Source: a virus
Lineage: Duplodnaviria > Caudoviricetes
Length of the DNA: 64,000 nt
IMG/VR virus record: IMGVR_UViG_3300028832_000109
Coordinates: 1-64,000 of that record
Reading direction: 5' to 3' (one strand)
Each line of letters starts with the position of its first letter. The first letter of the stretch is position 1. The notes under the pieces were generated by a model that was not told the origin of the DNA, made no database searches, and was given only the letters and a program-made list of their open reading frames with translations. A program made the position numbers and the translations under genes. Positions 1 through 64,000 of the stretch are shown here, piece after piece.

Positions 1-153
1 AATGCGAGCATCAATATAGCTAGCCGTTACCACCCAAGTACATTCACTATGCCCATATATGGCAAGCTGAATCTACTTGGCAGGCCACCGTCAACTGGCC
101 AATCGAGGGAACTACCGGGAAACCGGGGCTCCCTCAAGCCCACCGTTCTTTAG
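1..153 (+). CDS. tnpB: C-terminal end of TnpB (IS200/IS605 RNA-guided nuclease), truncated by the window edge
   Basis: Frame 1 reads NASINIASRYHPSTFTMPIYGKLNLLGRPPSTGQSRELPGNRGSLKPTVL-stop. NASINI matches the RuvC-III DxNAAxNI motif and is followed by a typical IS605 right-end hairpin. Not listed in the ORF track. Confidence 0.75.
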   Translation, partial: NASINIASRYHPSTFTMPIYGKLNLLGRPPSTGQSRELPGNRGSLKPTVL

Positions 154-169
154 ACGGTGGGTAGTTGAC
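1..169 (+). mobile_element. IS200/IS605-family element right end and omegaRNA scaffold
   Basis: AAGCCCACCGTTCTTTAGACGGTGGGTAGTTGAC (136-169) has stem CCCACCGT 139-146 / ACGGTGGG 154-161 followed by TAGTTGAC, the usual form of tnpB right ends. Confidence 0.75.
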
Positions 170-243
170 TTGCATTGGCAGCTTCAGTTAAGGTTGGGAA
201 AGAGCAATATCGAGCTCCTTACGCATTTCGCGTAGAACGTTCA

Positions 244-657
244 TCACAGTGACTCGAATACAAGAGTCTTGAAGATATCCCAGTTGGCGTCAAGCTGCTG
301 GTAGATGTCGATTTTCTTTTCAGTTTTGGTGTCGGGCCATCCAGTAACGATAACCTCGTATTCACATTTAGCCCAGAAGTAGTACATGCACTTGCGGCGA
401 AGCTCAATTTCAAGAAGCTCGTCGGGTGTATATTTCTTCTTGCGCTTCTTGTCATCCCATATTATCTTGTCGATAAGTTTCCGGTACTTTTCGTCGTCCT
501 TGCCATAGGCGGCATTCAGTTTCTTCTTTATCTTTTTGAGGGCATCAATAATCGATGTGAGTTGCCCGAATTCAAATATGTTCTTGAACTGGATATCATT
601 CCCGTATTCATTGTAGATTACGAGAAATAACGGTTTCTTTGCACGATTCTTTTTCAT
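244..657 (-). CDS. hypothetical phage protein
   Basis: 137-aa ORF with AGGAGGGAG RBS, co-oriented after DHFR. Contains KCEYEVIVTGWP...KIDIYQQL. Confidence 0.7.
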   Translation of the reverse strand: MKKNRAKKPLFLVIYNEYGNDIQFKNIFEFGQLTSIIDALKKIKKKLNAAYGKDDEKYRKLIDKIIWDDKKRKKKYTPDELLEIELRRKCMYYFWAKCEYEVIVTGWPDTKTEKKIDIYQQLDANWDIFKTLVFESL

Positions 658-671
658 GCTCCCTCCTGTCG

Positions 672-1310
672 CTAGACGTCATTTAACCGGTTAGACTCCA
701 TGTTCATCATAGTCATGGCGTACAACTCCCGAAAATCAGGAACATACGGCGGAAGAAAATTGGGCTCTAGCCCAGTTTTATCGAAATACGAGTCCTTTAC
801 GAACGTACAATACAGTGTATAGAAGTCGTCGTGGGATTCAGGGCCAACAACGGGAATTTCGTACCTGCGGGTTCCACTGTAATTACCGACCTGTTTCCAT
901 TCGGTAGTCCAGCATTCCCGCGGGAACGTGACTGTACCTTCGACCTTGGCGCACACGATTGTGAGGTACAGCTTATCGGCATACGGCATGGCCGCCCGGT
1001 ACACGCTGGCCCCGCCAATGACGAAAAGCTCGGTCTCGCCGGCACCCTCGGCAATCTTGATTGCTTCGTCGATGGAATTTACCGTAGTACACCCATCGAC
1101 CTTGTATTCCGTGTCGCGGGTAAGTATGAGGTTGGTTCGGTTCGGCAACGGCCGTCCGATATCCTCGTAGTTCACCCGTGACATCAGGATATGGCGTCCC
1201 GACGTAATCTGCTTGAACCTTTTCAGGTCCGAACCGATATGCCAAGGAAGGTGGCCGTTGTTCCCGATAACCAAATCGGGAGTCATTGCAACAATCATTG
1301 AGATAATCAT
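672..1310 (-). CDS. folA: dihydrofolate reductase
   Basis: IVAM...VIGNNGHLPWHIGSDLKRFKQIT, RPLPNRTNLILTR, FVIGGASVY. Start reassigned to the ATG at 1310, just after the thyA stop. Confidence 0.95.
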   Translation of the reverse strand: MIISMIVAMTPDLVIGNNGHLPWHIGSDLKRFKQITSGRHILMSRVNYEDIGRPLPNRTNLILTRDTEYKVDGCTTVNSIDEAIKIAEGAGETELFVIGGASVYRAAMPYADKLYLTIVCAKVEGTVTFPRECWTTEWKQVGNYSGTRRYEIPVVGPESHDDFYTLYCTFVKDSYFDKTGLEPNFLPPYVPDFRELYAMTMMNMESNRLNDV

Positions 1311-1314
1311 GATG

Positions 1315-2127
1315 CTATACCGCCACAGGGGCCTTGATTGCCGGCCACGGGTCATAGTTGACTAGTTCGAAGTCCTCGAACTTAAACCCGAAGATGTCCT
1401 TCACCTCGGGATTTACCTTCATTTCCGGGAGTGGCTTCGGCTCCCTGGAAAGCTGTTCGGCGGCCTGTTCGAAGTGGTTTTTGTACAGGTGCAAGTCCCC
1501 GAAGGTATGGACGAACTCTCCCGCCTCGTACCCGCATACCTGTGCAAGCATCATCGTCAGCAATGAATACGACGCGATGTTAAACGGGACCCCGAGAAAC
1601 ATGTCGGCACTACGCTGGTAAAGCTGGCAGCTGAGCTTCCGCTTCCCGGACTCTCCCACTCCGCCCACGTAGAACTGGAACAGGCAATGGCATGGCGGTA
1701 GCGCCATCTTCTCGACCTCGGCCACGTTCCACGCGCACACTAGGTGCCGACGCGAGTCCGGATTATTCTTGAGGCTGTCTACCAGCGTTGAAATCTGGTC
1801 GATGTGCCCGCCGTCCGGGGTTGGCCAACTGCGCCACTGGTGACCGTAGACCGGGCCGAGGTCTCCGTTCTCGTCGGCCCACTCGTCCCAGATGGTGACC
1901 TTGTTGTCGCGCAGGTACTTGACATTAGTATCGCCCATAAGGAACCAGAGCAACTCGTGGATGATTGAACGCAAATGGAGCTTCTTGGTCGTGAGGCAGG
2001 GGAACCCCTTGGAGAGGTCGAACCTGGCCTGCCTGCCGAATACGCTGCGCGTTCCGGTGCCTGTACGGTCGGAGCGGTCGACGCCGTTGCCGATAATGTC
2101 CATTAATAAGTCGAGATACTGTTTCAT
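1315..2127 (-). CDS. thyA: thymidylate synthase
   Basis: [52 protein letters not shown]. Confidence 0.98.
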
Positions 2128-2165
2128 GATGGCCAATCCTTCTATTTCTAAGGCTCATTTTGGAC

Positions 2166-2176
2166 AAATATAGCAA
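2166..2176 (-). promoter_or_regulatory. TTGCTATATTT extended -10-like promoter (thyA-folA operon)
   Basis: One of six exact intergenic copies, each upstream of a co-oriented gene. TG-n-TATATT fits an extended -10. Confidence 0.65.
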
Positions 2177-2199
2177 AAATCCCGGAATGTTCCGGGATT
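2174..2199 (-). terminator. intrinsic terminator after the giant fibre gene
   Basis: Stem AATCCCGGAA/TTCCGGGATT with a T-run on the minus strand. Confidence 0.65.
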
Positions 2200-2218
2200 C
2201 TCGCCGTCATCGGTCCCA

Positions 2219-5200
2219 CTATATGGTCATGGAACCGTTGCTCTTACCACGCACGGGCATCACCTCGTAGGTGTCATCCGGATGCAAAATCATCCCGATT
2301 CCCGCGCAATAGTTAATCCAGTTCCTGTTATCGTGGCTGCTATCGCCGGAGAACGTAAAATACTTGTTCGAAGCGAGCACCGCGAGAGGCAGGGTGAAAA
2401 AGTCGTGGGTGTAGAATAAGTTCAGACGACCCGTAGACTTGTTCAGTATTTCCTTGCACACTCGCTCGTAATCGCTGGCAAGCTTCGCTTCCGCCTCGGC
2501 AGCGGAAGACACGCCGAAATTCTCGGACAGCTGCGTACTGGTCAACTGCGACGGGTCGACCGCATATTTCCTAATCAGGTCGCTATTCCCGGAAGATGCC
2601 GGTTGTTTGAAGAAGCGATACTGGTTAAGCATGTCTGCCACAACCGTGATTTCGCTGTAGTCGGACGCATCGAAGTCGGTGTCGTAGCGTGCGCTGGCAA
2701 AAGCTTGGGCCGAGTGCTTGCACCGCAGGTACTCGGTCGAATAGTAGGCCGCATTATTTGCCGGGAAGTTGTCGATGGTGTACGTGACGTTGCTGCTCGT
2801 CCAAGAAGCGTTGTTCCTCGCCTGCTCGCCCATGGTCGTGCAAGTCGTCACACCCGTCGAGTTGATGTCGCCATTCACGCTTGTGTCGTCGCCTCGTTCA
2901 GCGTGGCGAAGGACGAAAATCACCTTATCGGTAGCTGTCTTCGTCCCGGCCATCACGTAACGATACGAGTTCCAGCTGTTGAGAGGCCATGACGTGGAGA
3001 CCTGTACGAACCTATCGAGAGAATGTTCGTCCATAAAGTCGCTATACGCGGTGTCCTTGTCCGCATACGGCCATGCGTCATATGCCTTAATCATGTCCAT
3101 GTACAGCTCTCGGCGCGTGTCCGTAATGAACGCGGTGTTGCTCATGTTGTTGAGCGTCAGGTACGCGTTCATCGGGCTTCCGCTCATGAGGAGGTCGAAC
3201 AGCGTCGCCATGTCCTTGTCAAACCGGATGATGTCGTAGCCGTTGATGGAAGACAGCCAGAAGTCGCTACGTATGAGGTCGACAAGCTGCCCGCCGATTT
3301 TGCGGTTGTAGTCAACCGTTCCCGGCGTCTCGTCGATGCATGCAATGCGGTAGCGGTTGCTGTCGTATTCCGAGACGAAGCGAACCAGTGGCACGGAATC
3401 TCCCCGGTAGTCAGTAACCGTCTGGTTCGAGTAGTCGTTGATTATAGAATCAACGGAACTGGTGTCGCTCCAGAATTCCTTGTCGTTGTAAACGCAGGTA
3501 TTCCCTACGTATGCGACCCGGGACACCAGGTCTGGCTGCACGATGAGTCCGCTTGCCCCGGAAACCACACCGCCGTCCGGCGCGACAATCGCGCTGAGAG
3601 CGTGGGTGGACGGGTTAAGCGATATCGAATCGCTCCCTGTGACGTTGAATAGAGAGTCGAGCTTATCCTTGTCGGACGAGCTCAGTACGCCCGGTTGCGC
3701 CGGTACGGCCTCGGTCAGAACTTCATCGCTCTCGCCGAGCACGGCTGGCGTGGCGGATACCGCTGTCGGGATTGTAATCGTTGACGCGACGGCCTGGTCG
3801 GCAGTAAACGAGCCGACCGACCTGTTCGGGGATGCGGCAGTACCTGCCATGTCAATGGTGATGGTCGCGTTGTTAACGGTCACGTTCACCGCTTTGTTCG
3901 AGTCCGGCGTAAGCGCAGAACCGTTCAGCTTGACAGACTGGATTGCAGTACCTGCAGCCGTCAACACGGACTGTACACTCGACGTCAGGTCGGTGTCGGG
4001 AATACCACCGGATGGCTTCTGGTATGCACTGTCCGCCTTACCGAGAGAAGTTTGCACAGCAGACGTCAGGTCGGTGTCTGGGATACCGCCGGATGGCTTC
4101 TGGTAGGCAGTGTCTGCCTTTCCGATAGAAGTTTGAACGGCAGATGCCAGGTCAGTTGATGGGATGCCGCTGGCGGGCTTCTGGTACGCCGTCGAACCGG
4201 CTCCCGCACCCTCGCGGATATCCTGTAAGTCACTAATCGTGTCCTGCTTCCCGCTGATGTCCTGGTGGGAAGTGAGAACGACAGCGCTCAATCCGCTCTT
4301 AAGCTGGATGGTCGTCTTGTCGGCGTTGGTTCCCGTCCCGGCCGTGACCGACATCTCCGATTTATCCGCTTTCCCACTGATATCCTGGTGAGACGTAAGC
4401 ACAGTCGTGGACAATCCGGACTTCAACTGGATTGTTGTCGTTCCTGTCCCCGCGGTGATACTCATCTCCGACTTGTCGGCCTTTCCGGACACTGCGGTTG
4501 ACACTGTGTTCTCAGTAGCAACCTTGTTAGTCGACGCATTGTACGTCCCGTCGAAGGAAAGTGCATCCTGCTTGGAATTCCAGTTGTACATCTCTCCCGT
4601 AGTGACCAATGACACGTCCGTGCCGCCAGACGAGGCGGACAGGTGGGAATACGTCGTGTCAGACCCGGGAATGCCAAGGCCGGTGATGTCCGATTTTTCC
4701 ACCGCACTAGCCGCGGTCACGTGACCAAGCCCATCGACCGTTACCTTGTAGAGGCCCGACTCGTGCGCGGTATTCGATGGATGGGTATAGTTGTTGGCGT
4801 TAGCCGCTATGCCGGCCAGCTTCTCCTTGTCCTGACCGCTCATCAGGCCTTCGGTATACGTGGTCGAGCTTTCCCCGGTAACATATCCCGCGGACGGGAT
4901 TGCGACAGTCACATCGCTCGAGGCGTTGGCCGTGAACCCGGTGGCCGTCGCCGAACCGGAACCTAGCTGCAGAAGCAGCTTTCCATCATTTGCAGCCGAT
5001 GGAACGGTTATGTCGACTGCGCCGTTGGCATCCGGCGTAAGGGCGGCATTGTTTACCTTGACCCCCTGGATGGCAGAATCAGCCAATGCACCTTGCGCCG
5101 CAGTGGCGAAATCGGACGCTTTTTTGCCAGAATCTGCCAAGTTCCCGGACGAGTCGAGGGACGCAAGGTTACCTGTAGTAGCTCCCGAAACCTTGGTAGC

Positions 5201-8200
5201 CACCCCGTTGAGGTCGGAACTTTGCAAGGCAGTGTCGGCCTTGTCGAGAGACGTCTGCACTGCAGAAGACAGGTCAGTTGAAGGTATACCTCCGCTCGGC
5301 TTGCTGTACTTGGCACCCCATTCGTATTTCTCGCCGGTCGTGACGAGTGACACGGCGGTGCCACCCTCGGCGGCCTGCTTGCTCTCGTACGTCGTATCCG
5401 ACCCGGGAATCCCGAGCGCGGTTATGTCCGACTTCTGGACAGGAGCAACGGACGAAACGTGGCCGGTGTCATTGACCGTCACTTTGTACAGTCCGGATTC
5501 CCTTTCGGTATAGCTCGGATGGGTATAGTTGTTCGCCCCAGCCTCTATTCCGTCAAGCTTCTCCTTGTCGGAGCCGCTCATGAGACCATCAGTGTTAGTC
5601 ACGGTCTCGCCGCTTGTGACGTGGGTCGCCAGCGGAATTTCGATGGTCTGGTCGGTCGATGCGTTCGCAGTAAATCCGGTATCGGTCGCCGAACCGCTAC
5701 CGAGCTTTAGCTTCAGCTTGGCGTCGTTAGCCGCGGCAGGGACGGTAATACTCACTACCTTATTCGAATCCGGCGTGAGAGCCGAACCGTTAACAGAAAC
5801 TCCCTGTATGGCGCTGTCGGCTTTTCCGCCCTGTGCCGAAGTGGCAAAGTCGGCAGCCTTGCTACCAGAGTCAGTCAAGTTTCCATTGGAATCCAAACCG
5901 GCGAAATTGCCCGAGGTTGCGCTCGAAACTTTGTCGGCCTTCCCGGAAATGTCCTGATGCTGCTGCAACGCGCTGTTGGCGAGCGAGAGTGACGTGTTCA
6001 CTTCTGAGCTGAGGTCCGTGGACGGTATGCCATTTGCCGGCAGCTGGTACGCTGTGGCGCCTGCCTCCGCACCGCTACGGATAGTGGAGAGGTCAGATAT
6101 CGTCTCCTGTATGCCAAGTGCAGTAATGTCGGACTTCGCTACCGCTGTCGCCGCGCTCACATGTCCTTCCGAATCGACAGTAAACTTGTAGAGTCCCGAT
6201 GCGTGCGCCGTATGCGACGGGTGGGTGTAATTGTTGGCCCCGCTCTCGATGCCGTCAAGCTTCTGCATGTCGTTTGCGGGGATGAGACCCTCCGCGTACG
6301 CGGTAATGCCGTTATTGGTAGTCTTGGCTACCGGTATGGTAATGCTTTCGTCGGTGGACTGGTTGGCCCCAAACGTCTTCGCCGCGGACGAACCAACCGT
6401 AATGGTGAGTGTTCCGTTGTTGGCCGACGTTATCGTGCCCTTGGTCACCGTGACCGCACCGTTCTGGCTAACCGAAATCTCGATGACAGCGTTTCCGCTC
6501 CCGGATTCGGTAATTGCCCCGTGCCAGTATCCGGACAAGTCCATCGACACGTCGCCAATAAGTTCCCAGTCCACCGTACGGGTGTCCTCGCCGGTAACAT
6601 CATCAGTGTCCTCGGTGATTACGGCAATCCAGGACTTGTACTTGTCATCACCTGGCGCGGTGCTGACCTTCGTCAGGTAGATGAACTTGTCGCTAGCCTC
6701 CGCATCAGGGACATCCGGGTGGGGGTCGGCCCCGGTAGTAAGTGACACTACCTTAAAACCGCCGTAGTTGGACAGTACAGCCGCGATGGCAGCATCTGTC
6801 TCCGCCTTGGTGTAAGTCGTGGCCGCGTTAGCCTTGAGGTCCAATGATTCCTTGACGAGCTTCTCGGACGGATAGTTGGTATCTGTCACCGTAGAAGACC
6901 ATGAACTGACCTTGTTGTTCTTGTTTTCGGTATTGTCAGTAGTTACACTTACCGACGTCACCTTTCCGTTAGTCTCGGTAACCTTCAGCTGGACGTTAGT
7001 CCCGTCGGAAGACGAGACTTCCGCATCAAGGGCATTTATGGCTCCGGTAACAGTGGACTCGGTGGCCGCCTTGTTGCTCGACGCGTTGTATACTCCGTCA
7101 AATGTCAGAGCATCCTGCTTTGCGCTCCATGTGCTTTTGTCGGATGCAGTTACATGGATGTCGCTGTCTGCTATATGCGTGTTGTAATCCGAAAGCGCCG
7201 CGGGCTGTACCGCGGTAGCACCAGCTGCCGCGCCTTCCCGGATTGCTGAGAGGTCGGATATCGCATCCTGCTTGGAGTTCCAGGTGTACTTCTCGCCCGT
7301 GGTGACAAGAGACACCTCCGCCCCACCAGACGCGGCGCTCTTGCTTTCATAGGTCGTATCGTTGTCGTCGGCCCATTCAACGCCGGTACCTCCCGAGTTG
7401 ACTTTGAGGACTTTCCCGGAATTTCCCGTCGTCGAAGGCAGGTCGCTCCCGGATGGCTCCACCCACCCGATAGTTCCGCTGGAGTCCGTTACCCCGAGAA
7501 CCTTTCCGCTGTCGGACGATTGCGCGGCGGGAACCTGCCGCACGCCGGATATGGCGCTGGCTACGGCAACACCCGACTGCGCGTTAGCGGACGAAGAATT
7601 GTATGACTGGTCGACTGTAGGGATAGTCGGTGTACCCGACAGGTCAGAGTACGCTCCGGTAGTGGCAACCGTAGCCAGATTTGGACGGTTCAGAATCTGA
7701 GTTATTCCGCTTGTCGCGTTCCAGTCGGCATTCTGCTGTGCAGCGGGGACCGTCACGTTCACTTCCCCGTTAGAATCCGGGGTGAGCGCGACGTTGTTCA
7801 CCTTGACTCCCTGGATGGAGTTGTCCGCCTTATTGAGAGAATCGTTTACCGCTTGCGCCAGGTCGGTTCCGGGGATTCCTCCGGACGGCTTGTCGTACTT
7901 CTGACCCCAGGCATACTTTTCCCCCGTAGTCACGAGGGATACCGCCGTGCCGCCTTCCGCTGCGGATTCGCTGCTGTAAGTGGTGTCGGTAGCCGAAATC
8001 GTACCGTCCGATGCGATGGATATGTTCGACCCCGGCGTAAGTTTTTGCTGTACGACATTCGGGTCGACGCTGATTGTGGTACCGCTTATCAGGATTCCGG
8101 TCCCGGGCGTATAGTCCGTGCCTCCTCCGCCACCGCCACCGACCGCAGAAATCGTGTTGCCGACGATTGTTATGTTCGCGCCGGGAATAAGCTTGGGCTG

Positions 8201-9757
8201 CATGTCAGACATCGCAGAACCCGAATCGCTTATCCCGCCGTCGCTGGACATAACGAGGATATTGCCAGCCGTCCCTCCGGAAATCTTGTCGACCTTTCCG
8301 GTAATGTCCTGGGACTGCAATGCACTGTCGGCCTTGCCCAGTGATGTCTGCACTGAAGAATCCAGGTCGGTCTTCGGTATTCCGGTCCCGGGCTTCTGGT
8401 ACGCCGTACCGGCCTTCCCTAGCGCAGTTTGCACAGTGGAAGACATGTCGGTATCCGGAATTCCCGTACTTGGCTTCTGGTATGCGGAATCGGCCAGCGA
8501 GCCCTGTGCGGCCGTAGCAAAGTCCCCCGATTTTTTCCCCGAGTCTGCAATGTTCCCGTTAGAATCAAAAACGGCAAAGTTCCCTTCCGTGGCGGATACG
8601 ACTTTGTCTACCTTTCCGCTGATGTCCTGATGGGCCGTCAGCACGGTAGCCGACAATCCGGTCTGCAACTGTATGGTTGTGTTGCCGGTCCCGGGAGTGA
8701 TGGACATCTCGCTCTTGTCCGCTTTCCCCGATATGTCCTGCTGCTGCAGCGCGGTATCGGCCTTGCCGAGGGACGTCTGCACGTCGTTTGCCAGGTCGCC
8801 CTTGGGGATTCCGGTGCCCGGCTTCTGGTATGCCGTCTCGCCCTTTCCGGCTCCCGAGCGTATGGATTCCAGGTCGCTGATTGTATCCTGCTTGCCACTT
8901 ATGTCCTGATGAGTCCTCAGAACAGTGGCCGTCATGCCGGTCTTCAACTGGATGGTCGTCTTGTCCGAGTCGGCCCCGGTACCCTGGGTGACGGCCATCT
9001 CGGACTTATCCGCCTTCCCGGATATGTCCTGCTGCTGCAATGCGGTGTCCGCCTTGGAAAGCGATGCCTGCACCGATTCGCTCAGGTCAGAATCCGGTAT
9101 TCCGCTCTGTGGCTTCTGGTACGCGGAATCGGCCTTCCGGAGATACGTCTGCACCGTCTCGGACATGTCAGAAGACGGGATTCCCCCGGAAGGTTTCTGA
9201 TACGCGCTCGCACCGGCCGTCGCACCGGAACGTATGCTGTCCAGGTCGCCGATAGTATCCTGCTTTCCGCTGATGTCCTGATGTTCCTTCAGCACCTTAG
9301 CCGAGAGGCCCGCCTTCAACTGCACGGTAACTTTATCGGAATCCGTCCCGGTTCCCGGAGTCACGCTCATCTCGGACTTGTCCGCTTTCCCGGAAATATC
9401 CTGGTGTTGCTGCAGGGCGCTGTCCGCCTTACCAAGAGAGGCCTGGACCGCGTCGGACATGTCCGAAGACGGAATGCCCGCGGATGGTTTCTGGTACGCG
9501 GTGGAGCCCTTCGTAGCGCCCTGGATTACATCCGGCTTTACGCTAATCACGCTGCCGGTAATGTCGATTCCGTTACCCGGTGTATAATCGGTACCGCCCC
9601 CGCCACCCCCGCCAGCAATCGTCTTGCCGCCGATGGAAACAATCCTGTCGTTGCTGATGCCCAGTTCAAGCGAATTTCCGTTCTTGTCCTTCTCGGCATG
9701 CCGAGCATACTTGGCTAAAAATTCCTTTCCGTTGAGCGACTTAATCAATTTGGTCAT
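2219..9757 (-). CDS. giant repeat-rich tail-fibre-like protein with a C-terminal histidine phosphatase domain
   Basis: 2512 aa. Many repeats: AYQKPxxGIPxxDLxxxVQTSLGKAD, HQDISGKADK, DKEKLDGIEAGANNYTHP, VSLVTTGEKY. C-terminus has VLRHAERG, STEYLRCKHSA and YTHD. Confidence 0.8.
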   Translation of the reverse strand: MTKLIKSLNGKEFLAKYARHAEKDKNGNSLELGISNDRIVSIGGKTIAGGGGGGGTDYTPGNGIDITGSVISVKPDVIQGATKGSTAYQKPSAGIPSSDMSDAVQASLGKADSALQQHQDISGKADKSEMSVTPGTGTDSDKVTVQLKAGLSAKVLKEHQDISGKQDTIGDLDSIRSGATAGASAYQKPSGGIPSSDMSETVQTYLRKADSAYQKPQSGIPDSDLSESVQASLSKADTALQQQDISGKADKSEMAVTQGTGADSDKTTIQLKTGMTATVLRTHQDISGKQDTISDLESIRSGAGKGETAYQKPGTGIPKGDLANDVQTSLGKADTALQQQDISGKADKSEMSITPGTGNTTIQLQTGLSATVLTAHQDISGKVDKVVSATEGNFAVFDSNGNIADSGKKSGDFATAAQGSLADSAYQKPSTGIPDTDMSSTVQTALGKAGTAYQKPGTGIPKTDLDSSVQTSLGKADSALQSQDITGKVDKISGGTAGNILVMSSDGGISDSGSAMSDMQPKLIPGANITIVGNTISAVGGGGGGGTDYTPGTGILISGTTISVDPNVVQQKLTPGSNISIASDGTISATDTTYSSESAAEGGTAVSLVTTGEKYAWGQKYDKPSGGIPGTDLAQAVNDSLNKADNSIQGVKVNNVALTPDSNGEVNVTVPAAQQNADWNATSGITQILNRPNLATVATTGAYSDLSGTPTIPTVDQSYNSSSANAQSGVAVASAISGVRQVPAAQSSDSGKVLGVTDSSGTIGWVEPSGSDLPSTTGNSGKVLKVNSGGTGVEWADDNDTTYESKSAASGGAEVSLVTTGEKYTWNSKQDAISDLSAIREGAAAGATAVQPAALSDYNTHIADSDIHVTASDKSTWSAKQDALTFDGVYNASSNKAATESTVTGAINALDAEVSSSDGTNVQLKVTETNGKVTSVSVTTDNTENKNNKVSSWSSTVTDTNYPSEKLVKESLDLKANAATTYTKAETDAAIAAVLSNYGGFKVVSLTTGADPHPDVPDAEASDKFIYLTKVSTAPGDDKYKSWIAVITEDTDDVTGEDTRTVDWELIGDVSMDLSGYWHGAITESGSGNAVIEISVSQNGAVTVTKGTITSANNGTLTITVGSSAAKTFGANQSTDESITIPVAKTTNNGITAYAEGLIPANDMQKLDGIESGANNYTHPSHTAHASGLYKFTVDSEGHVSAATAVAKSDITALGIQETISDLSTIRSGAEAGATAYQLPANGIPSTDLSSEVNTSLSLANSALQQHQDISGKADKVSSATSGNFAGLDSNGNLTDSGSKAADFATSAQGGKADSAIQGVSVNGSALTPDSNKVVSITVPAAANDAKLKLKLGSGSATDTGFTANASTDQTIEIPLATHVTSGETVTNTDGLMSGSDKEKLDGIEAGANNYTHPSYTERESGLYKVTVNDTGHVSSVAPVQKSDITALGIPGSDTTYESKQAAEGGTAVSLVTTGEKYEWGAKYSKPSGGIPSTDLSSAVQTSLDKADTALQSSDLNGVATKVSGATTGNLASLDSSGNLADSGKKASDFATAAQGALADSAIQGVKVNNAALTPDANGAVDITVPSAANDGKLLLQLGSGSATATGFTANASSDVTVAIPSAGYVTGESSTTYTEGLMSGQDKEKLAGIAANANNYTHPSNTAHESGLYKVTVDGLGHVTAASAVEKSDITGLGIPGSDTTYSHLSASSGGTDVSLVTTGEMYNWNSKQDALSFDGTYNASTNKVATENTVSTAVSGKADKSEMSITAGTGTTTIQLKSGLSTTVLTSHQDISGKADKSEMSVTAGTGTNADKTTIQLKSGLSAVVLTSHQDISGKQDTISDLQDIREGAGAGSTAYQKPASGIPSTDLASAVQTSIGKADTAYQKPSGGIPDTDLTSAVQTSLGKADSAYQKPSGGIPDTDLTSSVQSVLTAAGTAIQSVKLNGSALTPDSNKAVNVTVNNATITIDMAGTAASPNRSVGSFTADQAVASTITIPTAVSATPAVLGESDEVLTEAVPAQPGVLSSSDKDKLDSLFNVTGSDSISLNPSTHALSAIVAPDGGVVSGASGLIVQPDLVSRVAYVGNTCVYNDKEFWSDTSSVDSIINDYSNQTVTDYRGDSVPLVRFVSEYDSNRYRIACIDETPGTVDYNRKIGGQLVDLIRSDFWLSSINGYDIIRFDKDMATLFDLLMSGSPMNAYLTLNNMSNTAFITDTRRELYMDMIKAYDAWPYADKDTAYSDFMDEHSLDRFVQVSTSWPLNSWNSYRYVMAGTKTATDKVIFVLRHAERGDDTSVNGDINSTGVTTCTTMGEQARNNASWTSSNVTYTIDNFPANNAAYYSTEYLRCKHSAQAFASARYDTDFDASDYSEITVVADMLNQYRFFKQPASSGNSDLIRKYAVDPSQLTSTQLSENFGVSSAAEAEAKLASDYERVCKEILNKSTGRLNLFYTHDFFTLPLAVLASNKYFTFSGDSSHDNRNWINYCAGIGMILHPDDTYEVMPVRGKSNGSMTI
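3940..9500 (-). repeat. dispersed modular coding repeats within the fibre gene
   Basis: About 10 AYQKP/YxKP-GIP units, about 8 QDISGK units, 3 YTHP...GLYK...GHV units, 4 VSLVTTGE units. Confidence 0.9.
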
Positions 9758-9784
9758 CTGGATACTCGGGTTGACGTTTTCCGT

Positions 9785-9822
9785 AGTTTATGGGCGAGTA
9801 TTGATGGCTCCAGGGATAAACT
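9785..9822. promoter_or_regulatory. divergent pair of ATAAACT late-promoter-like motifs
   Basis: AGTTTAT 9785-9791 (minus, about 28 nt before the fibre ATG) and ATAAACT 9816-9822 (plus, 29 nt before ATG 9852). Confidence 0.65.
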
Positions 9823-9851
9823 CCATATTGTCACAAATCGAGGGGTGCAAG

Positions 9852-10199
9852 ATGGGAAGCAAGAAGATGTTCGGGCCACCGCGCCATCCGGGCGTTCCGT
9901 GCGGATACCCGCCGGTTCCGATGTCTATACCTACGCTGCCGGAATTCCCCCCGACGCGCGGGCCAATCAAGATTGTAGAGTGCCGCGAGTCACCCGACGG
10001 CCAGTTCGACCTTGTTCGGTTCAAGCATGGGCCGCGCGGCATGATACCTCACGGATACCTATTCGACGGATTCGGCGTCAAGGGTAACGGCCCTCGCCTC
10101 CTCGACACGCACGACATACGCGGGGACATCTCGAATTCCGAGGGGATGGACGCCCCGAACATCTGGTTCAACAACTCGGACTGCGGGCAGAACTTCTAA
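9852..10199 (+). CDS. proline-rich hypothetical protein
   Basis: Start reassigned to MGSKKM (GAGGGG RBS). Its stop overlaps the next ATG. Confidence 0.6.
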   Translation: MGSKKMFGPPRHPGVPCGYPPVPMSIPTLPEFPPTRGPIKIVECRESPDGQFDLVRFKHGPRGMIPHGYLFDGFGVKGNGPRLLDTHDIRGDISNSEGMDAPNIWFNNSDCGQNF

Positions 10200-12160
10200 T
10201 GGAAAATTTCAGCGCGTCTCTATTCGAAACCGTTTCATCGGCACTGGTGCGCCGGACAGTAAACAACATGTACAGCGCCCTTTTCGAGGGTCTCACGCCA
10301 CAACAGAAGACGCGCCGAGACCTGCGGAACATTCTACCGGAACCGCCAGGAGGCTGGGCTGCCCCGGCCGTCGACGAGGAGGGGAACCGGCTGCACACAA
10401 TCGAAAACGGCAGGCCGATGAACTTCGCCGAGTGCCTGGAATACAATGTCAGGAACAGCTTCTTCCATAATGGCGGCCGAACAAATCCAAAATTCGAACC
10501 GGGCGTCGCCCGCATAGCCTACACCGAACTCGGGTTATGGCCGCAGAACCTCATCGACTGGAAGGACCGGAAATCCATCCCGGACTGGGGCAAGATACGC
10601 GAGTTCGCCGCCATCTTAAAGAACATCTCCACGTCACACGCTGACGACTACGACCCGACGCTGAACGGGATGTCTTTCGACGAGCTGTCCGCCAGGTTCG
10701 CCCACGGTTCCGCTCCATCCGAAACGGTGAACGAGACGGCCGACGGGACGGGATGCCGATACGACGTTCGCTGGATTCCTAACTTCCAGACCGCCCGGCA
10801 ATACGCGAAGTATACCGAGGGAACCCAGGCCTGGTGCCTTACCACGGACCGTTCCCAGTGGAACCACTACATGAAGGGCGGCACCGTCAAGATGTACATC
10901 TGCACCAGGCCCGGATTCGAGAATGTTCCGGGCGAACCCGGCCCCAACTGTCCTCTCGACGAGTACGGGCTCTCCATGCTGGGCGTTTCAGTAAACCCCG
11001 ACGGCTCGCTCGACACGTGCTGCAGCCGCTGGAACCACCTGCACGGGGGTTCCGACATGGTGATGGACGAGGCCGAGCTGTGCAAGGTCCTCAACGTTCG
11101 GAAACTCTCCGACGTGTGTCCGCCATATACCAAGGAAGAAATCGACAATAGGGCCAACAGGGTGATGAGCGAAATCATGGCGAAGGTGCATGCCATCCTC
11201 GACAAGAACAATCCCATGGACATGTCAGCAAATTTCTTCTTTTTCGATATGAAGGACCAGTCAGTTCCCGGATACCGCCTGCTCGAACTGCATGCCGGAC
11301 GAGAACCAGCCAACAGCCGAGTAGTGTGCCTGGTGCTGAACGACAAGATGGAACCCATGTTTAAATATCCACTGGTAGAGTACCGGCTCTTCGGCGGCTC
11401 GGTAGACGCCGATACTATGGCCACCAGCAACCCGGCATCCATATCCGGGAGGTACGACCCCGATATCGATTCTCTCGATGCCCTGATGGAACCTCCACCG
11501 GCGGACATCGACATAACCGAGATGCCGATGGTGTTGGGCTCGTTCATTTCCGGGAAAACGTTCTACACGTTGGAGAACGACATTGATTGCTCGTATTGCA
11601 CCATAGACGATGTTATCGATAGCACCGACCCAAAATATTCATACCGCTACTCCGACGACGAATTGAATAGGGGAATCCTCCTGAACATACACGAAGCGTG
11701 GACCGGCGACATGCTATTGGATACAGTGAAAATGAAATTCGTCAACGAGCTCGACGACAGCTTTATCGACGGGCATGTGGGTAACATGACATGCAAGGGC
11801 GGAAAAATCTATTTCGTATCAAAGAACGGAGTCATAGATTACGGAAAAGTATTGCGCAAGGGGAAAAAGTATTTCAACGCCGACATTTGTTCTAGCCGAA
11901 ACTACCGGAATATCGGAATTGACTTGTTCACTGGCTCCATATGGGACAGAAGCGGTATTGCTTCCAAGTCACAAATGCGTCTTGTCTCCGATACCCGGAA
12001 GCTGTTCATAGTAGACCCGATTACCGGAAGAGTCATCCGCGAGTTCAACAGTGTGGACTCATATGAACTGGTGGAAACAGACGGCAATGAGATGTTCAAG
12101 ATAACCACGAACGATGGCAAGATATTGCATTGCGACTTTGACGGAAATCTGCGCGACTAG
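10199..12160 (+). CDS. large hypothetical phage protein with FE[GS] leader, possible head-internal protein
   Basis: 653 aa. WCLT...WNHY and DEYGLSMLGVSVNPDGSLDTCCSRWNH segments. N-terminal SALVRRTVNNMYSALFEG. Confidence 0.75.
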   Translation: MENFSASLFETVSSALVRRTVNNMYSALFEGLTPQQKTRRDLRNILPEPPGGWAAPAVDEEGNRLHTIENGRPMNFAECLEYNVRNSFFHNGGRTNPKFEPGVARIAYTELGLWPQNLIDWKDRKSIPDWGKIREFAAILKNISTSHADDYDPTLNGMSFDELSARFAHGSAPSETVNETADGTGCRYDVRWIPNFQTARQYAKYTEGTQAWCLTTDRSQWNHYMKGGTVKMYICTRPGFENVPGEPGPNCPLDEYGLSMLGVSVNPDGSLDTCCSRWNHLHGGSDMVMDEAELCKVLNVRKLSDVCPPYTKEEIDNRANRVMSEIMAKVHAILDKNNPMDMSANFFFFDMKDQSVPGYRLLELHAGREPANSRVVCLVLNDKMEPMFKYPLVEYRLFGGSVDADTMATSNPASISGRYDPDIDSLDALMEPPPADIDITEMPMVLGSFISGKTFYTLENDIDCSYCTIDDVIDSTDPKYSYRYSDDELNRGILLNIHEAWTGDMLLDTVKMKFVNELDDSFIDGHVGNMTCKGGKIYFVSKNGVIDYGKVLRKGKKYFNADICSSRNYRNIGIDLFTGSIWDRSGIASKSQMRLVSDTRKLFIVDPITGRVIREFNSVDSYELVETDGNEMFKITTNDGKILHCDFDGNLRD

Positions 12161-12837
12161 CCTATCCTGTCATAGAGTTTTATCAGCTTGTCCAGGCTTT
12201 CCCTTGAAATTAGGCTCCACACCTTCTGCAATTCCGGGCGTTCGAACGTCTCGGTAAGACTGCCGCTCCGCCCCTTTGCCATATCCGACATGAAGTCGAG
12301 TATGCGCGTGGTGAATACGTCCATCCCGTTCTCGCCGATTGCAGTATTTGCCGACACGAACCATTCCTTGGGCACTGTCCTGAAGAATACCGCCTGGGTG
12401 TTGTTCTCCACGCTGAATTCGGTACCGGCTGGCACGTCGAACACAACCGCCAGCTTGTCCCGTATCAGGTCCTCGGAGAACACGTTAGCCCACACATCGT
12501 TCCGTCCGGTTTCCCGGCAAACATTCTGCCGTATCCCGGAAACCAGAATGCTTTCCAGGGCCTCCGGCGTATACGTGTAGTGCATAAAACGGATAGGCCT
12601 CATGGCCCGGCGCATGGACATTCCGCCGCACGGCTCGGTCACCGACCACAGGTTGTCGGTGCAGTTTTCCCGGAGCAACCCGGAACCGAACGGCCTCAAT
12701 GCGGAAACCAGGTCGACGAGCCTGTCATAGACGGACTTTTCCGGGGCGGATTCAAAAATCGCCGAACACGCGGAGGAAACTGCCTCGGCCATCTCGGGAG
12801 AAATTCCTTCAATGTCAACCAAATCGTTCATGCGCAT
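12157..12837 (-). CDS. putative ADP-ribosyltransferase-fold protein with FE[GS] leader
   Basis: RFMHYTYTPEALESILVSGI resembles the H-x-T...L..IL..G strand-1/helix motif of ART-fold (DarT/KptA-like) proteins. The function is inferred. Confidence 0.45.
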   Translation of the reverse strand: MRMNDLVDIEGISPEMAEAVSSACSAIFESAPEKSVYDRLVDLVSALRPFGSGLLRENCTDNLWSVTEPCGGMSMRRAMRPIRFMHYTYTPEALESILVSGIRQNVCRETGRNDVWANVFSEDLIRDKLAVVFDVPAGTEFSVENNTQAVFFRTVPKEWFVSANTAIGENGMDVFTTRILDFMSDMAKGRSGSLTETFERPELQKVWSLISRESLDKLIKLYDRIG

Positions 12838-12879
12838 CTCCAAAAGAAGGCCGGGCAGCCCGAATGCCGCCCGGTCGAA

Positions 12880-13287
12880 CTAGGTACCGGCAAATATCTT
12901 CCCGACCTGCGAGATGAATTCAGCCGCGTCACGCGCAGCTAGCTCGGGATACATGCTCTCTCCCGCCTCGGGGGCGGGGCCGGAATACCCTTTCTTAAAC
13001 TCTCCATACGGGTCGCCGTCGACTTCGTACCCGTTTTCTCCAAGGTTATCTAGGAACAGTGTCTGCACGAACTCGTCAAGTTCCGGCTCGTTGTCTACCA
13101 GCATGTAGAACTTCGAGTTGTCGAACTTGCTCATGCGCTCGAGGATGGAATTTCGCCCGTATACCGGATTGTCCAATGCCATCCGGTTGAACCGGTCGAT
13201 TGCCGGCTCGGCCTCGACCGAAGACGACGACCACCCCGGGCCGTCAACGAGCATCAGCCCGCCTATCTCACCGGTGCTCTCTGCCAT
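12880..13287 (-). CDS. acidic hypothetical protein
   Basis: 135-aa ORF in an operon with 13268-13924. Confidence 0.65.
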   Translation of the reverse strand: MAESTGEIGGLMLVDGPGWSSSSVEAEPAIDRFNRMALDNPVYGRNSILERMSKFDNSKFYMLVDNEPELDEFVQTLFLDNLGENGYEVDGDPYGEFKKGYSGPAPEAGESMYPELAARDAAEFISQVGKIFAGT

Positions 13288-13924
13288 CGGTTACCTGCCT
13301 AGGGTCTACTGTAAGGAGCCTACGCCGCCCGTCGTTTCCCCGCGTGGTCAGCCTGGCACGAAGGTCAGGACCGATATCCACCGTAGCATGCCCGTTGCAC
13401 CTAGACATCTCCTCGCCGATTTCCTGCAAAGTACGCTGAATCATCATGAGGACCTGCTCGCGGCGTCCGATGTTGAAGGTGCCGTCCGCAGACTGGTACG
13501 TCCCGTCGCCATTAGCTACGATATTGTTGAGCAAATGCGGGGCCAGGTCGCGGGACTCCGCGGGGACGCCCATGTCATCGAGCACGTTGGCGATGTTCCT
13601 TTCATCGGCAACCGTTCTCGCGTTGGTGGCTGGAAGCCCATTTTCCCGGAAGCCATCCATGCCGAGCATCCTGTTCGCGCGAGGATACTGGACATCTACC
13701 GGCTGTTGGCCTGGGAGAGTCCGGGCGTTTCGCTTCCGCTTTTCCTCTCCAATCATTCCCAGGAGCGTACCGATTGCGTTTACGATTTGCGGCTCCGCCG
13801 GGCGGATGCCTGCCTGTGCCTGGTTGAGCACGTCAAATACGCACTGCAGTGGATTGGCGTCATTGGCTTGGCGTCGTTCCTGGTCACGGTATATGTCCTG
13901 GCGTCTAAGAAGGTCCCTTGGCAT
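13268..13924 (-). CDS. hypothetical protein
   Basis: Start reassigned to MPRDLL (GGAG RBS). ATAAACT lies at 13955-13961 upstream. Confidence 0.65.
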   Translation of the reverse strand: MPRDLLRRQDIYRDQERRQANDANPLQCVFDVLNQAQAGIRPAEPQIVNAIGTLLGMIGEEKRKRNARTLPGQQPVDVQYPRANRMLGMDGFRENGLPATNARTVADERNIANVLDDMGVPAESRDLAPHLLNNIVANGDGTYQSADGTFNIGRREQVLMMIQRTLQEIGEEMSRCNGHATVDIGPDLRARLTTRGNDGRRRLLTVDPRQVTDGREHR

Positions 13925-13977
13925 TTCTGCTCCGTACACGTTTGTGTCATGAACAGTTTATGGCCTTGAAAACGCAG

Positions 13978-14000
13978 AAAAGGCGGGTTTCCCCGCCTTT
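13978..14000 (-). terminator. intrinsic terminator
   Basis: AAAAGGCGGG-TTTC-CCCGCCTTT downstream of the AAA gene. Confidence 0.7.
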
Positions 14001-14021
14001 CGGTATGCTGTGCAAAGAAAA

Positions 14022-15665
14022 TTACTTGTCGCCCTTGCTCTCAATCGCCTTTTCGCGCTGGTAGTAGGTCTTTCTCGCCGCCTCACGGCTGCTGTTGAAC
14101 CCGTCGATGACGAGGTCAAGGTCTGCCTGCGTGTAGACCTCCTTCTTGTCGTGCTTGATGTAAATCTGACGGCTGAAGTTTTCCACATCTGCTGCAGAAA
14201 CCTGCGCTTCGACAAGCTTCTCCGCGGTTGTCTCGTAGACTTCGTCGGGAATGTTGTACTTGGACTCGCAGTACCTCTTCAGAAGGATAAGCATGAGCTC
14301 CTTGTCCGGGAATCCGACCTCGATGGTCTCGTCGATTCGCCCGCCGCGTTCCATGATGGACTCGTGCACCTTGAGCGGGTCGTTGATGGTTGAGAAGATG
14401 ATGGTCGGGAACTTGGAGCTGCGAACCTTTGCGAAGAATTCGATGAGCTTGTTCGTTTCGGACGTCTTGGCACTGATTTGGAGAGAATCGAGTTCGTCAA
14501 GAAGAATCACTGCCTTCTGGGTCATGTTCACGCAAAACATGATTCTGTCGAGGGTGCTGTCGAGGGTACGGTCGTCGAGCTTGCAGTTAATCATCATGAA
14601 TCCACGCTGGGCGAGCTCGTCCATGATGTGTTCGCATGTCGAGGTCTTTCCCGTACCGAGCGGGCCGACCAGGGCATAGGAGAGGGACTGCGAAGTTTCG
14701 GCTGCGCGGGAGCACCATTCGGAAATCTTCTTCATCGTGTCGGACATCACCCACACGTCGGAATCCGCACGCTTTTCGTTCGGCAATACGTAGATTCTGC
14801 TGGCGTCGACGAAGTAGTGGTAGGTCTTCGTGTCGAGTTCGCGATAGATGTAGGTCAGCGCGGCCTGTACGCATTCCTCGTTGGAATACGACGGATGCTC
14901 GACAACGTACGCGGCGTGTTCAGTGAGCACCTGTCCGCCGATGAACTTCGACGGGGTGTCCGGAGATGTGAGCGCACCGACCAGTTCCTCGGACTTCTCG
15001 TCACCGATGGTGAACTTTTCCATCTTCAACACGTATAGGGTCTCGACAGCGGGGTCGCCGCCCGATGCCTTGAGCCTGCGGCAGCGGAGCAGCACACAGA
15101 GCTGTGTAGTGATGATGATGTTGCCGCTGGAGTTGATTGTCGGCGGGTTTCCCTCGATGCCTTCGACGGTGAAGTCGTAGATGCGGTCGTCTACGTTGAA
15201 CTCGTAGCGGGTCTTCGGCTTCATCTTGAACACGAGGTACATGAGGATTTCACCGATAGGAATCGGGCCAGCGCATGCGCCGGAATAGTTGTTGCAGATA
15301 GGAATCTCGACGTTGAACTTGGTGGCGATGTCCTTCCAGAAGATAATCTCGGCGCGGTTCTCCATGGAGTTGGACGGCTGGACGTTGGCGTGGATGTTGT
15401 CGAGCAGGTAGTACAGGGCGATGCCGTTTCTCGCGAAAGCGATGAAGTCCTTGATTCCGCGGTTAGCCGACTTCTCGAAGAGCCTCGTCGCAAGGTCTGT
15501 CGCCAACGAACAGGCCGGGAGTATGCTCTTGAAGCTTGCGTTCTTTGCCGTCCTCTTCAGGCGTTTCCAGTCAATGCCTTCGGGGGTGATGAAGTCTGTG
15601 GAGAATCGAGGTATTTGGTTACCAATCTCCTTCAAAAGTTCCAGAAAATTTGGAGAGTCTGACAT
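14022..15665 (-). CDS. AAA+ ATPase with a long N-terminal domain
   Basis: Walker A GPLGTGKT, Walker B ILLDELD, sensor STIN, arginine finger ERGGRID. Confidence 0.9.
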   Translation of the reverse strand: MSDSPNFLELLKEIGNQIPRFSTDFITPEGIDWKRLKRTAKNASFKSILPACSLATDLATRLFEKSANRGIKDFIAFARNGIALYYLLDNIHANVQPSNSMENRAEIIFWKDIATKFNVEIPICNNYSGACAGPIPIGEILMYLVFKMKPKTRYEFNVDDRIYDFTVEGIEGNPPTINSSGNIIITTQLCVLLRCRRLKASGGDPAVETLYVLKMEKFTIGDEKSEELVGALTSPDTPSKFIGGQVLTEHAAYVVEHPSYSNEECVQAALTYIYRELDTKTYHYFVDASRIYVLPNEKRADSDVWVMSDTMKKISEWCSRAAETSQSLSYALVGPLGTGKTSTCEHIMDELAQRGFMMINCKLDDRTLDSTLDRIMFCVNMTQKAVILLDELDSLQISAKTSETNKLIEFFAKVRSSKFPTIIFSTINDPLKVHESIMERGGRIDETIEVGFPDKELMLILLKRYCESKYNIPDEVYETTAEKLVEAQVSAADVENFSRQIYIKHDKKEVYTQADLDLVIDGFNSSREAARKTYYQREKAIESKGDK

Positions 15666-15699
15666 TTGATTCCTAGTACGGTTGATTGTTTGTTATCCT

Positions 15700-15732
15700 A
15701 AATATAGCAAAAAATACGCCCCTGTATAAACT
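15700..15732. promoter_or_regulatory. back-to-back TTGCTATATTT (minus) and TATAAACT (plus) motifs
   Basis: AAATATAGCAA 15700-15710 and TATAAACT 15725-15732 lie between divergent genes. Confidence 0.65.
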
Positions 15733-15763
15733 TTTTGAAAATTTTTCAATCCCGGTGACGAAA

Positions 15764-17086
15764 ATGCGCGAAAACTACCTGCAATTCATGGCCGAATGCG
15801 ACCGACTGAAAAAGTATTTCCTCCTCGAGGCCGAGGGGGACGATTCCGACCTCGCCGAAGCCGGGCCCGATGAAGACACCGGCGACACGGAAGGCGGCAA
15901 GGATTCCGGAAAAGATAAGGCCGAGAAGAAAAAAGAGTCCGACGACGAGGGGAAACCCGCCGAGAAGGACACCGGCAATGCCGACAAAGCGCAGGAACCC
16001 GAAAGGGAACCCCAGCCGGCCCAGAGCCCACAGGCCTCCCCGTCGACTGCCCCTGACCCCTCCAAGGTGAACGCGGCAGGACGCGCACCCGGGGCAATCA
16101 GCCCGCAGGCGCTAATCGCCGAGATGAGCTCCGGCAAGGACAATATCTATACAAGGGTGCTCGGCGTACTCAGGACCAGGTTCCCGAAGGGCGAATGCCA
16201 GGTCAAGGACATGATTGAGCCAATATCCCATGCGGTGAGCGCCTTCATGAAGAACAAGAACTACGCCCCGCTCCCGAAGGATACCATGAAGGCGGTGTGT
16301 CTGAACATCGCCAAGCAGATTTCCGAACGGTCCGCCGCATCGAAGAAGGCCCAGCCCCGCCCGCAACAGGGACAGCAGAAGGTGGAGGCCGCATACTTTA
16401 GCAAGCAGCGCCCGTGCATCGAGTCGCTCGGCCTCCTGGAAAGCTGGAAGGAGCTGCTCCTCGCGGGAGGAATAGCCGCCGGTTCGGCAGGAGCGGCAAC
16501 GGCGCCTTCCGCCCCGGAAAGCACGCTCAGGGGAACGCCGAGATACACCGCTATGCAGGACGGTACCCAAGTCGGCAGGCAGGACAAGCAGGGGCAGCAG
16601 CCCGCAGGGATGTCAAGCGTCCCGAAGACGGCAAATTCCGGGAACGTCGCCTTCAGCAAGGACAGCACCTACCAGCTCAGCCCAGACGACTACGTGGATT
16701 ACAAGACCGCAGGAAATCTCCCGGAGAACTACGTGGTTTCCCGGGGCTCCGGAAGCGGCAAGACCGATACCCCGGTCGAAAAGGGCGGGTCGGTAATGCA
16801 GGGTGTCGTGAAGGAGCAGGCCAAGAGCGGCAAGACAACTGGCGAAATTGCCGGGAAATGCAAGGAAAGTACGGGAAACCCGGACGCATTCCGGAAGACT
16901 GTTCACGAGACCGGCCACAAGGCGGTGGATGCCGCAATCAAGGGCGGTAGCGCGGTTGTCGGCGGACTCATTGGCGGGGCCAAGGGAATGGTCCGTGGCG
17001 CGAAGGAGGCCTGGAACCGGGCATCCCGCGGGATAGAATCCGACCACGACAAAATGGTGAGCGAGCGCGAAACCAAGAAAAAATAG
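15764..17086 (+). CDS. low-complexity hypothetical protein, possible head-internal protein
   Basis: Start reassigned to MRENYL. Acidic, disordered stretches with LLEA, IESL and LLES motifs. Follows a late motif. Confidence 0.7.
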   Translation: MRENYLQFMAECDRLKKYFLLEAEGDDSDLAEAGPDEDTGDTEGGKDSGKDKAEKKKESDDEGKPAEKDTGNADKAQEPEREPQPAQSPQASPSTAPDPSKVNAAGRAPGAISPQALIAEMSSGKDNIYTRVLGVLRTRFPKGECQVKDMIEPISHAVSAFMKNKNYAPLPKDTMKAVCLNIAKQISERSAASKKAQPRPQQGQQKVEAAYFSKQRPCIESLGLLESWKELLLAGGIAAGSAGAATAPSAPESTLRGTPRYTAMQDGTQVGRQDKQGQQPAGMSSVPKTANSGNVAFSKDSTYQLSPDDYVDYKTAGNLPENYVVSRGSGSGKTDTPVEKGGSVMQGVVKEQAKSGKTTGEIAGKCKESTGNPDAFRKTVHETGHKAVDAAIKGGSAVVGGLIGGAKGMVRGAKEAWNRASRGIESDHDKMVSERETKKK

Positions 17087-17111
17087 AAAAGGGCCGCGAG
17101 AGCGGCCTTTT
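17087..17111. terminator. bidirectional intrinsic terminator
   Basis: AAAAGGGCCGC-GAGA-GCGGCCTTTT between convergent genes. Confidence 0.8.
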
Positions 17112-17127
17112 CCATTACTCCATTCGG

Positions 17128-17496
17128 CTATTCGCCCAGAAACGGGTTCTTCGAATCACCCGTCCACCAGGTTATCGTGAACGGCACGTACGGGTTGTTC
17201 ACCATGGGATGAGCGGACATGACCACGTATCCCAGTCCGTCCAGGCACCGAACCACATCATTAAAGACGAACTCGCGGTTCTTGTTGGACACATAGATTG
17301 ATGCCCCGCGTTCCGCTCCGCCGATTAACGCTGCCAACCGTTCAGCGAGTTCCTTGTGCGTCTCCCTAAACTCGTCACCCGCGGTCTTGAGCGAATTGGT
17401 TATCCGCTTCACCGTATCTTCTGCGCTGGGAATGATGCTCTGCACGGTGGCTTTCTTCTTGACCGTGCGCTTCGTCGTAGTTCCTGTCTTAGCCAT
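17128..17496 (-). CDS. hypothetical protein
   Basis: 122 aa with a basic N-terminus, coupled to the HD gene. Confidence 0.65.
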   Translation of the reverse strand: MAKTGTTTKRTVKKKATVQSIIPSAEDTVKRITNSLKTAGDEFRETHKELAERLAALIGGAERGASIYVSNKNREFVFNDVVRCLDGLGYVVMSAHPMVNNPYVPFTITWWTGDSKNPFLGE

Positions 17497-17497
17497 G

Positions 17498-18067
17498 TTA
17501 TACTCCCATGTAAAGTTCCGCGTATCTGTCAGACTGGAGTTCCTTCTCCGGATGGTGGCGCTCGGCGTCTATTACCGCGTCGCTAATCCGGTTACGCTCC
17601 ATCGCGTACCTGTTCTGCCGCTCGTAGTCAGATGGCTTCGGTGACGGTATGCGGGTCAGGTCCATGTTGTTGTCCAGGTCGACCAGCTTTACCTTCGCTG
17701 CCAGATAATTGTCGGCCACTCGGCCAATGTACACGTCGCGGTCCTCCGACTTGTTCCTCGTGAGAATCGCGACCACCTTCCACACCACCGGGGGGAACCA
17801 CGCTGCGAGGTCCGATATAGTAAAGCCCCCATCCTCCACCACGTCGTGAAGGTAAGCTATCGCGGTCAGGTTATCGTCGGAATAACGCCGCGCGGTGTCG
17901 CGCCCAACGCTCCCAACGTGCTCGATATACTTGTGCCCGCCCTTGTCCAGCTGCCCGTCGTGGGCGAACTCGGCAAACCGGATTGCCTTTTCCACCAGGC
18001 CGATGCCCGAAGGTATTCCAGTCCTTACAAATTCCTTGATTTCATCCCTTGAACGCATTATCGACAT
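17498..18067 (-). CDS. HD-domain protein, RelA/SpoT hydrolase (Mesh1/SAH)-like
   Basis: AHDGQLDKGGHKYIEH, AYLHDVVED, KVKLVDLDNNMDLTRI. Confidence 0.85.
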   Translation of the reverse strand: MSIMRSRDEIKEFVRTGIPSGIGLVEKAIRFAEFAHDGQLDKGGHKYIEHVGSVGRDTARRYSDDNLTAIAYLHDVVEDGGFTISDLAAWFPPVVWKVVAILTRNKSEDRDVYIGRVADNYLAAKVKLVDLDNNMDLTRIPSPKPSDYERQNRYAMERNRISDAVIDAERHHPEKELQSDRYAELYMGV

Positions 18068-18183
18068 TCCTGTGTTGGATGTTTACCATACATTTACATA
18101 CACCGGCCATCGCCGGTACATGATGTAAACTAGTCCATTTTTCGAGAAATAATGTAGTTTCGTCTTATCCAACGAGAGCAACC

Positions 18184-18753
18184 ATGAAAATTCCCACAAA
18201 AGAAGAGCGCTTCGACATCAATCTCGGAAAGCTCAGGATAATGGATGTCAACATAATCCAGGACCTTACTCAGGAAACCATCGCCCTGTTGTCTCTGGTG
18301 ACACAGTGCGAATCCAACGTGGTACTGGACACACCCGTGAAGCTCCGCACGGTGGCCGGATTCGACCACTACTTCGTCAAGGGAGAATTCTCGTCCGGGG
18401 ATGCATACGGCAATATATCCTTCGCGTGGACAGTAAAGACCGAAAACCCCGAGCAATACGACGTGCACAAGATAACGGTCGAATTCCCGAACATGGGTGA
18501 ATGCGAAATCATCTGGAATTCGAACCAGGCCGTCGTCGACCGAATGTCGCAGGAATACTCATTGTTCCTACAGGCAAGCCGGTTCGTCCCGAAGCGGTAC
18601 AAGGAAATCGAGGCACTACTGCAGAAAATCCGCACGATGCATCTTGAACAGGACGTGCGTGACAAGATACTACCTATAATTGACCAAGTGAGCGCCCTTC
18701 TCGGCAACGCGCTGAAAAAGGACGAACGAGTGGCAACATACGGGAAGGAATAG
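18184..18753 (+). CDS. hypothetical protein
   Basis: 189-aa ORF, first of a three-gene operon. Confidence 0.7.
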   Translation: MKIPTKEERFDINLGKLRIMDVNIIQDLTQETIALLSLVTQCESNVVLDTPVKLRTVAGFDHYFVKGEFSSGDAYGNISFAWTVKTENPEQYDVHKITVEFPNMGECEIIWNSNQAVVDRMSQEYSLFLQASRFVPKRYKEIEALLQKIRTMHLEQDVRDKILPIIDQVSALLGNALKKDERVATYGKE

Positions 18754-18756
18754 CAT

Positions 18757-19365
18757 ATGGACAACGGATACGAATATTACAGATACTCGGACCCAACCTC
18801 AATCGACGCGGTCAAATACATCGACGAGGTCTCGAGTTCGCTCAAACTGGCGGACGCGCTCATAACCAGACTGTCACCAAGATGCTTCCGGATTTCTTAC
18901 CGGACCAAGGAGCTCGGCGACATATGCCACTACGACGTGTCTCTGAGGCAGTCGGCGCAGCATTTCAACGTGAAATTGAACATCAGCCTGTCCGACGGCA
19001 CTGCCGCCGGCTCGAAACGCTTCAAGGACATAACGGCCGAATCCCTGGTCTCAACGCTGTCCAAACTTTTCGAGGGCATCAAGAAGTCCCGTTTGACCGC
19101 AATGAGTGAACTCGACCAGTTCCAGAAAATAGTGACCGACGGACTAGTGTCCGCCGGCTACACCTGCATCGGGACGTCCCCCGCATCCATGGCTTTCCGT
19201 GGTGCCAACAAGAACGTGACAGTGTCCATCTCCGAACTCGGCCGGTTCAGGGCGGTCATCCGTTATACCCACAAGATGAACGGGGAATTTCCGGCATTCG
19301 AGACCGGCGCTCTTGTGTCCGTCGATAACGCGGGAAAGCTTCTTGGATGGGTAAACAAACTTTAA
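18757..19365 (+). CDS. hypothetical protein
   Basis: 202-aa ORF, closely coupled, with RBS. Confidence 0.7.
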   Translation: MDNGYEYYRYSDPTSIDAVKYIDEVSSSLKLADALITRLSPRCFRISYRTKELGDICHYDVSLRQSAQHFNVKLNISLSDGTAAGSKRFKDITAESLVSTLSKLFEGIKKSRLTAMSELDQFQKIVTDGLVSAGYTCIGTSPASMAFRGANKNVTVSISELGRFRAVIRYTHKMNGEFPAFETGALVSVDNAGKLLGWVNKL

Positions 19366-19378
19366 TGAGATGTAGACC

Positions 19379-19726
19379 ATGAAGGAGAAACAACGCAAAG
19401 AAAAGAAGCCAAGACAGTCCACGAAAACCGCTGTCGCAACTCGGACAATAGGCATTCCGCCATGCGATGAAGAAATCCTCGACTCGATAATAACGAAGTT
19501 GAGCGAACACTACAACGTGGCCATCGTGGCCAAAGTAAAACAGACCGGGGTATTTCGGAAGAAACTCATCTATTCCATTACCATTAGCGGTCCAGCAAAG
19601 CGCGTAAAGCAGTGTGATGATAACCTTCTGTATCTTGCCAACGAACATAACAACGAACCACCCGAGGTAGTTACGGAAACGGTCTCGGGCATTCCTCTAT
19701 GGGTTGGCGAACCCTCACTCTTCTAA
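19379..19726 (+). CDS. hypothetical protein
   Basis: 115-aa ORF. Confidence 0.6.
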   Translation: MKEKQRKEKKPRQSTKTAVATRTIGIPPCDEEILDSIITKLSEHYNVAIVAKVKQTGVFRKKLIYSITISGPAKRVKQCDDNLLYLANEHNNEPPEVVTETVSGIPLWVGEPSLF

Positions 19727-19748
19727 CCGGTCAGTTTCAATGGAAACT

Positions 19749-19778
19749 AAAAACCTCCCTTCCGGGAGGTTTCTTTTT
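19749..19778. terminator. bidirectional intrinsic terminator
   Basis: AAAAACCTCCC-TTCC-GGGAGGTTTCTTTT between convergent operons. Confidence 0.8.
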
Positions 19779-20284
19779 TAGTTCCGAAAGTCCGCTATCG
19801 CTTTCCTGTCCAGTACCCGTTGATTCCGGGAACCCCGGAATTTAAGGCCCAGGTCTCGCTGTTCCAGTATGAACGGACCGTCTACCAGGGTATCCACCGC
19901 GTCAAGAATCCGGTCGGTTACCACCGGGACATTTTTTCGCTGGCCCGGCAGTAGGTCACGCTCCAGAACATACCCCGTATACATCCACAGGTTCTTTCCC
20001 GGAAGTTCCCGGGAAAATCTGGTGATTAACGGGAGAAGGTCCTGCTGATTCTCCGGTTCGAACGGTTCCCCTCCAAGGATGGTCAGCCCTGCAATGTATG
20101 ACTTCTTGCAGGCCTCGATTACCTCGTTCATCTCGATTTCGGTAAACGGGTTCCCATACTCGAAGTCCCAGGTATCCATGTTGAAGCATCCATTGCAGTG
20201 GTTACGGCATCCGGACACGAACAGTGTAACCCGGCAGCCGTCGCCATCCACAATGGACATCGTATCAATCTTGGAATAGTTCAT
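19778..20284 (-). CDS. nrdG: anaerobic ribonucleotide reductase activase (radical SAM)
   Basis: DGDGCRVTLFVSGCRNHCNGCFN, LGGEPF, LVDGPF, FRGSRNQR. Confidence 0.97.
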   Translation of the reverse strand: MNYSKIDTMSIVDGDGCRVTLFVSGCRNHCNGCFNMDTWDFEYGNPFTEIEMNEVIEACKKSYIAGLTILGGEPFEPENQQDLLPLITRFSRELPGKNLWMYTGYVLERDLLPGQRKNVPVVTDRILDAVDTLVDGPFILEQRDLGLKFRGSRNQRVLDRKAIADFRN

Positions 20285-22872
20285 CAGATGTTTACCCTGT
20301 CTCCCATTTCGGCAAGCTTGCCGTCACAAAGAGATTTCGTGTAGGAACGCTTGGGTGCTCCGGTAAGGTAACCGGTCACTCGGCGCAGCCTGGCGAAATA
20401 GTCCTCGTGGTCGCACCCGCATTTCGGGCAAACGTTGTCGATGATTCCGTGATAGCCGCACTTCAGGCAAGTATCCTGGTTGAACGTTATCGTGAAGAAT
20501 CCCATATCGGCTTCGTACATGGCATCGATGCATGCCTTTACCGCTTCCGGGTTTTTTGACGGGTCGCCATCCACCTTGTAATAGAAAATATGTCCGGCGT
20601 TGGTCAACTTGTGGAACGGCGCCTCGGTCGCAATCTTGTTCTCGAGAGATGTCGGGAGCGAGAAATACATCATGTGGCTGTTCGTGTAATAGCCCTTCCC
20701 GAATATGCGCATGATGTCTACGTCTTCCAGACCCTTGACCGGTTTCAGTATACGGCCGGAGGCATTTTCCACCGTAGTCACAGTGAACTTGTTCTTGTCG
20801 ATGTTTGCGAACCTGCCGGCAACGGCCTCGGCCGGAGTTGCGAAGCACGACCAGTTGAGGTGCGTTTCCTTCTGTGTCTTGTCGCAGAAATCGCGAATAT
20901 GCTTGACGATAGACAAAGCAAAGTCATCTACGTCGTGGTCGACGCCAAACGTCTTACCCGTAATGAGGGTAACCACCTCGGCGATGCCGATGTAGCCGAT
21001 GGACAGAGTGGACTGCTTGAGAACTTCCGCCACGGAATCATGGATAGAATGTTCCGTGTCGTCTGAAGTGAGGTAGAGTCCTTCCTGCATAGTGAACGGA
21101 TAGTTCTCGTACGTCTTTGTCCTGCATATGAACTCGAAACGTTCGAGCAAGCTGCCCTTGGCATCTTCGAGCATTCCATCCAGCTTCTGGAAGAACAGCT
21201 CGGTACGCTTTTCGACGCTCTTCGCCTCGATGTGAGCCTCGATGGCGAGTCTCGGGAGGTTTAGCGTATGGAACGCAAAGTTCCCCCTCGCGGTCGTCTG
21301 TTCCGGACCGTTCACGTTGCCGATGACGCGGGTGCGGCATCCCATCGTGGCTATTGTCGTATTCGGAATGAGCTTGCGGAGCTTCATCGTAGAGCCGTCG
21401 ATGCAGACCACTTCCCAATAATCGCCCACGCCCACGTCGAATTCGTATGCACAGGGGGCGATGGCTCTGCCGTTAGCACACAGCTCGCCAAAAGTAAATA
21501 CGCCCGGTTCACCGCGCAGTTTCAGCTTGGTCAGCGGCGTAACGCTGATTTCCTTCGTCTGGTACTTGACGTATGGAAGGTTGAAACTGGAATCAACCCT
21601 CACAAAGTTCGGATAGAACCTACGGGCCAGGCAATCGATTGCCTGCAAGTACAGGTCATAGTTCGGGTCACCCTCATACTTGGTATATCCGCGCATGAGC
21701 TTGAATATAAGAATCGGGAAAATTGGGGTGAGCCCATCGCCCATGCCCTCAAATTGTGCCCGCATGAGGTTGCGGCTGACCATGCGGCCGCAGTTGCTGG
21801 TGTCCAGGCCGAAGTTCAGCGAACTGAACGGGACCTGGTTACCGGAGCGGCTCTGCAAAGAGTTGAGATTGTGTACAAGCGCTTCCATCGCCTGGTGGGT
21901 CTGGCTGTCGGTAACGCAAATCGCGTTGTCTACAAGGGATGGCTTGAAACGCAGATACAGTATATGTGCCGGAGTGTTCATTGACACGTCGGCAAGTGTC
22001 TTGGTGATACGCTTGATTACTTCCGGGTCTCCCGGGCACCCAGCATACTGCCGGTATGCATGGTCCTCTGAATACTCCGCGTAACGGTTCAACTCAACCG
22101 CCAGGTTTGTCCGGAACGACATGTCCACGAACGGCGCCATGTCGAAATCGAAATTGTCACATGCAATCCCGCCATATTGCTGGTTTGACTGCAGCTGGAA
22201 GATGACGGCGGCGAGGGATGCTGCCGTCTGGATTGACTTCGCTGACCGGATGAATCCGGTACCCGAATCAAAACCCCGGGACAGCAACTTGTTGACCGGG
22301 GCAAAAAGGCAATTAAATGTAAGGTTGTAGAAGTTCAAGTCGTGGATGTGCATGTAGCCCGACTTGTGCTCGATGGCGTACTTCCGGGATATGTTGTTCA
22401 GGAGGTTGAACATCTTGTTCGTCTCCGAAGCAATCTTCCCGTATGTTCCTGCCGGTGTACCGCCGGCCTCGTTCGCGTTGTCGCGCAGGATGTTGGAACT
22501 TTTCAGCTTGGATTCGGTAATTTCCTTCAAGGTCTTGATGATTTCGGACTGGGATGTCCTCACCCTGTTACGCTCGTCACGTCTCAGAATGTACGCATCG
22601 TAGGCCTTTGGCCATCGGCCGCGCATCGCGTTCTTGACTGCGGTAGCTATCTTCTCCACGGATACCGATGCCGTTCCGTACTCGTACAGCTCGGCCACTA
22701 TTTCGTCGACCGCGGAATCCAGTTCTTCATCGGTAAATTGCGTCTTCGTCTCAACCAGAGCGTTCTTGATTCCCTGTATGATTTTTGCTGGGGTGAACGG
22801 CTGGCTCCCGCCGTCGGTCTTGTTCACACGCTTAAGAACGATTCCGGCGGGCTTGGTCATGGTGTTTTCCAT
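20284..22872 (-). CDS. nrdD: class III anaerobic ribonucleoside-triphosphate reductase
   Basis: N-terminal ATP cone, HIHDL, NQVPFSSLNFG, MGCRT, ATPAEA, YYTNSH, Zn ribbon, glycyl-radical motif RRVTGYL. Confidence 0.97.
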   Translation of the reverse strand: MENTMTKPAGIVLKRVNKTDGGSQPFTPAKIIQGIKNALVETKTQFTDEELDSAVDEIVAELYEYGTASVSVEKIATAVKNAMRGRWPKAYDAYILRRDERNRVRTSQSEIIKTLKEITESKLKSSNILRDNANEAGGTPAGTYGKIASETNKMFNLLNNISRKYAIEHKSGYMHIHDLNFYNLTFNCLFAPVNKLLSRGFDSGTGFIRSAKSIQTAASLAAVIFQLQSNQQYGGIACDNFDFDMAPFVDMSFRTNLAVELNRYAEYSEDHAYRQYAGCPGDPEVIKRITKTLADVSMNTPAHILYLRFKPSLVDNAICVTDSQTHQAMEALVHNLNSLQSRSGNQVPFSSLNFGLDTSNCGRMVSRNLMRAQFEGMGDGLTPIFPILIFKLMRGYTKYEGDPNYDLYLQAIDCLARRFYPNFVRVDSSFNLPYVKYQTKEISVTPLTKLKLRGEPGVFTFGELCANGRAIAPCAYEFDVGVGDYWEVVCIDGSTMKLRKLIPNTTIATMGCRTRVIGNVNGPEQTTARGNFAFHTLNLPRLAIEAHIEAKSVEKRTELFFQKLDGMLEDAKGSLLERFEFICRTKTYENYPFTMQEGLYLTSDDTEHSIHDSVAEVLKQSTLSIGYIGIAEVVTLITGKTFGVDHDVDDFALSIVKHIRDFCDKTQKETHLNWSCFATPAEAVAGRFANIDKNKFTVTTVENASGRILKPVKGLEDVDIMRIFGKGYYTNSHMMYFSLPTSLENKIATEAPFHKLTNAGHIFYYKVDGDPSKNPEAVKACIDAMYEADMGFFTITFNQDTCLKCGYHGIIDNVCPKCGCDHEDYFARLRRVTGYLTGAPKRSYTKSLCDGKLAEMGDRVNI

Positions 22873-22972
22873 AAATGTCCTTTTTTCTCAAACAGCAAGG
22901 GTGGTTTATATGTTTACGGGTGGTCAAAATGCTCCCGAAAATCCCTCCTGTTGTGGTCATTCGGCCATAAGT

Positions 22973-22988
22973 CCACAATATATTGTGT
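22973..22988 (-). promoter_or_regulatory. NrdR box upstream of nrdD
   Basis: ACACAATATATTGTGG matches the consensus acaCwAtATaTwGtgg at all 16 positions. A degenerate box lies 32 bp away (22941-22956). Confidence 0.8.
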
Positions 22989-23027
22989 TTTCGGCAGTTT
23001 TGGCAAAACGTTATTTTTTCTTTACAT

Positions 23028-24677
23028 TCAAACCACGGGAGGCGGTATGACCTCGACCTGAACCGGGGAGTTTATCGGTTTATCCTCGGGCAGTTTCGGA
23101 ATCGACGGGGGAGGCCCGTCAACTAGATGTCCGTCATCCCGGGCCACCATCCGGGCGTACTTTATGGTGGATATGCGCCTGGCGACAAGTTCTCTGAACT
23201 TGCCCACCGTAATCTCGTCACGGGAATACCGAACCATGTCGGTGACGACACCGGCGATATATGCGTGGGAAAGGTGGGACTCGAATATCATCTCGCAGGA
23301 CGCACAGAACTCCTCGTTCCCGGTGCTCACCCAGTCGGGCTTCGGAGAATCGAGGTGCTTGAATGCCTGCTCAACGACGTCGCTGACACGCTCGACCGTA
23401 TCCGGGTTCTTCACGTAGATGATATCGTCTATCCTTCCCGGTCGCAACTTGATTGTGCTGTGCAACTTCTGAGGCTCGTTGATGATAAGAATCGTAATGC
23501 CGCGGTATTTCGGGGATACAGTCTCGTCGATGTAGTCGATAAAGGCGCCTGTCTTCTCGTTCTTCGTGGCCATGTCGTTTCCGTCGAAGTCGTCGAACAC
23601 AAAGAACGAACCGGGAAACATGTTGAGCACGCGGAACACGTTGCTCATTCCCCTACGGTCGGAAATCGAGTCCGGCGATATCCAGAACACCGGAACGTCC
23701 GGGAAATTCATCAGCAGGCGATTGACCGAGATAGTCTTTCCGGTACCCTGGTCTCCCTGGACTATATAACCGCGCCGCCCCTTATTGTCCAGAACGTTCC
23801 TTATGAATGCGGTTTCGGACTCCATGGTGCGGATGGGCGTGCCGTCCTCATCGTACAGGTCGAAATTCTTGACATCGAAATCGATGACCGGGCGAGGCTC
23901 GACATACAGGTTACCGTACTTTATGCGGATGAGGTTCTTTGATATGTCGATATGGTCGACATATATACCGTAAATTATCGCGGGCAAGGCAAATAGCAGG
24001 TCCATGCTGTAATGCCCCATCGGCATACCGAAAGTGATGAACGCATAGCTCTCCTCGCCTATCCGGTCGCCACGGCGTTTCCCGCTGGAGAACGCGAGCT
24101 CGAAGCCAACATGGTAAGTGGAGCCTTTGTGCTTGAGCTCGGTGTCGATATGGTACATCGAAGAATGCGTCGTCTCATCACAATGGTCATCTTCATCACG
24201 GTGCACCTTGATGAACCGAATGCCGTACTTTTCCTGTTCCTGTTCGCTGAGCGCCAGGAACGTCTCGCAGATGCTGGCGGTCGCGTCCATCGAATCCGAT
24301 ATCATCACGTTCCCGCCAGGGAGGCCCATGAACTTCGCAAGCGCGTCATACGGAGTGTGCACGTCATGCTTCGCGGATATGAAAAGGTTATTCACCACGG
24401 TAGTCGCCCGCATCAGGCCGAAGCCCGTCTCCACGAGGCCGAGGTACGCGTTCACGACTGGATTAGAGGTGTTCGCGCGGATGAGCCCGGAAAGCATGTC
24501 CACGAATCCGCCTGCCGCGGTGACGAGCTTTTCGGAGTTCTGGCGGAGGGCGCCCACGAGGAGCCTCAGCTTTCCCCTGGCATCTAGCTTGACCCATTCA
24601 TTCGAGTCAATCTCAATCTTTACAAGAAGGTCCGAGATGGGATTCTTTGAATTTAGGTCACGTTCGTTATTATTCAA
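23028..24677 (-). CDS. AAA+ ATPase with a long N-terminal domain
   Basis: GDQGTGKT, FVFDDFD, LIIN, LRPGRID. Same size and layout as 14022-15665. Confidence 0.9.
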   Translation of the reverse strand: MNNNERDLNSKNPISDLLVKIEIDSNEWVKLDARGKLRLLVGALRQNSEKLVTAAGGFVDMLSGLIRANTSNPVVNAYLGLVETGFGLMRATTVVNNLFISAKHDVHTPYDALAKFMGLPGGNVMISDSMDATASICETFLALSEQEQEKYGIRFIKVHRDEDDHCDETTHSSMYHIDTELKHKGSTYHVGFELAFSSGKRRGDRIGEESYAFITFGMPMGHYSMDLLFALPAIIYGIYVDHIDISKNLIRIKYGNLYVEPRPVIDFDVKNFDLYDEDGTPIRTMESETAFIRNVLDNKGRRGYIVQGDQGTGKTISVNRLLMNFPDVPVFWISPDSISDRRGMSNVFRVLNMFPGSFFVFDDFDGNDMATKNEKTGAFIDYIDETVSPKYRGITILIINEPQKLHSTIKLRPGRIDDIIYVKNPDTVERVSDVVEQAFKHLDSPKPDWVSTGNEEFCASCEMIFESHLSHAYIAGVVTDMVRYSRDEITVGKFRELVARRISTIKYARMVARDDGHLVDGPPPSIPKLPEDKPINSPVQVEVIPPPVV

Positions 24678-24679
24678 AG

Positions 24680-24907
24680 CTAGCCTCCTTGTCCCACATC
24701 GTACATTGCCTTCGGCGCGTCCGGCGGGACGTCGTTGGTCCCTTCGGCACCGCTTCCGTCGTTAAAGGTAAATTTTTTGGTATAAAGACGCTTGGACCCG
24801 CCGTACAGCCAAGTACGAACGAATATCCTCGCCAGGTTCACGCCGAACACCACGAACATGGCTATCTTGGCGTATCTGACCACACGCATATGCAAATTCT
24901 GTTCCAT
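24680..24907 (-). CDS. small putative membrane protein
   Basis: Hydrophobic IAMFVVFGVNLARIFV. Start placed downstream of the promoter motif at 24920-24930. Confidence 0.55.
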   Translation of the reverse strand: MEQNLHMRVVRYAKIAMFVVFGVNLARIFVRTWLYGGSKRLYTKKFTFNDGSGAEGTNDVPPDAPKAMYDVGQGG

Positions 24908-24919
24908 AGTCCTAACCTG

Positions 24920-24930
24920 AAATATAGCAA
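24920..24930 (-). promoter_or_regulatory. TTGCTATATTT promoter motif
   Basis: Exact copy of the 11-mer. Confidence 0.6.
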
Positions 24931-24933
24931 GTG

Positions 24934-25626
24934 CTATCTTGTACAAATCTGAATCAATTCGTCCATTGTCGCCACCCGGAACCCACCAGATTGAACCCGT
25001 TCCACCAGTCGCCGACCGGGCTCGCCCGTATGGTACATCGCAAGCGAGTGGAGATAGCCGCGGGAACAGTCGCCAAGATGGACCACCGTCGGACACGTAC
25101 GGTACAGTGCAGCGACCCCGGGAAGAGACGGCTCGCTGATTACGGTGACATCGTTGGAGTCACGGAGCAGTGCGGCAACGGCGCCGGCCAGCTCGGCACT
25201 TCCACGGGTGGCCACGGCGACCTTCTTGCCTTTTAGCCCCGCCCGTTCCAGCGTATCCTCCATGCCTTCCCGTATCCTCCCGCCGACCACGGCGTCGAAC
25301 ACTGCCGAAGGCGGCATCCGGTGCATGTCGGAAGCACGCAATGGATAGCTGGTAAGGTTGCATGTGCATCCGGGAACGTCTCCCAGGCCGATGCGGAACA
25401 GCGCCGTCTTCTTTTCAGGATAGTCGAGCGCATCATGGAATATCGCGCACCTTACCGGGCACTCGTCGGGCACCATGCAGTAGCCGTCGGCAGCCTGCAC
25501 CACGCAACCGACACCGCGCGTGCCGGGGACCCAGTACGCGCCGCCGATGGCACCGGCAATTCCCAACGACAGCATGTCCAGCTTGGAATCCCATTCCGGC
25601 ATTATGTCCTTCACGAAACGGAACAT
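24934..25626 (-). CDS. hypothetical protein, weak resemblance to degenerate MDR (Zn-ADH-like) oxidoreductases
   Basis: GTRGVGCVVQA and LERAGLKGKKVAVATRG...AALLR..DVTVI recall MDR motifs without GHE or GxGxxG. Confidence 0.4.
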   Translation of the reverse strand: MFRFVKDIMPEWDSKLDMLSLGIAGAIGGAYWVPGTRGVGCVVQAADGYCMVPDECPVRCAIFHDALDYPEKKTALFRIGLGDVPGCTCNLTSYPLRASDMHRMPPSAVFDAVVGGRIREGMEDTLERAGLKGKKVAVATRGSAELAGAVAALLRDSNDVTVISEPSLPGVAALYRTCPTVVHLGDCSRGYLHSLAMYHTGEPGRRLVERVQSGGFRVATMDELIQICTR

Positions 25627-26672
25627 GCCTTCTCCTTTCGCCTTGCCAGTTCGACCTCGATGTCTTCCGGGAGCGGAGAGAATCCGGGCATTACGCCATC
25701 TATGAATTCCACCAAACCGGCGGGGCCGTCCTCCTTCTCGATTTCGTCCAGCACGTCGGAAAACGATGCGCCTGCCCGGACATCATAAATCGTGGTGTCT
25801 ATCTTGAGCGACTTCCTGTCGAGATACAGCGGAGGGGTACCTTCGATTACGGGCAATATGAGTTCCGTGCCCAGCCGGCCCATTGCGGAATACTTCTCTA
25901 CCATTTCTGACAGCGTGCTATTCCCGGAAACATACGAGGCGAAGTCCGCTTCGGACATGCGCCTTACGCAAGCGCACATTACTCGGTTCTTCCGGTATGC
26001 GCTCCCCTCGATGTACTCCCTGGTATTCACCTTGGGGTGGAACATGTGATACGCCACGACATCCTTGTCCCGGTTCCTTTCGACCGCAGCCCCAACCCTG
26101 CGGCACTTGAAAAGGAAGGAATCGTCCTCCGCGCCCCATCCGAGAAATTCCCTGTCGAATCCGCCTACCGCGTCGAATGTATCCCGGGTAAATGCGTTGC
26201 ACAGCCCGGTCTGCCTGTTTAGCGTGGCGCCCCTGTCCTTCTGCCCTCCCCACGGCTTGCCTGCGGATACCAGCCGCCTGGTGTCCGTCTCGTCGAGATA
26301 TGCGGTATCTCCGTACGGGAACAGCAGCTTTCCCGGGCCCGCATTGGCGATGATGTACTCGGCCATGGGGCGCGTCATGTAGAGGTCGGCATCGACCATC
26401 ACGTACAGGCGATATCCGGGATTGCCGCGCACGGCCGAATCCAGCAGCGAGGCCTTGTGGAAAGGCTCGCCGCACGGCGTCCCATCGCACGAGTGGCGAA
26501 CCCTCCCGGACAGCCCGCTTTCGCGCAACCACGCGCCATCGCCCTGCTCGGCGACAAGATGGTCCGCCTCCGGGAACACCGCGGCGACGCGGTCGATGCA
26601 CGCCGCCATGTTCCTCCTGCGGTACCTGTCCCCGGCATCGCGGAAAGCCGTTATTGCGAGAATTTCGTTCAT
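25611..26672 (-). CDS. GT-A glycosyltransferase (GT2/GT7-like)
   Basis: VMVDADL (DxD), VGGFDREFLGWGAEDD, YHMFH. Start reassigned to MNEILA (GGAGG RBS). Confidence 0.88.
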   Translation of the reverse strand: MNEILAITAFRDAGDRYRRRNMAACIDRVAAVFPEADHLVAEQGDGAWLRESGLSGRVRHSCDGTPCGEPFHKASLLDSAVRGNPGYRLYVMVDADLYMTRPMAEYIIANAGPGKLLFPYGDTAYLDETDTRRLVSAGKPWGGQKDRGATLNRQTGLCNAFTRDTFDAVGGFDREFLGWGAEDDSFLFKCRRVGAAVERNRDKDVVAYHMFHPKVNTREYIEGSAYRKNRVMCACVRRMSEADFASYVSGNSTLSEMVEKYSAMGRLGTELILPVIEGTPPLYLDRKSLKIDTTIYDVRAGASFSDVLDEIEKEDGPAGLVEFIDGVMPGFSPLPEDIEVELARRKEKACSVS

Positions 26673-26685
26673 TTTACCTCCGTGA

Positions 26686-26693
26686 TATAAACT
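26686..26693 (+). promoter_or_regulatory. TATAAACT late-promoter-like motif (terminase)
   Basis: 46 nt upstream of the terminase ATG. Resembles T4 late TATAAATA. Confidence 0.65.
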
Positions 26694-26739
26694 AGGTATT
26701 TGTGGACACGACAACACCGCGTCCGGGAGATATTTTAGT

Positions 26740-28395
26740 ATGCCATTCAATGGGATTTTCAACCTGCGCGACGCCAACGAGAGCGTCACCCTGGATGCCA
26801 AAAAGGTCCAGGAATTGAAGCGCTGCGCGAAAAACCCGATTTACTTCATCAGGAACTACGTGTACATCAACACGAAGGACCACGGGATGCAACTGATGAA
26901 GACCTACCCGTTCCAGGACGCCGCAATCCTCCGCTTCATGCGGTACCGCTTCAACATCAACAAGTGGTCCCGCCAGGTGGGTAAGTCGACCGTCGTACGC
27001 GCATACATCCTCTGGTACGCACTGTTCCACAAGGACAAGCTGATAGCGATGCTCGCCAACAAGCTGATGCTCGCGAAGGAACAGCTGCAACTTCTGCGCG
27101 ACTCCTACGTGGCACTCCCGTACTGGCTGCAGCCGGGCGTAAAGCTTTGGAACAAGCTCAGCATCCAGTTCAGCAACGGGTGCCGAATAATGGTCGCCGC
27201 GTCGTCGCCGGACGGCATCCGCGGGTTCTCGCCAAACCTCCTCTACCTCGACGAGTTCGCGTTCCTGCGACCCGGCATGGCAGACGAGTTCATGGCCTCC
27301 GTGATGCCCACGATTTCTTCCGGGAAAACCACCCGGATAATCATCACGAGCACCCCCAACGGCCTTAACCACTTCTACAGGATGTGGGAGGACGGCGTCG
27401 AGGAAGACCAGGCCACTCCTCACGACATGGAGTCCAAGTACATACGTTCGACTGTGCTGTGGAACGACGTGCCCGGACGCGAACCCCAGTGGGGAATCGA
27501 CGAGGAGGCGCGTATCGGCGAGCAGAGGTTCAGACAGGAATACCTCTGTGAGTTCATCGGTTCTGCCACGACCCTCATCGACTACAAGATATTGCAGGAC
27601 CTGAAACCGGTTACACCCATGCGCATTCCCGGAGTCCCCGCGCCATACTCGCTGAGGATATACAATACTCCCCTGCCCCGGCAACTCATGGAAAAGGAGG
27701 ACTGGACGTATGTCGCCGCGCTCGATACTGGATTCGGTATGCGGCAGGACTACCACGTGCTGCAGATTCTGCTCGCGAAGAGCTCCTGCCGCGCCGAGCA
27801 GGTCCTCGTATTGTCGTCCAACGAGGTAACGGTCGAGGACTTCTGCTCCATGTCGGCCAGCATCCTGCACATGTACGGAAACCCGCCGCTTACCATCGAG
27901 TTCAATGGCGGCTCTGGCATGACGGCCCACAAGACGATGTTCGAGAAACTGGGGTACGACAACCTCATCAACTACGACAAGTATTTCCGCGGCATCTACT
28001 CGACAAACCCAATCAAGACGACCGCCGTAATGCTACTGAAACTGTATGTGCAGCGCGGGTACCTCACCCTGAAGGATGAGAATACCATCAACGAGCTCAT
28101 GAGCTTCACAAAGCTAAACCAGTTCACCTGGGGAGGTTCCGGTGGAAACCACGACGACCACGTGACGTCGCTGTACTGGTGCGTCTACTTCATGGAGTCC
28201 GGCTGGTTCCCTGGCAAGCACGAGGACATCAAGTTCCTCGACGCGCTGGAAATCACGTTCGCTGGAGGGGACGTACGGGAAGCCCTGCAGGCCGCGGTCC
28301 TCACGGGCGCGGACCCTGTCGCCATAAAGGAACAGCGTGCCCTAGCGGACCTTTCGGCGAAAACCCAATACGCTCCAGCAACGGCAACGGTATAA
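26740..28395 (+). CDS. terL: terminase large subunit (T4 gp17-like)
   Basis: YPFQ, SRQVGKST, LYLDEFAF, ITSTPNG, FRQEYLCEF, ALDTGFG, HDDHV. Confidence 0.96.
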   Translation: MPFNGIFNLRDANESVTLDAKKVQELKRCAKNPIYFIRNYVYINTKDHGMQLMKTYPFQDAAILRFMRYRFNINKWSRQVGKSTVVRAYILWYALFHKDKLIAMLANKLMLAKEQLQLLRDSYVALPYWLQPGVKLWNKLSIQFSNGCRIMVAASSPDGIRGFSPNLLYLDEFAFLRPGMADEFMASVMPTISSGKTTRIIITSTPNGLNHFYRMWEDGVEEDQATPHDMESKYIRSTVLWNDVPGREPQWGIDEEARIGEQRFRQEYLCEFIGSATTLIDYKILQDLKPVTPMRIPGVPAPYSLRIYNTPLPRQLMEKEDWTYVAALDTGFGMRQDYHVLQILLAKSSCRAEQVLVLSSNEVTVEDFCSMSASILHMYGNPPLTIEFNGGSGMTAHKTMFEKLGYDNLINYDKYFRGIYSTNPIKTTAVMLLKLYVQRGYLTLKDENTINELMSFTKLNQFTWGGSGGNHDDHVTSLYWCVYFMESGWFPGKHEDIKFLDALEITFAGGDVREALQAAVLTGADPVAIKEQRALADLSAKTQYAPATATV

Positions 28396-28428
28396 ACTGA
28401 GGATTAATCCAAGACGGTTTAATTGCCC

Positions 28429-29448
28429 ATGTCCAGTTTCAATGACCTCGACGAACTGTTGCAGCTCACCAAGATGGTGGAAGCGACCTCGACCAATTCC
28501 GACACCGTGAAGGAGGAACCAGACCTTCCGGCCACGGTGCGTGCCTACGACTCCGGCGACTACACCGGGAAGGCCACGTTCCTCCGGACGCATGCCGAGC
28601 CGGAACCAACCGCGGCCGACGTTCCGAAGCCACCCAAGGACGGGAAGGCCTACGGCAGCTCCGGGAACGCCACGTTCCGGGACAAGAAGGGCAAGCCGAT
28701 AGAAAACGGGCCCCTGTTCGAAGAGGATTCTCCGGAAGACACGGTGGGCGAACCGATAACGGACGGCGCCGAGCAGTCCGCCCCCGCAGAAGGGGCCGAC
28801 CCGGATGCCGACTTCGAGGGCGCTGGAACGTCAATCGGCAAGTCGCTGAAACGCGGCTTGTCGTTCAGCCTGGAATCCGTCCGGACCGGCATGGGCAGCG
28901 AGTTCGTGAACAAGTACCTCATGGAGCAGGCGTCGGATTTGCAGGGATGCCGCAACAACCCGTTCCAACTCGGGGATGCGGTCCAGGTCAACGGGATACC
29001 CCGTATCTTCATCGTCAAGAACAATGACGGAAACATGATTCGGACGGCCAAGCCGACCAACTGCATTGCCGACTACGCCAAGGGCAAGGACGGGGTGTGG
29101 CCCGAATACTGCTTCCAGTGTGACGAGCTATCCAAGATAGACAACGCCAACCTGTCCCAGGCCGACGACATCGCCGAGTTCAACGACCGCGACATCGACA
29201 CTACCGGTTTCAACGGGCTCACCATCGACCCCAAGCCGATGGAACTTGCGCAGGAGTTCGCGAGAGAACGCAGCATGGACACCGTTGCCGATAACCTCAA
29301 CGACATTCTCGGTGTATACCGCTCGGCAGCTTCCGGGAACGACAAGGAGTTCAGCTACACCGCCGTGACTCCCAAAACGACGTTCGTGCTTCCGAACGGA
29401 GAAATTACCACTCAGGAAATCGCGCACGGATACCGGAGCCTATACTGA
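28429..29448 (+). CDS. acidic hypothetical late protein
   Basis: TATAAACT at 28391-28398 upstream. MVEA, LFEE and SLES motifs. Confidence 0.7.
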   Translation: MSSFNDLDELLQLTKMVEATSTNSDTVKEEPDLPATVRAYDSGDYTGKATFLRTHAEPEPTAADVPKPPKDGKAYGSSGNATFRDKKGKPIENGPLFEEDSPEDTVGEPITDGAEQSAPAEGADPDADFEGAGTSIGKSLKRGLSFSLESVRTGMGSEFVNKYLMEQASDLQGCRNNPFQLGDAVQVNGIPRIFIVKNNDGNMIRTAKPTNCIADYAKGKDGVWPEYCFQCDELSKIDNANLSQADDIAEFNDRDIDTTGFNGLTIDPKPMELAQEFARERSMDTVADNLNDILGVYRSAASGNDKEFSYTAVTPKTTFVLPNGEITTQEIAHGYRSLY

Positions 29449-29825
29449 TGAAACCTACACTGGTATACGACGCAACCTGCGCCCTATGCACTAACTACCA
29501 GCGTTTCCTCGAGCGGCGCCTGGGTGACCGGCTCGATTACGAACCTGCCGGGGCCGAAGCAAAGGACGTGAAGTACAAGGCAGCCGACGGGGCAACCTTT
29601 TCCGGTACAAAGGCGATAGAGAAACTCACGGCCGATTTCCCTGAAGTAAGGGAACTCAACTTCTTCCTTCCGCAGAAATTACGTGATGCGGGCGTGTCGA
29701 TTCCGGGAAAACTTCCGGTTGCCGGAGTGAAAGCAGCCTATAAGGTGAGCGGTGCCGTCCGCAAGACCTATCATGCGGTCAGGGGCGGGTGCAACTGCGG
29801 TGGTGGGCCACGGAAAAGCAAATAG
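29448..29825 (+). CDS. DCC1/DUF393-like thiol-disulfide oxidoreductase
   Basis: N-terminal LVYDATCALC. C-terminal GGCNCGGG. Confidence 0.7.
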   Translation: MKPTLVYDATCALCTNYQRFLERRLGDRLDYEPAGAEAKDVKYKAADGATFSGTKAIEKLTADFPEVRELNFFLPQKLRDAGVSIPGKLPVAGVKAAYKVSGAVRKTYHAVRGGCNCGGGPRKSK

Positions 29826-30122
29826 CTAAGGTTTAGCTTTTCCGTCGTTCCAGCACATGAAATTGCATTCCGGGCAGAACGTGTAGTAGTCCACCAATAC
29901 ATCTGGAATCCAGGTATCTGTACCTTTAATATTCCGTTCGAATGTTACTTCTTTTCTATAGCAATCGGTAATCTTCGTCTTGAACTCGCATCCGCAGCGT
30001 TCGCACGTGAAGGCAAAGAACGGATTACCGTGCTTGATAATCTCGGCCGATGACGCGGTAAGACGGTCAATTCCACATATGCCCCTGAAAAGTTGTAATA
30101 GCTTCGGCATTCCAATTCTCAT
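29826..30122 (-). CDS. small zinc-ribbon protein
   Basis: FTCERCGCEF...CPEC. Confidence 0.55.
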   Translation of the reverse strand: MRIGMPKLLQLFRGICGIDRLTASSAEIIKHGNPFFAFTCERCGCEFKTKITDCYRKEVTFERNIKGTDTWIPDVLVDYYTFCPECNFMCWNDGKAKP

Positions 30123-30186
30123 GTTGAGCGAAAACGTCTTCTATTATATGGCATCGTTCAGGTCCACTATCTTCTTGCCGAAGTAA

Positions 30187-31305
30187 CTATTTCTGCTGCC
30201 CGAGCTTTATCTGGATTCCGCCGGGACCATTTTCCCCTAGGATATCCATCGACACATGGAGCACACCGTTTTGGAGTTCGGGGACGAAACTGTCCTGAAC
30301 CACTGCACGCGGGAAATAGAAGCTGTAATTGAACTCCTCGACAAACGGCGGGATTGCAACCTGGGCAGCGAATTCTGGTCGTTTACCCTTGTTCCCCTTG
30401 CCCTTGAGCTTCGGCGCCATCAGCTTAGCCTGAATCTTGCGGGTGCCGGTGATTACGAGGTTCATGTTGATGTAGTTAATCATGATGTCCTCTTCCTTAA
30501 CACCCGGCAAGTCGACGAAGAAGTGGTACTTCCCATTGGCAACAATCATTTCATAATTGGGTTCGCCATAGTTGGGTAGCACCCGGACAATCGACTCCCC
30601 GGACTGCCCGGATTCGTCCTGCTGAGCCTGCTGTTGCGGCATCTGCTGAGCCGGCATTTGCATCTGCATCTGCATCTGCATTTGCTCCATCGGCTGCATT
30701 TGCTGCATCTGCATTTGCGGCTGCATCATGCCCTGTGGCATCATTCCTTGTCCCTGCATCATCATTCCCTGTCCCTGCTGCATATTAATCCACTCCCTTT
30801 GCTGTTCCATAAAGTTTCTTCTTTCCGCATCGAGCCGATAGCGTTCCTGATTGAGACGCTGCCGTTCGAGTGCGAGGTTGTTTTGTTCATCTTCCATCTG
30901 TCGCTGGAATTCCCACTCTTCTCGGTGGGCAAGCTGTTTCTGCGCCATTGCCTGTTGCTGCATCTGCGCCTGGCGAGTGCGTCCGAGCCGCCTGGGCCCC
31001 TGTGGAGGGGCGGCGACCCTGCGACCTGCAGCATCGGTGTCCACCTGGCCAGGTATGCGGTTCTGCCGGTTGATGCGCTGCACTTCCCTCATAGTGATGT
31101 CGTTCAGCCGTTCCGGGTTTCCTCCGCCCTTCATCTCTTGCGGCATGACCGGATTTTCGCTGCACAGGAGGGTAGGCTCCTCGTCATAGTCAGGATAATA
31201 ACGTAATCCCATCGGTTCTTCCTCTTCCTCGTCGCCTAAGTTCCAGTCTTCCGGCACGGCGCGTTCGCCGAAGACGAAATCCTTGATTTTCTTGAAAATG
31301 CCCAC
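30187..31305 (-). CDS. small heat-shock (Hsp20) protein with a long Q/M-rich N-terminal arm
   Basis: C-terminal VDLPGVKEEDIMI...LVITGTR...LQNGVLHV alpha-crystallin signature. Confidence 0.85.
   Translation of the reverse strand: MGIFKKIKDFVFGERAVPEDWNLGDEEEEEPMGLRYYPDYDEEPTLLCSENPVMPQEMKGGGNPERLNDITMREVQRINRQNRIPGQVDTDAAGRRVAAPPQGPRRLGRTRQAQMQQQAMAQKQLAHREEWEFQRQMEDEQNNLALERQRLNQERYRLDAERRNFMEQQREWINMQQGQGMMMQGQGMMPQGMMQPQMQMQQMQPMEQMQMQMQMQMPAQQMPQQQAQQDESGQSGESIVRVLPNYGEPNYEMIVANGKYHFFVDLPGVKEEDIMINYINMNLVITGTRKIQAKLMAPKLKGKGNKGKRPEFAAQVAIPPFVEEFNYSFYFPRAVVQDSFVPELQNGVLHVSMDILGENGPGGIQIKLGQQK
30619..30790 (-). repeat. Gln/Met low-complexity tract
   Basis: MQQGQGMMMQGQGMMPQGMMQPQMQMQQMQPMEQMQMQMQMQMPAQQMPQQQAQQ, with CAGATG hexamer repeats. 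Confidence 0.9.
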
Positions 31306-31306
31306 A

Positions 31307-32128
31307 TTAGTGTATCCCGTCGGTAAAGTCGTCTAGCCCGTGGGCCTCCCGGAGTTTCGCCAGGGCCTTCGCCTTTGTATGGCGAGCCCACTCCTTCGAT
31401 GTCCCGAACTCTACGGCCGCTTCTTCTAAACTAGATTCTTCTCCGTCAAGTCCATACATGCAGCGCAACAGTTTTCTCTCGTCCGGGGTCAAGGTGACCT
31501 TGAGTTCGGAATTTACTCGTTCCCTCAGCAGTTCCATCCCGTACCGGTAATCGGGCATCTTGCTCGGGTCGGTGTCCTGGATGGACTCGCCGACCGTTAT
31601 GGCCCCGCCGTCGTCATCGTCGGTATCTACTGGAAGGTCCATGGAGAAGGTGTGCATGATGGATGCCTCGGCTTCCTTCCCGTACCTTATCGTATCCACC
31701 GGATTTCCCTTACGGAGCGCGTCAAGGACCTTCTTCCTGAGGCGCACGGGTACACGTACCAGGTCGTTCTCCTGCACTGTCCCGCCCATCCGTGTCCTCA
31801 TGTACCACACGGCGAACGAGCCGAACTTCACCCCTAGCGTGTAGTCGTATCGGTAGAAGGCCTCCATCAAGCCCAGCTTGGCATCAGCGTAGAAATCTTC
31901 CACAGGTATGCTAGTGATTCGATGGTAGTCCATCGCGAACTGCAAGGCAAACCTGAGATTTGACTGTATCACCTTGAGTTTCGCGGATTCCCGTATGTGT
32001 TTCGGTATCGACTGGTCATGATATATCTTGAAGCACGCGGTCTCGGCGTCCCTTCCGATAATCTCATAAGCGGAGGTCTCCTTTATCAGCAAGGATACAT
32101 TCTCCCCCATGTCAACTTTTTTAGCCAT
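31307..32128 (-). CDS. sigma-70 family RNA polymerase sigma factor (regions 2-4)
   Basis: SNLRFAL, GLMEAFYRYDYTLGVKFGSFAVWYMR, LVRVPV, SMDLPV, LTPDERKLL..MYGL...SLEE...EWARH..KALAKLR. Confidence 0.92.
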   Translation of the reverse strand: MAKKVDMGENVSLLIKETSAYEIIGRDAETACFKIYHDQSIPKHIRESAKLKVIQSNLRFALQFAMDYHRITSIPVEDFYADAKLGLMEAFYRYDYTLGVKFGSFAVWYMRTRMGGTVQENDLVRVPVRLRKKVLDALRKGNPVDTIRYGKEAEASIMHTFSMDLPVDTDDDDGGAITVGESIQDTDPSKMPDYRYGMELLRERVNSELKVTLTPDERKLLRCMYGLDGEESSLEEAAVEFGTSKEWARHTKAKALAKLREAHGLDDFTDGIH

Positions 32129-32222
32129 CTGATAGTTCCACAGTTAATTACCAGTAATATAACCACATATCAACAATTTGTCAACATGTTTTTTACAAAA
32201 ACTTACTATAAACTGAAAAAAT

Positions 32223-32546
32223 ATGGAAGAAAACCGTTCAGACTATACGCTCATGGCCAACCTGGACCAGGCGGCATTCGCGGAACTTGCCGGAAAGGCC
32301 GCGAAACAGCTGTGCAAAAGGGTCCAGTCGGTAGCCATGCTCAACTACAGAGGCCCAGGCTATCTGTACCAGGACTTCGTGGTTACCATCCGCCAGGATT
32401 CCAAGCGAAAGAAGCTGGAAGTTGTGCGCAACCGTGACGCGGTGGTAGTGCTCGCCGTGGACAACGGGCGCATGATAGCGGTAAACTACGAGTACATCTT
32501 CGTCGAACGCCACCTGAATGACAAGGTAAGTACGGGCAATGGCTAA
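32223..32546 (+). CDS. hypothetical protein
   Basis: 107 aa. TATAAACT at 32207-32214 lies 8 nt upstream. Overlaps the infA start. Confidence 0.65.
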   Translation: MEENRSDYTLMANLDQAAFAELAGKAAKQLCKRVQSVAMLNYRGPGYLYQDFVVTIRQDSKRKKLEVVRNRDAVVVLAVDNGRMIAVNYEYIFVERHLNDKVSTGNG

Positions 32547-32757
32547 GGAATGCGGAGTAGTAGTCGAGGGCACCGTGAAGGATGCCCGAGGTAGCGGATT
32601 CTTCACCGTGGTGCTCGACAACGGTTTCGAGGTACTCGCTCGGCCTAACGGGAAAATGACCAAGAACACAATAAGGATTAACCCGGACGACAGGGTAAAG
32701 GTGGAACTCGGCCCATACGACCCGACGCGAGGCCGAATAATCTTCAGATACAAATGA
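32539..32757 (+). CDS. infA: translation initiation factor IF-1
   Basis: 72 aa: MAKE..VVEGTV...FTVVLDNG.EVLA...GKM..N.IRI...DRVKVEL.PYDPTRGRIIFRYK. Confidence 0.95.
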   Translation: MAKECGVVVEGTVKDARGSGFFTVVLDNGFEVLARPNGKMTKNTIRINPDDRVKVELGPYDPTRGRIIFRYK

Positions 32758-32760
32758 CAG

Positions 32761-32786
32761 AAAGGACCGGGCAAGCCGGTCCTTGT
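32761..32786. terminator. intrinsic terminator
   Basis: AAGGACCGG-GCAAG-CCGGTCCTT between convergent genes. Confidence 0.7.
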
Positions 32787-32810
32787 TGTATCGACGTCTG
32801 CTATTGAAAA

Positions 32811-33557
32811 CTACTTGTCCGCGGGCTTCGCCTGAGCCTTCGGGGCAGGCTTCTTCGCGGCGGCCTTCCGGGTTGCCGTCTTCTTCGCAGGGGCCTTTTT
32901 AACCGGGGCCTTCATCTCCTTCTTGACAGTTACCTTCGGTGCCGTGATTTTCGGCGCCGTTTCGGTCTTTCCCGGATTGCGCTTGGCCTTGGCCATCGCT
33001 TTCTTCAGGTCGGCCAGGTTCGCCCTGTATTTCGCCAGGGTGCGGTCGGACGATTCCGGCATGCCGGCGACCTTCAGGACATCGATGCGGCGTGCGATGC
33101 GCTGCTCATAGAACTTGACGAGTTCCTCGGCAGTGGCCGGCTTGCTGCGGGTGGCAGGCTTCTTGGGTTCGGCCGGGGTAGCATCATCGCGCTTCGTCAG
33201 TGGCTTGCCCTTGGCGCCCGGAAGCTGCACCGTCACGGTATCCTTCCCGACTTTCTCCTCGAACGAGACATCGGCCGTAATGGACACGGGAACGGAAACA
33301 TCGTAGGCGACTGACTGGTCACCAAGACCTGCTGGGGTTAGCCCGCCGAATACCGAGTCGACCGAAGGGTTTACCCCCACCGGTTCGTGCTGTTCAGCAG
33401 GAGCTTCGGTGTCCGGGGTTTCGACTTCTGGCGCATCAGCTTCCGCAGTATCGGCGAACGCCTTGTCGATTGCCGACTTGCGTCGTTTCGCGATTACGCA
33501 AAAACCGATGATGAACGCTATGACAATGACCGCCGAAATCACATATTCCAATGTCAT
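32811..33557 (-). CDS. membrane-anchored protein with a histone-H1-like Lys/Ala/Pro tail
   Basis: N-terminal TM VISAVIVIAFIIGFCVIA. C-terminal KKAPAKKTATRKAAAKKPAPK. Confidence 0.75.
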   Translation of the reverse strand: MTLEYVISAVIVIAFIIGFCVIAKRRKSAIDKAFADTAEADAPEVETPDTEAPAEQHEPVGVNPSVDSVFGGLTPAGLGDQSVAYDVSVPVSITADVSFEEKVGKDTVTVQLPGAKGKPLTKRDDATPAEPKKPATRSKPATAEELVKFYEQRIARRIDVLKVAGMPESSDRTLAKYRANLADLKKAMAKAKRNPGKTETAPKITAPKVTVKKEMKAPVKKAPAKKTATRKAAAKKPAPKAQAKPADK

Positions 33558-33622
33558 CGTATTCTCCTTATTTTGGACTGTTACCCGATGAAACTATTAC
33601 ATTCCGCTATAAACTGGATGTT

Positions 33623-33844
33623 ATGGCGAAACAAAAGTCCAAAAAAGTCAAGACCCTCCCGGAAAATACCGTACCACAGGTAGAAGCCGTACCGGCAAAA
33701 GAACAGCCCGCCCGTCCGGCAGTCTCCGGCGAATCATCGGCCCCCGTGGTGCCGAAGAAGCGGGTACGAATACGCAAGAAGGCGACGAAGCATCTCTCCG
33801 TCGCCGTACTGTGCACGAACCCGATAACCCGGCGGTTCATCTAG
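33623..33844 (+). CDS. small basic hypothetical protein
   Basis: MAKQKSKK... starts 7 nt after TATAAACT (33608-33615). Confidence 0.5.
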   Translation: MAKQKSKKVKTLPENTVPQVEAVPAKEQPARPAVSGESSAPVVPKKRVRIRKKATKHLSVAVLCTNPITRRFI

Positions 33845-34440
33845 GTTGCCGGGTAGACCACCGGTTCAAGTCCTTCCTCGTCATCGTCATCGTCACTGCG
33901 TCCGCCCTCGTTATTGACGGGGGCGTTTCCTATCGTGAACGACTCGCATTCCTCGATTATGATATTGAATCTCTTCGGGAGCATCTTTCCCTTGCGTTCT
34001 TCCTTGATGCCGAAGTAGAGTTCCTGGATGTCGTTGTCCGAGTTCTCCCCATTTTTTATGAAGGACATGACCGCCTCTCGGCATCCCTTCTTGACGGAAA
34101 ACGCGATGTTAATGAGCTGCGCCTTGAAGCATGTTCCGGGCACGTTGGCCGGAATATTGTGGCCAAAATCGATGTCGACGAAGATGCCCTTGTCGGCCAG
34201 CGGAATGCTGATTTTCCACGGAACGTTCGCCGTCGGAATCTTCTCGTCAAAATTGGCGAGCTCCGGGATAATGCCGTACGACGCCCACCGGCCGAACGCA
34301 CCGGCGAATAAGTCTATTTCGCTGTCGTTGTCGTCCGGAATAGTCTTGATTTCAAACTTGCGCACCGAGGAGTTCTTCGGCCCGAACTTGGCCAACCCGC
34401 CCATGAAGTTGAGCTTCAGCATACCTTCTTTCGATTTCAT
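33841..34440 (-). CDS. hypothetical protein with an acidic tail
   Basis: 199 aa. TTGCTATATTT at 34472-34482 upstream. Confidence 0.7.
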   Translation of the reverse strand: MKSKEGMLKLNFMGGLAKFGPKNSSVRKFEIKTIPDDNDSEIDLFAGAFGRWASYGIIPELANFDEKIPTANVPWKISIPLADKGIFVDIDFGHNIPANVPGTCFKAQLINIAFSVKKGCREAVMSFIKNGENSDNDIQELYFGIKEERKGKMLPKRFNIIIEECESFTIGNAPVNNEGGRSDDDDDEEGLEPVVYPAT

Positions 34441-34471
34441 AGAAATGCTCCATAGTTTAAAGGTCCGTCAC

Positions 34472-34492
34472 AAATATAGCAAACAATAAACT
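34472..34492. promoter_or_regulatory. back-to-back TTGCTATATTT (minus) and ATAAACT (plus) motifs
   Basis: AAATATAGCAA 34472-34482 and ATAAACT 34486-34492. Confidence 0.65.
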
Positions 34493-34511
34493 ACACGAAC
34501 GAGGACCAATC

Positions 34512-35081
34512 ATGAAAAACACACTTCTTCGCTTTACCCGCCAACTTACCCAGTACAGCCCGCTCCTCCGCCAGAGGGTGGAAAACATTTACAGCAAGAT
34601 ATTCGAGGGAATAGGAACCAACGCCGCCCTCAGCAACCTACGGGACAAGGTCGGGGACAATTCCCTTGAAACGGAAGGCGACGGGGTGTTCGGCCTCAGC
34701 GGTGCCGCCGGGTTCAAAGACTCCCCGACACCGGAAGCATCACTGGACAAGGCCATCGACGACGGAATCGAGTCCGGGAACCTGGAACAGTTCGGTACCG
34801 CCATCCCGACCGAGTCGCTACCGACGGAAGAGGACTTCGGCCTCGGCGCCGACCCCATGGAAACCACGGGCGACCCGCTTGCTGACCTGTTCGGCGACGA
34901 CAGCGGTTCGGCGAGCGACCTTGGCCTAGACGGCCTGGATGATGAGTTCCCGGAAGAGGAACCCGATATTGCGCCCGAACCCGAGTTGGCAACGGACGAC
35001 AAGCCGGTAGATTCGCCGGAAGGCGGAGTTGCTCCGGAAGACGGGATTGCGCCCGCGGGTGACGATGAACTGCCAGTCTAA
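34512..35081 (+). CDS. very acidic protein with FE[GS] leader, candidate prohead core or internal protein
   Basis: SPLLRQRVENIYSKIFEG followed by a D/E-rich disordered remainder. Confidence 0.7.
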   Translation: MKNTLLRFTRQLTQYSPLLRQRVENIYSKIFEGIGTNAALSNLRDKVGDNSLETEGDGVFGLSGAAGFKDSPTPEASLDKAIDDGIESGNLEQFGTAIPTESLPTEEDFGLGADPMETTGDPLADLFGDDSGSASDLGLDGLDDEFPEEEPDIAPEPELATDDKPVDSPEGGVAPEDGIAPAGDDELPV

Positions 35082-35100
35082 GTACGGGACATGTTGAAAC

Positions 35101-35127
35101 AAAAGAGCCGGCTTCCGCCGGCTTTTT
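35101..35127. terminator. bidirectional intrinsic terminator
   Basis: AAAAGAGCCGGC-TTCC-GCCGGCTTTTT. Confidence 0.8.
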
Positions 35128-36234
35128 CTAGTTCGGTGTGATTGTGGCGTTGATTTTGGAACGCCGGCGCTTGTCCTCGCGCCTCTCGGCCTTCGCCACG
35201 TCCCGCGCGAGTCTTTCGGATTCCTTCTCGCGAATTCGGAGCTTTTTGAGGACGGTCTTGCGCACTTCCTTGTTGTATTCGCGGCGTTCGTCGGAGACGT
35301 TACCCTCGCGGACGAACTTGTCGATGTCGCCAATTATACGGCCGACCTTAATCTCTTCGTCGTTCAAGGTATTCAACGCGGTCAACCTGGCAGTCGACTG
35401 TTCACGGATGTGCTTCACCTTCTTGTCTATCTTGTCCCATACGCCGTATAGCGAGGCGTAATCGTCGGTGATATATTTCAGCAGGCCCTGCGCCGACATC
35501 GGAGACTGGTTAACGTTACCTTCCGGGATGTGGCGGTCGGCTTTCCATGCCTTGCCCTCGACGTATACCGGGACTATCTTAAACCGACCGTCCGCACCTA
35601 TCTGCACCAGTGTCATGTGTTCGGCATTGGCCGCCCAGGCTATGCACTTGCGACGGTTCACTCCGTTGTCATCGAAACCGAGACTGACGGTTTCCGGGCA
35701 TTGGAACACCACTCCCCAATAATACCCGGTAGTATCCTTCGGCTTGACTTCGCCTAGCTTGGAAACGTAGATGTATCCGTTACGGCGGCCACCGACTTCC
35801 TCGGACTTCGAATCGGTAGAAATTTTCCAAAACGCGTTAAGGTTCGGTGCCCCATGGTACACCTGCTCGGTCACAATCTGACGGGCTTCGACCTCCGACT
35901 GCATCATGTCGATGTACCAGCAGGCGTCATCTTCCTGGATAGGATTGTTGGTATGGTAGAAAAGGTTGAGAGTACCGTTCACGAATTCCAGCCAGTCCTT
36001 GTCGGTATCATTCTGGAAATCGTACTTGTTGAACCACTCCTCGTACTTCTCCTGGGCCTCGGTAGGCAGCTCGACAACGCGGAACATGTTCCGGAACTGG
36101 TACGGCGTATAGCCGCACTCGCCGCACTTCTTCATTATCCAGAAATCCAGGATAATGTCCTTGTGCGACTTCCATGTGATTCCGTCGTTGATATAGTTGA
36201 AGAGGCGGATGCCTGCAATTTTACGAGCTTTCAT
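35128..36234 (-). CDS. hypothetical late protein with a C-terminal coiled coil
   Basis: Start reassigned to MKARK. ATAAACT (minus) at 36258-36264. Confidence 0.7.
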   Translation of the reverse strand: MKARKIAGIRLFNYINDGITWKSHKDIILDFWIMKKCGECGYTPYQFRNMFRVVELPTEAQEKYEEWFNKYDFQNDTDKDWLEFVNGTLNLFYHTNNPIQEDDACWYIDMMQSEVEARQIVTEQVYHGAPNLNAFWKISTDSKSEEVGGRRNGYIYVSKLGEVKPKDTTGYYWGVVFQCPETVSLGFDDNGVNRRKCIAWAANAEHMTLVQIGADGRFKIVPVYVEGKAWKADRHIPEGNVNQSPMSAQGLLKYITDDYASLYGVWDKIDKKVKHIREQSTARLTALNTLNDEEIKVGRIIGDIDKFVREGNVSDERREYNKEVRKTVLKKLRIREKESERLARDVAKAERREDKRRRSKINATITPN

Positions 36235-36257
36235 GTGGATATCCCAGTGACAACCCA

Positions 36258-36297
36258 AGTTTATCGAGTAACCCCCGGGCTCGCGAGGATATAAACT
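36258..36297. promoter_or_regulatory. divergent pair of ATAAACT motifs
   Basis: AGTTTAT 36258-36264 and TATAAACT 36290-36297. Confidence 0.65.
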
Positions 36298-36327
36298 GCA
36301 ATCAAACTAGTACGAAAGGAACCTCTC

Positions 36328-37287
36328 ATGGACCGTTCAAAATGGATGAACTTCGATATGCCGAACGAAGAAGAGCTCGGGCAAATCATTCTCGAAGCAC
36401 AAAAGAAGGAAAAGGACAAGTCCGGTAATCTCGACCCGGAGACCTTCTTCCCATTCTGGTCCCCTAATGGACCCCAGTCTGCCGTGAAGCTCAGCGACAA
36501 GAGTGGAACGGTCAAGCCAAAGGTGGACTTTAATCCGGCCGAAACCCGCATAGACAAGGTGTGGGAAGACTTCCTCGGAAACAAGAAGGCAAAGGATAAG
36601 AAGAATGCCAAGCCGGTCACCGAAGTCGACAACTTCGGTAGCGTTGTGCTGGATTCGTTTGCGCAAAAGCCCGAGCCTAGCAAGCTGGTCGGTTCCATCA
36701 AGGCCCTCAAGCGGGTCGCTACGAAGGAAATCAGCGGAATGGCTCACAGCAAGACCGAAGTCCTCGGCGTGCCCACGTTCGTCGAAGTTTCCAAGGCCGC
36801 TAACCCATCCAAGAATTCTCTCGTCGGAATCGTAAAGCCGAAAGAATCCATGGGCAAGCAGAACATGCCTGACATGTTCAAGGGCGGGAAGCCAAAAGTC
36901 AACGACGTGAGCGGCGCTACCACGACTGTCGTCCACAGCTACGACGCGAAACTCAAGGCAACGCCGAACAACGTCGAAATCAAGAGCGATGCTGCAAAGC
37001 CAGGTTCCGGAGACCATACCGGTATCGTGAAGCCGAAGGCATCCATGGGCACGCAGAAGCTGCCCGGGATTTTCAACGTCACCAAGCCGAAGGTGAACGA
37101 CGTCAGCGGTACGGTCACGACGATTAAGAGCTTCGGCGGCACCATCAAAGCCACGCCGAACAACGTCACCGTGCAATCCAACGCCGCCAAACCGGGTAAG
37201 GGAGACCATACCGGCATCGTCAGTCCGAAATCCGCAATGAAGGAAGGGAAGAAAGTCTTTACCCCGATTGACGGATTCAAGGGGTAG
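36328..37287 (+). CDS. Lys-rich protein with about 64-aa tandem repeats
   Basis: GIVKPK.SMG.Q..P..F...KPKVNDVSG..TT...KATPNNV...S.AAKPG.GDHT occurs twice, plus a partial third copy. Confidence 0.8.
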   Translation: MDRSKWMNFDMPNEEELGQIILEAQKKEKDKSGNLDPETFFPFWSPNGPQSAVKLSDKSGTVKPKVDFNPAETRIDKVWEDFLGNKKAKDKKNAKPVTEVDNFGSVVLDSFAQKPEPSKLVGSIKALKRVATKEISGMAHSKTEVLGVPTFVEVSKAANPSKNSLVGIVKPKESMGKQNMPDMFKGGKPKVNDVSGATTTVVHSYDAKLKATPNNVEIKSDAAKPGSGDHTGIVKPKASMGTQKLPGIFNVTKPKVNDVSGTVTTIKSFGGTIKATPNNVTVQSNAAKPGKGDHTGIVSPKSAMKEGKKVFTPIDGFKG

Positions 37288-37290
37288 CCG

Positions 37291-37992
37291 ATGGCTACAC
37301 TGGATACAACGCGAGAAAGACCCCGCATAATGCGGAAAGCCCCGGTGCCAGTGCACCAGGGCTTCTGGCGTTGTACAATAGGCCCACTTCCAGTGTCATG
37401 GTACGACGCGGCGCACGACGCGGTGGATACGGCTATCCCGCATACCGCCCCGGTGCCGGAAATGGTAAACGCCCTCATCAAGACCTACATCTGCAACGGT
37501 CTTACCCAATCGTTCGAGAAGGAAGGGCATTACAAGTTTGTCACCCGCATTCCTACCCAGGAAGACAACCAATACGACGGTGCCCTCACCATAACCATGC
37601 TGACCGACCAAGGATACGAGAACTGGTGGGCGATTCACAGATACATGGATACCGTCATGAGCGGCGTAACCGGCGGTGTCCCCATATCGGACACCCGGAG
37701 CCGGGTATTCGGTCTCGATGGCAGGTACCGCAACCGTCTTACATACATTCCGTATATCGACATCCACTGCGCGGATGACAACTCGCAGGAAAGGATGATA
37801 GTCCGATACCGCAGATGCAGGATAACTAATCTAAGCGACATGCAGCCCAACCCGGGCTCGGTCGACCCCGTGCCTTTCAACCTTACCGTACTGTACGAGC
37901 TCAAGGACATAATACGTCTTCCCGACCCGAACAGCTACATGCGGGCGATATGCGTTAGTACGAGTACCAACGCATATAACGACAGAGGATAA
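37291..37992 (+). CDS. putative tail-tube-fold or baseplate-tube junction protein
   Basis: LTITMLTDQGYENW...ITNLSDMQ...FNLTVLYE is the pattern of gp19/gp54-like folds. Confidence 0.5.
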   Translation: MATLDTTRERPRIMRKAPVPVHQGFWRCTIGPLPVSWYDAAHDAVDTAIPHTAPVPEMVNALIKTYICNGLTQSFEKEGHYKFVTRIPTQEDNQYDGALTITMLTDQGYENWWAIHRYMDTVMSGVTGGVPISDTRSRVFGLDGRYRNRLTYIPYIDIHCADDNSQERMIVRYRRCRITNLSDMQPNPGSVDPVPFNLTVLYELKDIIRLPDPNSYMRAICVSTSTNAYNDRG

Positions 37993-39137
37993 TGACGATG
38001 GCAACAACGCAGGCGAACAACGTAATCCGCGCCGATGCCGACTGGCGCAGCGGGGCTCGCGCCGAGAACATGATGGGCTCGGCGTATTACTCTACGTCCG
38101 CCGCGTCGGGCCAGCACATCGGCCTGCTCGACTACTATATGCCTCGCTTTTATGCCATGGCCCGTGGCCACGTAATCAACAAGTACCATGTTGGGCTATA
38201 CGGGCCATACGTTGACGAGGCCCTTCGCATAATGGACCAGAACTCGTTCGCCGACAAGTATGACCTCGGACGGCACAAGTATTTCCCGGACAGCGGTGAC
38301 AATTTCCGCAAGACCCTGTTCGACCAGTGGCTCGAAATGTGCTACGAGGAACGCAGTGGGGTCCTCAACATGTACTGGGCAGCCAAGTCCATTACCATCA
38401 ATTCGCCCACGGCGGAAACAAAGATGGTGATGATGGACAGCACGAAACAAATCCAATATCCCGTAGTCACCGGTATACGGAGCGACAACACGATGACCAT
38501 CGAGGTTGTCGACGACCCGTACCTGATGTGGTACAACTTCTTCAACGCGCTCTTTAATGTGCAGTTCTCCCCCCTGCTCCTGAAACCGAGGAGCACTCTC
38601 CAGAAGATGAACGTGATGGTCGAACTGCTGACCGAAGGCCTGACTGTAGGCAACTCGATGAAAACCATGGATGAGCGCGAGGCGGGGAACCCCTGTATGA
38701 CCGACCTAGTAATCGGCCAGATGTTCGAATTCAACTCCTGCATAAGCCTGCAGGCCCCCTCCATACAGCCGCGGGCGGAAAGCCCGGCACCGTACACGTT
38801 CCAGGTCCAGCTGAAATACCCGAACGCGTTCCAGGGAACCTTCAAGGACCAGATGCGCTACCTTCGCGACAACACCACTCGCGGAATCGACCCTTCGAAG
38901 CGCCTAGAATACGGGGAGACCGCGTGCCAGCCGACACTACACCAGGTAAACTGGAGCCCGTACGGAGACTACAACCTCGAGTTCTTCGAGAGGGACTATG
39001 GCACGTGGCGCGGCGAATACAACGACGCCACCTACGAAGCGTTCCAGCCGAACGTATACAAGCAGTACGCCGCAACGGGACAGGCGGCTTTCAAGGACAC
39101 CAACTACAAGTACGACATGCACGGCAGGCGCCGCTAA
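37992..39137 (+). CDS. putative tail-tube-fold or baseplate protein
   Basis: AKSITINSP...MTIEVVDD...FEFNSC...FQVQLKY pattern. Coupled to the previous gene. Confidence 0.45.
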   Translation: MTMATTQANNVIRADADWRSGARAENMMGSAYYSTSAASGQHIGLLDYYMPRFYAMARGHVINKYHVGLYGPYVDEALRIMDQNSFADKYDLGRHKYFPDSGDNFRKTLFDQWLEMCYEERSGVLNMYWAAKSITINSPTAETKMVMMDSTKQIQYPVVTGIRSDNTMTIEVVDDPYLMWYNFFNALFNVQFSPLLLKPRSTLQKMNVMVELLTEGLTVGNSMKTMDEREAGNPCMTDLVIGQMFEFNSCISLQAPSIQPRAESPAPYTFQVQLKYPNAFQGTFKDQMRYLRDNTTRGIDPSKRLEYGETACQPTLHQVNWSPYGDYNLEFFERDYGTWRGEYNDATYEAFQPNVYKQYAATGQAAFKDTNYKYDMHGRRR

Positions 39138-39907
39138 GGCGTTATGTCGTCTATGGAAAGAGGATGCGCCATGAGATAGCGGCGCAGGTACGAGACTTCG
39201 CTGTCAAGAATTTCGGTGAATCCTTTCCCGTATTCCGGAAGAGGCCTAGGGTGGTCCATGTGCTTCACCGCATTGGCGCCCCGGGGCAGGTATGCCATCG
39301 GAACGCGATACGACCACGCCAGGTATCCCAGGTAGGCATCCTCGCCACCCCAGTGGCCGTCGAATGCCGGATTGAACAGGCGGTTGGCCTTGCGGACGGA
39401 AAGCATCGCGCGGCGCAGTAACCTGACGGCCGGCATGTTGAGACCGAGGTTGCATGACCACGTCGCGAGGCACTTGGTTACCCAGGCCGCGTTCTGTATT
39501 ACAGTACCGCGCGGCGAGAACATGTTCCACTGGCCGGCCTCGCCAATTTCCCTTGGGTCCTTCCACCCTAGCCCGCGTTCCAGCCTGCGGCCAATAGAAA
39601 CGACAGGAATCGAACGGAAAAGGGCAGACTCGTGGTCCTTTACCAGGTCATCCTGCGGGATGCAGTCCTCGTCGATGAAGAGCACGCCGTCGGCGAACCC
39701 ATACTTGTCGAGCACGTAGTCGATGCCAGCGTCCCGGGCGTAACCTGCCATGAACCCGTCGCCCTGCGCCACATCCACGTAGTCGTCAACCCCGTCGCAC
39801 TCGACCTTGCACCGGTCGCGCACCACGACGACGGTGGCATCGCCAAGTTTAGAGACGACCTCCTGCAGATGGTCGCCCCTGCGGCAGGGGATTATTGCAA
39901 CCAGCAT
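39134..39907 (-). CDS. GT2-family glycosyltransferase
   Basis: AIIPC, LFIDEDCIP (DxD), WSCNLG, FDGHWGGED, HMDH. Confidence 0.88.
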   Translation of the reverse strand: MLVAIIPCRRGDHLQEVVSKLGDATVVVVRDRCKVECDGVDDYVDVAQGDGFMAGYARDAGIDYVLDKYGFADGVLFIDEDCIPQDDLVKDHESALFRSIPVVSIGRRLERGLGWKDPREIGEAGQWNMFSPRGTVIQNAAWVTKCLATWSCNLGLNMPAVRLLRRAMLSVRKANRLFNPAFDGHWGGEDAYLGYLAWSYRVPMAYLPRGANAVKHMDHPRPLPEYGKGFTEILDSEVSYLRRYLMAHPLSIDDITP

Positions 39908-39908
39908 A

Positions 39909-40970
39909 TCATGCCTTGATTAGGCTTTCGACACGCTGCCTAAGGTCAAGGACCTTGTCGCCGTAGTGGGATATCAGGTCGCAATACTGGCTATGCAGCT
40001 TGATGTTCGTCTTGGTGGAGGGGATTTCCGACACGAACGTGTCGTACAGCGTGTTGACCGGCTCGGCCATGAACTTCCGGCATTCCCCGTCGAACGTTGT
40101 GACCGCCCAGCATGAATTTAACGGAGTGTAGTATATGCCTTCCCTCGCGTAACGTATTTCCGGAGGCATCTTCTCCTTGACGCACCACATCCGGGTACGG
40201 TCGAACTTGCCGGCGATGTAATCCAGGTACTGGTCTACACGGTTGTCCATCACGATTACCTTTCCCGGAATCGTACGGTCGGTTATGTACTTCCTGGCAG
40301 TCTCCCGCGTGATAGGGGTGACTGTGACGTTGAACATGTTCGTCAAGGCGGCACATATCTCGTGATAAGTGCGGTTCGGGCGGTAGTAGTATTCGTTGTA
40401 CGAGTCGTTGCAGAGCTCCTCGAGGGGGAACTCGTAGTCGAACCCGTGCATGGTGAGGTGCGAGAGCTGCGTTCCGCGCCACCGGGTCGTCTGCATCGCC
40501 TTGCAGAACGTATCGGCAAACTTCTGCGGCATCATTGCCTTGAATACGCTCACCAGCTTCGACGGAGGATTGGTCTTGTCCATGACGACGGCCTGTATCT
40601 CCGGCTTCTTGAACGCCTCCACGCACTCCTTCCATTCGGCATCGTCACAGAACGACTTCTTGCTGAGCGGGTACTGGATGACACCGTTGGTCGTGTTCTT
40701 GATTGCCACCTTGTCGAAGGGCATGTAGAAGAACCTTGGGTTCGGGTATTCCCTAAAAGTGAGCTCCCCCGCCTCGATGAGCCCGTGCATCAGGGTCTCG
40801 AGCACAGCCTTGTACCTTGAGGAAATGAGGTCGCCGTAGTCATCCAATGGCTGCGCGACCTTCGGGCCAGCCGTGACAAGCAGTTCCACGTCGTTCCCCT
40901 GCGTGGCCAGGCTCACCGCCTCCATGACGGCATCCATAGTATATCCGATGATGTAAACCTTGTCGCTCAT
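39909..40970 (-). CDS. degenerate UDP-galactopyranose mutase (Glf)-like protein
   Basis: KVYIIG...SLATQGNDVELL, QYPLS, RWRG, VDQYLDY..GKF follow the Glf layout, but the GxGxxG FAD motif is absent. Confidence 0.5.
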   Translation of the reverse strand: MSDKVYIIGYTMDAVMEAVSLATQGNDVELLVTAGPKVAQPLDDYGDLISSRYKAVLETLMHGLIEAGELTFREYPNPRFFYMPFDKVAIKNTTNGVIQYPLSKKSFCDDAEWKECVEAFKKPEIQAVVMDKTNPPSKLVSVFKAMMPQKFADTFCKAMQTTRWRGTQLSHLTMHGFDYEFPLEELCNDSYNEYYYRPNRTYHEICAALTNMFNVTVTPITRETARKYITDRTIPGKVIVMDNRVDQYLDYIAGKFDRTRMWCVKEKMPPEIRYAREGIYYTPLNSCWAVTTFDGECRKFMAEPVNTLYDTFVSEIPSTKTNIKLHSQYCDLISHYGDKVLDLRQRVESLIKA

Positions 40971-41398
40971 AATATGTGTGAATCCTTCTGAATAAACGGT
41001 AAAATCACCCTGTCGAGCCATTCCTCTCCGGGAAACTCGAATATCTCGTCAATAATCTTCCCCTCGCCGTCAGTGAATATGTTCACCGGGGCGAAATCGA
41101 TGTGCAGGTCGTCGAGGATGGAGCTGTGCTCGGCATCGTCATCGACCACTATTCGTACGGCGCGGCTCTGGTTTTCAAGGAGCCCGTGCTTCCCGAACCA
41201 ACCGTACATCTCTTCAAGGCCATGCTTGCATACGGGGCACTCCTTCTTCGCGTCGAAGAAGCTGAACACCCACATCACTACCCTGGGCGTACTGGGAACG
41301 TCCTTGTATGCGTCCATCCCGTACTTTACGAGGGTATTGCATAGTGGCCTGTAAATCCCGTCGATGAGAACGGGTTCGCCACAGCATGGCTTTGCCAT
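40967..41398 (-). CDS. thioredoxin-fold protein
   Basis: VFSFFDAKKECPVC...APVNIFTDGEGKI. Confidence 0.7.
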   Translation of the reverse strand: MAKPCCGEPVLIDGIYRPLCNTLVKYGMDAYKDVPSTPRVVMWVFSFFDAKKECPVCKHGLEEMYGWFGKHGLLENQSRAVRIVVDDDAEHSSILDDLHIDFAPVNIFTDGEGKIIDEIFEFPGEEWLDRVILPFIQKDSHIL

Positions 41399-41434
41399 CG
41401 TCGCGCCTCCTTTTGTAGTTAAAACTACAACAAT

Positions 41435-42043
41435 TCACTTTGCCGCGGGGGTGCGGAACAGGCCACGGGTATTATTCTCGTTGAAAATCATCCAGTTTAC
41501 GCCGTTCTCCTTGCACCACGCCTCTGCAGCCTCCCACTTGGCATAGTTGGTCGCCACGTCCAGACTTTTCCGCTGGTACGCGGCCATGCGCTTCTGGTAG
41601 CGGGCATGCTTCTCCGGGTCCTGGCATCCGGGAGGTGGCGGTTTTGGCGGTGTCGGAACCACCGAATAGGCGACCGGTTTGATTTCGATAAGCCATTTCT
41701 CGGTTCGCCCGTCAGTATAGCATATCTCAAGGTATACGTCAGGTCGGTACAGCGACTGCTTCATGAGGGCCGGCGAATAGTAGGATATGTCGAACGGCTC
41801 ATACGCCCATTTCGTCACCAACGGGTTCCCGTCGCACACCTTGAAGAATTCCATCTCCCAGCTAGACTTGTACTTGACGCGGTCAACGCCTTTCGTCATG
41901 TACCTCTCCGGGCGCGTAAGGATATAGTATCCCGAGCGGCAGTCCGTATAGTAGCTATGCTTCTTGCGTGCCCTCGTCGTCTTCCGCGAGCGCGGCTTTC
42001 TGCTATCCGGGGCATTCCCGTTATTTCCGGGGAGATTCGCCAT
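41435..42043 (-). CDS. head completion nuclease (T4 gp4-like, TnsA-type PD-(D/E)xK)
   Basis: YKSSWEMEF...DGNP.VTKWAYEP...YRPD...IEIKP...NYAKWEAAEAWC. Confidence 0.88.
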   Translation of the reverse strand: MANLPGNNGNAPDSRKPRSRKTTRARKKHSYYTDCRSGYYILTRPERYMTKGVDRVKYKSSWEMEFFKVCDGNPLVTKWAYEPFDISYYSPALMKQSLYRPDVYLEICYTDGRTEKWLIEIKPVAYSVVPTPPKPPPPGCQDPEKHARYQKRMAAYQRKSLDVATNYAKWEAAEAWCKENGVNWMIFNENNTRGLFRTPAAK

Positions 42044-42044
42044 A

Positions 42045-43913
42045 TCAACCAACGCTCGCGTACATACGGGCATAGTAGCCCGAAAGTGACTCGCCTTCCG
42101 ACGGGCCATCCCACTTGATGTCCATTATTTTCGCCACGCGCTCGCCATCGAAATCCGAATCTACCCAATAGTTCGACTGTCGGTCTTCCGGGACTGTGCG
42201 CGACGGGATTCTCGCCTTGGTCGTCGGGAAATTCGTAGTGTTTCCTCCCCCGTAGTTTCCGCCCATCTTCCCGACATTCTCGCGGGCATTCCGCAATTCA
42301 TCGACCGTATTCTCGCTTATCGCGTACTGGCCAGCAAAGCGAAGATACTGGTACCATTTCTCGACGAAGTATGTATCCTCGTCGCATCCGGCAGAGACGG
42401 AAAGGCCGATTGCCCGAATCAATTCGTCCTCGCGCTGGGTCAACGGGAGCTGCCCGACGTTGATGTCGTTTTCCCGGTCCGGGGAATCGCTGAACTGGGC
42501 GGCCATGAGTACGGGGTCGTGCCGCATCTCGATTGCCGCATCCCCGGACGCACCCGTGCGCATCTCCTTGGTGTGCCAGGTAACCGCGCCGGTTCCGTCA
42601 AGACCGTAGGTGACCTTGGCGAAGGCGACCCGGTTCTTCGCGCGGCTGTTGCAGGTGCGCAGCCGGTCGAGCAGGTCATCCCACAGCGACTGCATTTCCT
42701 TCGGGGACATGTCGGACGCCATGGCCGCATCCGCACGCATACAGCACTGGTAAATGTCCACCTCGTATGCACGGCGCCAGAAATCCCCGGTAAGACGCAT
42801 GTCCTCGTTGAACTTCTTCACTCGGTTCTTTATCCTCTCGGCGAGAGCGCGGCACGGATATTCGAGACAGTTGACCCACATCTTCATGCTTTCCATCATG
42901 TCGAGTATGCTCATCGTGTATACGGTCTTCCCATCCTTCACCTCTTTCGTGTAAATGAGGAGGCAATCCAGGTGTGTACGCCGCAGCGGTTCCACCATGA
43001 ACGTGACATCCCACTTCTTGCGGAGGAACGTGGCATAGGACTTGATGAGCATGCGGAACGGCTTTATGAATAGCATGAACATGCTGTCTATCGCGAGACT
43101 AATCGCGTCAAACATGATGACGATGTAGTTCTTGATATAGTCGTCAAGGATGGCAGTCAGCCCCGTCGCCAGATTGAGTCCGTCTATGAACCAGAACTTG
43201 TCCCTTATGCAGTGGAGCACGAGGTCAGGCTGGTCGGATATGTTGTTCCCATCGGAATCCTTGTCGCAACCAGTGACGAACGCGACGAAACGGCAGACGC
43301 AGGGGCAGTTCTCGAGGAATTCCTCAAACGCTCCCCACTCGAAGTTGAGCGAAAGTTTCAGCATCCCGGTAAGATATTTCTCAATCATGTCGTATACGTC
43401 TAGTATGCAGCGCAGCACGGAGTCGTTGAGCGACTGCAACGCGGCCTGCATGCTTTCCCTTGCCGTATCAATCTTGTCAAAAAGCGCGAAGGCGGACCTG
43501 GACAACATTTCGAGCCAGGCATCCACCATGCCGAACACGGTAACCACGGCGGAACACATCGACTGCGTGACGGAATTGTTCTGCACCATCTCGCCGACCG
43601 ATATCCCGGACGTTATCCCATTGAGCCGGTTCACTATGCTGTCTACACCGTTTCCTACCGTCTTCAATGACGGGCATACGCGGTACATCCATTCCAGCAA
43701 GTGCGTTGAACAGTCGTAATTGTAGAGAGCATCGGCGGTGTTTCCAACCTTCCCGGCCGCAGCTATCACGGCGTCAAGGAAATCCCCGTCGCCACCTCCC
43801 GGCAGCCCCGCGACTGCAAGGTCGCTGTCGCGCGTGACCCTCTTTCCCTCGCTTCCATCGCCACCGGCATAGGAGGCGCCGTTAATCACTTCCTCGCATG
43901 TCTTAACCGCCAT
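42045..43913 (-). CDS. Cys-rich helical hypothetical protein in the baseplate operon
   Basis: 622 aa, coupled to the flanking structural genes. Confidence 0.7.
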   Translation of the reverse strand: MAVKTCEEVINGASYAGGDGSEGKRVTRDSDLAVAGLPGGGDGDFLDAVIAAAGKVGNTADALYNYDCSTHLLEWMYRVCPSLKTVGNGVDSIVNRLNGITSGISVGEMVQNNSVTQSMCSAVVTVFGMVDAWLEMLSRSAFALFDKIDTARESMQAALQSLNDSVLRCILDVYDMIEKYLTGMLKLSLNFEWGAFEEFLENCPCVCRFVAFVTGCDKDSDGNNISDQPDLVLHCIRDKFWFIDGLNLATGLTAILDDYIKNYIVIMFDAISLAIDSMFMLFIKPFRMLIKSYATFLRKKWDVTFMVEPLRRTHLDCLLIYTKEVKDGKTVYTMSILDMMESMKMWVNCLEYPCRALAERIKNRVKKFNEDMRLTGDFWRRAYEVDIYQCCMRADAAMASDMSPKEMQSLWDDLLDRLRTCNSRAKNRVAFAKVTYGLDGTGAVTWHTKEMRTGASGDAAIEMRHDPVLMAAQFSDSPDRENDINVGQLPLTQREDELIRAIGLSVSAGCDEDTYFVEKWYQYLRFAGQYAISENTVDELRNARENVGKMGGNYGGGNTTNFPTTKARIPSRTVPEDRQSNYWVDSDFDGERVAKIMDIKWDGPSEGESLSGYYARMYASVG

Positions 43914-43914
43914 A

Positions 43915-45162
43915 TCAGTAACCTCCCTCGTACGTTTTCAACTTGAGGTACGTCACAAAACGGGTGTCTACAGGGGTAGGCGGCCGATAGGCTACAACGG
44001 TGACCTCGTCAACGTCCGAAGTACGCTTGATATGATTCACGATGTCCAGGAGCTTTCCTACCTGGTAGTCGTTCAGTTCTCCATTCCCGTAGAACATCAC
44101 GCCTATCGCGTCCAGGTTCGGCTTGCCCCGCATGTCGGCACCGAGGGTGCAGTCGTACGACACCTCGGCACACTGGATGAACCCGAGGTTCTTTGCCTGG
44201 GACGGGCTGCCCAGAGAGGAGAGCACATCGGGCTCCCCGTCGCCCAGCCCGACAAGGTAGTGCGCACAGTTCTTCGCGTTGTCGTCGGTATAGTTCGATA
44301 GGAATTCCGCGAGCGGGGACGCGCCCGTAGCCCCGACAATGATACGGCGGTTCCTCTTCCCGGCCCGGCGCTTCGCGGCCGGAGATTCCATGAAGGGTAT
44401 CTCGTAGGTGGAATCCTTCCCGTATATCTCCTTGGTAGGAAGGCCGTCTGTCTCCTCGTCCTTCACCGGCTTGGCAGTAACGACAGCGGCACTCCCGTTT
44501 CCACGAAGCGCATCAATCGTCGCGGAGGAAATGTGCGGGACGCGGAGGTATTCGGAACCCGCGCGGACACCGCTGGCCGGATTGCCTACCGGACGGCAGG
44601 TGAATATGTCTATCGTCTGCTCGGTGAGCACGGAAACCTGGTTTGCCGATTCCTCCGACGAGGCACTGTCCGCGGTAAGCGTCATCTCACCCGCGGCATT
44701 CCATGTGGCTTCTGAGCCGTTTCCCGGATTCTTCACTGTCGACGTGTGCGTGCGGCGGTTGTGCGTGTAGGTGTACCCGCTCTCGCCCATGTTGAGCACG
44801 GCGACGTCCGGGTACTCGGATACATACTTTTCCGGGAGGAACCCCTTGGTCTGGGAGACGCCGTAATACATCCCCTGGTTGATGTCGCCGTCTATGAACT
44901 TGACGAGCAGCCACTGCCCCTGCTGGGGAACCTGCTGCATGCCGGTAGTCAACTGCGGGGCGAACCACGGCTGGTCCTTGTCGGCCCACTTGTCCGTGAC
45001 GCCGCTGATTCTCGCCTGAACGCATCCGGCGCGGTTGGGGTCGACCGACGTGCCGACCACCTGGGCATAGTAATACTCGAACGTTAGGCGGCCCTTCTTC
45101 GCGGTACGCCCCGTATAGTCCGGGTGCCACTCGTGGTTGTTATTCGGCAGCGACTCCATCAT
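43915..45162 (-). CDS. baseplate spike (gp5-like OB fold) with a degenerate Amidase_2-like C-terminal domain
   Basis: VDPNRAGCVQARI...QPW...VPQQGQWLLVKFIDGDINQGMYYG. C-terminal RIIVGATG...AHYLVG...NLDAIGV...QVGKL. Confidence 0.8.
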   Translation of the reverse strand: MMESLPNNNHEWHPDYTGRTAKKGRLTFEYYYAQVVGTSVDPNRAGCVQARISGVTDKWADKDQPWFAPQLTTGMQQVPQQGQWLLVKFIDGDINQGMYYGVSQTKGFLPEKYVSEYPDVAVLNMGESGYTYTHNRRTHTSTVKNPGNGSEATWNAAGEMTLTADSASSEESANQVSVLTEQTIDIFTCRPVGNPASGVRAGSEYLRVPHISSATIDALRGNGSAAVVTAKPVKDEETDGLPTKEIYGKDSTYEIPFMESPAAKRRAGKRNRRIIVGATGASPLAEFLSNYTDDNAKNCAHYLVGLGDGEPDVLSSLGSPSQAKNLGFIQCAEVSYDCTLGADMRGKPNLDAIGVMFYGNGELNDYQVGKLLDIVNHIKRTSDVDEVTVVAYRPPTPVDTRFVTYLKLKTYEGGY

Positions 45163-46499
45163 TTCTTCTCCGAGTTACGTATGTCCTGTGTCATGGCATC
45201 GGCAACGGACATGACCGCCTTGAACTCCGCGCCTTCCGCCCCGGAATATCCGGCGTTGCTCACCATGACGAGTTCGGTCACCATATCCGTCGTGGTCGCC
45301 ATGCGGGCCTTTCCCAGCATGCCGGTGCCTACAGTGGCGTTCTTCGTTATAGTCTTCCCGACAACGATGTACTTGGCGGTATAGTTCTCGTCCGGCAGGA
45401 AGTCGCCCGACTTCACGCGAGGGGATGCGGCATAGAAATGTACGCAGGAACCTACGGGAGGTCCGGGATGGTTGTAAATCTTCAATCGGACGGTCTTGGA
45501 ATATTCGGAGAGCATGAAGCTTCGCACGAACGGGGCTATCGCGTAAGTCTTGTGCGTGTTCGACGGGAACGGCTTCACCACGAACTGCTGCCCGTACGCG
45601 GAATCCTCGAAGTATTCTTGCGAGGCGCCCATGGACGAAAGTACAGCCTGCCAGCACTCGTTGTTGCATACACCGGTATCCTTCGTGGTGCCGGACGCCG
45701 TGCTGTCTATCACCAGGTTGGGCGAGCGGGGTTCCCGGGTCTCCCCGGCATGGTCCGACGGCAAGTACCCGGAATAATACCAGATTCCAGTGTCCGAACC
45801 TTTCAGCTGCTGCATCGCAGAATCGGTAGTCGTCACGGAATCCGTCGTGAACATGAAGAAGTGTTTCTTCTTCGCAGCCTTCGACACGTTGAACGTTCCG
45901 ATGCGGAATCCCATGCGGCTGTCATCAAAAGCCCAGAAGAGAATGTCTCCCGGAATGGACGCGTGTTCCACGACGCCATCCAGGTGGTCCGAAATGCTTC
46001 CTTCCACGAACCGCCAAGTCATGTTGTCGCTGACACCGCCGTTGCCCTTGGCCGGAGAAACCTCGTCGACCACTTCCTCGCCGACGATGGAGAACAGTTT
46101 CGCCATCGCCTCGACGCTAGTCCCGTTGATTGCCACGGGCTCCATCACGCCGTGCAGCGCGTTGTCCCCCAGCAGGAAGCTGAGCGCTATGGAATCGGAG
46201 TCCTGCGAAATTTCGGTACGGACGGCAGATACCACGTAAATCGGAAGCTCGAAGGATTTCGTGCTGCTACCGAGCCCGGTAATAATCATCTTACCGTAGG
46301 TACCGCTTATCGGGTTAGCGGTAGAACCGGACGAACCAACTATGTTCGCCGTGCCGTACGGTAGGCTGTCAAGCGGTATGTTCATGACAAACGCGCTCAC
46401 GGACGCGTCGTTGTACACGACGGCATCGCCATCACCGTGTCCGGATACGGGAAGCGCGAAACTGACCGAATACCTCTCTCCTACCCTGGATTTTCCCAT
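45159..46499 (-). CDS. putative baseplate hub (gp27-like)
   Basis: Position between the gp53-like and gp5-like genes. HPGPPVGSCV...YTAKYIV C-terminal pattern. Confidence 0.55.
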   Translation of the reverse strand: MGKSRVGERYSVSFALPVSGHGDGDAVVYNDASVSAFVMNIPLDSLPYGTANIVGSSGSTANPISGTYGKMIITGLGSSTKSFELPIYVVSAVRTEISQDSDSIALSFLLGDNALHGVMEPVAINGTSVEAMAKLFSIVGEEVVDEVSPAKGNGGVSDNMTWRFVEGSISDHLDGVVEHASIPGDILFWAFDDSRMGFRIGTFNVSKAAKKKHFFMFTTDSVTTTDSAMQQLKGSDTGIWYYSGYLPSDHAGETREPRSPNLVIDSTASGTTKDTGVCNNECWQAVLSSMGASQEYFEDSAYGQQFVVKPFPSNTHKTYAIAPFVRSFMLSEYSKTVRLKIYNHPGPPVGSCVHFYAASPRVKSGDFLPDENYTAKYIVVGKTITKNATVGTGMLGKARMATTTDMVTELVMVSNAGYSGAEGAEFKAVMSVADAMTQDIRNSEKK

Positions 46500-46942
46500 C
46501 AGTCTTCCTCTTCAGCTTCGGCCAGCGTGTTGTAACGTTCGAGAAACGCGACCGAGGTGTTAGGCGACGGGATGAACAGTATCCTTCCCGGCGTCACGTC
46601 GGTGATGTTCCCGTTGGCCATGTCGTCGTATGCGAGCCAGTCCATCGAGCCCTGCACCCTGCGGTCATCAATCTCGTCGGCCACGTCCTGCACGTCGGCC
46701 GCCTTCACTCCACGTAAAACTAGCTCATTCTCCAATGCTTCCCGGGAAGGACGAATTCCAGGCCGGGTAGCGAACGCATCCACAATTCCGTTAGCCGCGG
46801 CGACAGCCTTGTACGCCCGCGGTTCGCCATACTTTTCCTGGACTATGAGGTCGAGACGGCCAGCAAGATAAGACGGCACCGTAATCGTGTCGACGTATTC
46901 GAACTGCTTGTTCCGCAGGCGCGGGAATTCTTCTTTCGCCAT
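46499..46942 (-). CDS. baseplate wedge LysM-like protein (gp53-like)
   Basis: GRLDLIVQEKYGEP..YKAVAAANGI...PGRILFIP. Confidence 0.75.
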   Translation of the reverse strand: MAKEEFPRLRNKQFEYVDTITVPSYLAGRLDLIVQEKYGEPRAYKAVAAANGIVDAFATRPGIRPSREALENELVLRGVKAADVQDVADEIDDRRVQGSMDWLAYDDMANGNITDVTPGRILFIPSPNTSVAFLERYNTLAEAEEED

Positions 46943-46953
46943 ATCCTACCTCG

Positions 46954-48153
46954 TCACTTCTTCAATTTAGGGTTCGACGTCGCTGAACCGGCCCCGGGGA
47001 CGGCCGCGCGTTTCCCGGACGCGAGCGGCTTGGAATCGGTAGGCTTCCCTGCAGGTCTAGTATTACCTGTAGCGGGAGCCGACGTGGACTGCGCGTTAGT
47101 GTAACCGATGTTGAACACGTCGTCGCCGAGCCAGCGAACAAATCCCTTGTTCGGGTCGGGAAGCATCCACATCGCGAACTGGATGTCCGCCGTCACGAAC
47201 AGCGGAATGTTCGTGCCGTCCGTCGTCATGAACTGCTCCTTGCTCCCGCTGACCTTGACGTTGGTAATCACAAGCGGCTCGATATCAAGGATGTGTCCCA
47301 TCGTCAGGCGAACCGGCATCGGGGCCACCGTGAGGGAACCACCGAAGAACTCGTTGATGTCTATTGCGGTATTCACCAGCTTGTCTATGCTGACCACGCT
47401 GTCCACAGCTTCCAGGCCTTCCGACATGAGGTTCATCGCACCGCCGACAACCGTATTGACGACACCGCCCTCCTCGCCGGGCTCGTTGAAACTGTTAAGC
47501 TGATTGGTGACCGCACTCAGCGCGTTGGCGACCTTGCGGGCATAATTCGTCCGCATGTTCGGGTCGAGGTTCCTCACATAGCACATTTTCAGGAGGCGCG
47601 TGATACCGACGCGGGCCTGCGCCTCCATCTCCGGCATGTACCAGCTGCACTTCACCGTCTTGTTAAAGGCAAACGAGGCCTTGCTGAACGTTTTCATCGT
47701 GCAGGAACCGGTGCTTATGTTGTCCAGCCCCATTGCCCGGGTAAGCGCCGTGCCTACCTTGGCGGCTCCGGCACCCCATGAAGCAAGTTTACCGATGCCA
47801 GGGAACTTGTTGAATTTCTGGGCCATGCCCTCAAAAGTGGCATCCTTGGATTCCACCCAGTTGGCCTGCAAGTCGAACCCGATGTCCCCATTGGCTGCCG
47901 GGTCGAAGAACCCGAGGAACGGCCGGTTTGCGTCGGGTGTCATTATGGAGTTGGCCAGCTCCTGCCGGAATCCGTCCATCATACTATGGAACTTTCCCAG
48001 ATACCTCGCCTTCACGTGCGGCGAAAGCACCTCAATGCGGACAATGTTCGGGTCCGGTAGAGCCGACGAGTGGTACTGCCGGTTTTCCGGGAGTCCCTTG
48101 TTGTCATGCTTCGGGAAAGGCTTGTACCTGGTTATCTTAGTCTTGTCGGCCAT
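46954..48153 (-). CDS. putative baseplate or tube-initiator protein
   Basis: PVRLTMG...LVITNVKVS...PLFVTADIQF. Follows the tape-measure-like gene. Confidence 0.55.
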   Translation of the reverse strand: MADKTKITRYKPFPKHDNKGLPENRQYHSSALPDPNIVRIEVLSPHVKARYLGKFHSMMDGFRQELANSIMTPDANRPFLGFFDPAANGDIGFDLQANWVESKDATFEGMAQKFNKFPGIGKLASWGAGAAKVGTALTRAMGLDNISTGSCTMKTFSKASFAFNKTVKCSWYMPEMEAQARVGITRLLKMCYVRNLDPNMRTNYARKVANALSAVTNQLNSFNEPGEEGGVVNTVVGGAMNLMSEGLEAVDSVVSIDKLVNTAIDINEFFGGSLTVAPMPVRLTMGHILDIEPLVITNVKVSGSKEQFMTTDGTNIPLFVTADIQFAMWMLPDPNKGFVRWLGDDVFNIGYTNAQSTSAPATGNTRPAGKPTDSKPLASGKRAAVPGAGSATSNPKLKK

Positions 48154-48156
48154 GCG

Positions 48157-50175
48157 CTAATCCCTCCCTACCATGCTCTCGTTAATCTGTCGCCCCTGCA
48201 GGCGTGCGTTTTCCTCGTTCTGCCTCTGGACATCCGCGTCGGTAAGGGCACGTTTTGAGCCCATATACATGGCATCCTCCATGCGCTTTGCCTGCTCGGC
48301 CGCGGTTTCGACCCGCTCGGGCTCGGCCTTCACCCCCGGTGTTGAGACGGTAGGTGCCGACGTCTGTTCAAGATTACCAGCTGCCAGCTTCGTGTGCCCG
48401 GAACGGTATGACTCGGCGAACCGGTTCATGGCATCTTCGTCCTTAGTATCCACGCCAGCTTCCCTGGCGGCCCTCACTACCTCATATCGCTCCGCTTTGA
48501 GCCGTCTGGATTTTTCAACTGCGGTATCAAGTTCCGCCTCACGCTTTTCAAGCTCTGTTGTGTAGACTTTCTCCCCGGCGACGTTTTCGGTAACGAAGTT
48601 CACAACACCGCCGACCGCCCGGTCGACTATGCCCAATGCCGACGCACTTTCCTTCGCGGCTGCCGCGCGGGCTTCATTCTCAGCCTTGACGGCCTCGATA
48701 GACTCGTTGTTCCACCCATGCTTGTAGCGGTCTAGGGAATCGTTGTTCTTCTTCGTCATCTCCTCGATATGACGCTGGGTCTCGTTACCGGATTTTACCA
48801 AGTCAGCAACAAGGCCAACGCCTTCGGCTATCTTATTTATAGAAGCCAATGCGGCAACGATGAGCGCACCGGTCGCGCCACCCTTGCCCGCACTCTTAAG
48901 ATTGACATTGCTTGTAATAGAGTCAAACAAATCCCCGTCGTTGGCCTTCTTGAAGAATTCCGTACCTTCCCGGTAAAACTCAGGGCGAACCTGCGTGTCC
49001 AGCTTGCGCTGTATGTCGTGCAGCTCCTTGTCATTGGCCTTCTTGAAGAATTCCATACCTTCCCGGTAAAGGTCAGGGCGAACCTGCGTGTCCAGCTTAC
49101 GCTGTATGTCGTGCAGCTCCTTGTCATTGGCATTCTTGAAGAATTCCGTACCTTCCCGGTAAAAGTCAGGGTGAACCTGCGTGTCCGGCTTTCGCTGTAT
49201 GTCGTGCAGCTCCTTGTCATCCGGAGCGGCTCCCGGCCTGCCCGGTGCACGTTCCGGGCGGTCAGCCATATCCTGTGTCCGGACGATGTTGTCATTTGCG
49301 GGAGCCGACGCGCCGAGGTTATCCGAAGCGCGGGCATCTCCGATATCCTTGTGGATGCCCGCATTGCGAGAGCCCATGACGTCGGCCATCCGCATCTCGA
49401 CAAGGTCGTTCATCGGGTCGCGAGAGCGTTCCTCGATACGGTGAGCCGCTTCCTCCATCTTGTCCTGTCGGGCACTGATGGCTTCCAGTATCTCGGTAAG
49501 CTCGTCTTCGGTAGCGTTGTCACGTTTAGCCTTGCGGTATTTCGCCCCGAGCCGCTCAATCGCGCGTGATTCCCTCTTTATTTCCCCGCGGTCCTTGGCA
49601 TCCGCCTTGGCTTCCTTCCTGATGTTACGGTCGGCAATCCAGTTTTTCGCGCTGTTTACGAACCCGAAGCCAAGGCTATCCAGGGCCTTCTCGCCGAATG
49701 TTCGCATGTCGGCGTTGCTGGACAACGCGGCCTTTATCGTGTTTCCTCCAAAGGATTCCCGCAAAGTCTTCTGGAAATCAAATTCTTCGAAAGCCTGTTT
49801 CAGGGCCCGGGCCTGCGTTTCCGCGGCAGTGGCCGGAGTTACCTCGAACGCCTTTGCCCAGAACCCGGCATCCCCGCGCTGCGGCCCTATTTCTCGGTTA
49901 GACTGCTCCAGCGCGGCGCGGTTCTGCGCCATCGCGTCCTCGTAGTAACGACGGTCCGTGTCCACCTGTTTCAGCGACTCGGTCAACTTTGAACCGAGCG
50001 CGGCGAAGAAGTTGCTCGACGGGTCGGACAGTGTGTCGTTGAGGTAATTCACCTCCTCGGTCAACGAGCTCGCGACACCGGACATCCCGTCCAGCTTCCT
50101 TTCGAGCGACTGCAGGGTATCGACAGTAGCCTGTCCCTGCTTGCTCAGCATTTCAAGATTGGTTAAACCCGCCAT
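48157..50175 (-). CDS. tape-measure-like (gp29-like) protein
   Basis: 672 aa, helical and Ala-rich, with GGATGALIVAALA. First gene of the baseplate operon. TATAAACT (minus) at 50195-50202. Confidence 0.6.
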   Translation of the reverse strand: MAGLTNLEMLSKQGQATVDTLQSLERKLDGMSGVASSLTEEVNYLNDTLSDPSSNFFAALGSKLTESLKQVDTDRRYYEDAMAQNRAALEQSNREIGPQRGDAGFWAKAFEVTPATAAETQARALKQAFEEFDFQKTLRESFGGNTIKAALSSNADMRTFGEKALDSLGFGFVNSAKNWIADRNIRKEAKADAKDRGEIKRESRAIERLGAKYRKAKRDNATEDELTEILEAISARQDKMEEAAHRIEERSRDPMNDLVEMRMADVMGSRNAGIHKDIGDARASDNLGASAPANDNIVRTQDMADRPERAPGRPGAAPDDKELHDIQRKPDTQVHPDFYREGTEFFKNANDKELHDIQRKLDTQVRPDLYREGMEFFKKANDKELHDIQRKLDTQVRPEFYREGTEFFKKANDGDLFDSITSNVNLKSAGKGGATGALIVAALASINKIAEGVGLVADLVKSGNETQRHIEEMTKKNNDSLDRYKHGWNNESIEAVKAENEARAAAAKESASALGIVDRAVGGVVNFVTENVAGEKVYTTELEKREAELDTAVEKSRRLKAERYEVVRAAREAGVDTKDEDAMNRFAESYRSGHTKLAAGNLEQTSAPTVSTPGVKAEPERVETAAEQAKRMEDAMYMGSKRALTDADVQRQNEENARLQGRQINESMVGRD
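48941..49219 (-). repeat. 93-bp tandem repeat x3 (31 aa)
   Basis: Units start at 48941, 49034 and 49127. They encode DKELHDIQRKxDTQVxPxxYREGxEFFKxAN and are nearly identical in DNA. Confidence 0.95.
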
Positions 50176-50215
50176 CTACTGACCTCAAATCAGCAGTTTA
50201 TATGGCGGGAGGAGC

Positions 50216-50704
50216 CTAAATCCGTCTCATGATTTCGGCCAAGGCTGACTTCGGGTCCTTATACAGTATGGCCTGCCCGCCTGCAGCAATGAACCCGTCC
50301 ACGTTCTTGTCCGTGTCGTCGACAAGCAGGCGGTCGGGCCTGGCGAACTTTGCCTTGTCCTCGCCGTGGCGAACGATTATCAGGTGCTCGTTGTCGATAT
50401 CGGTATTCCAGTGGGTCCAGAGGGTCTTTCCCTTGACCCCGGCGGGCATCTCGATTGCCGTGAGAATGCCCATCTCTATTCCGGTAGCGTTGCAAAGCTC
50501 GCGGCACGCCGCGAAGAAGGCATCGGCGCCGGGCATCCACTTCATGTTGGCCCAGAAATCCGGTCCTATCCGTCGGGGAATGTCCCAGTCGATTGCGCTA
50601 GGGCTCTTCCCCGCAAACTTGCGGCATCCGAACTCCTCGACTCGGGAGTCGAAGTCGACCAGAACGCCATCCATGTCAAGATACAGCCGGTTAATGTTAC
50701 CCAT
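50216..50704 (-). CDS. HAD 5'(3')-deoxyribonucleotidase-like protein
   Basis: LYLDMDGVLVDF, ILTA, LLVDD..KN...F..AGG. TTGCTATATTT at 50713-50723. Confidence 0.85.
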   Translation of the reverse strand: MGNINRLYLDMDGVLVDFDSRVEEFGCRKFAGKSPSAIDWDIPRRIGPDFWANMKWMPGADAFFAACRELCNATGIEMGILTAIEMPAGVKGKTLWTHWNTDIDNEHLIIVRHGEDKAKFARPDRLLVDDTDKNVDGFIAAGGQAILYKDPKSALAEIMRRI

Positions 50705-50733
50705 AGGATTCCAAATATAGCAAAAACAAAAGT

Positions 50734-50947
50734 TTATGCCAGCTCAGCGGTAAGTTCGGAACCACGGTCCGGGGTATAGTACATCGCGTTGAACCGCATG
50801 TTGGCATAACGGGCAAGTTCGAGGAACTCCGGTATGAACATGTGGTCACAGTCTTCGAATGTGTTGCTAGTCATCTCGGAGATTATGCACTTGTCCTGCA
50901 CAATCTCCTTCTTGCTAAAGCGAGGCCACAAACTCAAAATATCGAAA
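50734..50947 (-). CDS. short chaperone-associated ORF, candidate +1 frameshift extension
   Basis: Open frame FDILSLWPRFSKKEIVQDK...TFEDCDHMFIPEF overlaps the chaperone 3' end. Confidence 0.5.
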
Positions 50948-52693
50948 CGGATACGGCACGGATGCCGCACCTCCGCACCTTGGGCACTTCAACGTAACCA
51001 TGGTCTTCACCGTCATCTGCGCATCGAGAACGGCCTGCATGAAGTCGCGCTTAGCATACAGGGGGTACTTCTCGATGTAGTCAATTTTGTCGCTTATGGT
51101 TTCGCAGTCCTCAATCTCGACGATGACGGCCAGGTTGAGCGCCTTGCGCTTCCATTTCGGGAAAGCCATGCGGTTGGCATTCTCCCATCCATGCACGTAT
51201 TCCTCGCTGATGCGGTCATGCTTCCTGCGGCGGAGGTATATGTTACAGACGCGTCCGTCGCACAGGTCGTACGTCACGCATCCGTTCTGCATGTGCTTGG
51301 CCGCGACTTCCTCGGGGGAGCCGTCCATGATGAAGGACATGTAGCTGAACGACGGCGACTCCACCATAGACAGCGATTCGGCGTCGTGGTACTTGCGATG
51401 GCAATGCGGGCACTCGAACCGCACTCTCGGAAGCCCATAGTTCTGTTCCGGGTATGATGACGCGCGGAGCCAGTACATGAGGAACTCCTCGTCGCAAGTG
51501 AGGATATCTTCCGGGGACACTCCGCGCACCCTGCGCGAAATAACGGTGGAAAGCACGCTAGTTATGTCGTCCTCGTCCACTTCGCTGAGCATGAACGCGT
51601 CGACAGTCTGCAACGCCTGGGCGAACACCTTTCCCGTATAGAACAGGCCGTGAGACGGCCATCCGCTCACCTCGGTGAACACTTCGAAGTTCCGGTCCGG
51701 GCGGCACGGGTCGAATCCCATTACCCGGGGGAGGACTAGTCCTGCCTGCGCCCTGTTCGGCGCGGCCGGTGTCTGTACTGCCTGCGGCTCCTGCGCAGGA
51801 TGGTCCGGTTCGGCCGGGACGGGTTCTGCCGGATACTCCGCACGCATTTCGGCCTCGGGCAATTCCGGGAATTCCCTCGGGGCAGGCATGGCACCCGGCT
51901 CGATTGCCGCTGGACGGTATGCCGGGAATTCCTGCGCCAGATGTGGCGGAAGGGGTCTGGCCGCAATGGGACCCTGCGCCTGGAGCCGAGATTGGTTCAT
52001 CGACTGCTGAATGGGCAAGTTCGATTGCATGGGAGCATTCATAGAGGAAACCGGCTCGCGCTGCCGGAGGGGGGAATTGGCGGCGAAATCGGATGGCCGT
52101 AGTTCCGGCCCCACCATGTATGGTGCGGGTTCCTGTATTGGTTGCGGCATCCTACGCATGTCGACCGCTCCCGGATGTATTGTATCGTGATGCTCAAGGA
52201 AAGTATCCCTGGACCGTTCGCGTGAATTCTTGACCATGTTGATGAGCTCTATGTCGCCCGCCGTCAACGAAAGTGACGAATCCTGCCCCGGGGCCGATGG
52301 CTCCGGCTGTTCGGGCAACGGTATGGCCGGCGCTATCGGGCGAAAGTCGGTATGCGGGGTTTCCGGGAGGTTCACCTGTGCAGGCTCCTGCCGTACCATC
52401 CCGCGCTTCCCGCGTCGTTTCACCGGCTTCTGCTCAACTTCCGAGGGTGGAACCCGAATATCGCCGGTAGGTTCGCCAGCAAGAAGCCGGGCCCGGCGCT
52501 TCTGCACCTCCGCGTTCTTCCGCGTCATGTCGTCCGCAAGCTCTTTCTGCTCCCGGAGCATGGTTTCCCGTAACTGAGGGTCTACCCCGTTGGCCAGCCC
52601 CATCGATGCCTGGGCGGCAGCCGCGCTCATTCCCTGGGCGAGAAGCTGCTTCGTCTTGCTATCGTATTCCTCGAGATTCGTAGAATCACTCAT
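50915..52693 (-). CDS. tail or baseplate-hub assembly chaperone (gp26-like C-terminal domain, long Pro-rich N-terminus)
   Basis: PSHGLFY, DEEFLMYWLRASSY, CPHC...CPRCG. Upstream of the tape-measure-like gene. Confidence 0.75.
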   Translation of the reverse strand: MSDSTNLEEYDSKTKQLLAQGMSAAAAQASMGLANGVDPQLRETMLREQKELADDMTRKNAEVQKRRARLLAGEPTGDIRVPPSEVEQKPVKRRGKRGMVRQEPAQVNLPETPHTDFRPIAPAIPLPEQPEPSAPGQDSSLSLTAGDIELINMVKNSRERSRDTFLEHHDTIHPGAVDMRRMPQPIQEPAPYMVGPELRPSDFAANSPLRQREPVSSMNAPMQSNLPIQQSMNQSRLQAQGPIAARPLPPHLAQEFPAYRPAAIEPGAMPAPREFPELPEAEMRAEYPAEPVPAEPDHPAQEPQAVQTPAAPNRAQAGLVLPRVMGFDPCRPDRNFEVFTEVSGWPSHGLFYTGKVFAQALQTVDAFMLSEVDEDDITSVLSTVISRRVRGVSPEDILTCDEEFLMYWLRASSYPEQNYGLPRVRFECPHCHRKYHDAESLSMVESPSFSYMSFIMDGSPEEVAAKHMQNGCVTYDLCDGRVCNIYLRRRKHDRISEEYVHGWENANRMAFPKWKRKALNLAVIVEIEDCETISDKIDYIEKYPLYAKRDFMQAVLDAQMTVKTMVTLKCPRCGGAASVPYPFRYFEFVASL

Positions 52694-52971
52694 CGTGACA
52701 CCTCCCCTACTACAAATGTGTAACGTGGACCTTTGTATTGCATCCCGTTCGCCAGGGTTATTTCAATGATTTCTCCACCAGAAGTTTTGTTCAACGAGCT
52801 GGCGACGTTCTTGGCGTCTTCCAAGGTCGGGTACTTTGTTTCAAGCGGAAGAGGCGCCGATACTTCGCGGTCTTCATATGAACGGGAACGACCCGGGCGG
52901 TCCGGGTCCGGGTCGGCTTCGAGACTCAAGTTGTCATACTTGACAACGCAGAATCTTCCCTCGTCTTCCAT
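52690..52971 (-). CDS. hypothetical protein
   Basis: 93 aa, coupled on both sides. Confidence 0.6.
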   Translation of the reverse strand: MEDEGRFCVVKYDNLSLEADPDPDRPGRSRSYEDREVSAPLPLETKYPTLEDAKNVASSLNKTSGGEIIEITLANGMQYKGPRYTFVVGEVSR

Positions 52972-54512
52972 TACTTCTCCGTGTCACCGGTCGTCGCTGT
53001 ACCGTCGGCCAGTGGGCTAGTTTGTTCCGCTTCTTTCGACTTTTTGAGCTTGGCCATGCCTTCGTCGAACCTTGCCTTGAGAGCGAGGCTCACGCGGCGA
53101 CCGAGCATCGAGTGGAAGTAGCCGGACAGGACGGCCGGGTCGGACACCAGACGGTGTTCCATCAGGGTACGCTGCTTGGTGTAGGCCTCGTCCCAGTTGA
53201 CCGTGATGCGCCACTTCTCGATGATGGCATGAAGCTCGGCGGGCCTGATGTTATTGCCGAACACGAAATTAGGGCCGCACTCGTTGCAGAGATGCACGCC
53301 CTTGTCGAAATGCGCGTCGGCAATCTGGGCGAACACAACCGAGCCGGAAGCTACCGCGAGAAGAGCGTCCGTGTCGGTAATGGTAATGTTGTAGATGTCG
53401 CTCTCCACCGTTTCCGGTTCCGTCAGGATGACAAAGTCGAACCCGGCGTCACGTTCCATGGCCATCGTCTCGGTGATGTTCTTTTCGGTGACGTACGGGT
53501 TGGCCCAGTGCATGACATGGCGGACAATCGGAGGGAGCTTCTTCCCGCCAACCGACATGCGCGGGGCAAGAAGCTTCATGAGGCGCGGGTCGAGGTCACA
53601 GACAGTGGAAAGTGTGAACTCGTACTCGTTGCACGAGTGGATGATGAAGTTCTGGACACCTTGCGGTATGTCGGTACCCTTGACGAGAATCTTCGGCTTG
53701 CTGATGGATGTGTATCCATCGCTTGCCTTGAGGAAGACCTTGTGAGTCGGGTAGAAGAAGCTGGAGACATATGTCGGGATGACCACGATGTCCTTGTCCA
53801 TTGGCGTAAGTTTCAGCTGTTCGAGCGCGATACGGAGCTCGTTATTCGGAACGACAACCGTGTCGGCGTAGCTCAGGCAGTCCGTAACAATCTTGGCCTC
53901 GACTATCGACTTGTTGCGGGCAACCGGGGCATCCCACACGAACTCATCGAGCGTGTATACGACGCGGAGTGTCAAGGAACGGTACTCGTTCGCCTGCGCC
54001 ATGTACTTGTCATAGACGGTACCGGCCTCGCGCAATTCGGTAAGTTTCTTGTCGACGCTAGCGAGGTATTCCTCGATGGCCTTCTCATCGTCCCCAAGTG
54101 CGGCGACCCTGCTGTCCACCGCGTCCTGGAATTCCTCGTACGCCTTCTGGGCGGGCTCGTTTTCCACGCGCACCCGTTCGGCATCTTCCTTCCAACCCGG
54201 CGCCACGCGTTCGAAAGCGTTACGCATGCTTTCGACGATGATGTCGTTGAACTCGCGACTGATGATATTGTCGACCCAGACCACGCTGTACACTGAGAGG
54301 TCGGGCTTTGTCCGGCAGAATGTCTTGCTGTCCATCGTGGTCATCGTGACTTCGGCGATGGTACTGTAGAACTGCTTGAACTGCTGCATCGCGTCGTAAC
54401 CGCGAACGCAGGACAGACGGGATTTCCCGTCGGTGATAAAGAGGACGTTGAACTCGCGCTTCGTTTCCAGAATTTGGTTGAGGCGCTCCTCGATTTTCTT
54501 GGTGTAATCCAT
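52971..54512 (-). CDS. glycosyltransferase-like (GT-B) protein with a coiled-coil insertion
   Basis: VVYTLDEFVWD...ADTVVVPNNELR...IVVIPTY resembles phage GT-B proteins. Confidence 0.5.
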   Translation of the reverse strand: MDYTKKIEERLNQILETKREFNVLFITDGKSRLSCVRGYDAMQQFKQFYSTIAEVTMTTMDSKTFCRTKPDLSVYSVVWVDNIISREFNDIIVESMRNAFERVAPGWKEDAERVRVENEPAQKAYEEFQDAVDSRVAALGDDEKAIEEYLASVDKKLTELREAGTVYDKYMAQANEYRSLTLRVVYTLDEFVWDAPVARNKSIVEAKIVTDCLSYADTVVVPNNELRIALEQLKLTPMDKDIVVIPTYVSSFFYPTHKVFLKASDGYTSISKPKILVKGTDIPQGVQNFIIHSCNEYEFTLSTVCDLDPRLMKLLAPRMSVGGKKLPPIVRHVMHWANPYVTEKNITETMAMERDAGFDFVILTEPETVESDIYNITITDTDALLAVASGSVVFAQIADAHFDKGVHLCNECGPNFVFGNNIRPAELHAIIEKWRITVNWDEAYTKQRTLMEHRLVSDPAVLSGYFHSMLGRRVSLALKARFDEGMAKLKKSKEAEQTSPLADGTATTGDTEK

Positions 54513-54602
54513 CTCGCTAGTTTCCTTGGTAAGAGTGTCCCGGGCAGGATTATCCCGGGTCGGAAGTTCCTTTGCAAGGAAAACTAGTGCATTTCGGTCT
54601 TA

Positions 54603-55712
54603 CTATGTCGGATAAGTGGCCAAAATTCCGAGAATCTTCTCTTTTGGGTCCTCCCCGGACCAGAAAGTGGGCAGGGACTCCGGGTAACGGTCCATGTACA
54701 TGGCGGCCATGGATATGCTGTCCGACCCGAGTATCCGGCGGGTCTCCTCGTCGTCGAGCCGGCGGGCCTCATCCACGGTGGACACCTCGCCACCATACGG
54801 GACCGGCTTTACGTACAGCGGGTTGGCCGCGTTCAGCTTCTTCTTGCGCTCGCACGAATCGTCGAACGCCCGGCTGTTGAGGAAGCAGTAGCGAACAAAA
54901 CAGTTCGACAGGTCACCCAGGCCGTCAAGGTGTTCGTCATCCACATCCACGAAACGCGGGGACATGGTGTTCTCGACGAACTCCACCTGGCCGTCATCGT
55001 CCATCACATAGTACCCGCACTTGGTTCCAACGTGCGCGAACGAAAGCTGGTACGGGGTCCCGAGATACATGATGTATGAATTCGGGTCCTTCCCCTTGTT
55101 CAGGGACTTGCAATGGTAGTGCCCGCTTATCACGCGGGTAGCCGCCTTGTAGAACTTTTCCGGGGGGAGGCCGACGTCGGATATCCTCCCGCCCTCCATC
55201 AGGCAGTCCATGATGTCGAAATGCCCGAACAGGACGGTCTTCTCCCGGACAGCCTTGGGTTTCTTGGCCAGCGCGGATAGCCAGTCGCTGAACGCGGGGA
55301 GCTTGTCCGGGAATATCCACGGTACCATGTACCAGGTCAGCCCGTTGAGCTCGAGCTTCTCTATCCCGGAACGGTACACATGAACGTTCGGCAGGAGTTC
55401 GAGCAGCGCGAGGGAGCTCAGCGATTCCTTGTTCTCGTAGAGATAGTCGTGGTTGCCGGCTATGACGTGCACGTCGAAGTCGCGCATCATGTCCCGGAAG
55501 AGGTGTATGGCGTATGTCATCACCTCGATTGTCATGAACGGGCGGATTGTGAACACGTCGCCGCTCAGCAGGATGGTCTTAATGCCCCTCGCGCGGAACT
55601 CGTCGAGCATCGCCTGGTGCAGCTTCGGGTACCAGGAAACAACATGCTCCTTGATGGTGTTCTGTTCGCATTTGGGGCCAAGATGTAGGTCTCCGACGAT
55701 TCCTATCGGCAT
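54603..55712 (-). CDS. Mre11/SbcD-like recombination nuclease (T4 gp47-like)
   Basis: GDLHLG, SGDVF, AGNHD, FGHF, SGHYH, YLGTPYQ. Confidence 0.92.
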   Translation of the reverse strand: MPIGIVGDLHLGPKCEQNTIKEHVVSWYPKLHQAMLDEFRARGIKTILLSGDVFTIRPFMTIEVMTYAIHLFRDMMRDFDVHVIAGNHDYLYENKESLSSLALLELLPNVHVYRSGIEKLELNGLTWYMVPWIFPDKLPAFSDWLSALAKKPKAVREKTVLFGHFDIMDCLMEGGRISDVGLPPEKFYKAATRVISGHYHCKSLNKGKDPNSYIMYLGTPYQLSFAHVGTKCGYYVMDDDGQVEFVENTMSPRFVDVDDEHLDGLGDLSNCFVRYCFLNSRAFDDSCERKKKLNAANPLYVKPVPYGGEVSTVDEARRLDDEETRRILGSDSISMAAMYMDRYPESLPTFWSGEDPKEKILGILATYPT

Positions 55713-56269
55713 CTGTCATTCTCCGTGGTTTTATCGCGACCGCTAACGATACGGTCGAAAAGTTCCTTGATTGGAAGACGGGTTTCCTCGGTCCTCCCGT
55801 CCGCGGTGTGCACAGTGGTGCGGATGTCGGGAAATTCCGGCGTAAAGGAACGCTCATCCGGGTCCATCGCCTTTTTCTTCCACTCCGTCCAGCATTCCTT
55901 GCACAGGGGAAGTATGTACCCGCGGGTCATCATTACAGGATAAGCGCCGCACTTGGCACAGAACGCCTGCGACACACCCTCGTAGAGCCGGGTGACCTCG
56001 GCCAGTCGTCTGGAATTCCCCGTACGCCCCCAGTACCACCTTAGGCCACCGAACTTTTCCTTGACGTCGATTACGCGCAAGTCGTCGAGCTTTTGCCCGT
56101 CCTCCTTGGCGGCATTGGCGAAGTCATTCAGCATCTGGCTCCCGAAAGCGGCCATCCATCCCTTTGGGATGCCGGACAGGTAGGTCTGCCCCGGTATGAC
56201 GGTATCGTCGACCCGGCGGACCTGGATAAAGGGATAACGTTCGAGAAGTTCTGATTCCTGGTTAGTCAT
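55703..56269 (-). CDS. conserved hypothetical phage protein
   Basis: GW...DVKEKFGGLRWY...CAKCG...LCKEC. TTGCTATATTT at 56294-56304. Confidence 0.75.
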   Translation of the reverse strand: MTNQESELLERYPFIQVRRVDDTVIPGQTYLSGIPKGWMAAFGSQMLNDFANAAKEDGQKLDDLRVIDVKEKFGGLRWYWGRTGNSRRLAEVTRLYEGVSQAFCAKCGAYPVMMTRGYILPLCKECWTEWKKKAMDPDERSFTPEFPDIRTTVHTADGRTEETRLPIKELFDRIVSGRDKTTENDRCR

Positions 56270-56306
56270 TGGAGTTCCTCGTTGCTATCCGGCAAATATA
56301 GCAAAA

Positions 56307-57083
56307 CTACTGCGCGGCATCCCCGTCCTGGTCCCGTGGACCGTCCAGCAGACGCTCGTTGTACTTAGTATGCAAGTCGGCCATGACATCGGCCTCGCCC
56401 TCTTCCGCCCATTTTGCAAGCCAACTGTTCGTGTCCTGCGGAGTGACGACGATGGCGTCCTCGGCGACGACTTCCCCTCCGGGAACGAGCGTGGTTCCGC
56501 CCGGGCCCTTGCCGGGTGCCGCCCCAGTCTGCTGCCTGTGGGCTTCCTCCTCCTTACGAAGCATGACCAGCGCCTCCCGGATGCTGTCGAGCATCTTCAG
56601 CATAAGGGCCATCTGGTGCTGGTAGCTCGCCCAGTCTGCCGGTTCTGGGTTCACCAGGTCGTTGATGTCGTTCTCTATCCTAGTGAGCATGACCTTTCCG
56701 CGGCGGAACAGCTCCATGTACTGGTCCCTGAGCGCGTGGCGGTCCTCCGCGAGGGTTTCTATGCTGAACCCGGCGGACAGCTCCTCCTCCCCGGAAAGCG
56801 CGAGCTTCTCCTTTGAGTCGATAATGTCCTTTTTCGACTTCAGCGCCTTGGCCTCGTTAGAAATCTCCTTGACTTCCTTCTTGGTCGCGGCGAGCCCCTG
56901 CTTGGTCGAGCCTCGGGGAAGCCCAAGAGCATCCTCGACCCCCTCGAACGGGTTGGCCTTGTTTTTCGCGGGCGGTTCCGGAGCGGCAGTGTCCGGCTTT
57001 TCTACCGACATGGGATTGGAGGTAAAGTCCACGTCAAAAACGGATTCCGCGTCCACGGTGTCGTTTCCATGGTACTCGCTCAT
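56307..57083 (-). CDS. putative terminase small subunit (gp16-like)
   Basis: Helical D...R....EL...G...L core with a TxxxL tail, as in T4-like gp16. Weak support. Confidence 0.4.
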   Translation of the reverse strand: MSEYHGNDTVDAESVFDVDFTSNPMSVEKPDTAAPEPPAKNKANPFEGVEDALGLPRGSTKQGLAATKKEVKEISNEAKALKSKKDIIDSKEKLALSGEEELSAGFSIETLAEDRHALRDQYMELFRRGKVMLTRIENDINDLVNPEPADWASYQHQMALMLKMLDSIREALVMLRKEEEAHRQQTGAAPGKGPGGTTLVPGGEVVAEDAIVVTPQDTNSWLAKWAEEGEADVMADLHTKYNERLLDGPRDQDGDAAQ

Positions 57084-57328
57084 CCAAGGACCGCCTTTTT
57101 CTTTTCAAGTGGTATCCCGTCCACAATCGGGGGCTTACCCTCAGCCAACTGGCGCGTGGTTTGCTCCGGGATGTCGCCATCGTGCTGGTACAGCTTTTTC
57201 ACCGCATCAGCCAGGCTCAACTGCTCGCCAGTATCCTCGTCGACAGCCGGCGCGTCCATTGGTGGATACACGTGGCCGGAATCCGGAGATGGTTTCTCTT
57301 CGGTTAAAGCGTTATTCTCTTCACTCAT
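57080..57328 (-). CDS. small acidic hypothetical protein
   Basis: MSEENN start overlaps the upstream stop. Confidence 0.55.
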   Translation of the reverse strand: MSEENNALTEEKPSPDSGHVYPPMDAPAVDEDTGEQLSLADAVKKLYQHDGDIPEQTTRQLAEGKPPIVDGIPLEKKKAVLG

Positions 57329-57852
57329 CTTGGCATCCTCGGGTTGCGAACCACTATAATTTTTCCGATTTCGGTACCGAAATTGTGCACTCGCACCATA
57401 GCGTCGGCATTCCTGGCATAATAGCGTATGTTGTCCTGCATATTTTCGAGAAACTTGACGAAATCCTCCTGGCATTCGAGACGCTCCTTGATGTCAACCA
57501 GGTCAGGGTCACCTTCCAGCATTATGGTTTCGCCTTCCTTGGACGGAATCCACTTGTGCTTTGTCGTAGCTATCCGCACGTATACGTCGCGTTTCGCCTT
57601 GTTGTACTGCTTGCGAAGGGCGTTGAGTTTCAGCTTGTTTTTGAATGCCAGCATGGCTATATGTATAGCGTTCTCGCCCATGTTGTAGTTGCCCTGACGG
57701 TAGACTACATTCGGGTCGGGTTCACCGTTATCGTCGGTTGTCCGGAGCGCCTCGGCACACCATTGCCTCAGACGCGCTATCTGCACATTCACCGGGTCAT
57801 TCTGGTTTCCCACCATCTCGTTGATGGCGTCTTCATCTATAGAAAAGGGCAT
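57325..57852 (-). CDS. UvsY-like recombination mediator
   Basis: LEGDPDLVDIKERLE....VKFLE...DNIR...RN......F. Confidence 0.65.
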   Translation of the reverse strand: MPFSIDEDAINEMVGNQNDPVNVQIARLRQWCAEALRTTDDNGEPDPNVVYRQGNYNMGENAIHIAMLAFKNKLKLNALRKQYNKAKRDVYVRIATTKHKWIPSKEGETIMLEGDPDLVDIKERLECQEDFVKFLENMQDNIRYYARNADAMVRVHNFGTEIGKIIVVRNPRMPR

Positions 57853-57904
57853 ATTCGTTCCTCTCCAATGAAAACTAACAATTTTTTATCGGAAATGCAA
57901 CAAG

Positions 57905-57925
57905 AAAGGGGGCCGAAGCCCCCTT
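57905..57925 (-). terminator. intrinsic terminator after the sheath-tube operon
   Basis: AAGGGGGC-CGAA-GCCCCCTT (TTCG loop and T-run on the minus strand). Confidence 0.8.
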
Positions 57926-57950
57926 GCCTGCAAGTTTTTCACGGTTAACG

Positions 57951-58691
57951 TTACTGGCCGACCTTGATAACCTTGTAGTCCGGGTTGAACCAGATGTTCC
58001 ACCTGTCATAGGTAATATCAAAGTTGAACTTCATGAGCGTCGCGTTGTTGTAGTTCAGGGTCTGACCCACACCAACCTTAGACGGCCATGCGTTGATGTA
58101 ACGAATGCCCATGATGACGTTCCCGTACTGCCAGTCGTACAGTTCGAGAGTGACATGGGAGTTACGCAGGAGCACCGCCGTCGGGTTGAGGTAGTTCTCC
58201 TGCTGGCCGGTACCGAGGTATAGCTTGTTGGCGCCTTCCTCGATTCGGTTGGTCTCGCTGTTCGTGTCACCCGTACCCTCCTTGTTGAGGATACCGCTGT
58301 TGAGGCAGCTCTGGTTCCAGATGAGCATGGACTCGTAGCAGCGCCCGTCTTCCAGCAGCAACGCGTTGAGCGTCGTCGTGCCGGCGAGGTTCATCTGCTG
58401 GACAGGGTACTTCTTCTCGTAACCCATGTACCAAATGGAGTCAGACTTGATTGCCGCATCAGGAATCTTCGCGCCATCAGAAATGTGGATGCTGAACTCC
58501 TTGGCCGTCTCGTTGTTGGTCCCGAAGCTCTCGCCGTTGGTAGGCGCGAGCCCGCAGGCCTTGAAGATGGCTGAACTGCAGCAGAAACGCCAACGGGTGC
58601 TTCGCACCGGGTCTGACAAGTGGTCAACGTTCGAGCCGAAGAATATCTTCTTCTTGTCGGTAACTTGTACTCCAAACGGATTGCTAGCCAT
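57951..58691 (-). CDS. tail tube protein (gp19-like)
   Basis: Directly after the sheath. YINAWPSKVG...LNY...FNFDITYDRW. Confidence 0.85.
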   Translation of the reverse strand: MASNPFGVQVTDKKKIFFGSNVDHLSDPVRSTRWRFCCSSAIFKACGLAPTNGESFGTNNETAKEFSIHISDGAKIPDAAIKSDSIWYMGYEKKYPVQQMNLAGTTTLNALLLEDGRCYESMLIWNQSCLNSGILNKEGTGDTNSETNRIEEGANKLYLGTGQQENYLNPTAVLLRNSHVTLELYDWQYGNVIMGIRYINAWPSKVGVGQTLNYNNATLMKFNFDITYDRWNIWFNPDYKVIKVGQ

Positions 58692-58706
58692 GTTTTCCTC
58701 CTTTTA

Positions 58707-61700
58707 TTAACGTTCGCCCGTTCTGATGTCGGTGGTTACGATGTTCCCGTTAGCCCGGCTGAGAACGTTAGTGGTCAAGAAGATGTACCGGGTACTGAGC
58801 GTCGGGTACAGCATCAAGTCCACGTTAAGGCGCTTGGCCGCGACAACTTCCGGCGGGTTGTTGCTATCGTCGCACACGACCTTGCTGCCAGTTTCCAGAC
58901 CGCCGGGGTTGGCAGCAATAATCTGGTCGAGCTTGGACTGGAGGTCTTCCGTGATATCGGAACGAAGGCCCGGAGTGTTGAGCTGGAACACCTTGGCGTC
59001 GAGGTAGTCGTAGAACATTTTGTGGATTCCAGCGACAAGCATCGTCACGTTAATCGCGTCGAACGCGCTGTCCTCCATCTGCATCGTGAAGTCGCCGAAG
59101 TAGTAGATTCCCTTCTTGTTGGAACGGATTGCGTTCACGTGAAGGTCGGACAGCTTCGCGATTTCGGATTCAGCATCCTCAGGAATGTTGTACTTCCTCT
59201 TGTACTTCAAGCGGTCACACCATGCGCCAGGAACCCTACCAGTATCCACGCCGGCAGGAACATGCCAGAATATCGACTTGCGGTTCGAAGTGATGAGCGA
59301 AGCCATCGCCACGGACGGAGCCAGTTCGACATTGGTTTTGGTAATGATGGTATCGTGGAATACGAGTCGTCCATCGAAAATCGCGCCCCAGCGTCCAAGG
59401 GTCGAACCGAACTGGCTCGCCGGGGAATCCAGCTTGAGCACCTTCTCGATTTTCTTCTCATCCACGCCGTCAAACAGCGCGAAGCAGTCTTTACGAAGTT
59501 CGCAAACATTCAGGACGGCCTGCATGAACTGCGTATCCAGGGTTTCGTATCCGCGGAGCCCGAAATTCTTGACACCGAGACCGGCACTCACGAAGAACGT
59601 AAGGTCGGACTCATCCTTATCCAAGAAGAGGTTGACCGCGTTGGAAAGCGTGCTGGTCGACATGTTGTTCTTCGGGTCATATTTCCACACCGCATTCTTG
59701 ATTATTGCCGGGTCATCGATGTTGAAGGCCGGGCAAATCATCGTTCCGGACGGAGCGGGCTTGATACCATGAGGCGTAGAAACACCGGCAACCGTAGAGG
59801 AAAGGTCGTAGGAGTTGTCCTCCCTGAACATTTCCATCACGCCGCTGTCATTCAAGATGAACGTCACGCCGGAACCTTCCAGCTCCCTTTCTGCAGTGTC
59901 GCCGATGTAAAGCTGGCGGTCGTTGTACACATACTGCACGACAGTACCGTCAAATTCATACCGGACACCCTTGTAGCTGTAGGCGATGGACATGTACAGC
60001 CGAGATACCGCCTCGCCGTCATCGGTGAGGTCATACACTCGTTCAGACTTTCCGGTGAAGTTGACATCCATGTACCTGATGTTTGCCAACCCGAGGCCGA
60101 CAAAGGTCGCGCCGATAGTTGAATCGGTCAAAACCTTCTCCGAATGGTCGATAACGCATCCGTTGCTCGGTTCAGCGTACTTGAATGCGGCACCCGCCGA
60201 TATACCAACCGTAGTTTCGTCCAAGGCAGCAGCCGTTGTCGAATTCTGAATCGCTTCCGGCACATACACCGTGAAGTTACCGATGAAATAGATGTCGGCA
60301 ACCTGCTTGGACGTGTCGTCGGCAGCAACATGCACCTTTAATGTAGTGCTGGTTGGCGTAGGGGCAACATCCTGGTCGCTATCCCGGGTACCCGGGACTT
60401 CCTGGTTGATGTTGTCGCAGCGAATAACCACGGAAGATGCATCGACCGTCTTGACGATACCCGTAACCGGGTCGGTGAGTTCGTCACATTCGAACGTGAC
60501 AGTATCACCAGCAGCGATGCCCTCCGGCATATCGGAAATATCCGCAGTAATTTCGACCGCCTGAACGAGATACACCGGGTCAACCGATTCCCCGCCCACA
60601 GACACTTGCTTCAGGTCGAATTCCGCAGTATATCCGCTTGCCACGGTCTTATCGGCAGAATGATTCGAGACCGTCGAGATTGAGGCATACACCGTCTTGT
60701 TTGTTTGGGTAAGATTCAGCAACTGGAATTCACCGTAATCGGTTTCAATCCCATCGCCGAAAGCTTCGACCAACTCAACCGTATCGGTTATCGGGTCAGA
60801 ATTCTTTACCATACCGAAGTACAGTATATTCGAATTGTCGAAATCGCCAAGGTCAACGTTCTCGGCTTCCTGAACCGTTTCCGAACTGGCTCGCGTGATG
60901 GCCACGCGGTCACCCGGCATAAAGTCGATGGCGCCGCCCGGGGCAAGCGTTATTGTCTTGCCGTCCTCGGACTTGACTATCGAGCCTTCCTTCTTGAGAA
61001 GGTCACCGACTATCATGCTGTTGCCATACGCAAGGTCTTCACCATGCAAAATATCAAGCAACGCGTTTACCGTACTAGATACGGTAGATTCGCTGTCCAG
61101 GTACAGTGTATGGGTATGTTCCGTATCCGCCCATCCGGTGCTTTCGTTGAGAACGTTGACGGATGCGCTTTCAGCAAGTTCAGCGATTGAATCGCCGGAT
61201 TCTGCCTTTAACGTGAATTCCGTCCCATTGATTGCCGTAACGGCGACGGTTGCTACCTTATCGCTCCATTTCACCAATACGGTATCGCCAACCCAGATAG
61301 AGTTCTTTGCGGTCGGGATGTCAACCACCAACGACGTATCGTTCTCGTGAACCGTGCCGGGGCTTGGCACATCCGTAGACAGGCGAACATACACTTCACC
61401 CCCGTCCTGGCTGCTAAACACCATCGGAGTACCGGATGGCAGCGCAGCGAGTTTTTCCAGTCCTTCCGGCGACAGGAACAGGGAGCTAAATGTCTTCGCG
61501 CCCTTCCCGGAAACGGCGGTCTTGATGCTCAGATAATCCGAACCGTCATCGACGATGCCGGCCGTATCGGAGTACATCAGCACTGAAGGGATGTAGCGGT
61601 ACGTGTCGACATTCAGCTTCGTCTGGTCGTCAGCGGCTTCAAGATAGACGGTCTTGTCGACTATCTGGGTAACCCTGAACGTACTCATCGTAGAAACGCG

Positions 61701-62453
61701 GCCTTCTGCAGGGCCGTAAACGATATCGTCTACCGCAAACCCTACCTTGCTCTTGGAAAGTACGGTAAGCTCGCCCGAACCGGTACGTGCACTCATCGCA
61801 GTATCGACGGGGTACGAACTGTACGCCCTGTTAGCGCCGCTCGGGTCGGCATTCATCAGGGCAAACATGACCATGTCGGTTTCTCCGCGGGCCACGCCAC
61901 CTGCAGAAATCCAGTTATTCCTGCTCGTGAAGTCCTCGGCGGCATCGACATTGAAGTCGACGTTGCTGTTGTTGACTATCGTCTCGGCAATGTTGTTGAT
62001 TTTACGGGTGACGCCGAACTTCGCCGCGCCATCCACCTTGTAACGGGTAGATGCGAAATGATGCACCCCGATGGATGTGCAGTCAGCGTTTTCCGGGTTG
62101 TTTGCCGCGTTGCGGTCGTAGGTCACGACGAACGTATCGGTTTTCAAGTCGCGCTTGTAGTCGCTGGTCTTGTCGATTTCCTCGCCGTAAGGCCTGACAA
62201 ACTCAACATGACCACCCGAGCTGAGAACGGCGCGTGCACCGTACATGCCCTGGTTGTACCGGGGGTTGTTGAACCCGAGACCGAAATAGTCTTCCTGCTG
62301 GGCAGTATTCGTCAGGAGGCAAATCTTGTTCAGCTCTCCCTTGGGGGCAAAGCCGACCACCGCGCCTATAGCCCTTGGAGATTCGACCAGGCTGTAACCG
62401 GAACTGTCATTTATCCCAGTGCGGACGCCGGCCGCTCCCATCCTTGTTGCCAT
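58707..62453 (-). CDS. contractile tail sheath protein (gp18-like), unusually long
   Basis: AVVGFAPKGELN, EFVR, ELRKDCFALFD, LAPS, WHVPAG..TGR, INV..L, VCDDSNNPPEV, LYPTLSTRYI. Confidence 0.93.
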   Translation of the reverse strand: MATRMGAAGVRTGINDSSGYSLVESPRAIGAVVGFAPKGELNKICLLTNTAQQEDYFGLGFNNPRYNQGMYGARAVLSSGGHVEFVRPYGEEIDKTSDYKRDLKTDTFVVTYDRNAANNPENADCTSIGVHHFASTRYKVDGAAKFGVTRKINNIAETIVNNSNVDFNVDAAEDFTSRNNWISAGGVARGETDMVMFALMNADPSGANRAYSSYPVDTAMSARTGSGELTVLSKSKVGFAVDDIVYGPAEGRVSTMSTFRVTQIVDKTVYLEAADDQTKLNVDTYRYIPSVLMYSDTAGIVDDGSDYLSIKTAVSGKGAKTFSSLFLSPEGLEKLAALPSGTPMVFSSQDGGEVYVRLSTDVPSPGTVHENDTSLVVDIPTAKNSIWVGDTVLVKWSDKVATVAVTAINGTEFTLKAESGDSIAELAESASVNVLNESTGWADTEHTHTLYLDSESTVSSTVNALLDILHGEDLAYGNSMIVGDLLKKEGSIVKSEDGKTITLAPGGAIDFMPGDRVAITRASSETVQEAENVDLGDFDNSNILYFGMVKNSDPITDTVELVEAFGDGIETDYGEFQLLNLTQTNKTVYASISTVSNHSADKTVASGYTAEFDLKQVSVGGESVDPVYLVQAVEITADISDMPEGIAAGDTVTFECDELTDPVTGIVKTVDASSVVIRCDNINQEVPGTRDSDQDVAPTPTSTTLKVHVAADDTSKQVADIYFIGNFTVYVPEAIQNSTTAAALDETTVGISAGAAFKYAEPSNGCVIDHSEKVLTDSTIGATFVGLGLANIRYMDVNFTGKSERVYDLTDDGEAVSRLYMSIAYSYKGVRYEFDGTVVQYVYNDRQLYIGDTAERELEGSGVTFILNDSGVMEMFREDNSYDLSSTVAGVSTPHGIKPAPSGTMICPAFNIDDPAIIKNAVWKYDPKNNMSTSTLSNAVNLFLDKDESDLTFFVSAGLGVKNFGLRGYETLDTQFMQAVLNVCELRKDCFALFDGVDEKKIEKVLKLDSPASQFGSTLGRWGAIFDGRLVFHDTIITKTNVELAPSVAMASLITSNRKSIFWHVPAGVDTGRVPGAWCDRLKYKRKYNIPEDAESEIAKLSDLHVNAIRSNKKGIYYFGDFTMQMEDSAFDAINVTMLVAGIHKMFYDYLDAKVFQLNTPGLRSDITEDLQSKLDQIIAANPGGLETGSKVVCDDSNNPPEVVAAKRLNVDLMLYPTLSTRYIFLTTNVLSRANGNIVTTDIRTGER

Positions 62454-62493
62454 ATCCCACCTCACATGGTTTTATATGTTTGTTCTGGCGGGA

Positions 62494-62547
62494 AGTTTAT
62501 CCGGTGGTCACATTTTTTTCTGATTTTGCCCCCTCTAGCGATAAACT
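62494..62547. promoter_or_regulatory. divergent pair of ATAAACT motifs
   Basis: AGTTTAT 62494-62500 (sheath) and ATAAACT 62541-62547. Confidence 0.65.
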
Positions 62548-62579
62548 TGGCTTAAACCGAGCAAAACACGGAAATTACT

Positions 62580-63479
62580 ATGGATAAAAGGGAACTGAAC
62601 CGCCGAATCAACGGGCTGAAGGAGGCCTATCCAGACGAACTGGCCCTAATCGAGGGTATCCAGGACCTGATGAACCGTAAAGTGGAGGTCATTTCCGCAC
62701 AGGAACGGCACGCGCTCCGCCAGTTCCCAATGCAGTTCACCCGCAAGGTCAACCTCCCGGACGGGGAGTGGACGACGAAGCTGCACCAGTGGGCCGACAA
62801 CATGGAGGAAACCCTCCTCGATATCGACCCGTTAATCCTTACAAGGTCCAACTCGCGAGGGGAGTCCGTGCTCCACGCCCTCGTGTTCGCCGCGACAGGG
62901 CGGTTCACGCAAATGGTGAACTACGAACTGATTCAGAAGATGCTCAACAAGAACATGAGCTATATCGAGATGGTCATACCCAACAACGTGAACTCCAAGA
63001 TGGAGGGAAACGCGTGGATGGCCAAAGATAGCCTGCAGAAGACCCCGATGGACTACCTGGTCGAGTTCGCCAACGGGGACGGCGAGGTGGCCCCGGACGA
63101 GCAACTGAAGCAGATGCTGTACAATTTCGGCACGACCCCGGCCGTGGAGGCCCCGGTCGACAACACTCCCAACATCGAGGAAATCACCGAAATCGACCCG
63201 ACCGGCAATGCCGGACCGACCGACTCCGCCCAGGCAGAGGGGCCCGGGCAGCCACAGGCAAATCCCGGACAACCACAGGAAAATCCATCGCAGCCTCAGG
63301 GAACCCCGGGCCAGCAGCAGGAACCTCCGGGACAGCAGGGGCAGGACGGGGAAGACGACCAGAACATCAACGCCACCGAAGACGAAATACGCGCGGCCGA
63401 GTCGGTCGCGCGGGCTGGCGCTCAGGAAAAACACGAAGAGAACCCTATTCTCGAGACTTTGCTCGGGATGACTCCTTGA
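62580..63479 (+). CDS. late protein with ankyrin-like motifs and a Q/P-rich tail
   Basis: NSRGESVLHAL and KDSLQKTPMDYL resemble ankyrin repeat starts. PGQPQ repeats follow. Confidence 0.55.
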   Translation: MDKRELNRRINGLKEAYPDELALIEGIQDLMNRKVEVISAQERHALRQFPMQFTRKVNLPDGEWTTKLHQWADNMEETLLDIDPLILTRSNSRGESVLHALVFAATGRFTQMVNYELIQKMLNKNMSYIEMVIPNNVNSKMEGNAWMAKDSLQKTPMDYLVEFANGDGEVAPDEQLKQMLYNFGTTPAVEAPVDNTPNIEEITEIDPTGNAGPTDSAQAEGPGQPQANPGQPQENPSQPQGTPGQQQEPPGQQGQDGEDDQNINATEDEIRAAESVARAGAQEKHEENPILETLLGMTP

Positions 63480-63753
63480 TTGAATCGACCTCCCGTTCCA
63501 TACGGGATACCCTGGGGCCTATCCCGGAATCATCCATGAACTTGCGGCTGGCCGTCCCGTCCCGTAGCTCGTCTACCCGGAGCCCGTTCGATATCGCCAT
63601 GCGAGCCTCGCGCTCCCCTATCCTGAACTTCTCCATGACGTAGCGGACCTCCGCCGGGATTTCCGGGATTTCCTGCCCGTATTCTTCCTGGAACCGCTTC
63701 TCGTCCATCTCCGGCCAGACGTAGCCTCCATCGCATGCCGCATTATTTTCCAT
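63445..63753 (-). CDS. hypothetical protein
   Basis: 102 aa. Confidence 0.55.
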   Translation of the reverse strand: MENNAACDGGYVWPEMDEKRFQEEYGQEIPEIPAEVRYVMEKFRIGEREARMAISNGLRVDELRDGTASRKFMDDSGIGPRVSRMEREVDSIKESSRAKSRE

Positions 63754-64000
63754 TTCCGTTCACCTTCGCCGCGTGCACCTTGCGTGCCGGGGCCTTCTTT
63801 TTCTTGGTGAGAAGCGCAAGCAGCTTCTCCGGTTCATATATCCGGGCATACCGTTCCTCGATGGCGTCGAGGTCGAACAATCCGTAGCGCAACGTGTGCA
63901 CCACGTCGTTATTGCTGAGCCCGGTTACCTTCATGATGTGGTCAATCTGCTCCTTCTTCGCGCGGACGACTTCCCCCTTGGCGATGTTCCAGCGGTTGGA
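63743..64000 (-). CDS. hypothetical protein, 5' truncated by the window edge
   Basis: The frame stays open to the edge: SNRWNIAKGEVVRAKKEQIDHIMKVTGLSNND... Confidence 0.6.
   Translation of the reverse strand, partial: SNRWNIAKGEVVRAKKEQIDHIMKVTGLSNNDVVHTLRYGLFDLDAIEERYARIYEPEKLLALLTKKKKAPARKVHAAKVNGNGK

Follow-up and report, generated by a model that had tools for sequence, protein, structure and literature searches.

Four proteins of an uncultured giant phage related to T4, three of them (A, B and C) encoded in the 64,000-nucleotide stretch of DNA analysed here (the window) and the fourth (D) just beyond it, begin with a common leader; this leader is real, and chance is ruled out as its source. 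The homology of the leaders, the concentration of their terminal Phe-Glu (FE) motif at N-termini and the gp21-type protease and capsid sites of related phages together make it most likely, with a probability that we put at roughly 70%, that the leader serves as a T4-type propeptide for capsid targeting, which the head protease is predicted to cut after the FE. The contig to which the window belongs (G000) is 108.6 kb long and about 26% complete, and its large terminase is T4-like, with 32% identity to those of T4-type Acinetobacter phages.

A leader common to unrelated proteins

That A, B and C carry related peptides near their N-termini had been proposed in a first-pass annotation of this DNA, and all three peptides were verified, in genes that look real (Table 1). 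The motif occupies residues 14–31 of A and ends at residue 33 of C; in B it ends at residue 28 when counted from the ATG at 12831 and at residue 32 from a TTG start. The likeness reaches further upstream, to the initiator methionine, giving a leader of about 30 residues in total. D (118 residues; contig positions 65362–65718, plus strand) has NIFE/S at residue 31, the slash here and below marking the predicted cut. The leader consists of a first short helix, often with (S/D)-P, followed by h-x3-V-x3-Y-x2-[LI]-F-E and a small residue. In an alignment of 15 leaders the [LI]-F-E is invariant, and across A, B, C, D and their relatives the leader ends at residues 27–35. It is present in every orthologue of C, and that of A holds an additional earlier site, SLFE/T, at residue 10. 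Downstream of the leaders the sequences are unrelated, as had been claimed, pairwise comparison giving no significant similarity.

Table 1. Leaders, genes and upstream promoter-like words in the window; a slash marks the predicted cut.
Feature	Position	Strand	Description
ATAAACT	9816..9822	+	heads unit of small ORF 9852-10199, then gene A
Leader of A	10199..10291	+	31 codons, end ALFE/G
Gene A	10199..12160	+	653 aa
Gene B	12157..12843	-	224-228 aa, orphan; probable start ATG 12831
Leader of B	12748..12831	-	28 codons from ATG 12831, end AIFE/S
ATAAACT	13955..13961	-	heads putative minus-strand unit 13939-13268, 13287-12880, then gene B
Further candidate substrate	15764..17086	+	22-residue N-terminal piece, end FLLE/A, then acidic stretch
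ATAAACT	34486..34492	+	late-promoter-like word 20 nt upstream of C
Leader of C	34512..34610	+	33 codons, end KIFE/G
Gene C	34512..35081	+	189 aa

The homology of the leaders was assessed by several searches. An HMM built from the leaders of the C orthologues alone, run over every six-frame ORF of the contig, picked out D at E=4e-5. When each family was left out in turn and searched for with the others in 911,000 six-frame residues from four genomes, in all four cases it ranked directly below the training sequences and was always aligned up to the FE, with one unrelated ORF ranking between the two members of A; taken alone, the E-values of A (0.15) and B (4) were weak. A strict iterative HMM search converged on C and D only, so that A and B needed profile–profile comparison together with a calibrated control. 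The P-values given by hhalign were 5e-11 for C against D, 2e-6 for A against C+D and 5.5e-6 for B against A+C+D. For calibration we used 200 control 28-mers taken from protein interiors and likewise ending in [LIMFV][FL]E; these scored 7.6 ± 2.2 with a maximum of 17.3, and none of the 200 reached the score of B, 22.6. The related phages also have leader-like N-termini, scoring above every control, on a 560-residue protein and on proteins from two families of 1100–1200 residues.

These comparisons bear on whether the leader might be a product of chance or of ancestry, the carriers being diverged paralogues that retain only an N-terminus with no function as a tag. The family-level HMM E-values of A and B are not significant by themselves, and C and D, which are both small, could be distant and possibly old paralogues. 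Against this stand the calibrated profile comparisons, the constant end at residues 27–35, the differences among the carriers in size and composition and the presence of leader-like N-termini on another three families of the relatives, and we regard such an origin as very improbable. A search of the leader profile against 1.84 billion protein representatives returned only families A, C and D and some repetitive false positives, so the portability of the leader is documented for a handful of families in one lineage.

The leader had also been described as an amphipathic helix. This found little support, the hydrophobic moment being clearly greater than that of shuffled sequences only for B and amphipathicity weak overall. 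In the AlphaFold model of residues 1–330 of A (pLDDT 70.5) the leader forms helices at residues 2–11 and 15–27, and the FE/G lies in a loop before the next helix.

The FE motif and the head proteins of related phages

The position of the motif was counted in G000 and in three related jumbo-phage contigs, which share 56–70 of 85 proteins at about 60% identity. Over the four genomes 31 copies of [LI]FE with a small residue behind it lie at residues 9–65, where 4.8 would be expected, and the tetrapeptide is under-represented in the remaining parts of the proteins (9 observed, 21 expected). The pattern [LI]FE[GSNQDA] falls at residues 9–60 in 7 of its 10 occurrences in G000 (1.3 expected, p=6e-5), and it is similarly placed near N-termini in 11 of 15 cases in G002 (p=5e-7) and in all 7 in G003 (p=6e-7). 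No N-terminal enrichment was seen for the controls [AGS].E[GSA] and [LI]F[DQ], the counts of which were flat. The proteome scan had been called for before the counts were made, and the enrichment above chance that it looked for is found within every single genome tested.

It is tempting to see in the 30-residue, two-helix leader a self-contained, transferable docking module grafted onto at least seven unrelated families, some of more than 1000 residues, in a phage whose whole proteome has been purged of internal [LI]FE-small sequences, but we consider this doubtful. If the purging were true, the specificity of the head protease would shape every protein of the phage, beyond those of the head.

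Neither PF03420 nor PF07068 found a match on the window's own contig (108.6 kb, about 26% complete), from which the whole head module is missing, and the protease is therefore deduced from the relatives. G003 has 70 of 85 proteins in common with G000 at a mean identity of 63%, which places the two in one lineage. A Peptidase_S77 (PF03420) that passes the curated cut-off is encoded both by G002, which is 91% complete (E 4e-14), and by G003 (E 3e-15), and that of G002, encoded at 129034–129747, matches the structure of T4 gp21 (5JBL) at E 4e-9. The columns of T4 His85 and Ser140, which we take to be the catalytic residues, are invariant in the protease alignment. The end of the leader fits a cleavage site of the T4 gp21 type (L/I-x-E), as had been suggested: T4 gp23 is cut after L-T-E, and T4 gp22 contains IFE-S and VFE-A.

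The same kind of site is found in the capsid protein. G002 and G003 each have a gp23-type capsid protein (PF07068, E about 1e-65), the N-terminus of which contains TLME/T at residue 39 and QL[FL]E/S at residue 51; the LME/T and L[FL]E/S immediately precede the part aligned with residue 18 of mature T4 gp23. The protease gene of the relatives is flanked by genes for a small protein and for a 301-residue protein, the latter, encoded at 129750–130655 in G002, a putative scaffold from its position; in PHROGs it gave a sub-threshold match to a minor tail protein. For the other leader-bearing or neighbouring candidates PHROGs and Pfam gave only one more sub-threshold match, Lcl_C on one large protein.

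The leader might instead be a docking or oligomerisation helix that stays uncleaved in some other late structure, such as the tail, baseplate, a fibre or an assembly chaperone, with the head not involved. A and B adjoin a giant fibre-like gene, which would suit this, and their own contig holds no direct link to the head. An uncleaved helix would, however, leave unexplained why the leaders have a constant end in [LI]FE and a small residue at residues 27–35, why this tetrapeptide shows a sixfold excess at N-termini and a deficit in the rest of the proteins, and why the same motif recurs at the maturation region of the relatives' capsid protein; we think this alternative improbable.

A cleaved propeptide accounts best for the evidence. 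The earlier proposal of a tag for capsid loading and cleavage is partly borne out, by the N-terminal position, the occurrence on unrelated late proteins, the gp21-type end and the protease and capsid families in the relatives; the amphipathicity is weak, and the label of B as an ADP-ribosyltransferase (ART, see below) found no support. The leader genes would be expressed late, alongside the structural genes, and the leader would dock its protein onto the scaffolding core of the growing prohead. The gp21-type (S77) prohead protease would then cut behind the Glu of [LI]-F-E and the fragment cut off would exit the head, the mature protein being retained inside to be delivered with the DNA or, if acidic, to serve as a component of the core. 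Core binding, cleavage, retention and injection are all steps that we infer for these proteins.

Comparison with T4 and phiKZ-like phages

The capsid-targeting sequence (CTS) of T4 is an N-terminal propeptide of 10–20 residues on otherwise diverse internal proteins and is alone sufficient for the packaging of foreign proteins (PMC3012670, PMC5694885, PMC9958956). The removal by gp21 of the CTS of IPI–III and of the N-terminal propeptide of Alt is credited in the same three papers to Mullaney and Black 1996. The leader resembles the CTS in being N-terminal, in being common to unrelated proteins, in its aliphatic-x-Glu end and in belonging to late genes, and the lineage, like T4, has a protease of the gp21 family and a capsid protein of the gp23 family. 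It differs in its length of about 30 residues, three times that of the CTS, with two predicted helices, in having Phe (or Leu) nearly always at P2 and in counting proteins of 650–1200 residues among its carriers, and the two are likened by layout, not by sequence.

As in phiKZ, 201phi2-1 and SPN3US the phage is a giant one, and phiKZ-like phages have many large internal proteins processed at x-x-Glu as well as paralogous cargo families with conserved N-termini (PMC5694885). Their proteases (gp175/gp245) cut after A/S/G-x-E and their propeptides are often longer than 100 residues (PMC5694885, PMC10052503), whereas here [AGS].E shows no N-terminal enrichment and the capsid protein directly matches the Pfam family of T4 gp23.

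On this reading the mechanism is not itself new: the head loading familiar from T4 would recur in a new lineage, a distant branch with a longer leader and Phe fixed at P2, and the understanding of how it works is unchanged. If the reading is right, the leader lists proteins of the head interior: A with its many paralogues, B and D, together with several proteins of 1000–1200 residues in the relatives. These have no recognisable function, which makes them candidates for new effectors delivered by injection or for new anti-defence proteins. The leader might also be of use in engineering as a packaging tag.

The carriers and their transcription units

The window contains 16 copies of the word ATAAACT where 3.5 would be expected, and the terminase gene likewise lies in an ATAAACT unit. 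All three carriers had been assigned to such units. This is borne out for C, which is headed directly, and for A, the second gene of its unit; B would be the third gene of an operon with 13939–13268 and 13287–12880, as their spacing suggests. An ATAAACT at 15726–15732 sets the start of the candidate at 15764, whose N-terminal piece is kept in two relatives and is of a different sequence class from the leaders of A–D.

Pfam, PHROGs and PADLOC gave no match for A, B, C or D, and a DNA search of a phage collection with the A–B region gave none either. The N-domain of A (residues 1–314) has several paralogues in related phages, which differ in their C-terminal parts and range from 386 to 935 residues. 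Pfam on eight of these paralogues and a PDB profile search were both empty. For the model of A, Foldseek found no match in the PDB at E ≤ 0.001, and the best of the 48,161 chains compared by VIA-align reached a Z of 4.5, confined to the three N-terminal helices. PcfJ as an identity for this domain found no support: the lead had come only from language-model neighbours, a third of whose members carry PcfJ, and none of the eight family members matches PF14284 at E up to 1.

The domain of B behind the leader had been called ART-like, which sequence searches of Pfam, PHROGs, PADLOC and the PDB did not bear out. The only hint of an ART was a language-model match, at rank 12, to a DarT/PARP cluster, and the single-sequence AlphaFold model of B (pLDDT 38) was unusable. 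B has a single, near-identical homologue, and none was found in five related contigs.

Mature C is acidic, with a pI of 4.05 and 27% Asp+Glu, and may be a component of the prohead core like T4 gp67 rather than delivered cargo. A wider form of this idea keeps the tag and the protease but changes the role: some or all of the leader proteins, in particular C and the product of the gene at 15764, would be core or scaffold proteins, either degraded or kept as internal peptides. The layout of C, a short helical N-terminal part and then a very acidic tail, matches that of T4 gp67, and the product of the gene at contig positions 69204–69860 has three conserved sites (LFE-S, IVE-S and IFE-G) within 50 residues, like the multiply cut core proteins of T4 (PMC5694885). 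T4 gp67, gp68 and gp22 likewise have acidic tails and several h-x-E sites close to the N-terminus, and the genes that flank the protease in the relatives are arranged like T4 genes 67/68 and 22 around gene 21. In contrast to this likeness there is no sequence similarity to gp67, gp68 or gp22 and PHROGs is empty, a core role being suggested by gene layout and composition only. A and its paralogues, of 474–933 residues, and the leader proteins of 1100–1200 residues are large and multidomain with a single N-terminal site, for which retained cargo fits better than scaffold, and we regard a core or scaffold role for the leader proteins as possible though rather unlikely.

Finally, the leader could be the recognition sequence of a modifying enzyme, in the manner of a RiPP leader. 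This is hardly credible, as the carriers, at 118 to 1200 residues, are proteins rather than peptides and the sole radical-SAM match on the contig (20024–20221) is below the Pfam cut-off and distant from the leader genes.

The radical-SAM match adjoins an 862-residue gene, which probably encodes an anaerobic ribonucleotide reductase.

The leader and its carriers

The first-pass annotation had proposed an 18-residue leader, shared by three unrelated late proteins (A, B and C), as a candidate capsid-loading and cleavage tag. The three peptides were found exactly where it had placed them and their likeness is real, but 18 residues is too short: the leader covers about 30 residues, starting at the initiator Met and closing with [LI]-F-E, often with (S/D)-P at its middle. 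A fourth carrier, D, lies just beyond the window, and the ATAAACT word that precedes it by 7 nt fixes its start. The downstream sequences are indeed unrelated, as no significant similarity was detected among the mature parts (the sequence after the leader) of A, B, C and D.

Related contigs, each analysed over its entire length, were reached through orthologues of C: G001 (171 kb), G002 (260 kb, 91% complete) and G003 (161 kb). The contig studied here, G000 (108.6 kb, GC ~55%, CheckV completeness 26%), whose first 64 kb make up the window, has 70 of its 85 called proteins in common with G003, at a mean identity of 63%, and 56-61 with G001 and G002; because of these common proteins we assign all four to a single lineage of uncultured giant phages. 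The G000 large terminase matches T4-type terminase families and is 32% identical to terminases of T4-type Acinetobacter phages; matches to a tail tube and a baseplate hub are both weak. In the relatives, C and D orthologues keep the leader, with G, S, N or Q after the Glu, and the N-domain of A has many paralogues, most beginning with the same leader. The first 127 bases of the contig (window 1-127) and the final 127 of its 108,608 bases form an exact inverted repeat, labelled 'inverted terminal repeats' by IMG/VR; in a fragment only ~26% complete this may equally be an assembly artefact.

An HMM from C orthologues alone recovered D (E=4e-5), and strict iteration ended at C and D. In leave-one-family-out searches the best non-training match was the omitted family, with poor E-values for A (0.15) and B (4). 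Profile-profile comparison gave P=5e-11 for C against D, 2e-6 for A against C+D and 5.5e-6 for B against A+C+D. Because the leader segments had been chosen for ending in FE, the profile score was calibrated against 200 segments of 28 residues from protein interiors, likewise ending in [LIMFV][FL]E. These scored 7.6 +/- 2.2 (maximum 17.3) compared with 22.6 for B. When all N-terminal candidates were scored alike, the control maximum was also exceeded by leaders of a 560-aa G001 protein and of members of two protein families sized 1100-1200 aa. A global profile search found the leader in this lineage only.

All three leader genes had also been assigned to ATAAACT transcription units. The word occurs 16 times in the window (3.5 expected); the terminase gene has it at its head, and it stands directly in front of C, D, the gene at 15764 and two further candidates, at 69860 and 92949. 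The assignment holds directly for C, while A comes second in its unit and B probably third in a different one. A small ORF, absent from the codon-usage gene calls and without a match in PHROGs, begins 29 nt past the ATAAACT word of position 9816 and extends to the start codon of A.

None of the cargo proteins could be given an identity. In a moderately good predicted model of the A N-domain (pLDDT 70.5) the leader would form helices 2-11 and 15-27, with the FE/G site (the slash marks the putative cut) in the loop that follows; the model has no structural and the domain no Pfam relative. Protein A carries an extra LFE inside the leader, so that two cuts in the leader are possible, as in T4 propeptides. 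B is an orphan for which structure prediction gave no fold, and the one pointer to its ART label is a rank-12 language-model neighbour. The carriers may be injected effectors; C, with its helical start and acidic tail, resembles the T4 core protein gp67 in layout. One member of its family from the global search (P0005, 333 aa) has an additional C-terminal domain of ~140 residues beyond the acidic region, so the acidic protein can itself be a carrier. Single-linkage clustering put a fibre-like protein together with the A family, the link presumably being a domain that it has in common with the C-terminal part of one A paralogue.

Features of G000 and its relatives
Feature	Contig	Coordinates	Strand	Remarks
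Fibre-like protein	G000	2219-9757	-	2512 aa
Small ORF	G000	9852-10199	+	115 aa
Protein A	G000	10199-12160	+	653 aa
Extra site in A leader	G000	10199-10228	+	SLFE/T, residue 10
Protein B	G000	12157-12843	-	224-228 aa
Candidate substrate	G000	15764-17086		FLLE/A, then acidic stretch
Large terminase	G000	26740-28395
Protein C	G000	34512-35081	+	189 aa
Protein D	G000	65362-65718		118 aa
Candidate substrate	G000	69204-69860		past window; three sites within 50 residues
Candidate substrate	G000	89746-92949		past window; conserved N-terminal h-[FL]-E-small site
Leader-gene group	G002	79232-100709
Paralogous gene pair	G002	123782-127619		535 and 742 aa
Leader-gene group	G003	107381-125007
Interval matching gene pair	G003	146515-148257		~1.7 kb, no called gene

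The motif across the proteomes

The expected N-terminal enrichment was borne out across the four contigs: residues 9-65 contain 31 copies of [LI]FE with a small or polar residue after it, where composition predicts 4.8, and N-termini hold 7/10, 6/8, 11/15 and 7/7 of the occurrences in the single genomes. Past residue 65, [LI]FE with a small residue after it is rarer than expected (9 against 21; Poisson P=0.002, uncorrected for the 8 motifs tested and with orthologues that are not independent), a hint that the protease motif is selected against across the whole proteome. [LI]FD, [LI]YE, [VM]FE and [LI]FK are at expectation, [LI]LE is likewise enriched at N-termini, and the phiKZ-type motif [AGS].E showed no N-terminal enrichment. 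In at least 12 of the families into which the proteins were grouped, an N-terminal h-[FL]-E-small site is conserved; some of these families are probably false, such as one whose N-terminus looks like a RuvC-type resolvase. The candidate substrate with three sites looks like a degradable core component.

Head genes of the relatives and the T4 comparison

No capsid-protein or prohead-protease gene was found on the 26% complete G000. G002 and G003 encode a Peptidase_S77 (T4 gp21) protein above the Pfam cut-off; that of G002 matches the T4 gp21 crystal structure (E 4e-9), and the alignment columns of T4 His85 and Ser140, which we take to be the catalytic residues, are invariant. The protease gene is adjoined by genes for a 65-aa protein ending VFE/S and a 301-aa protein with KLE/S and KFE/S, taken from its gene position to be the scaffold, a layout that mirrors the T4 order 67/68-21-22. 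Both contigs also encode a gp23-family capsid protein (E ~1e-65) whose N-terminus reads ...TLME/T...QL[FL]E/S; the alignment to mature T4 gp23* starts three residues after the latter site, at gp23* residue 18. In T4 gp23 the cut follows L-T-E, judging from its mature chain set against the precursor, and T4 gp22 has IFE-S and VFE-A. Judged by these sites, the leader end is of the type, and at the type of location, used by the gp21-type protease family.

The T4-style capsid-targeting principle has been known since 1996. The leader is best read as such a propeptide, putatively cut after FE. It follows the same logic as the T4 capsid targeting sequence, a conserved N-terminal segment of 10-20 residues that is carried by diverse internal proteins, is removed by gp21 and suffices for packaging of foreign proteins (PMC3012670, PMC5694885, PMC9958956). 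Specific to this lineage are the length of the leader, its two-helix form, the Phe at P2 that hardly varies, its occurrence on very large proteins and the proteome-wide skew of the tetrapeptide. Its conservation over 30 residues, far beyond the need of a protease site, argues for a second function, which may be docking to the core.

In G002 the genes for the capsid protein and the protease are separated by two large paralogous genes with Cys/His-rich N-termini, which look like inserted mobile genes; the matching interval of G003 has no called gene. In both contigs several leader-bearing genes for large proteins are grouped 10-30 kb upstream of the head module, a possible cargo island.
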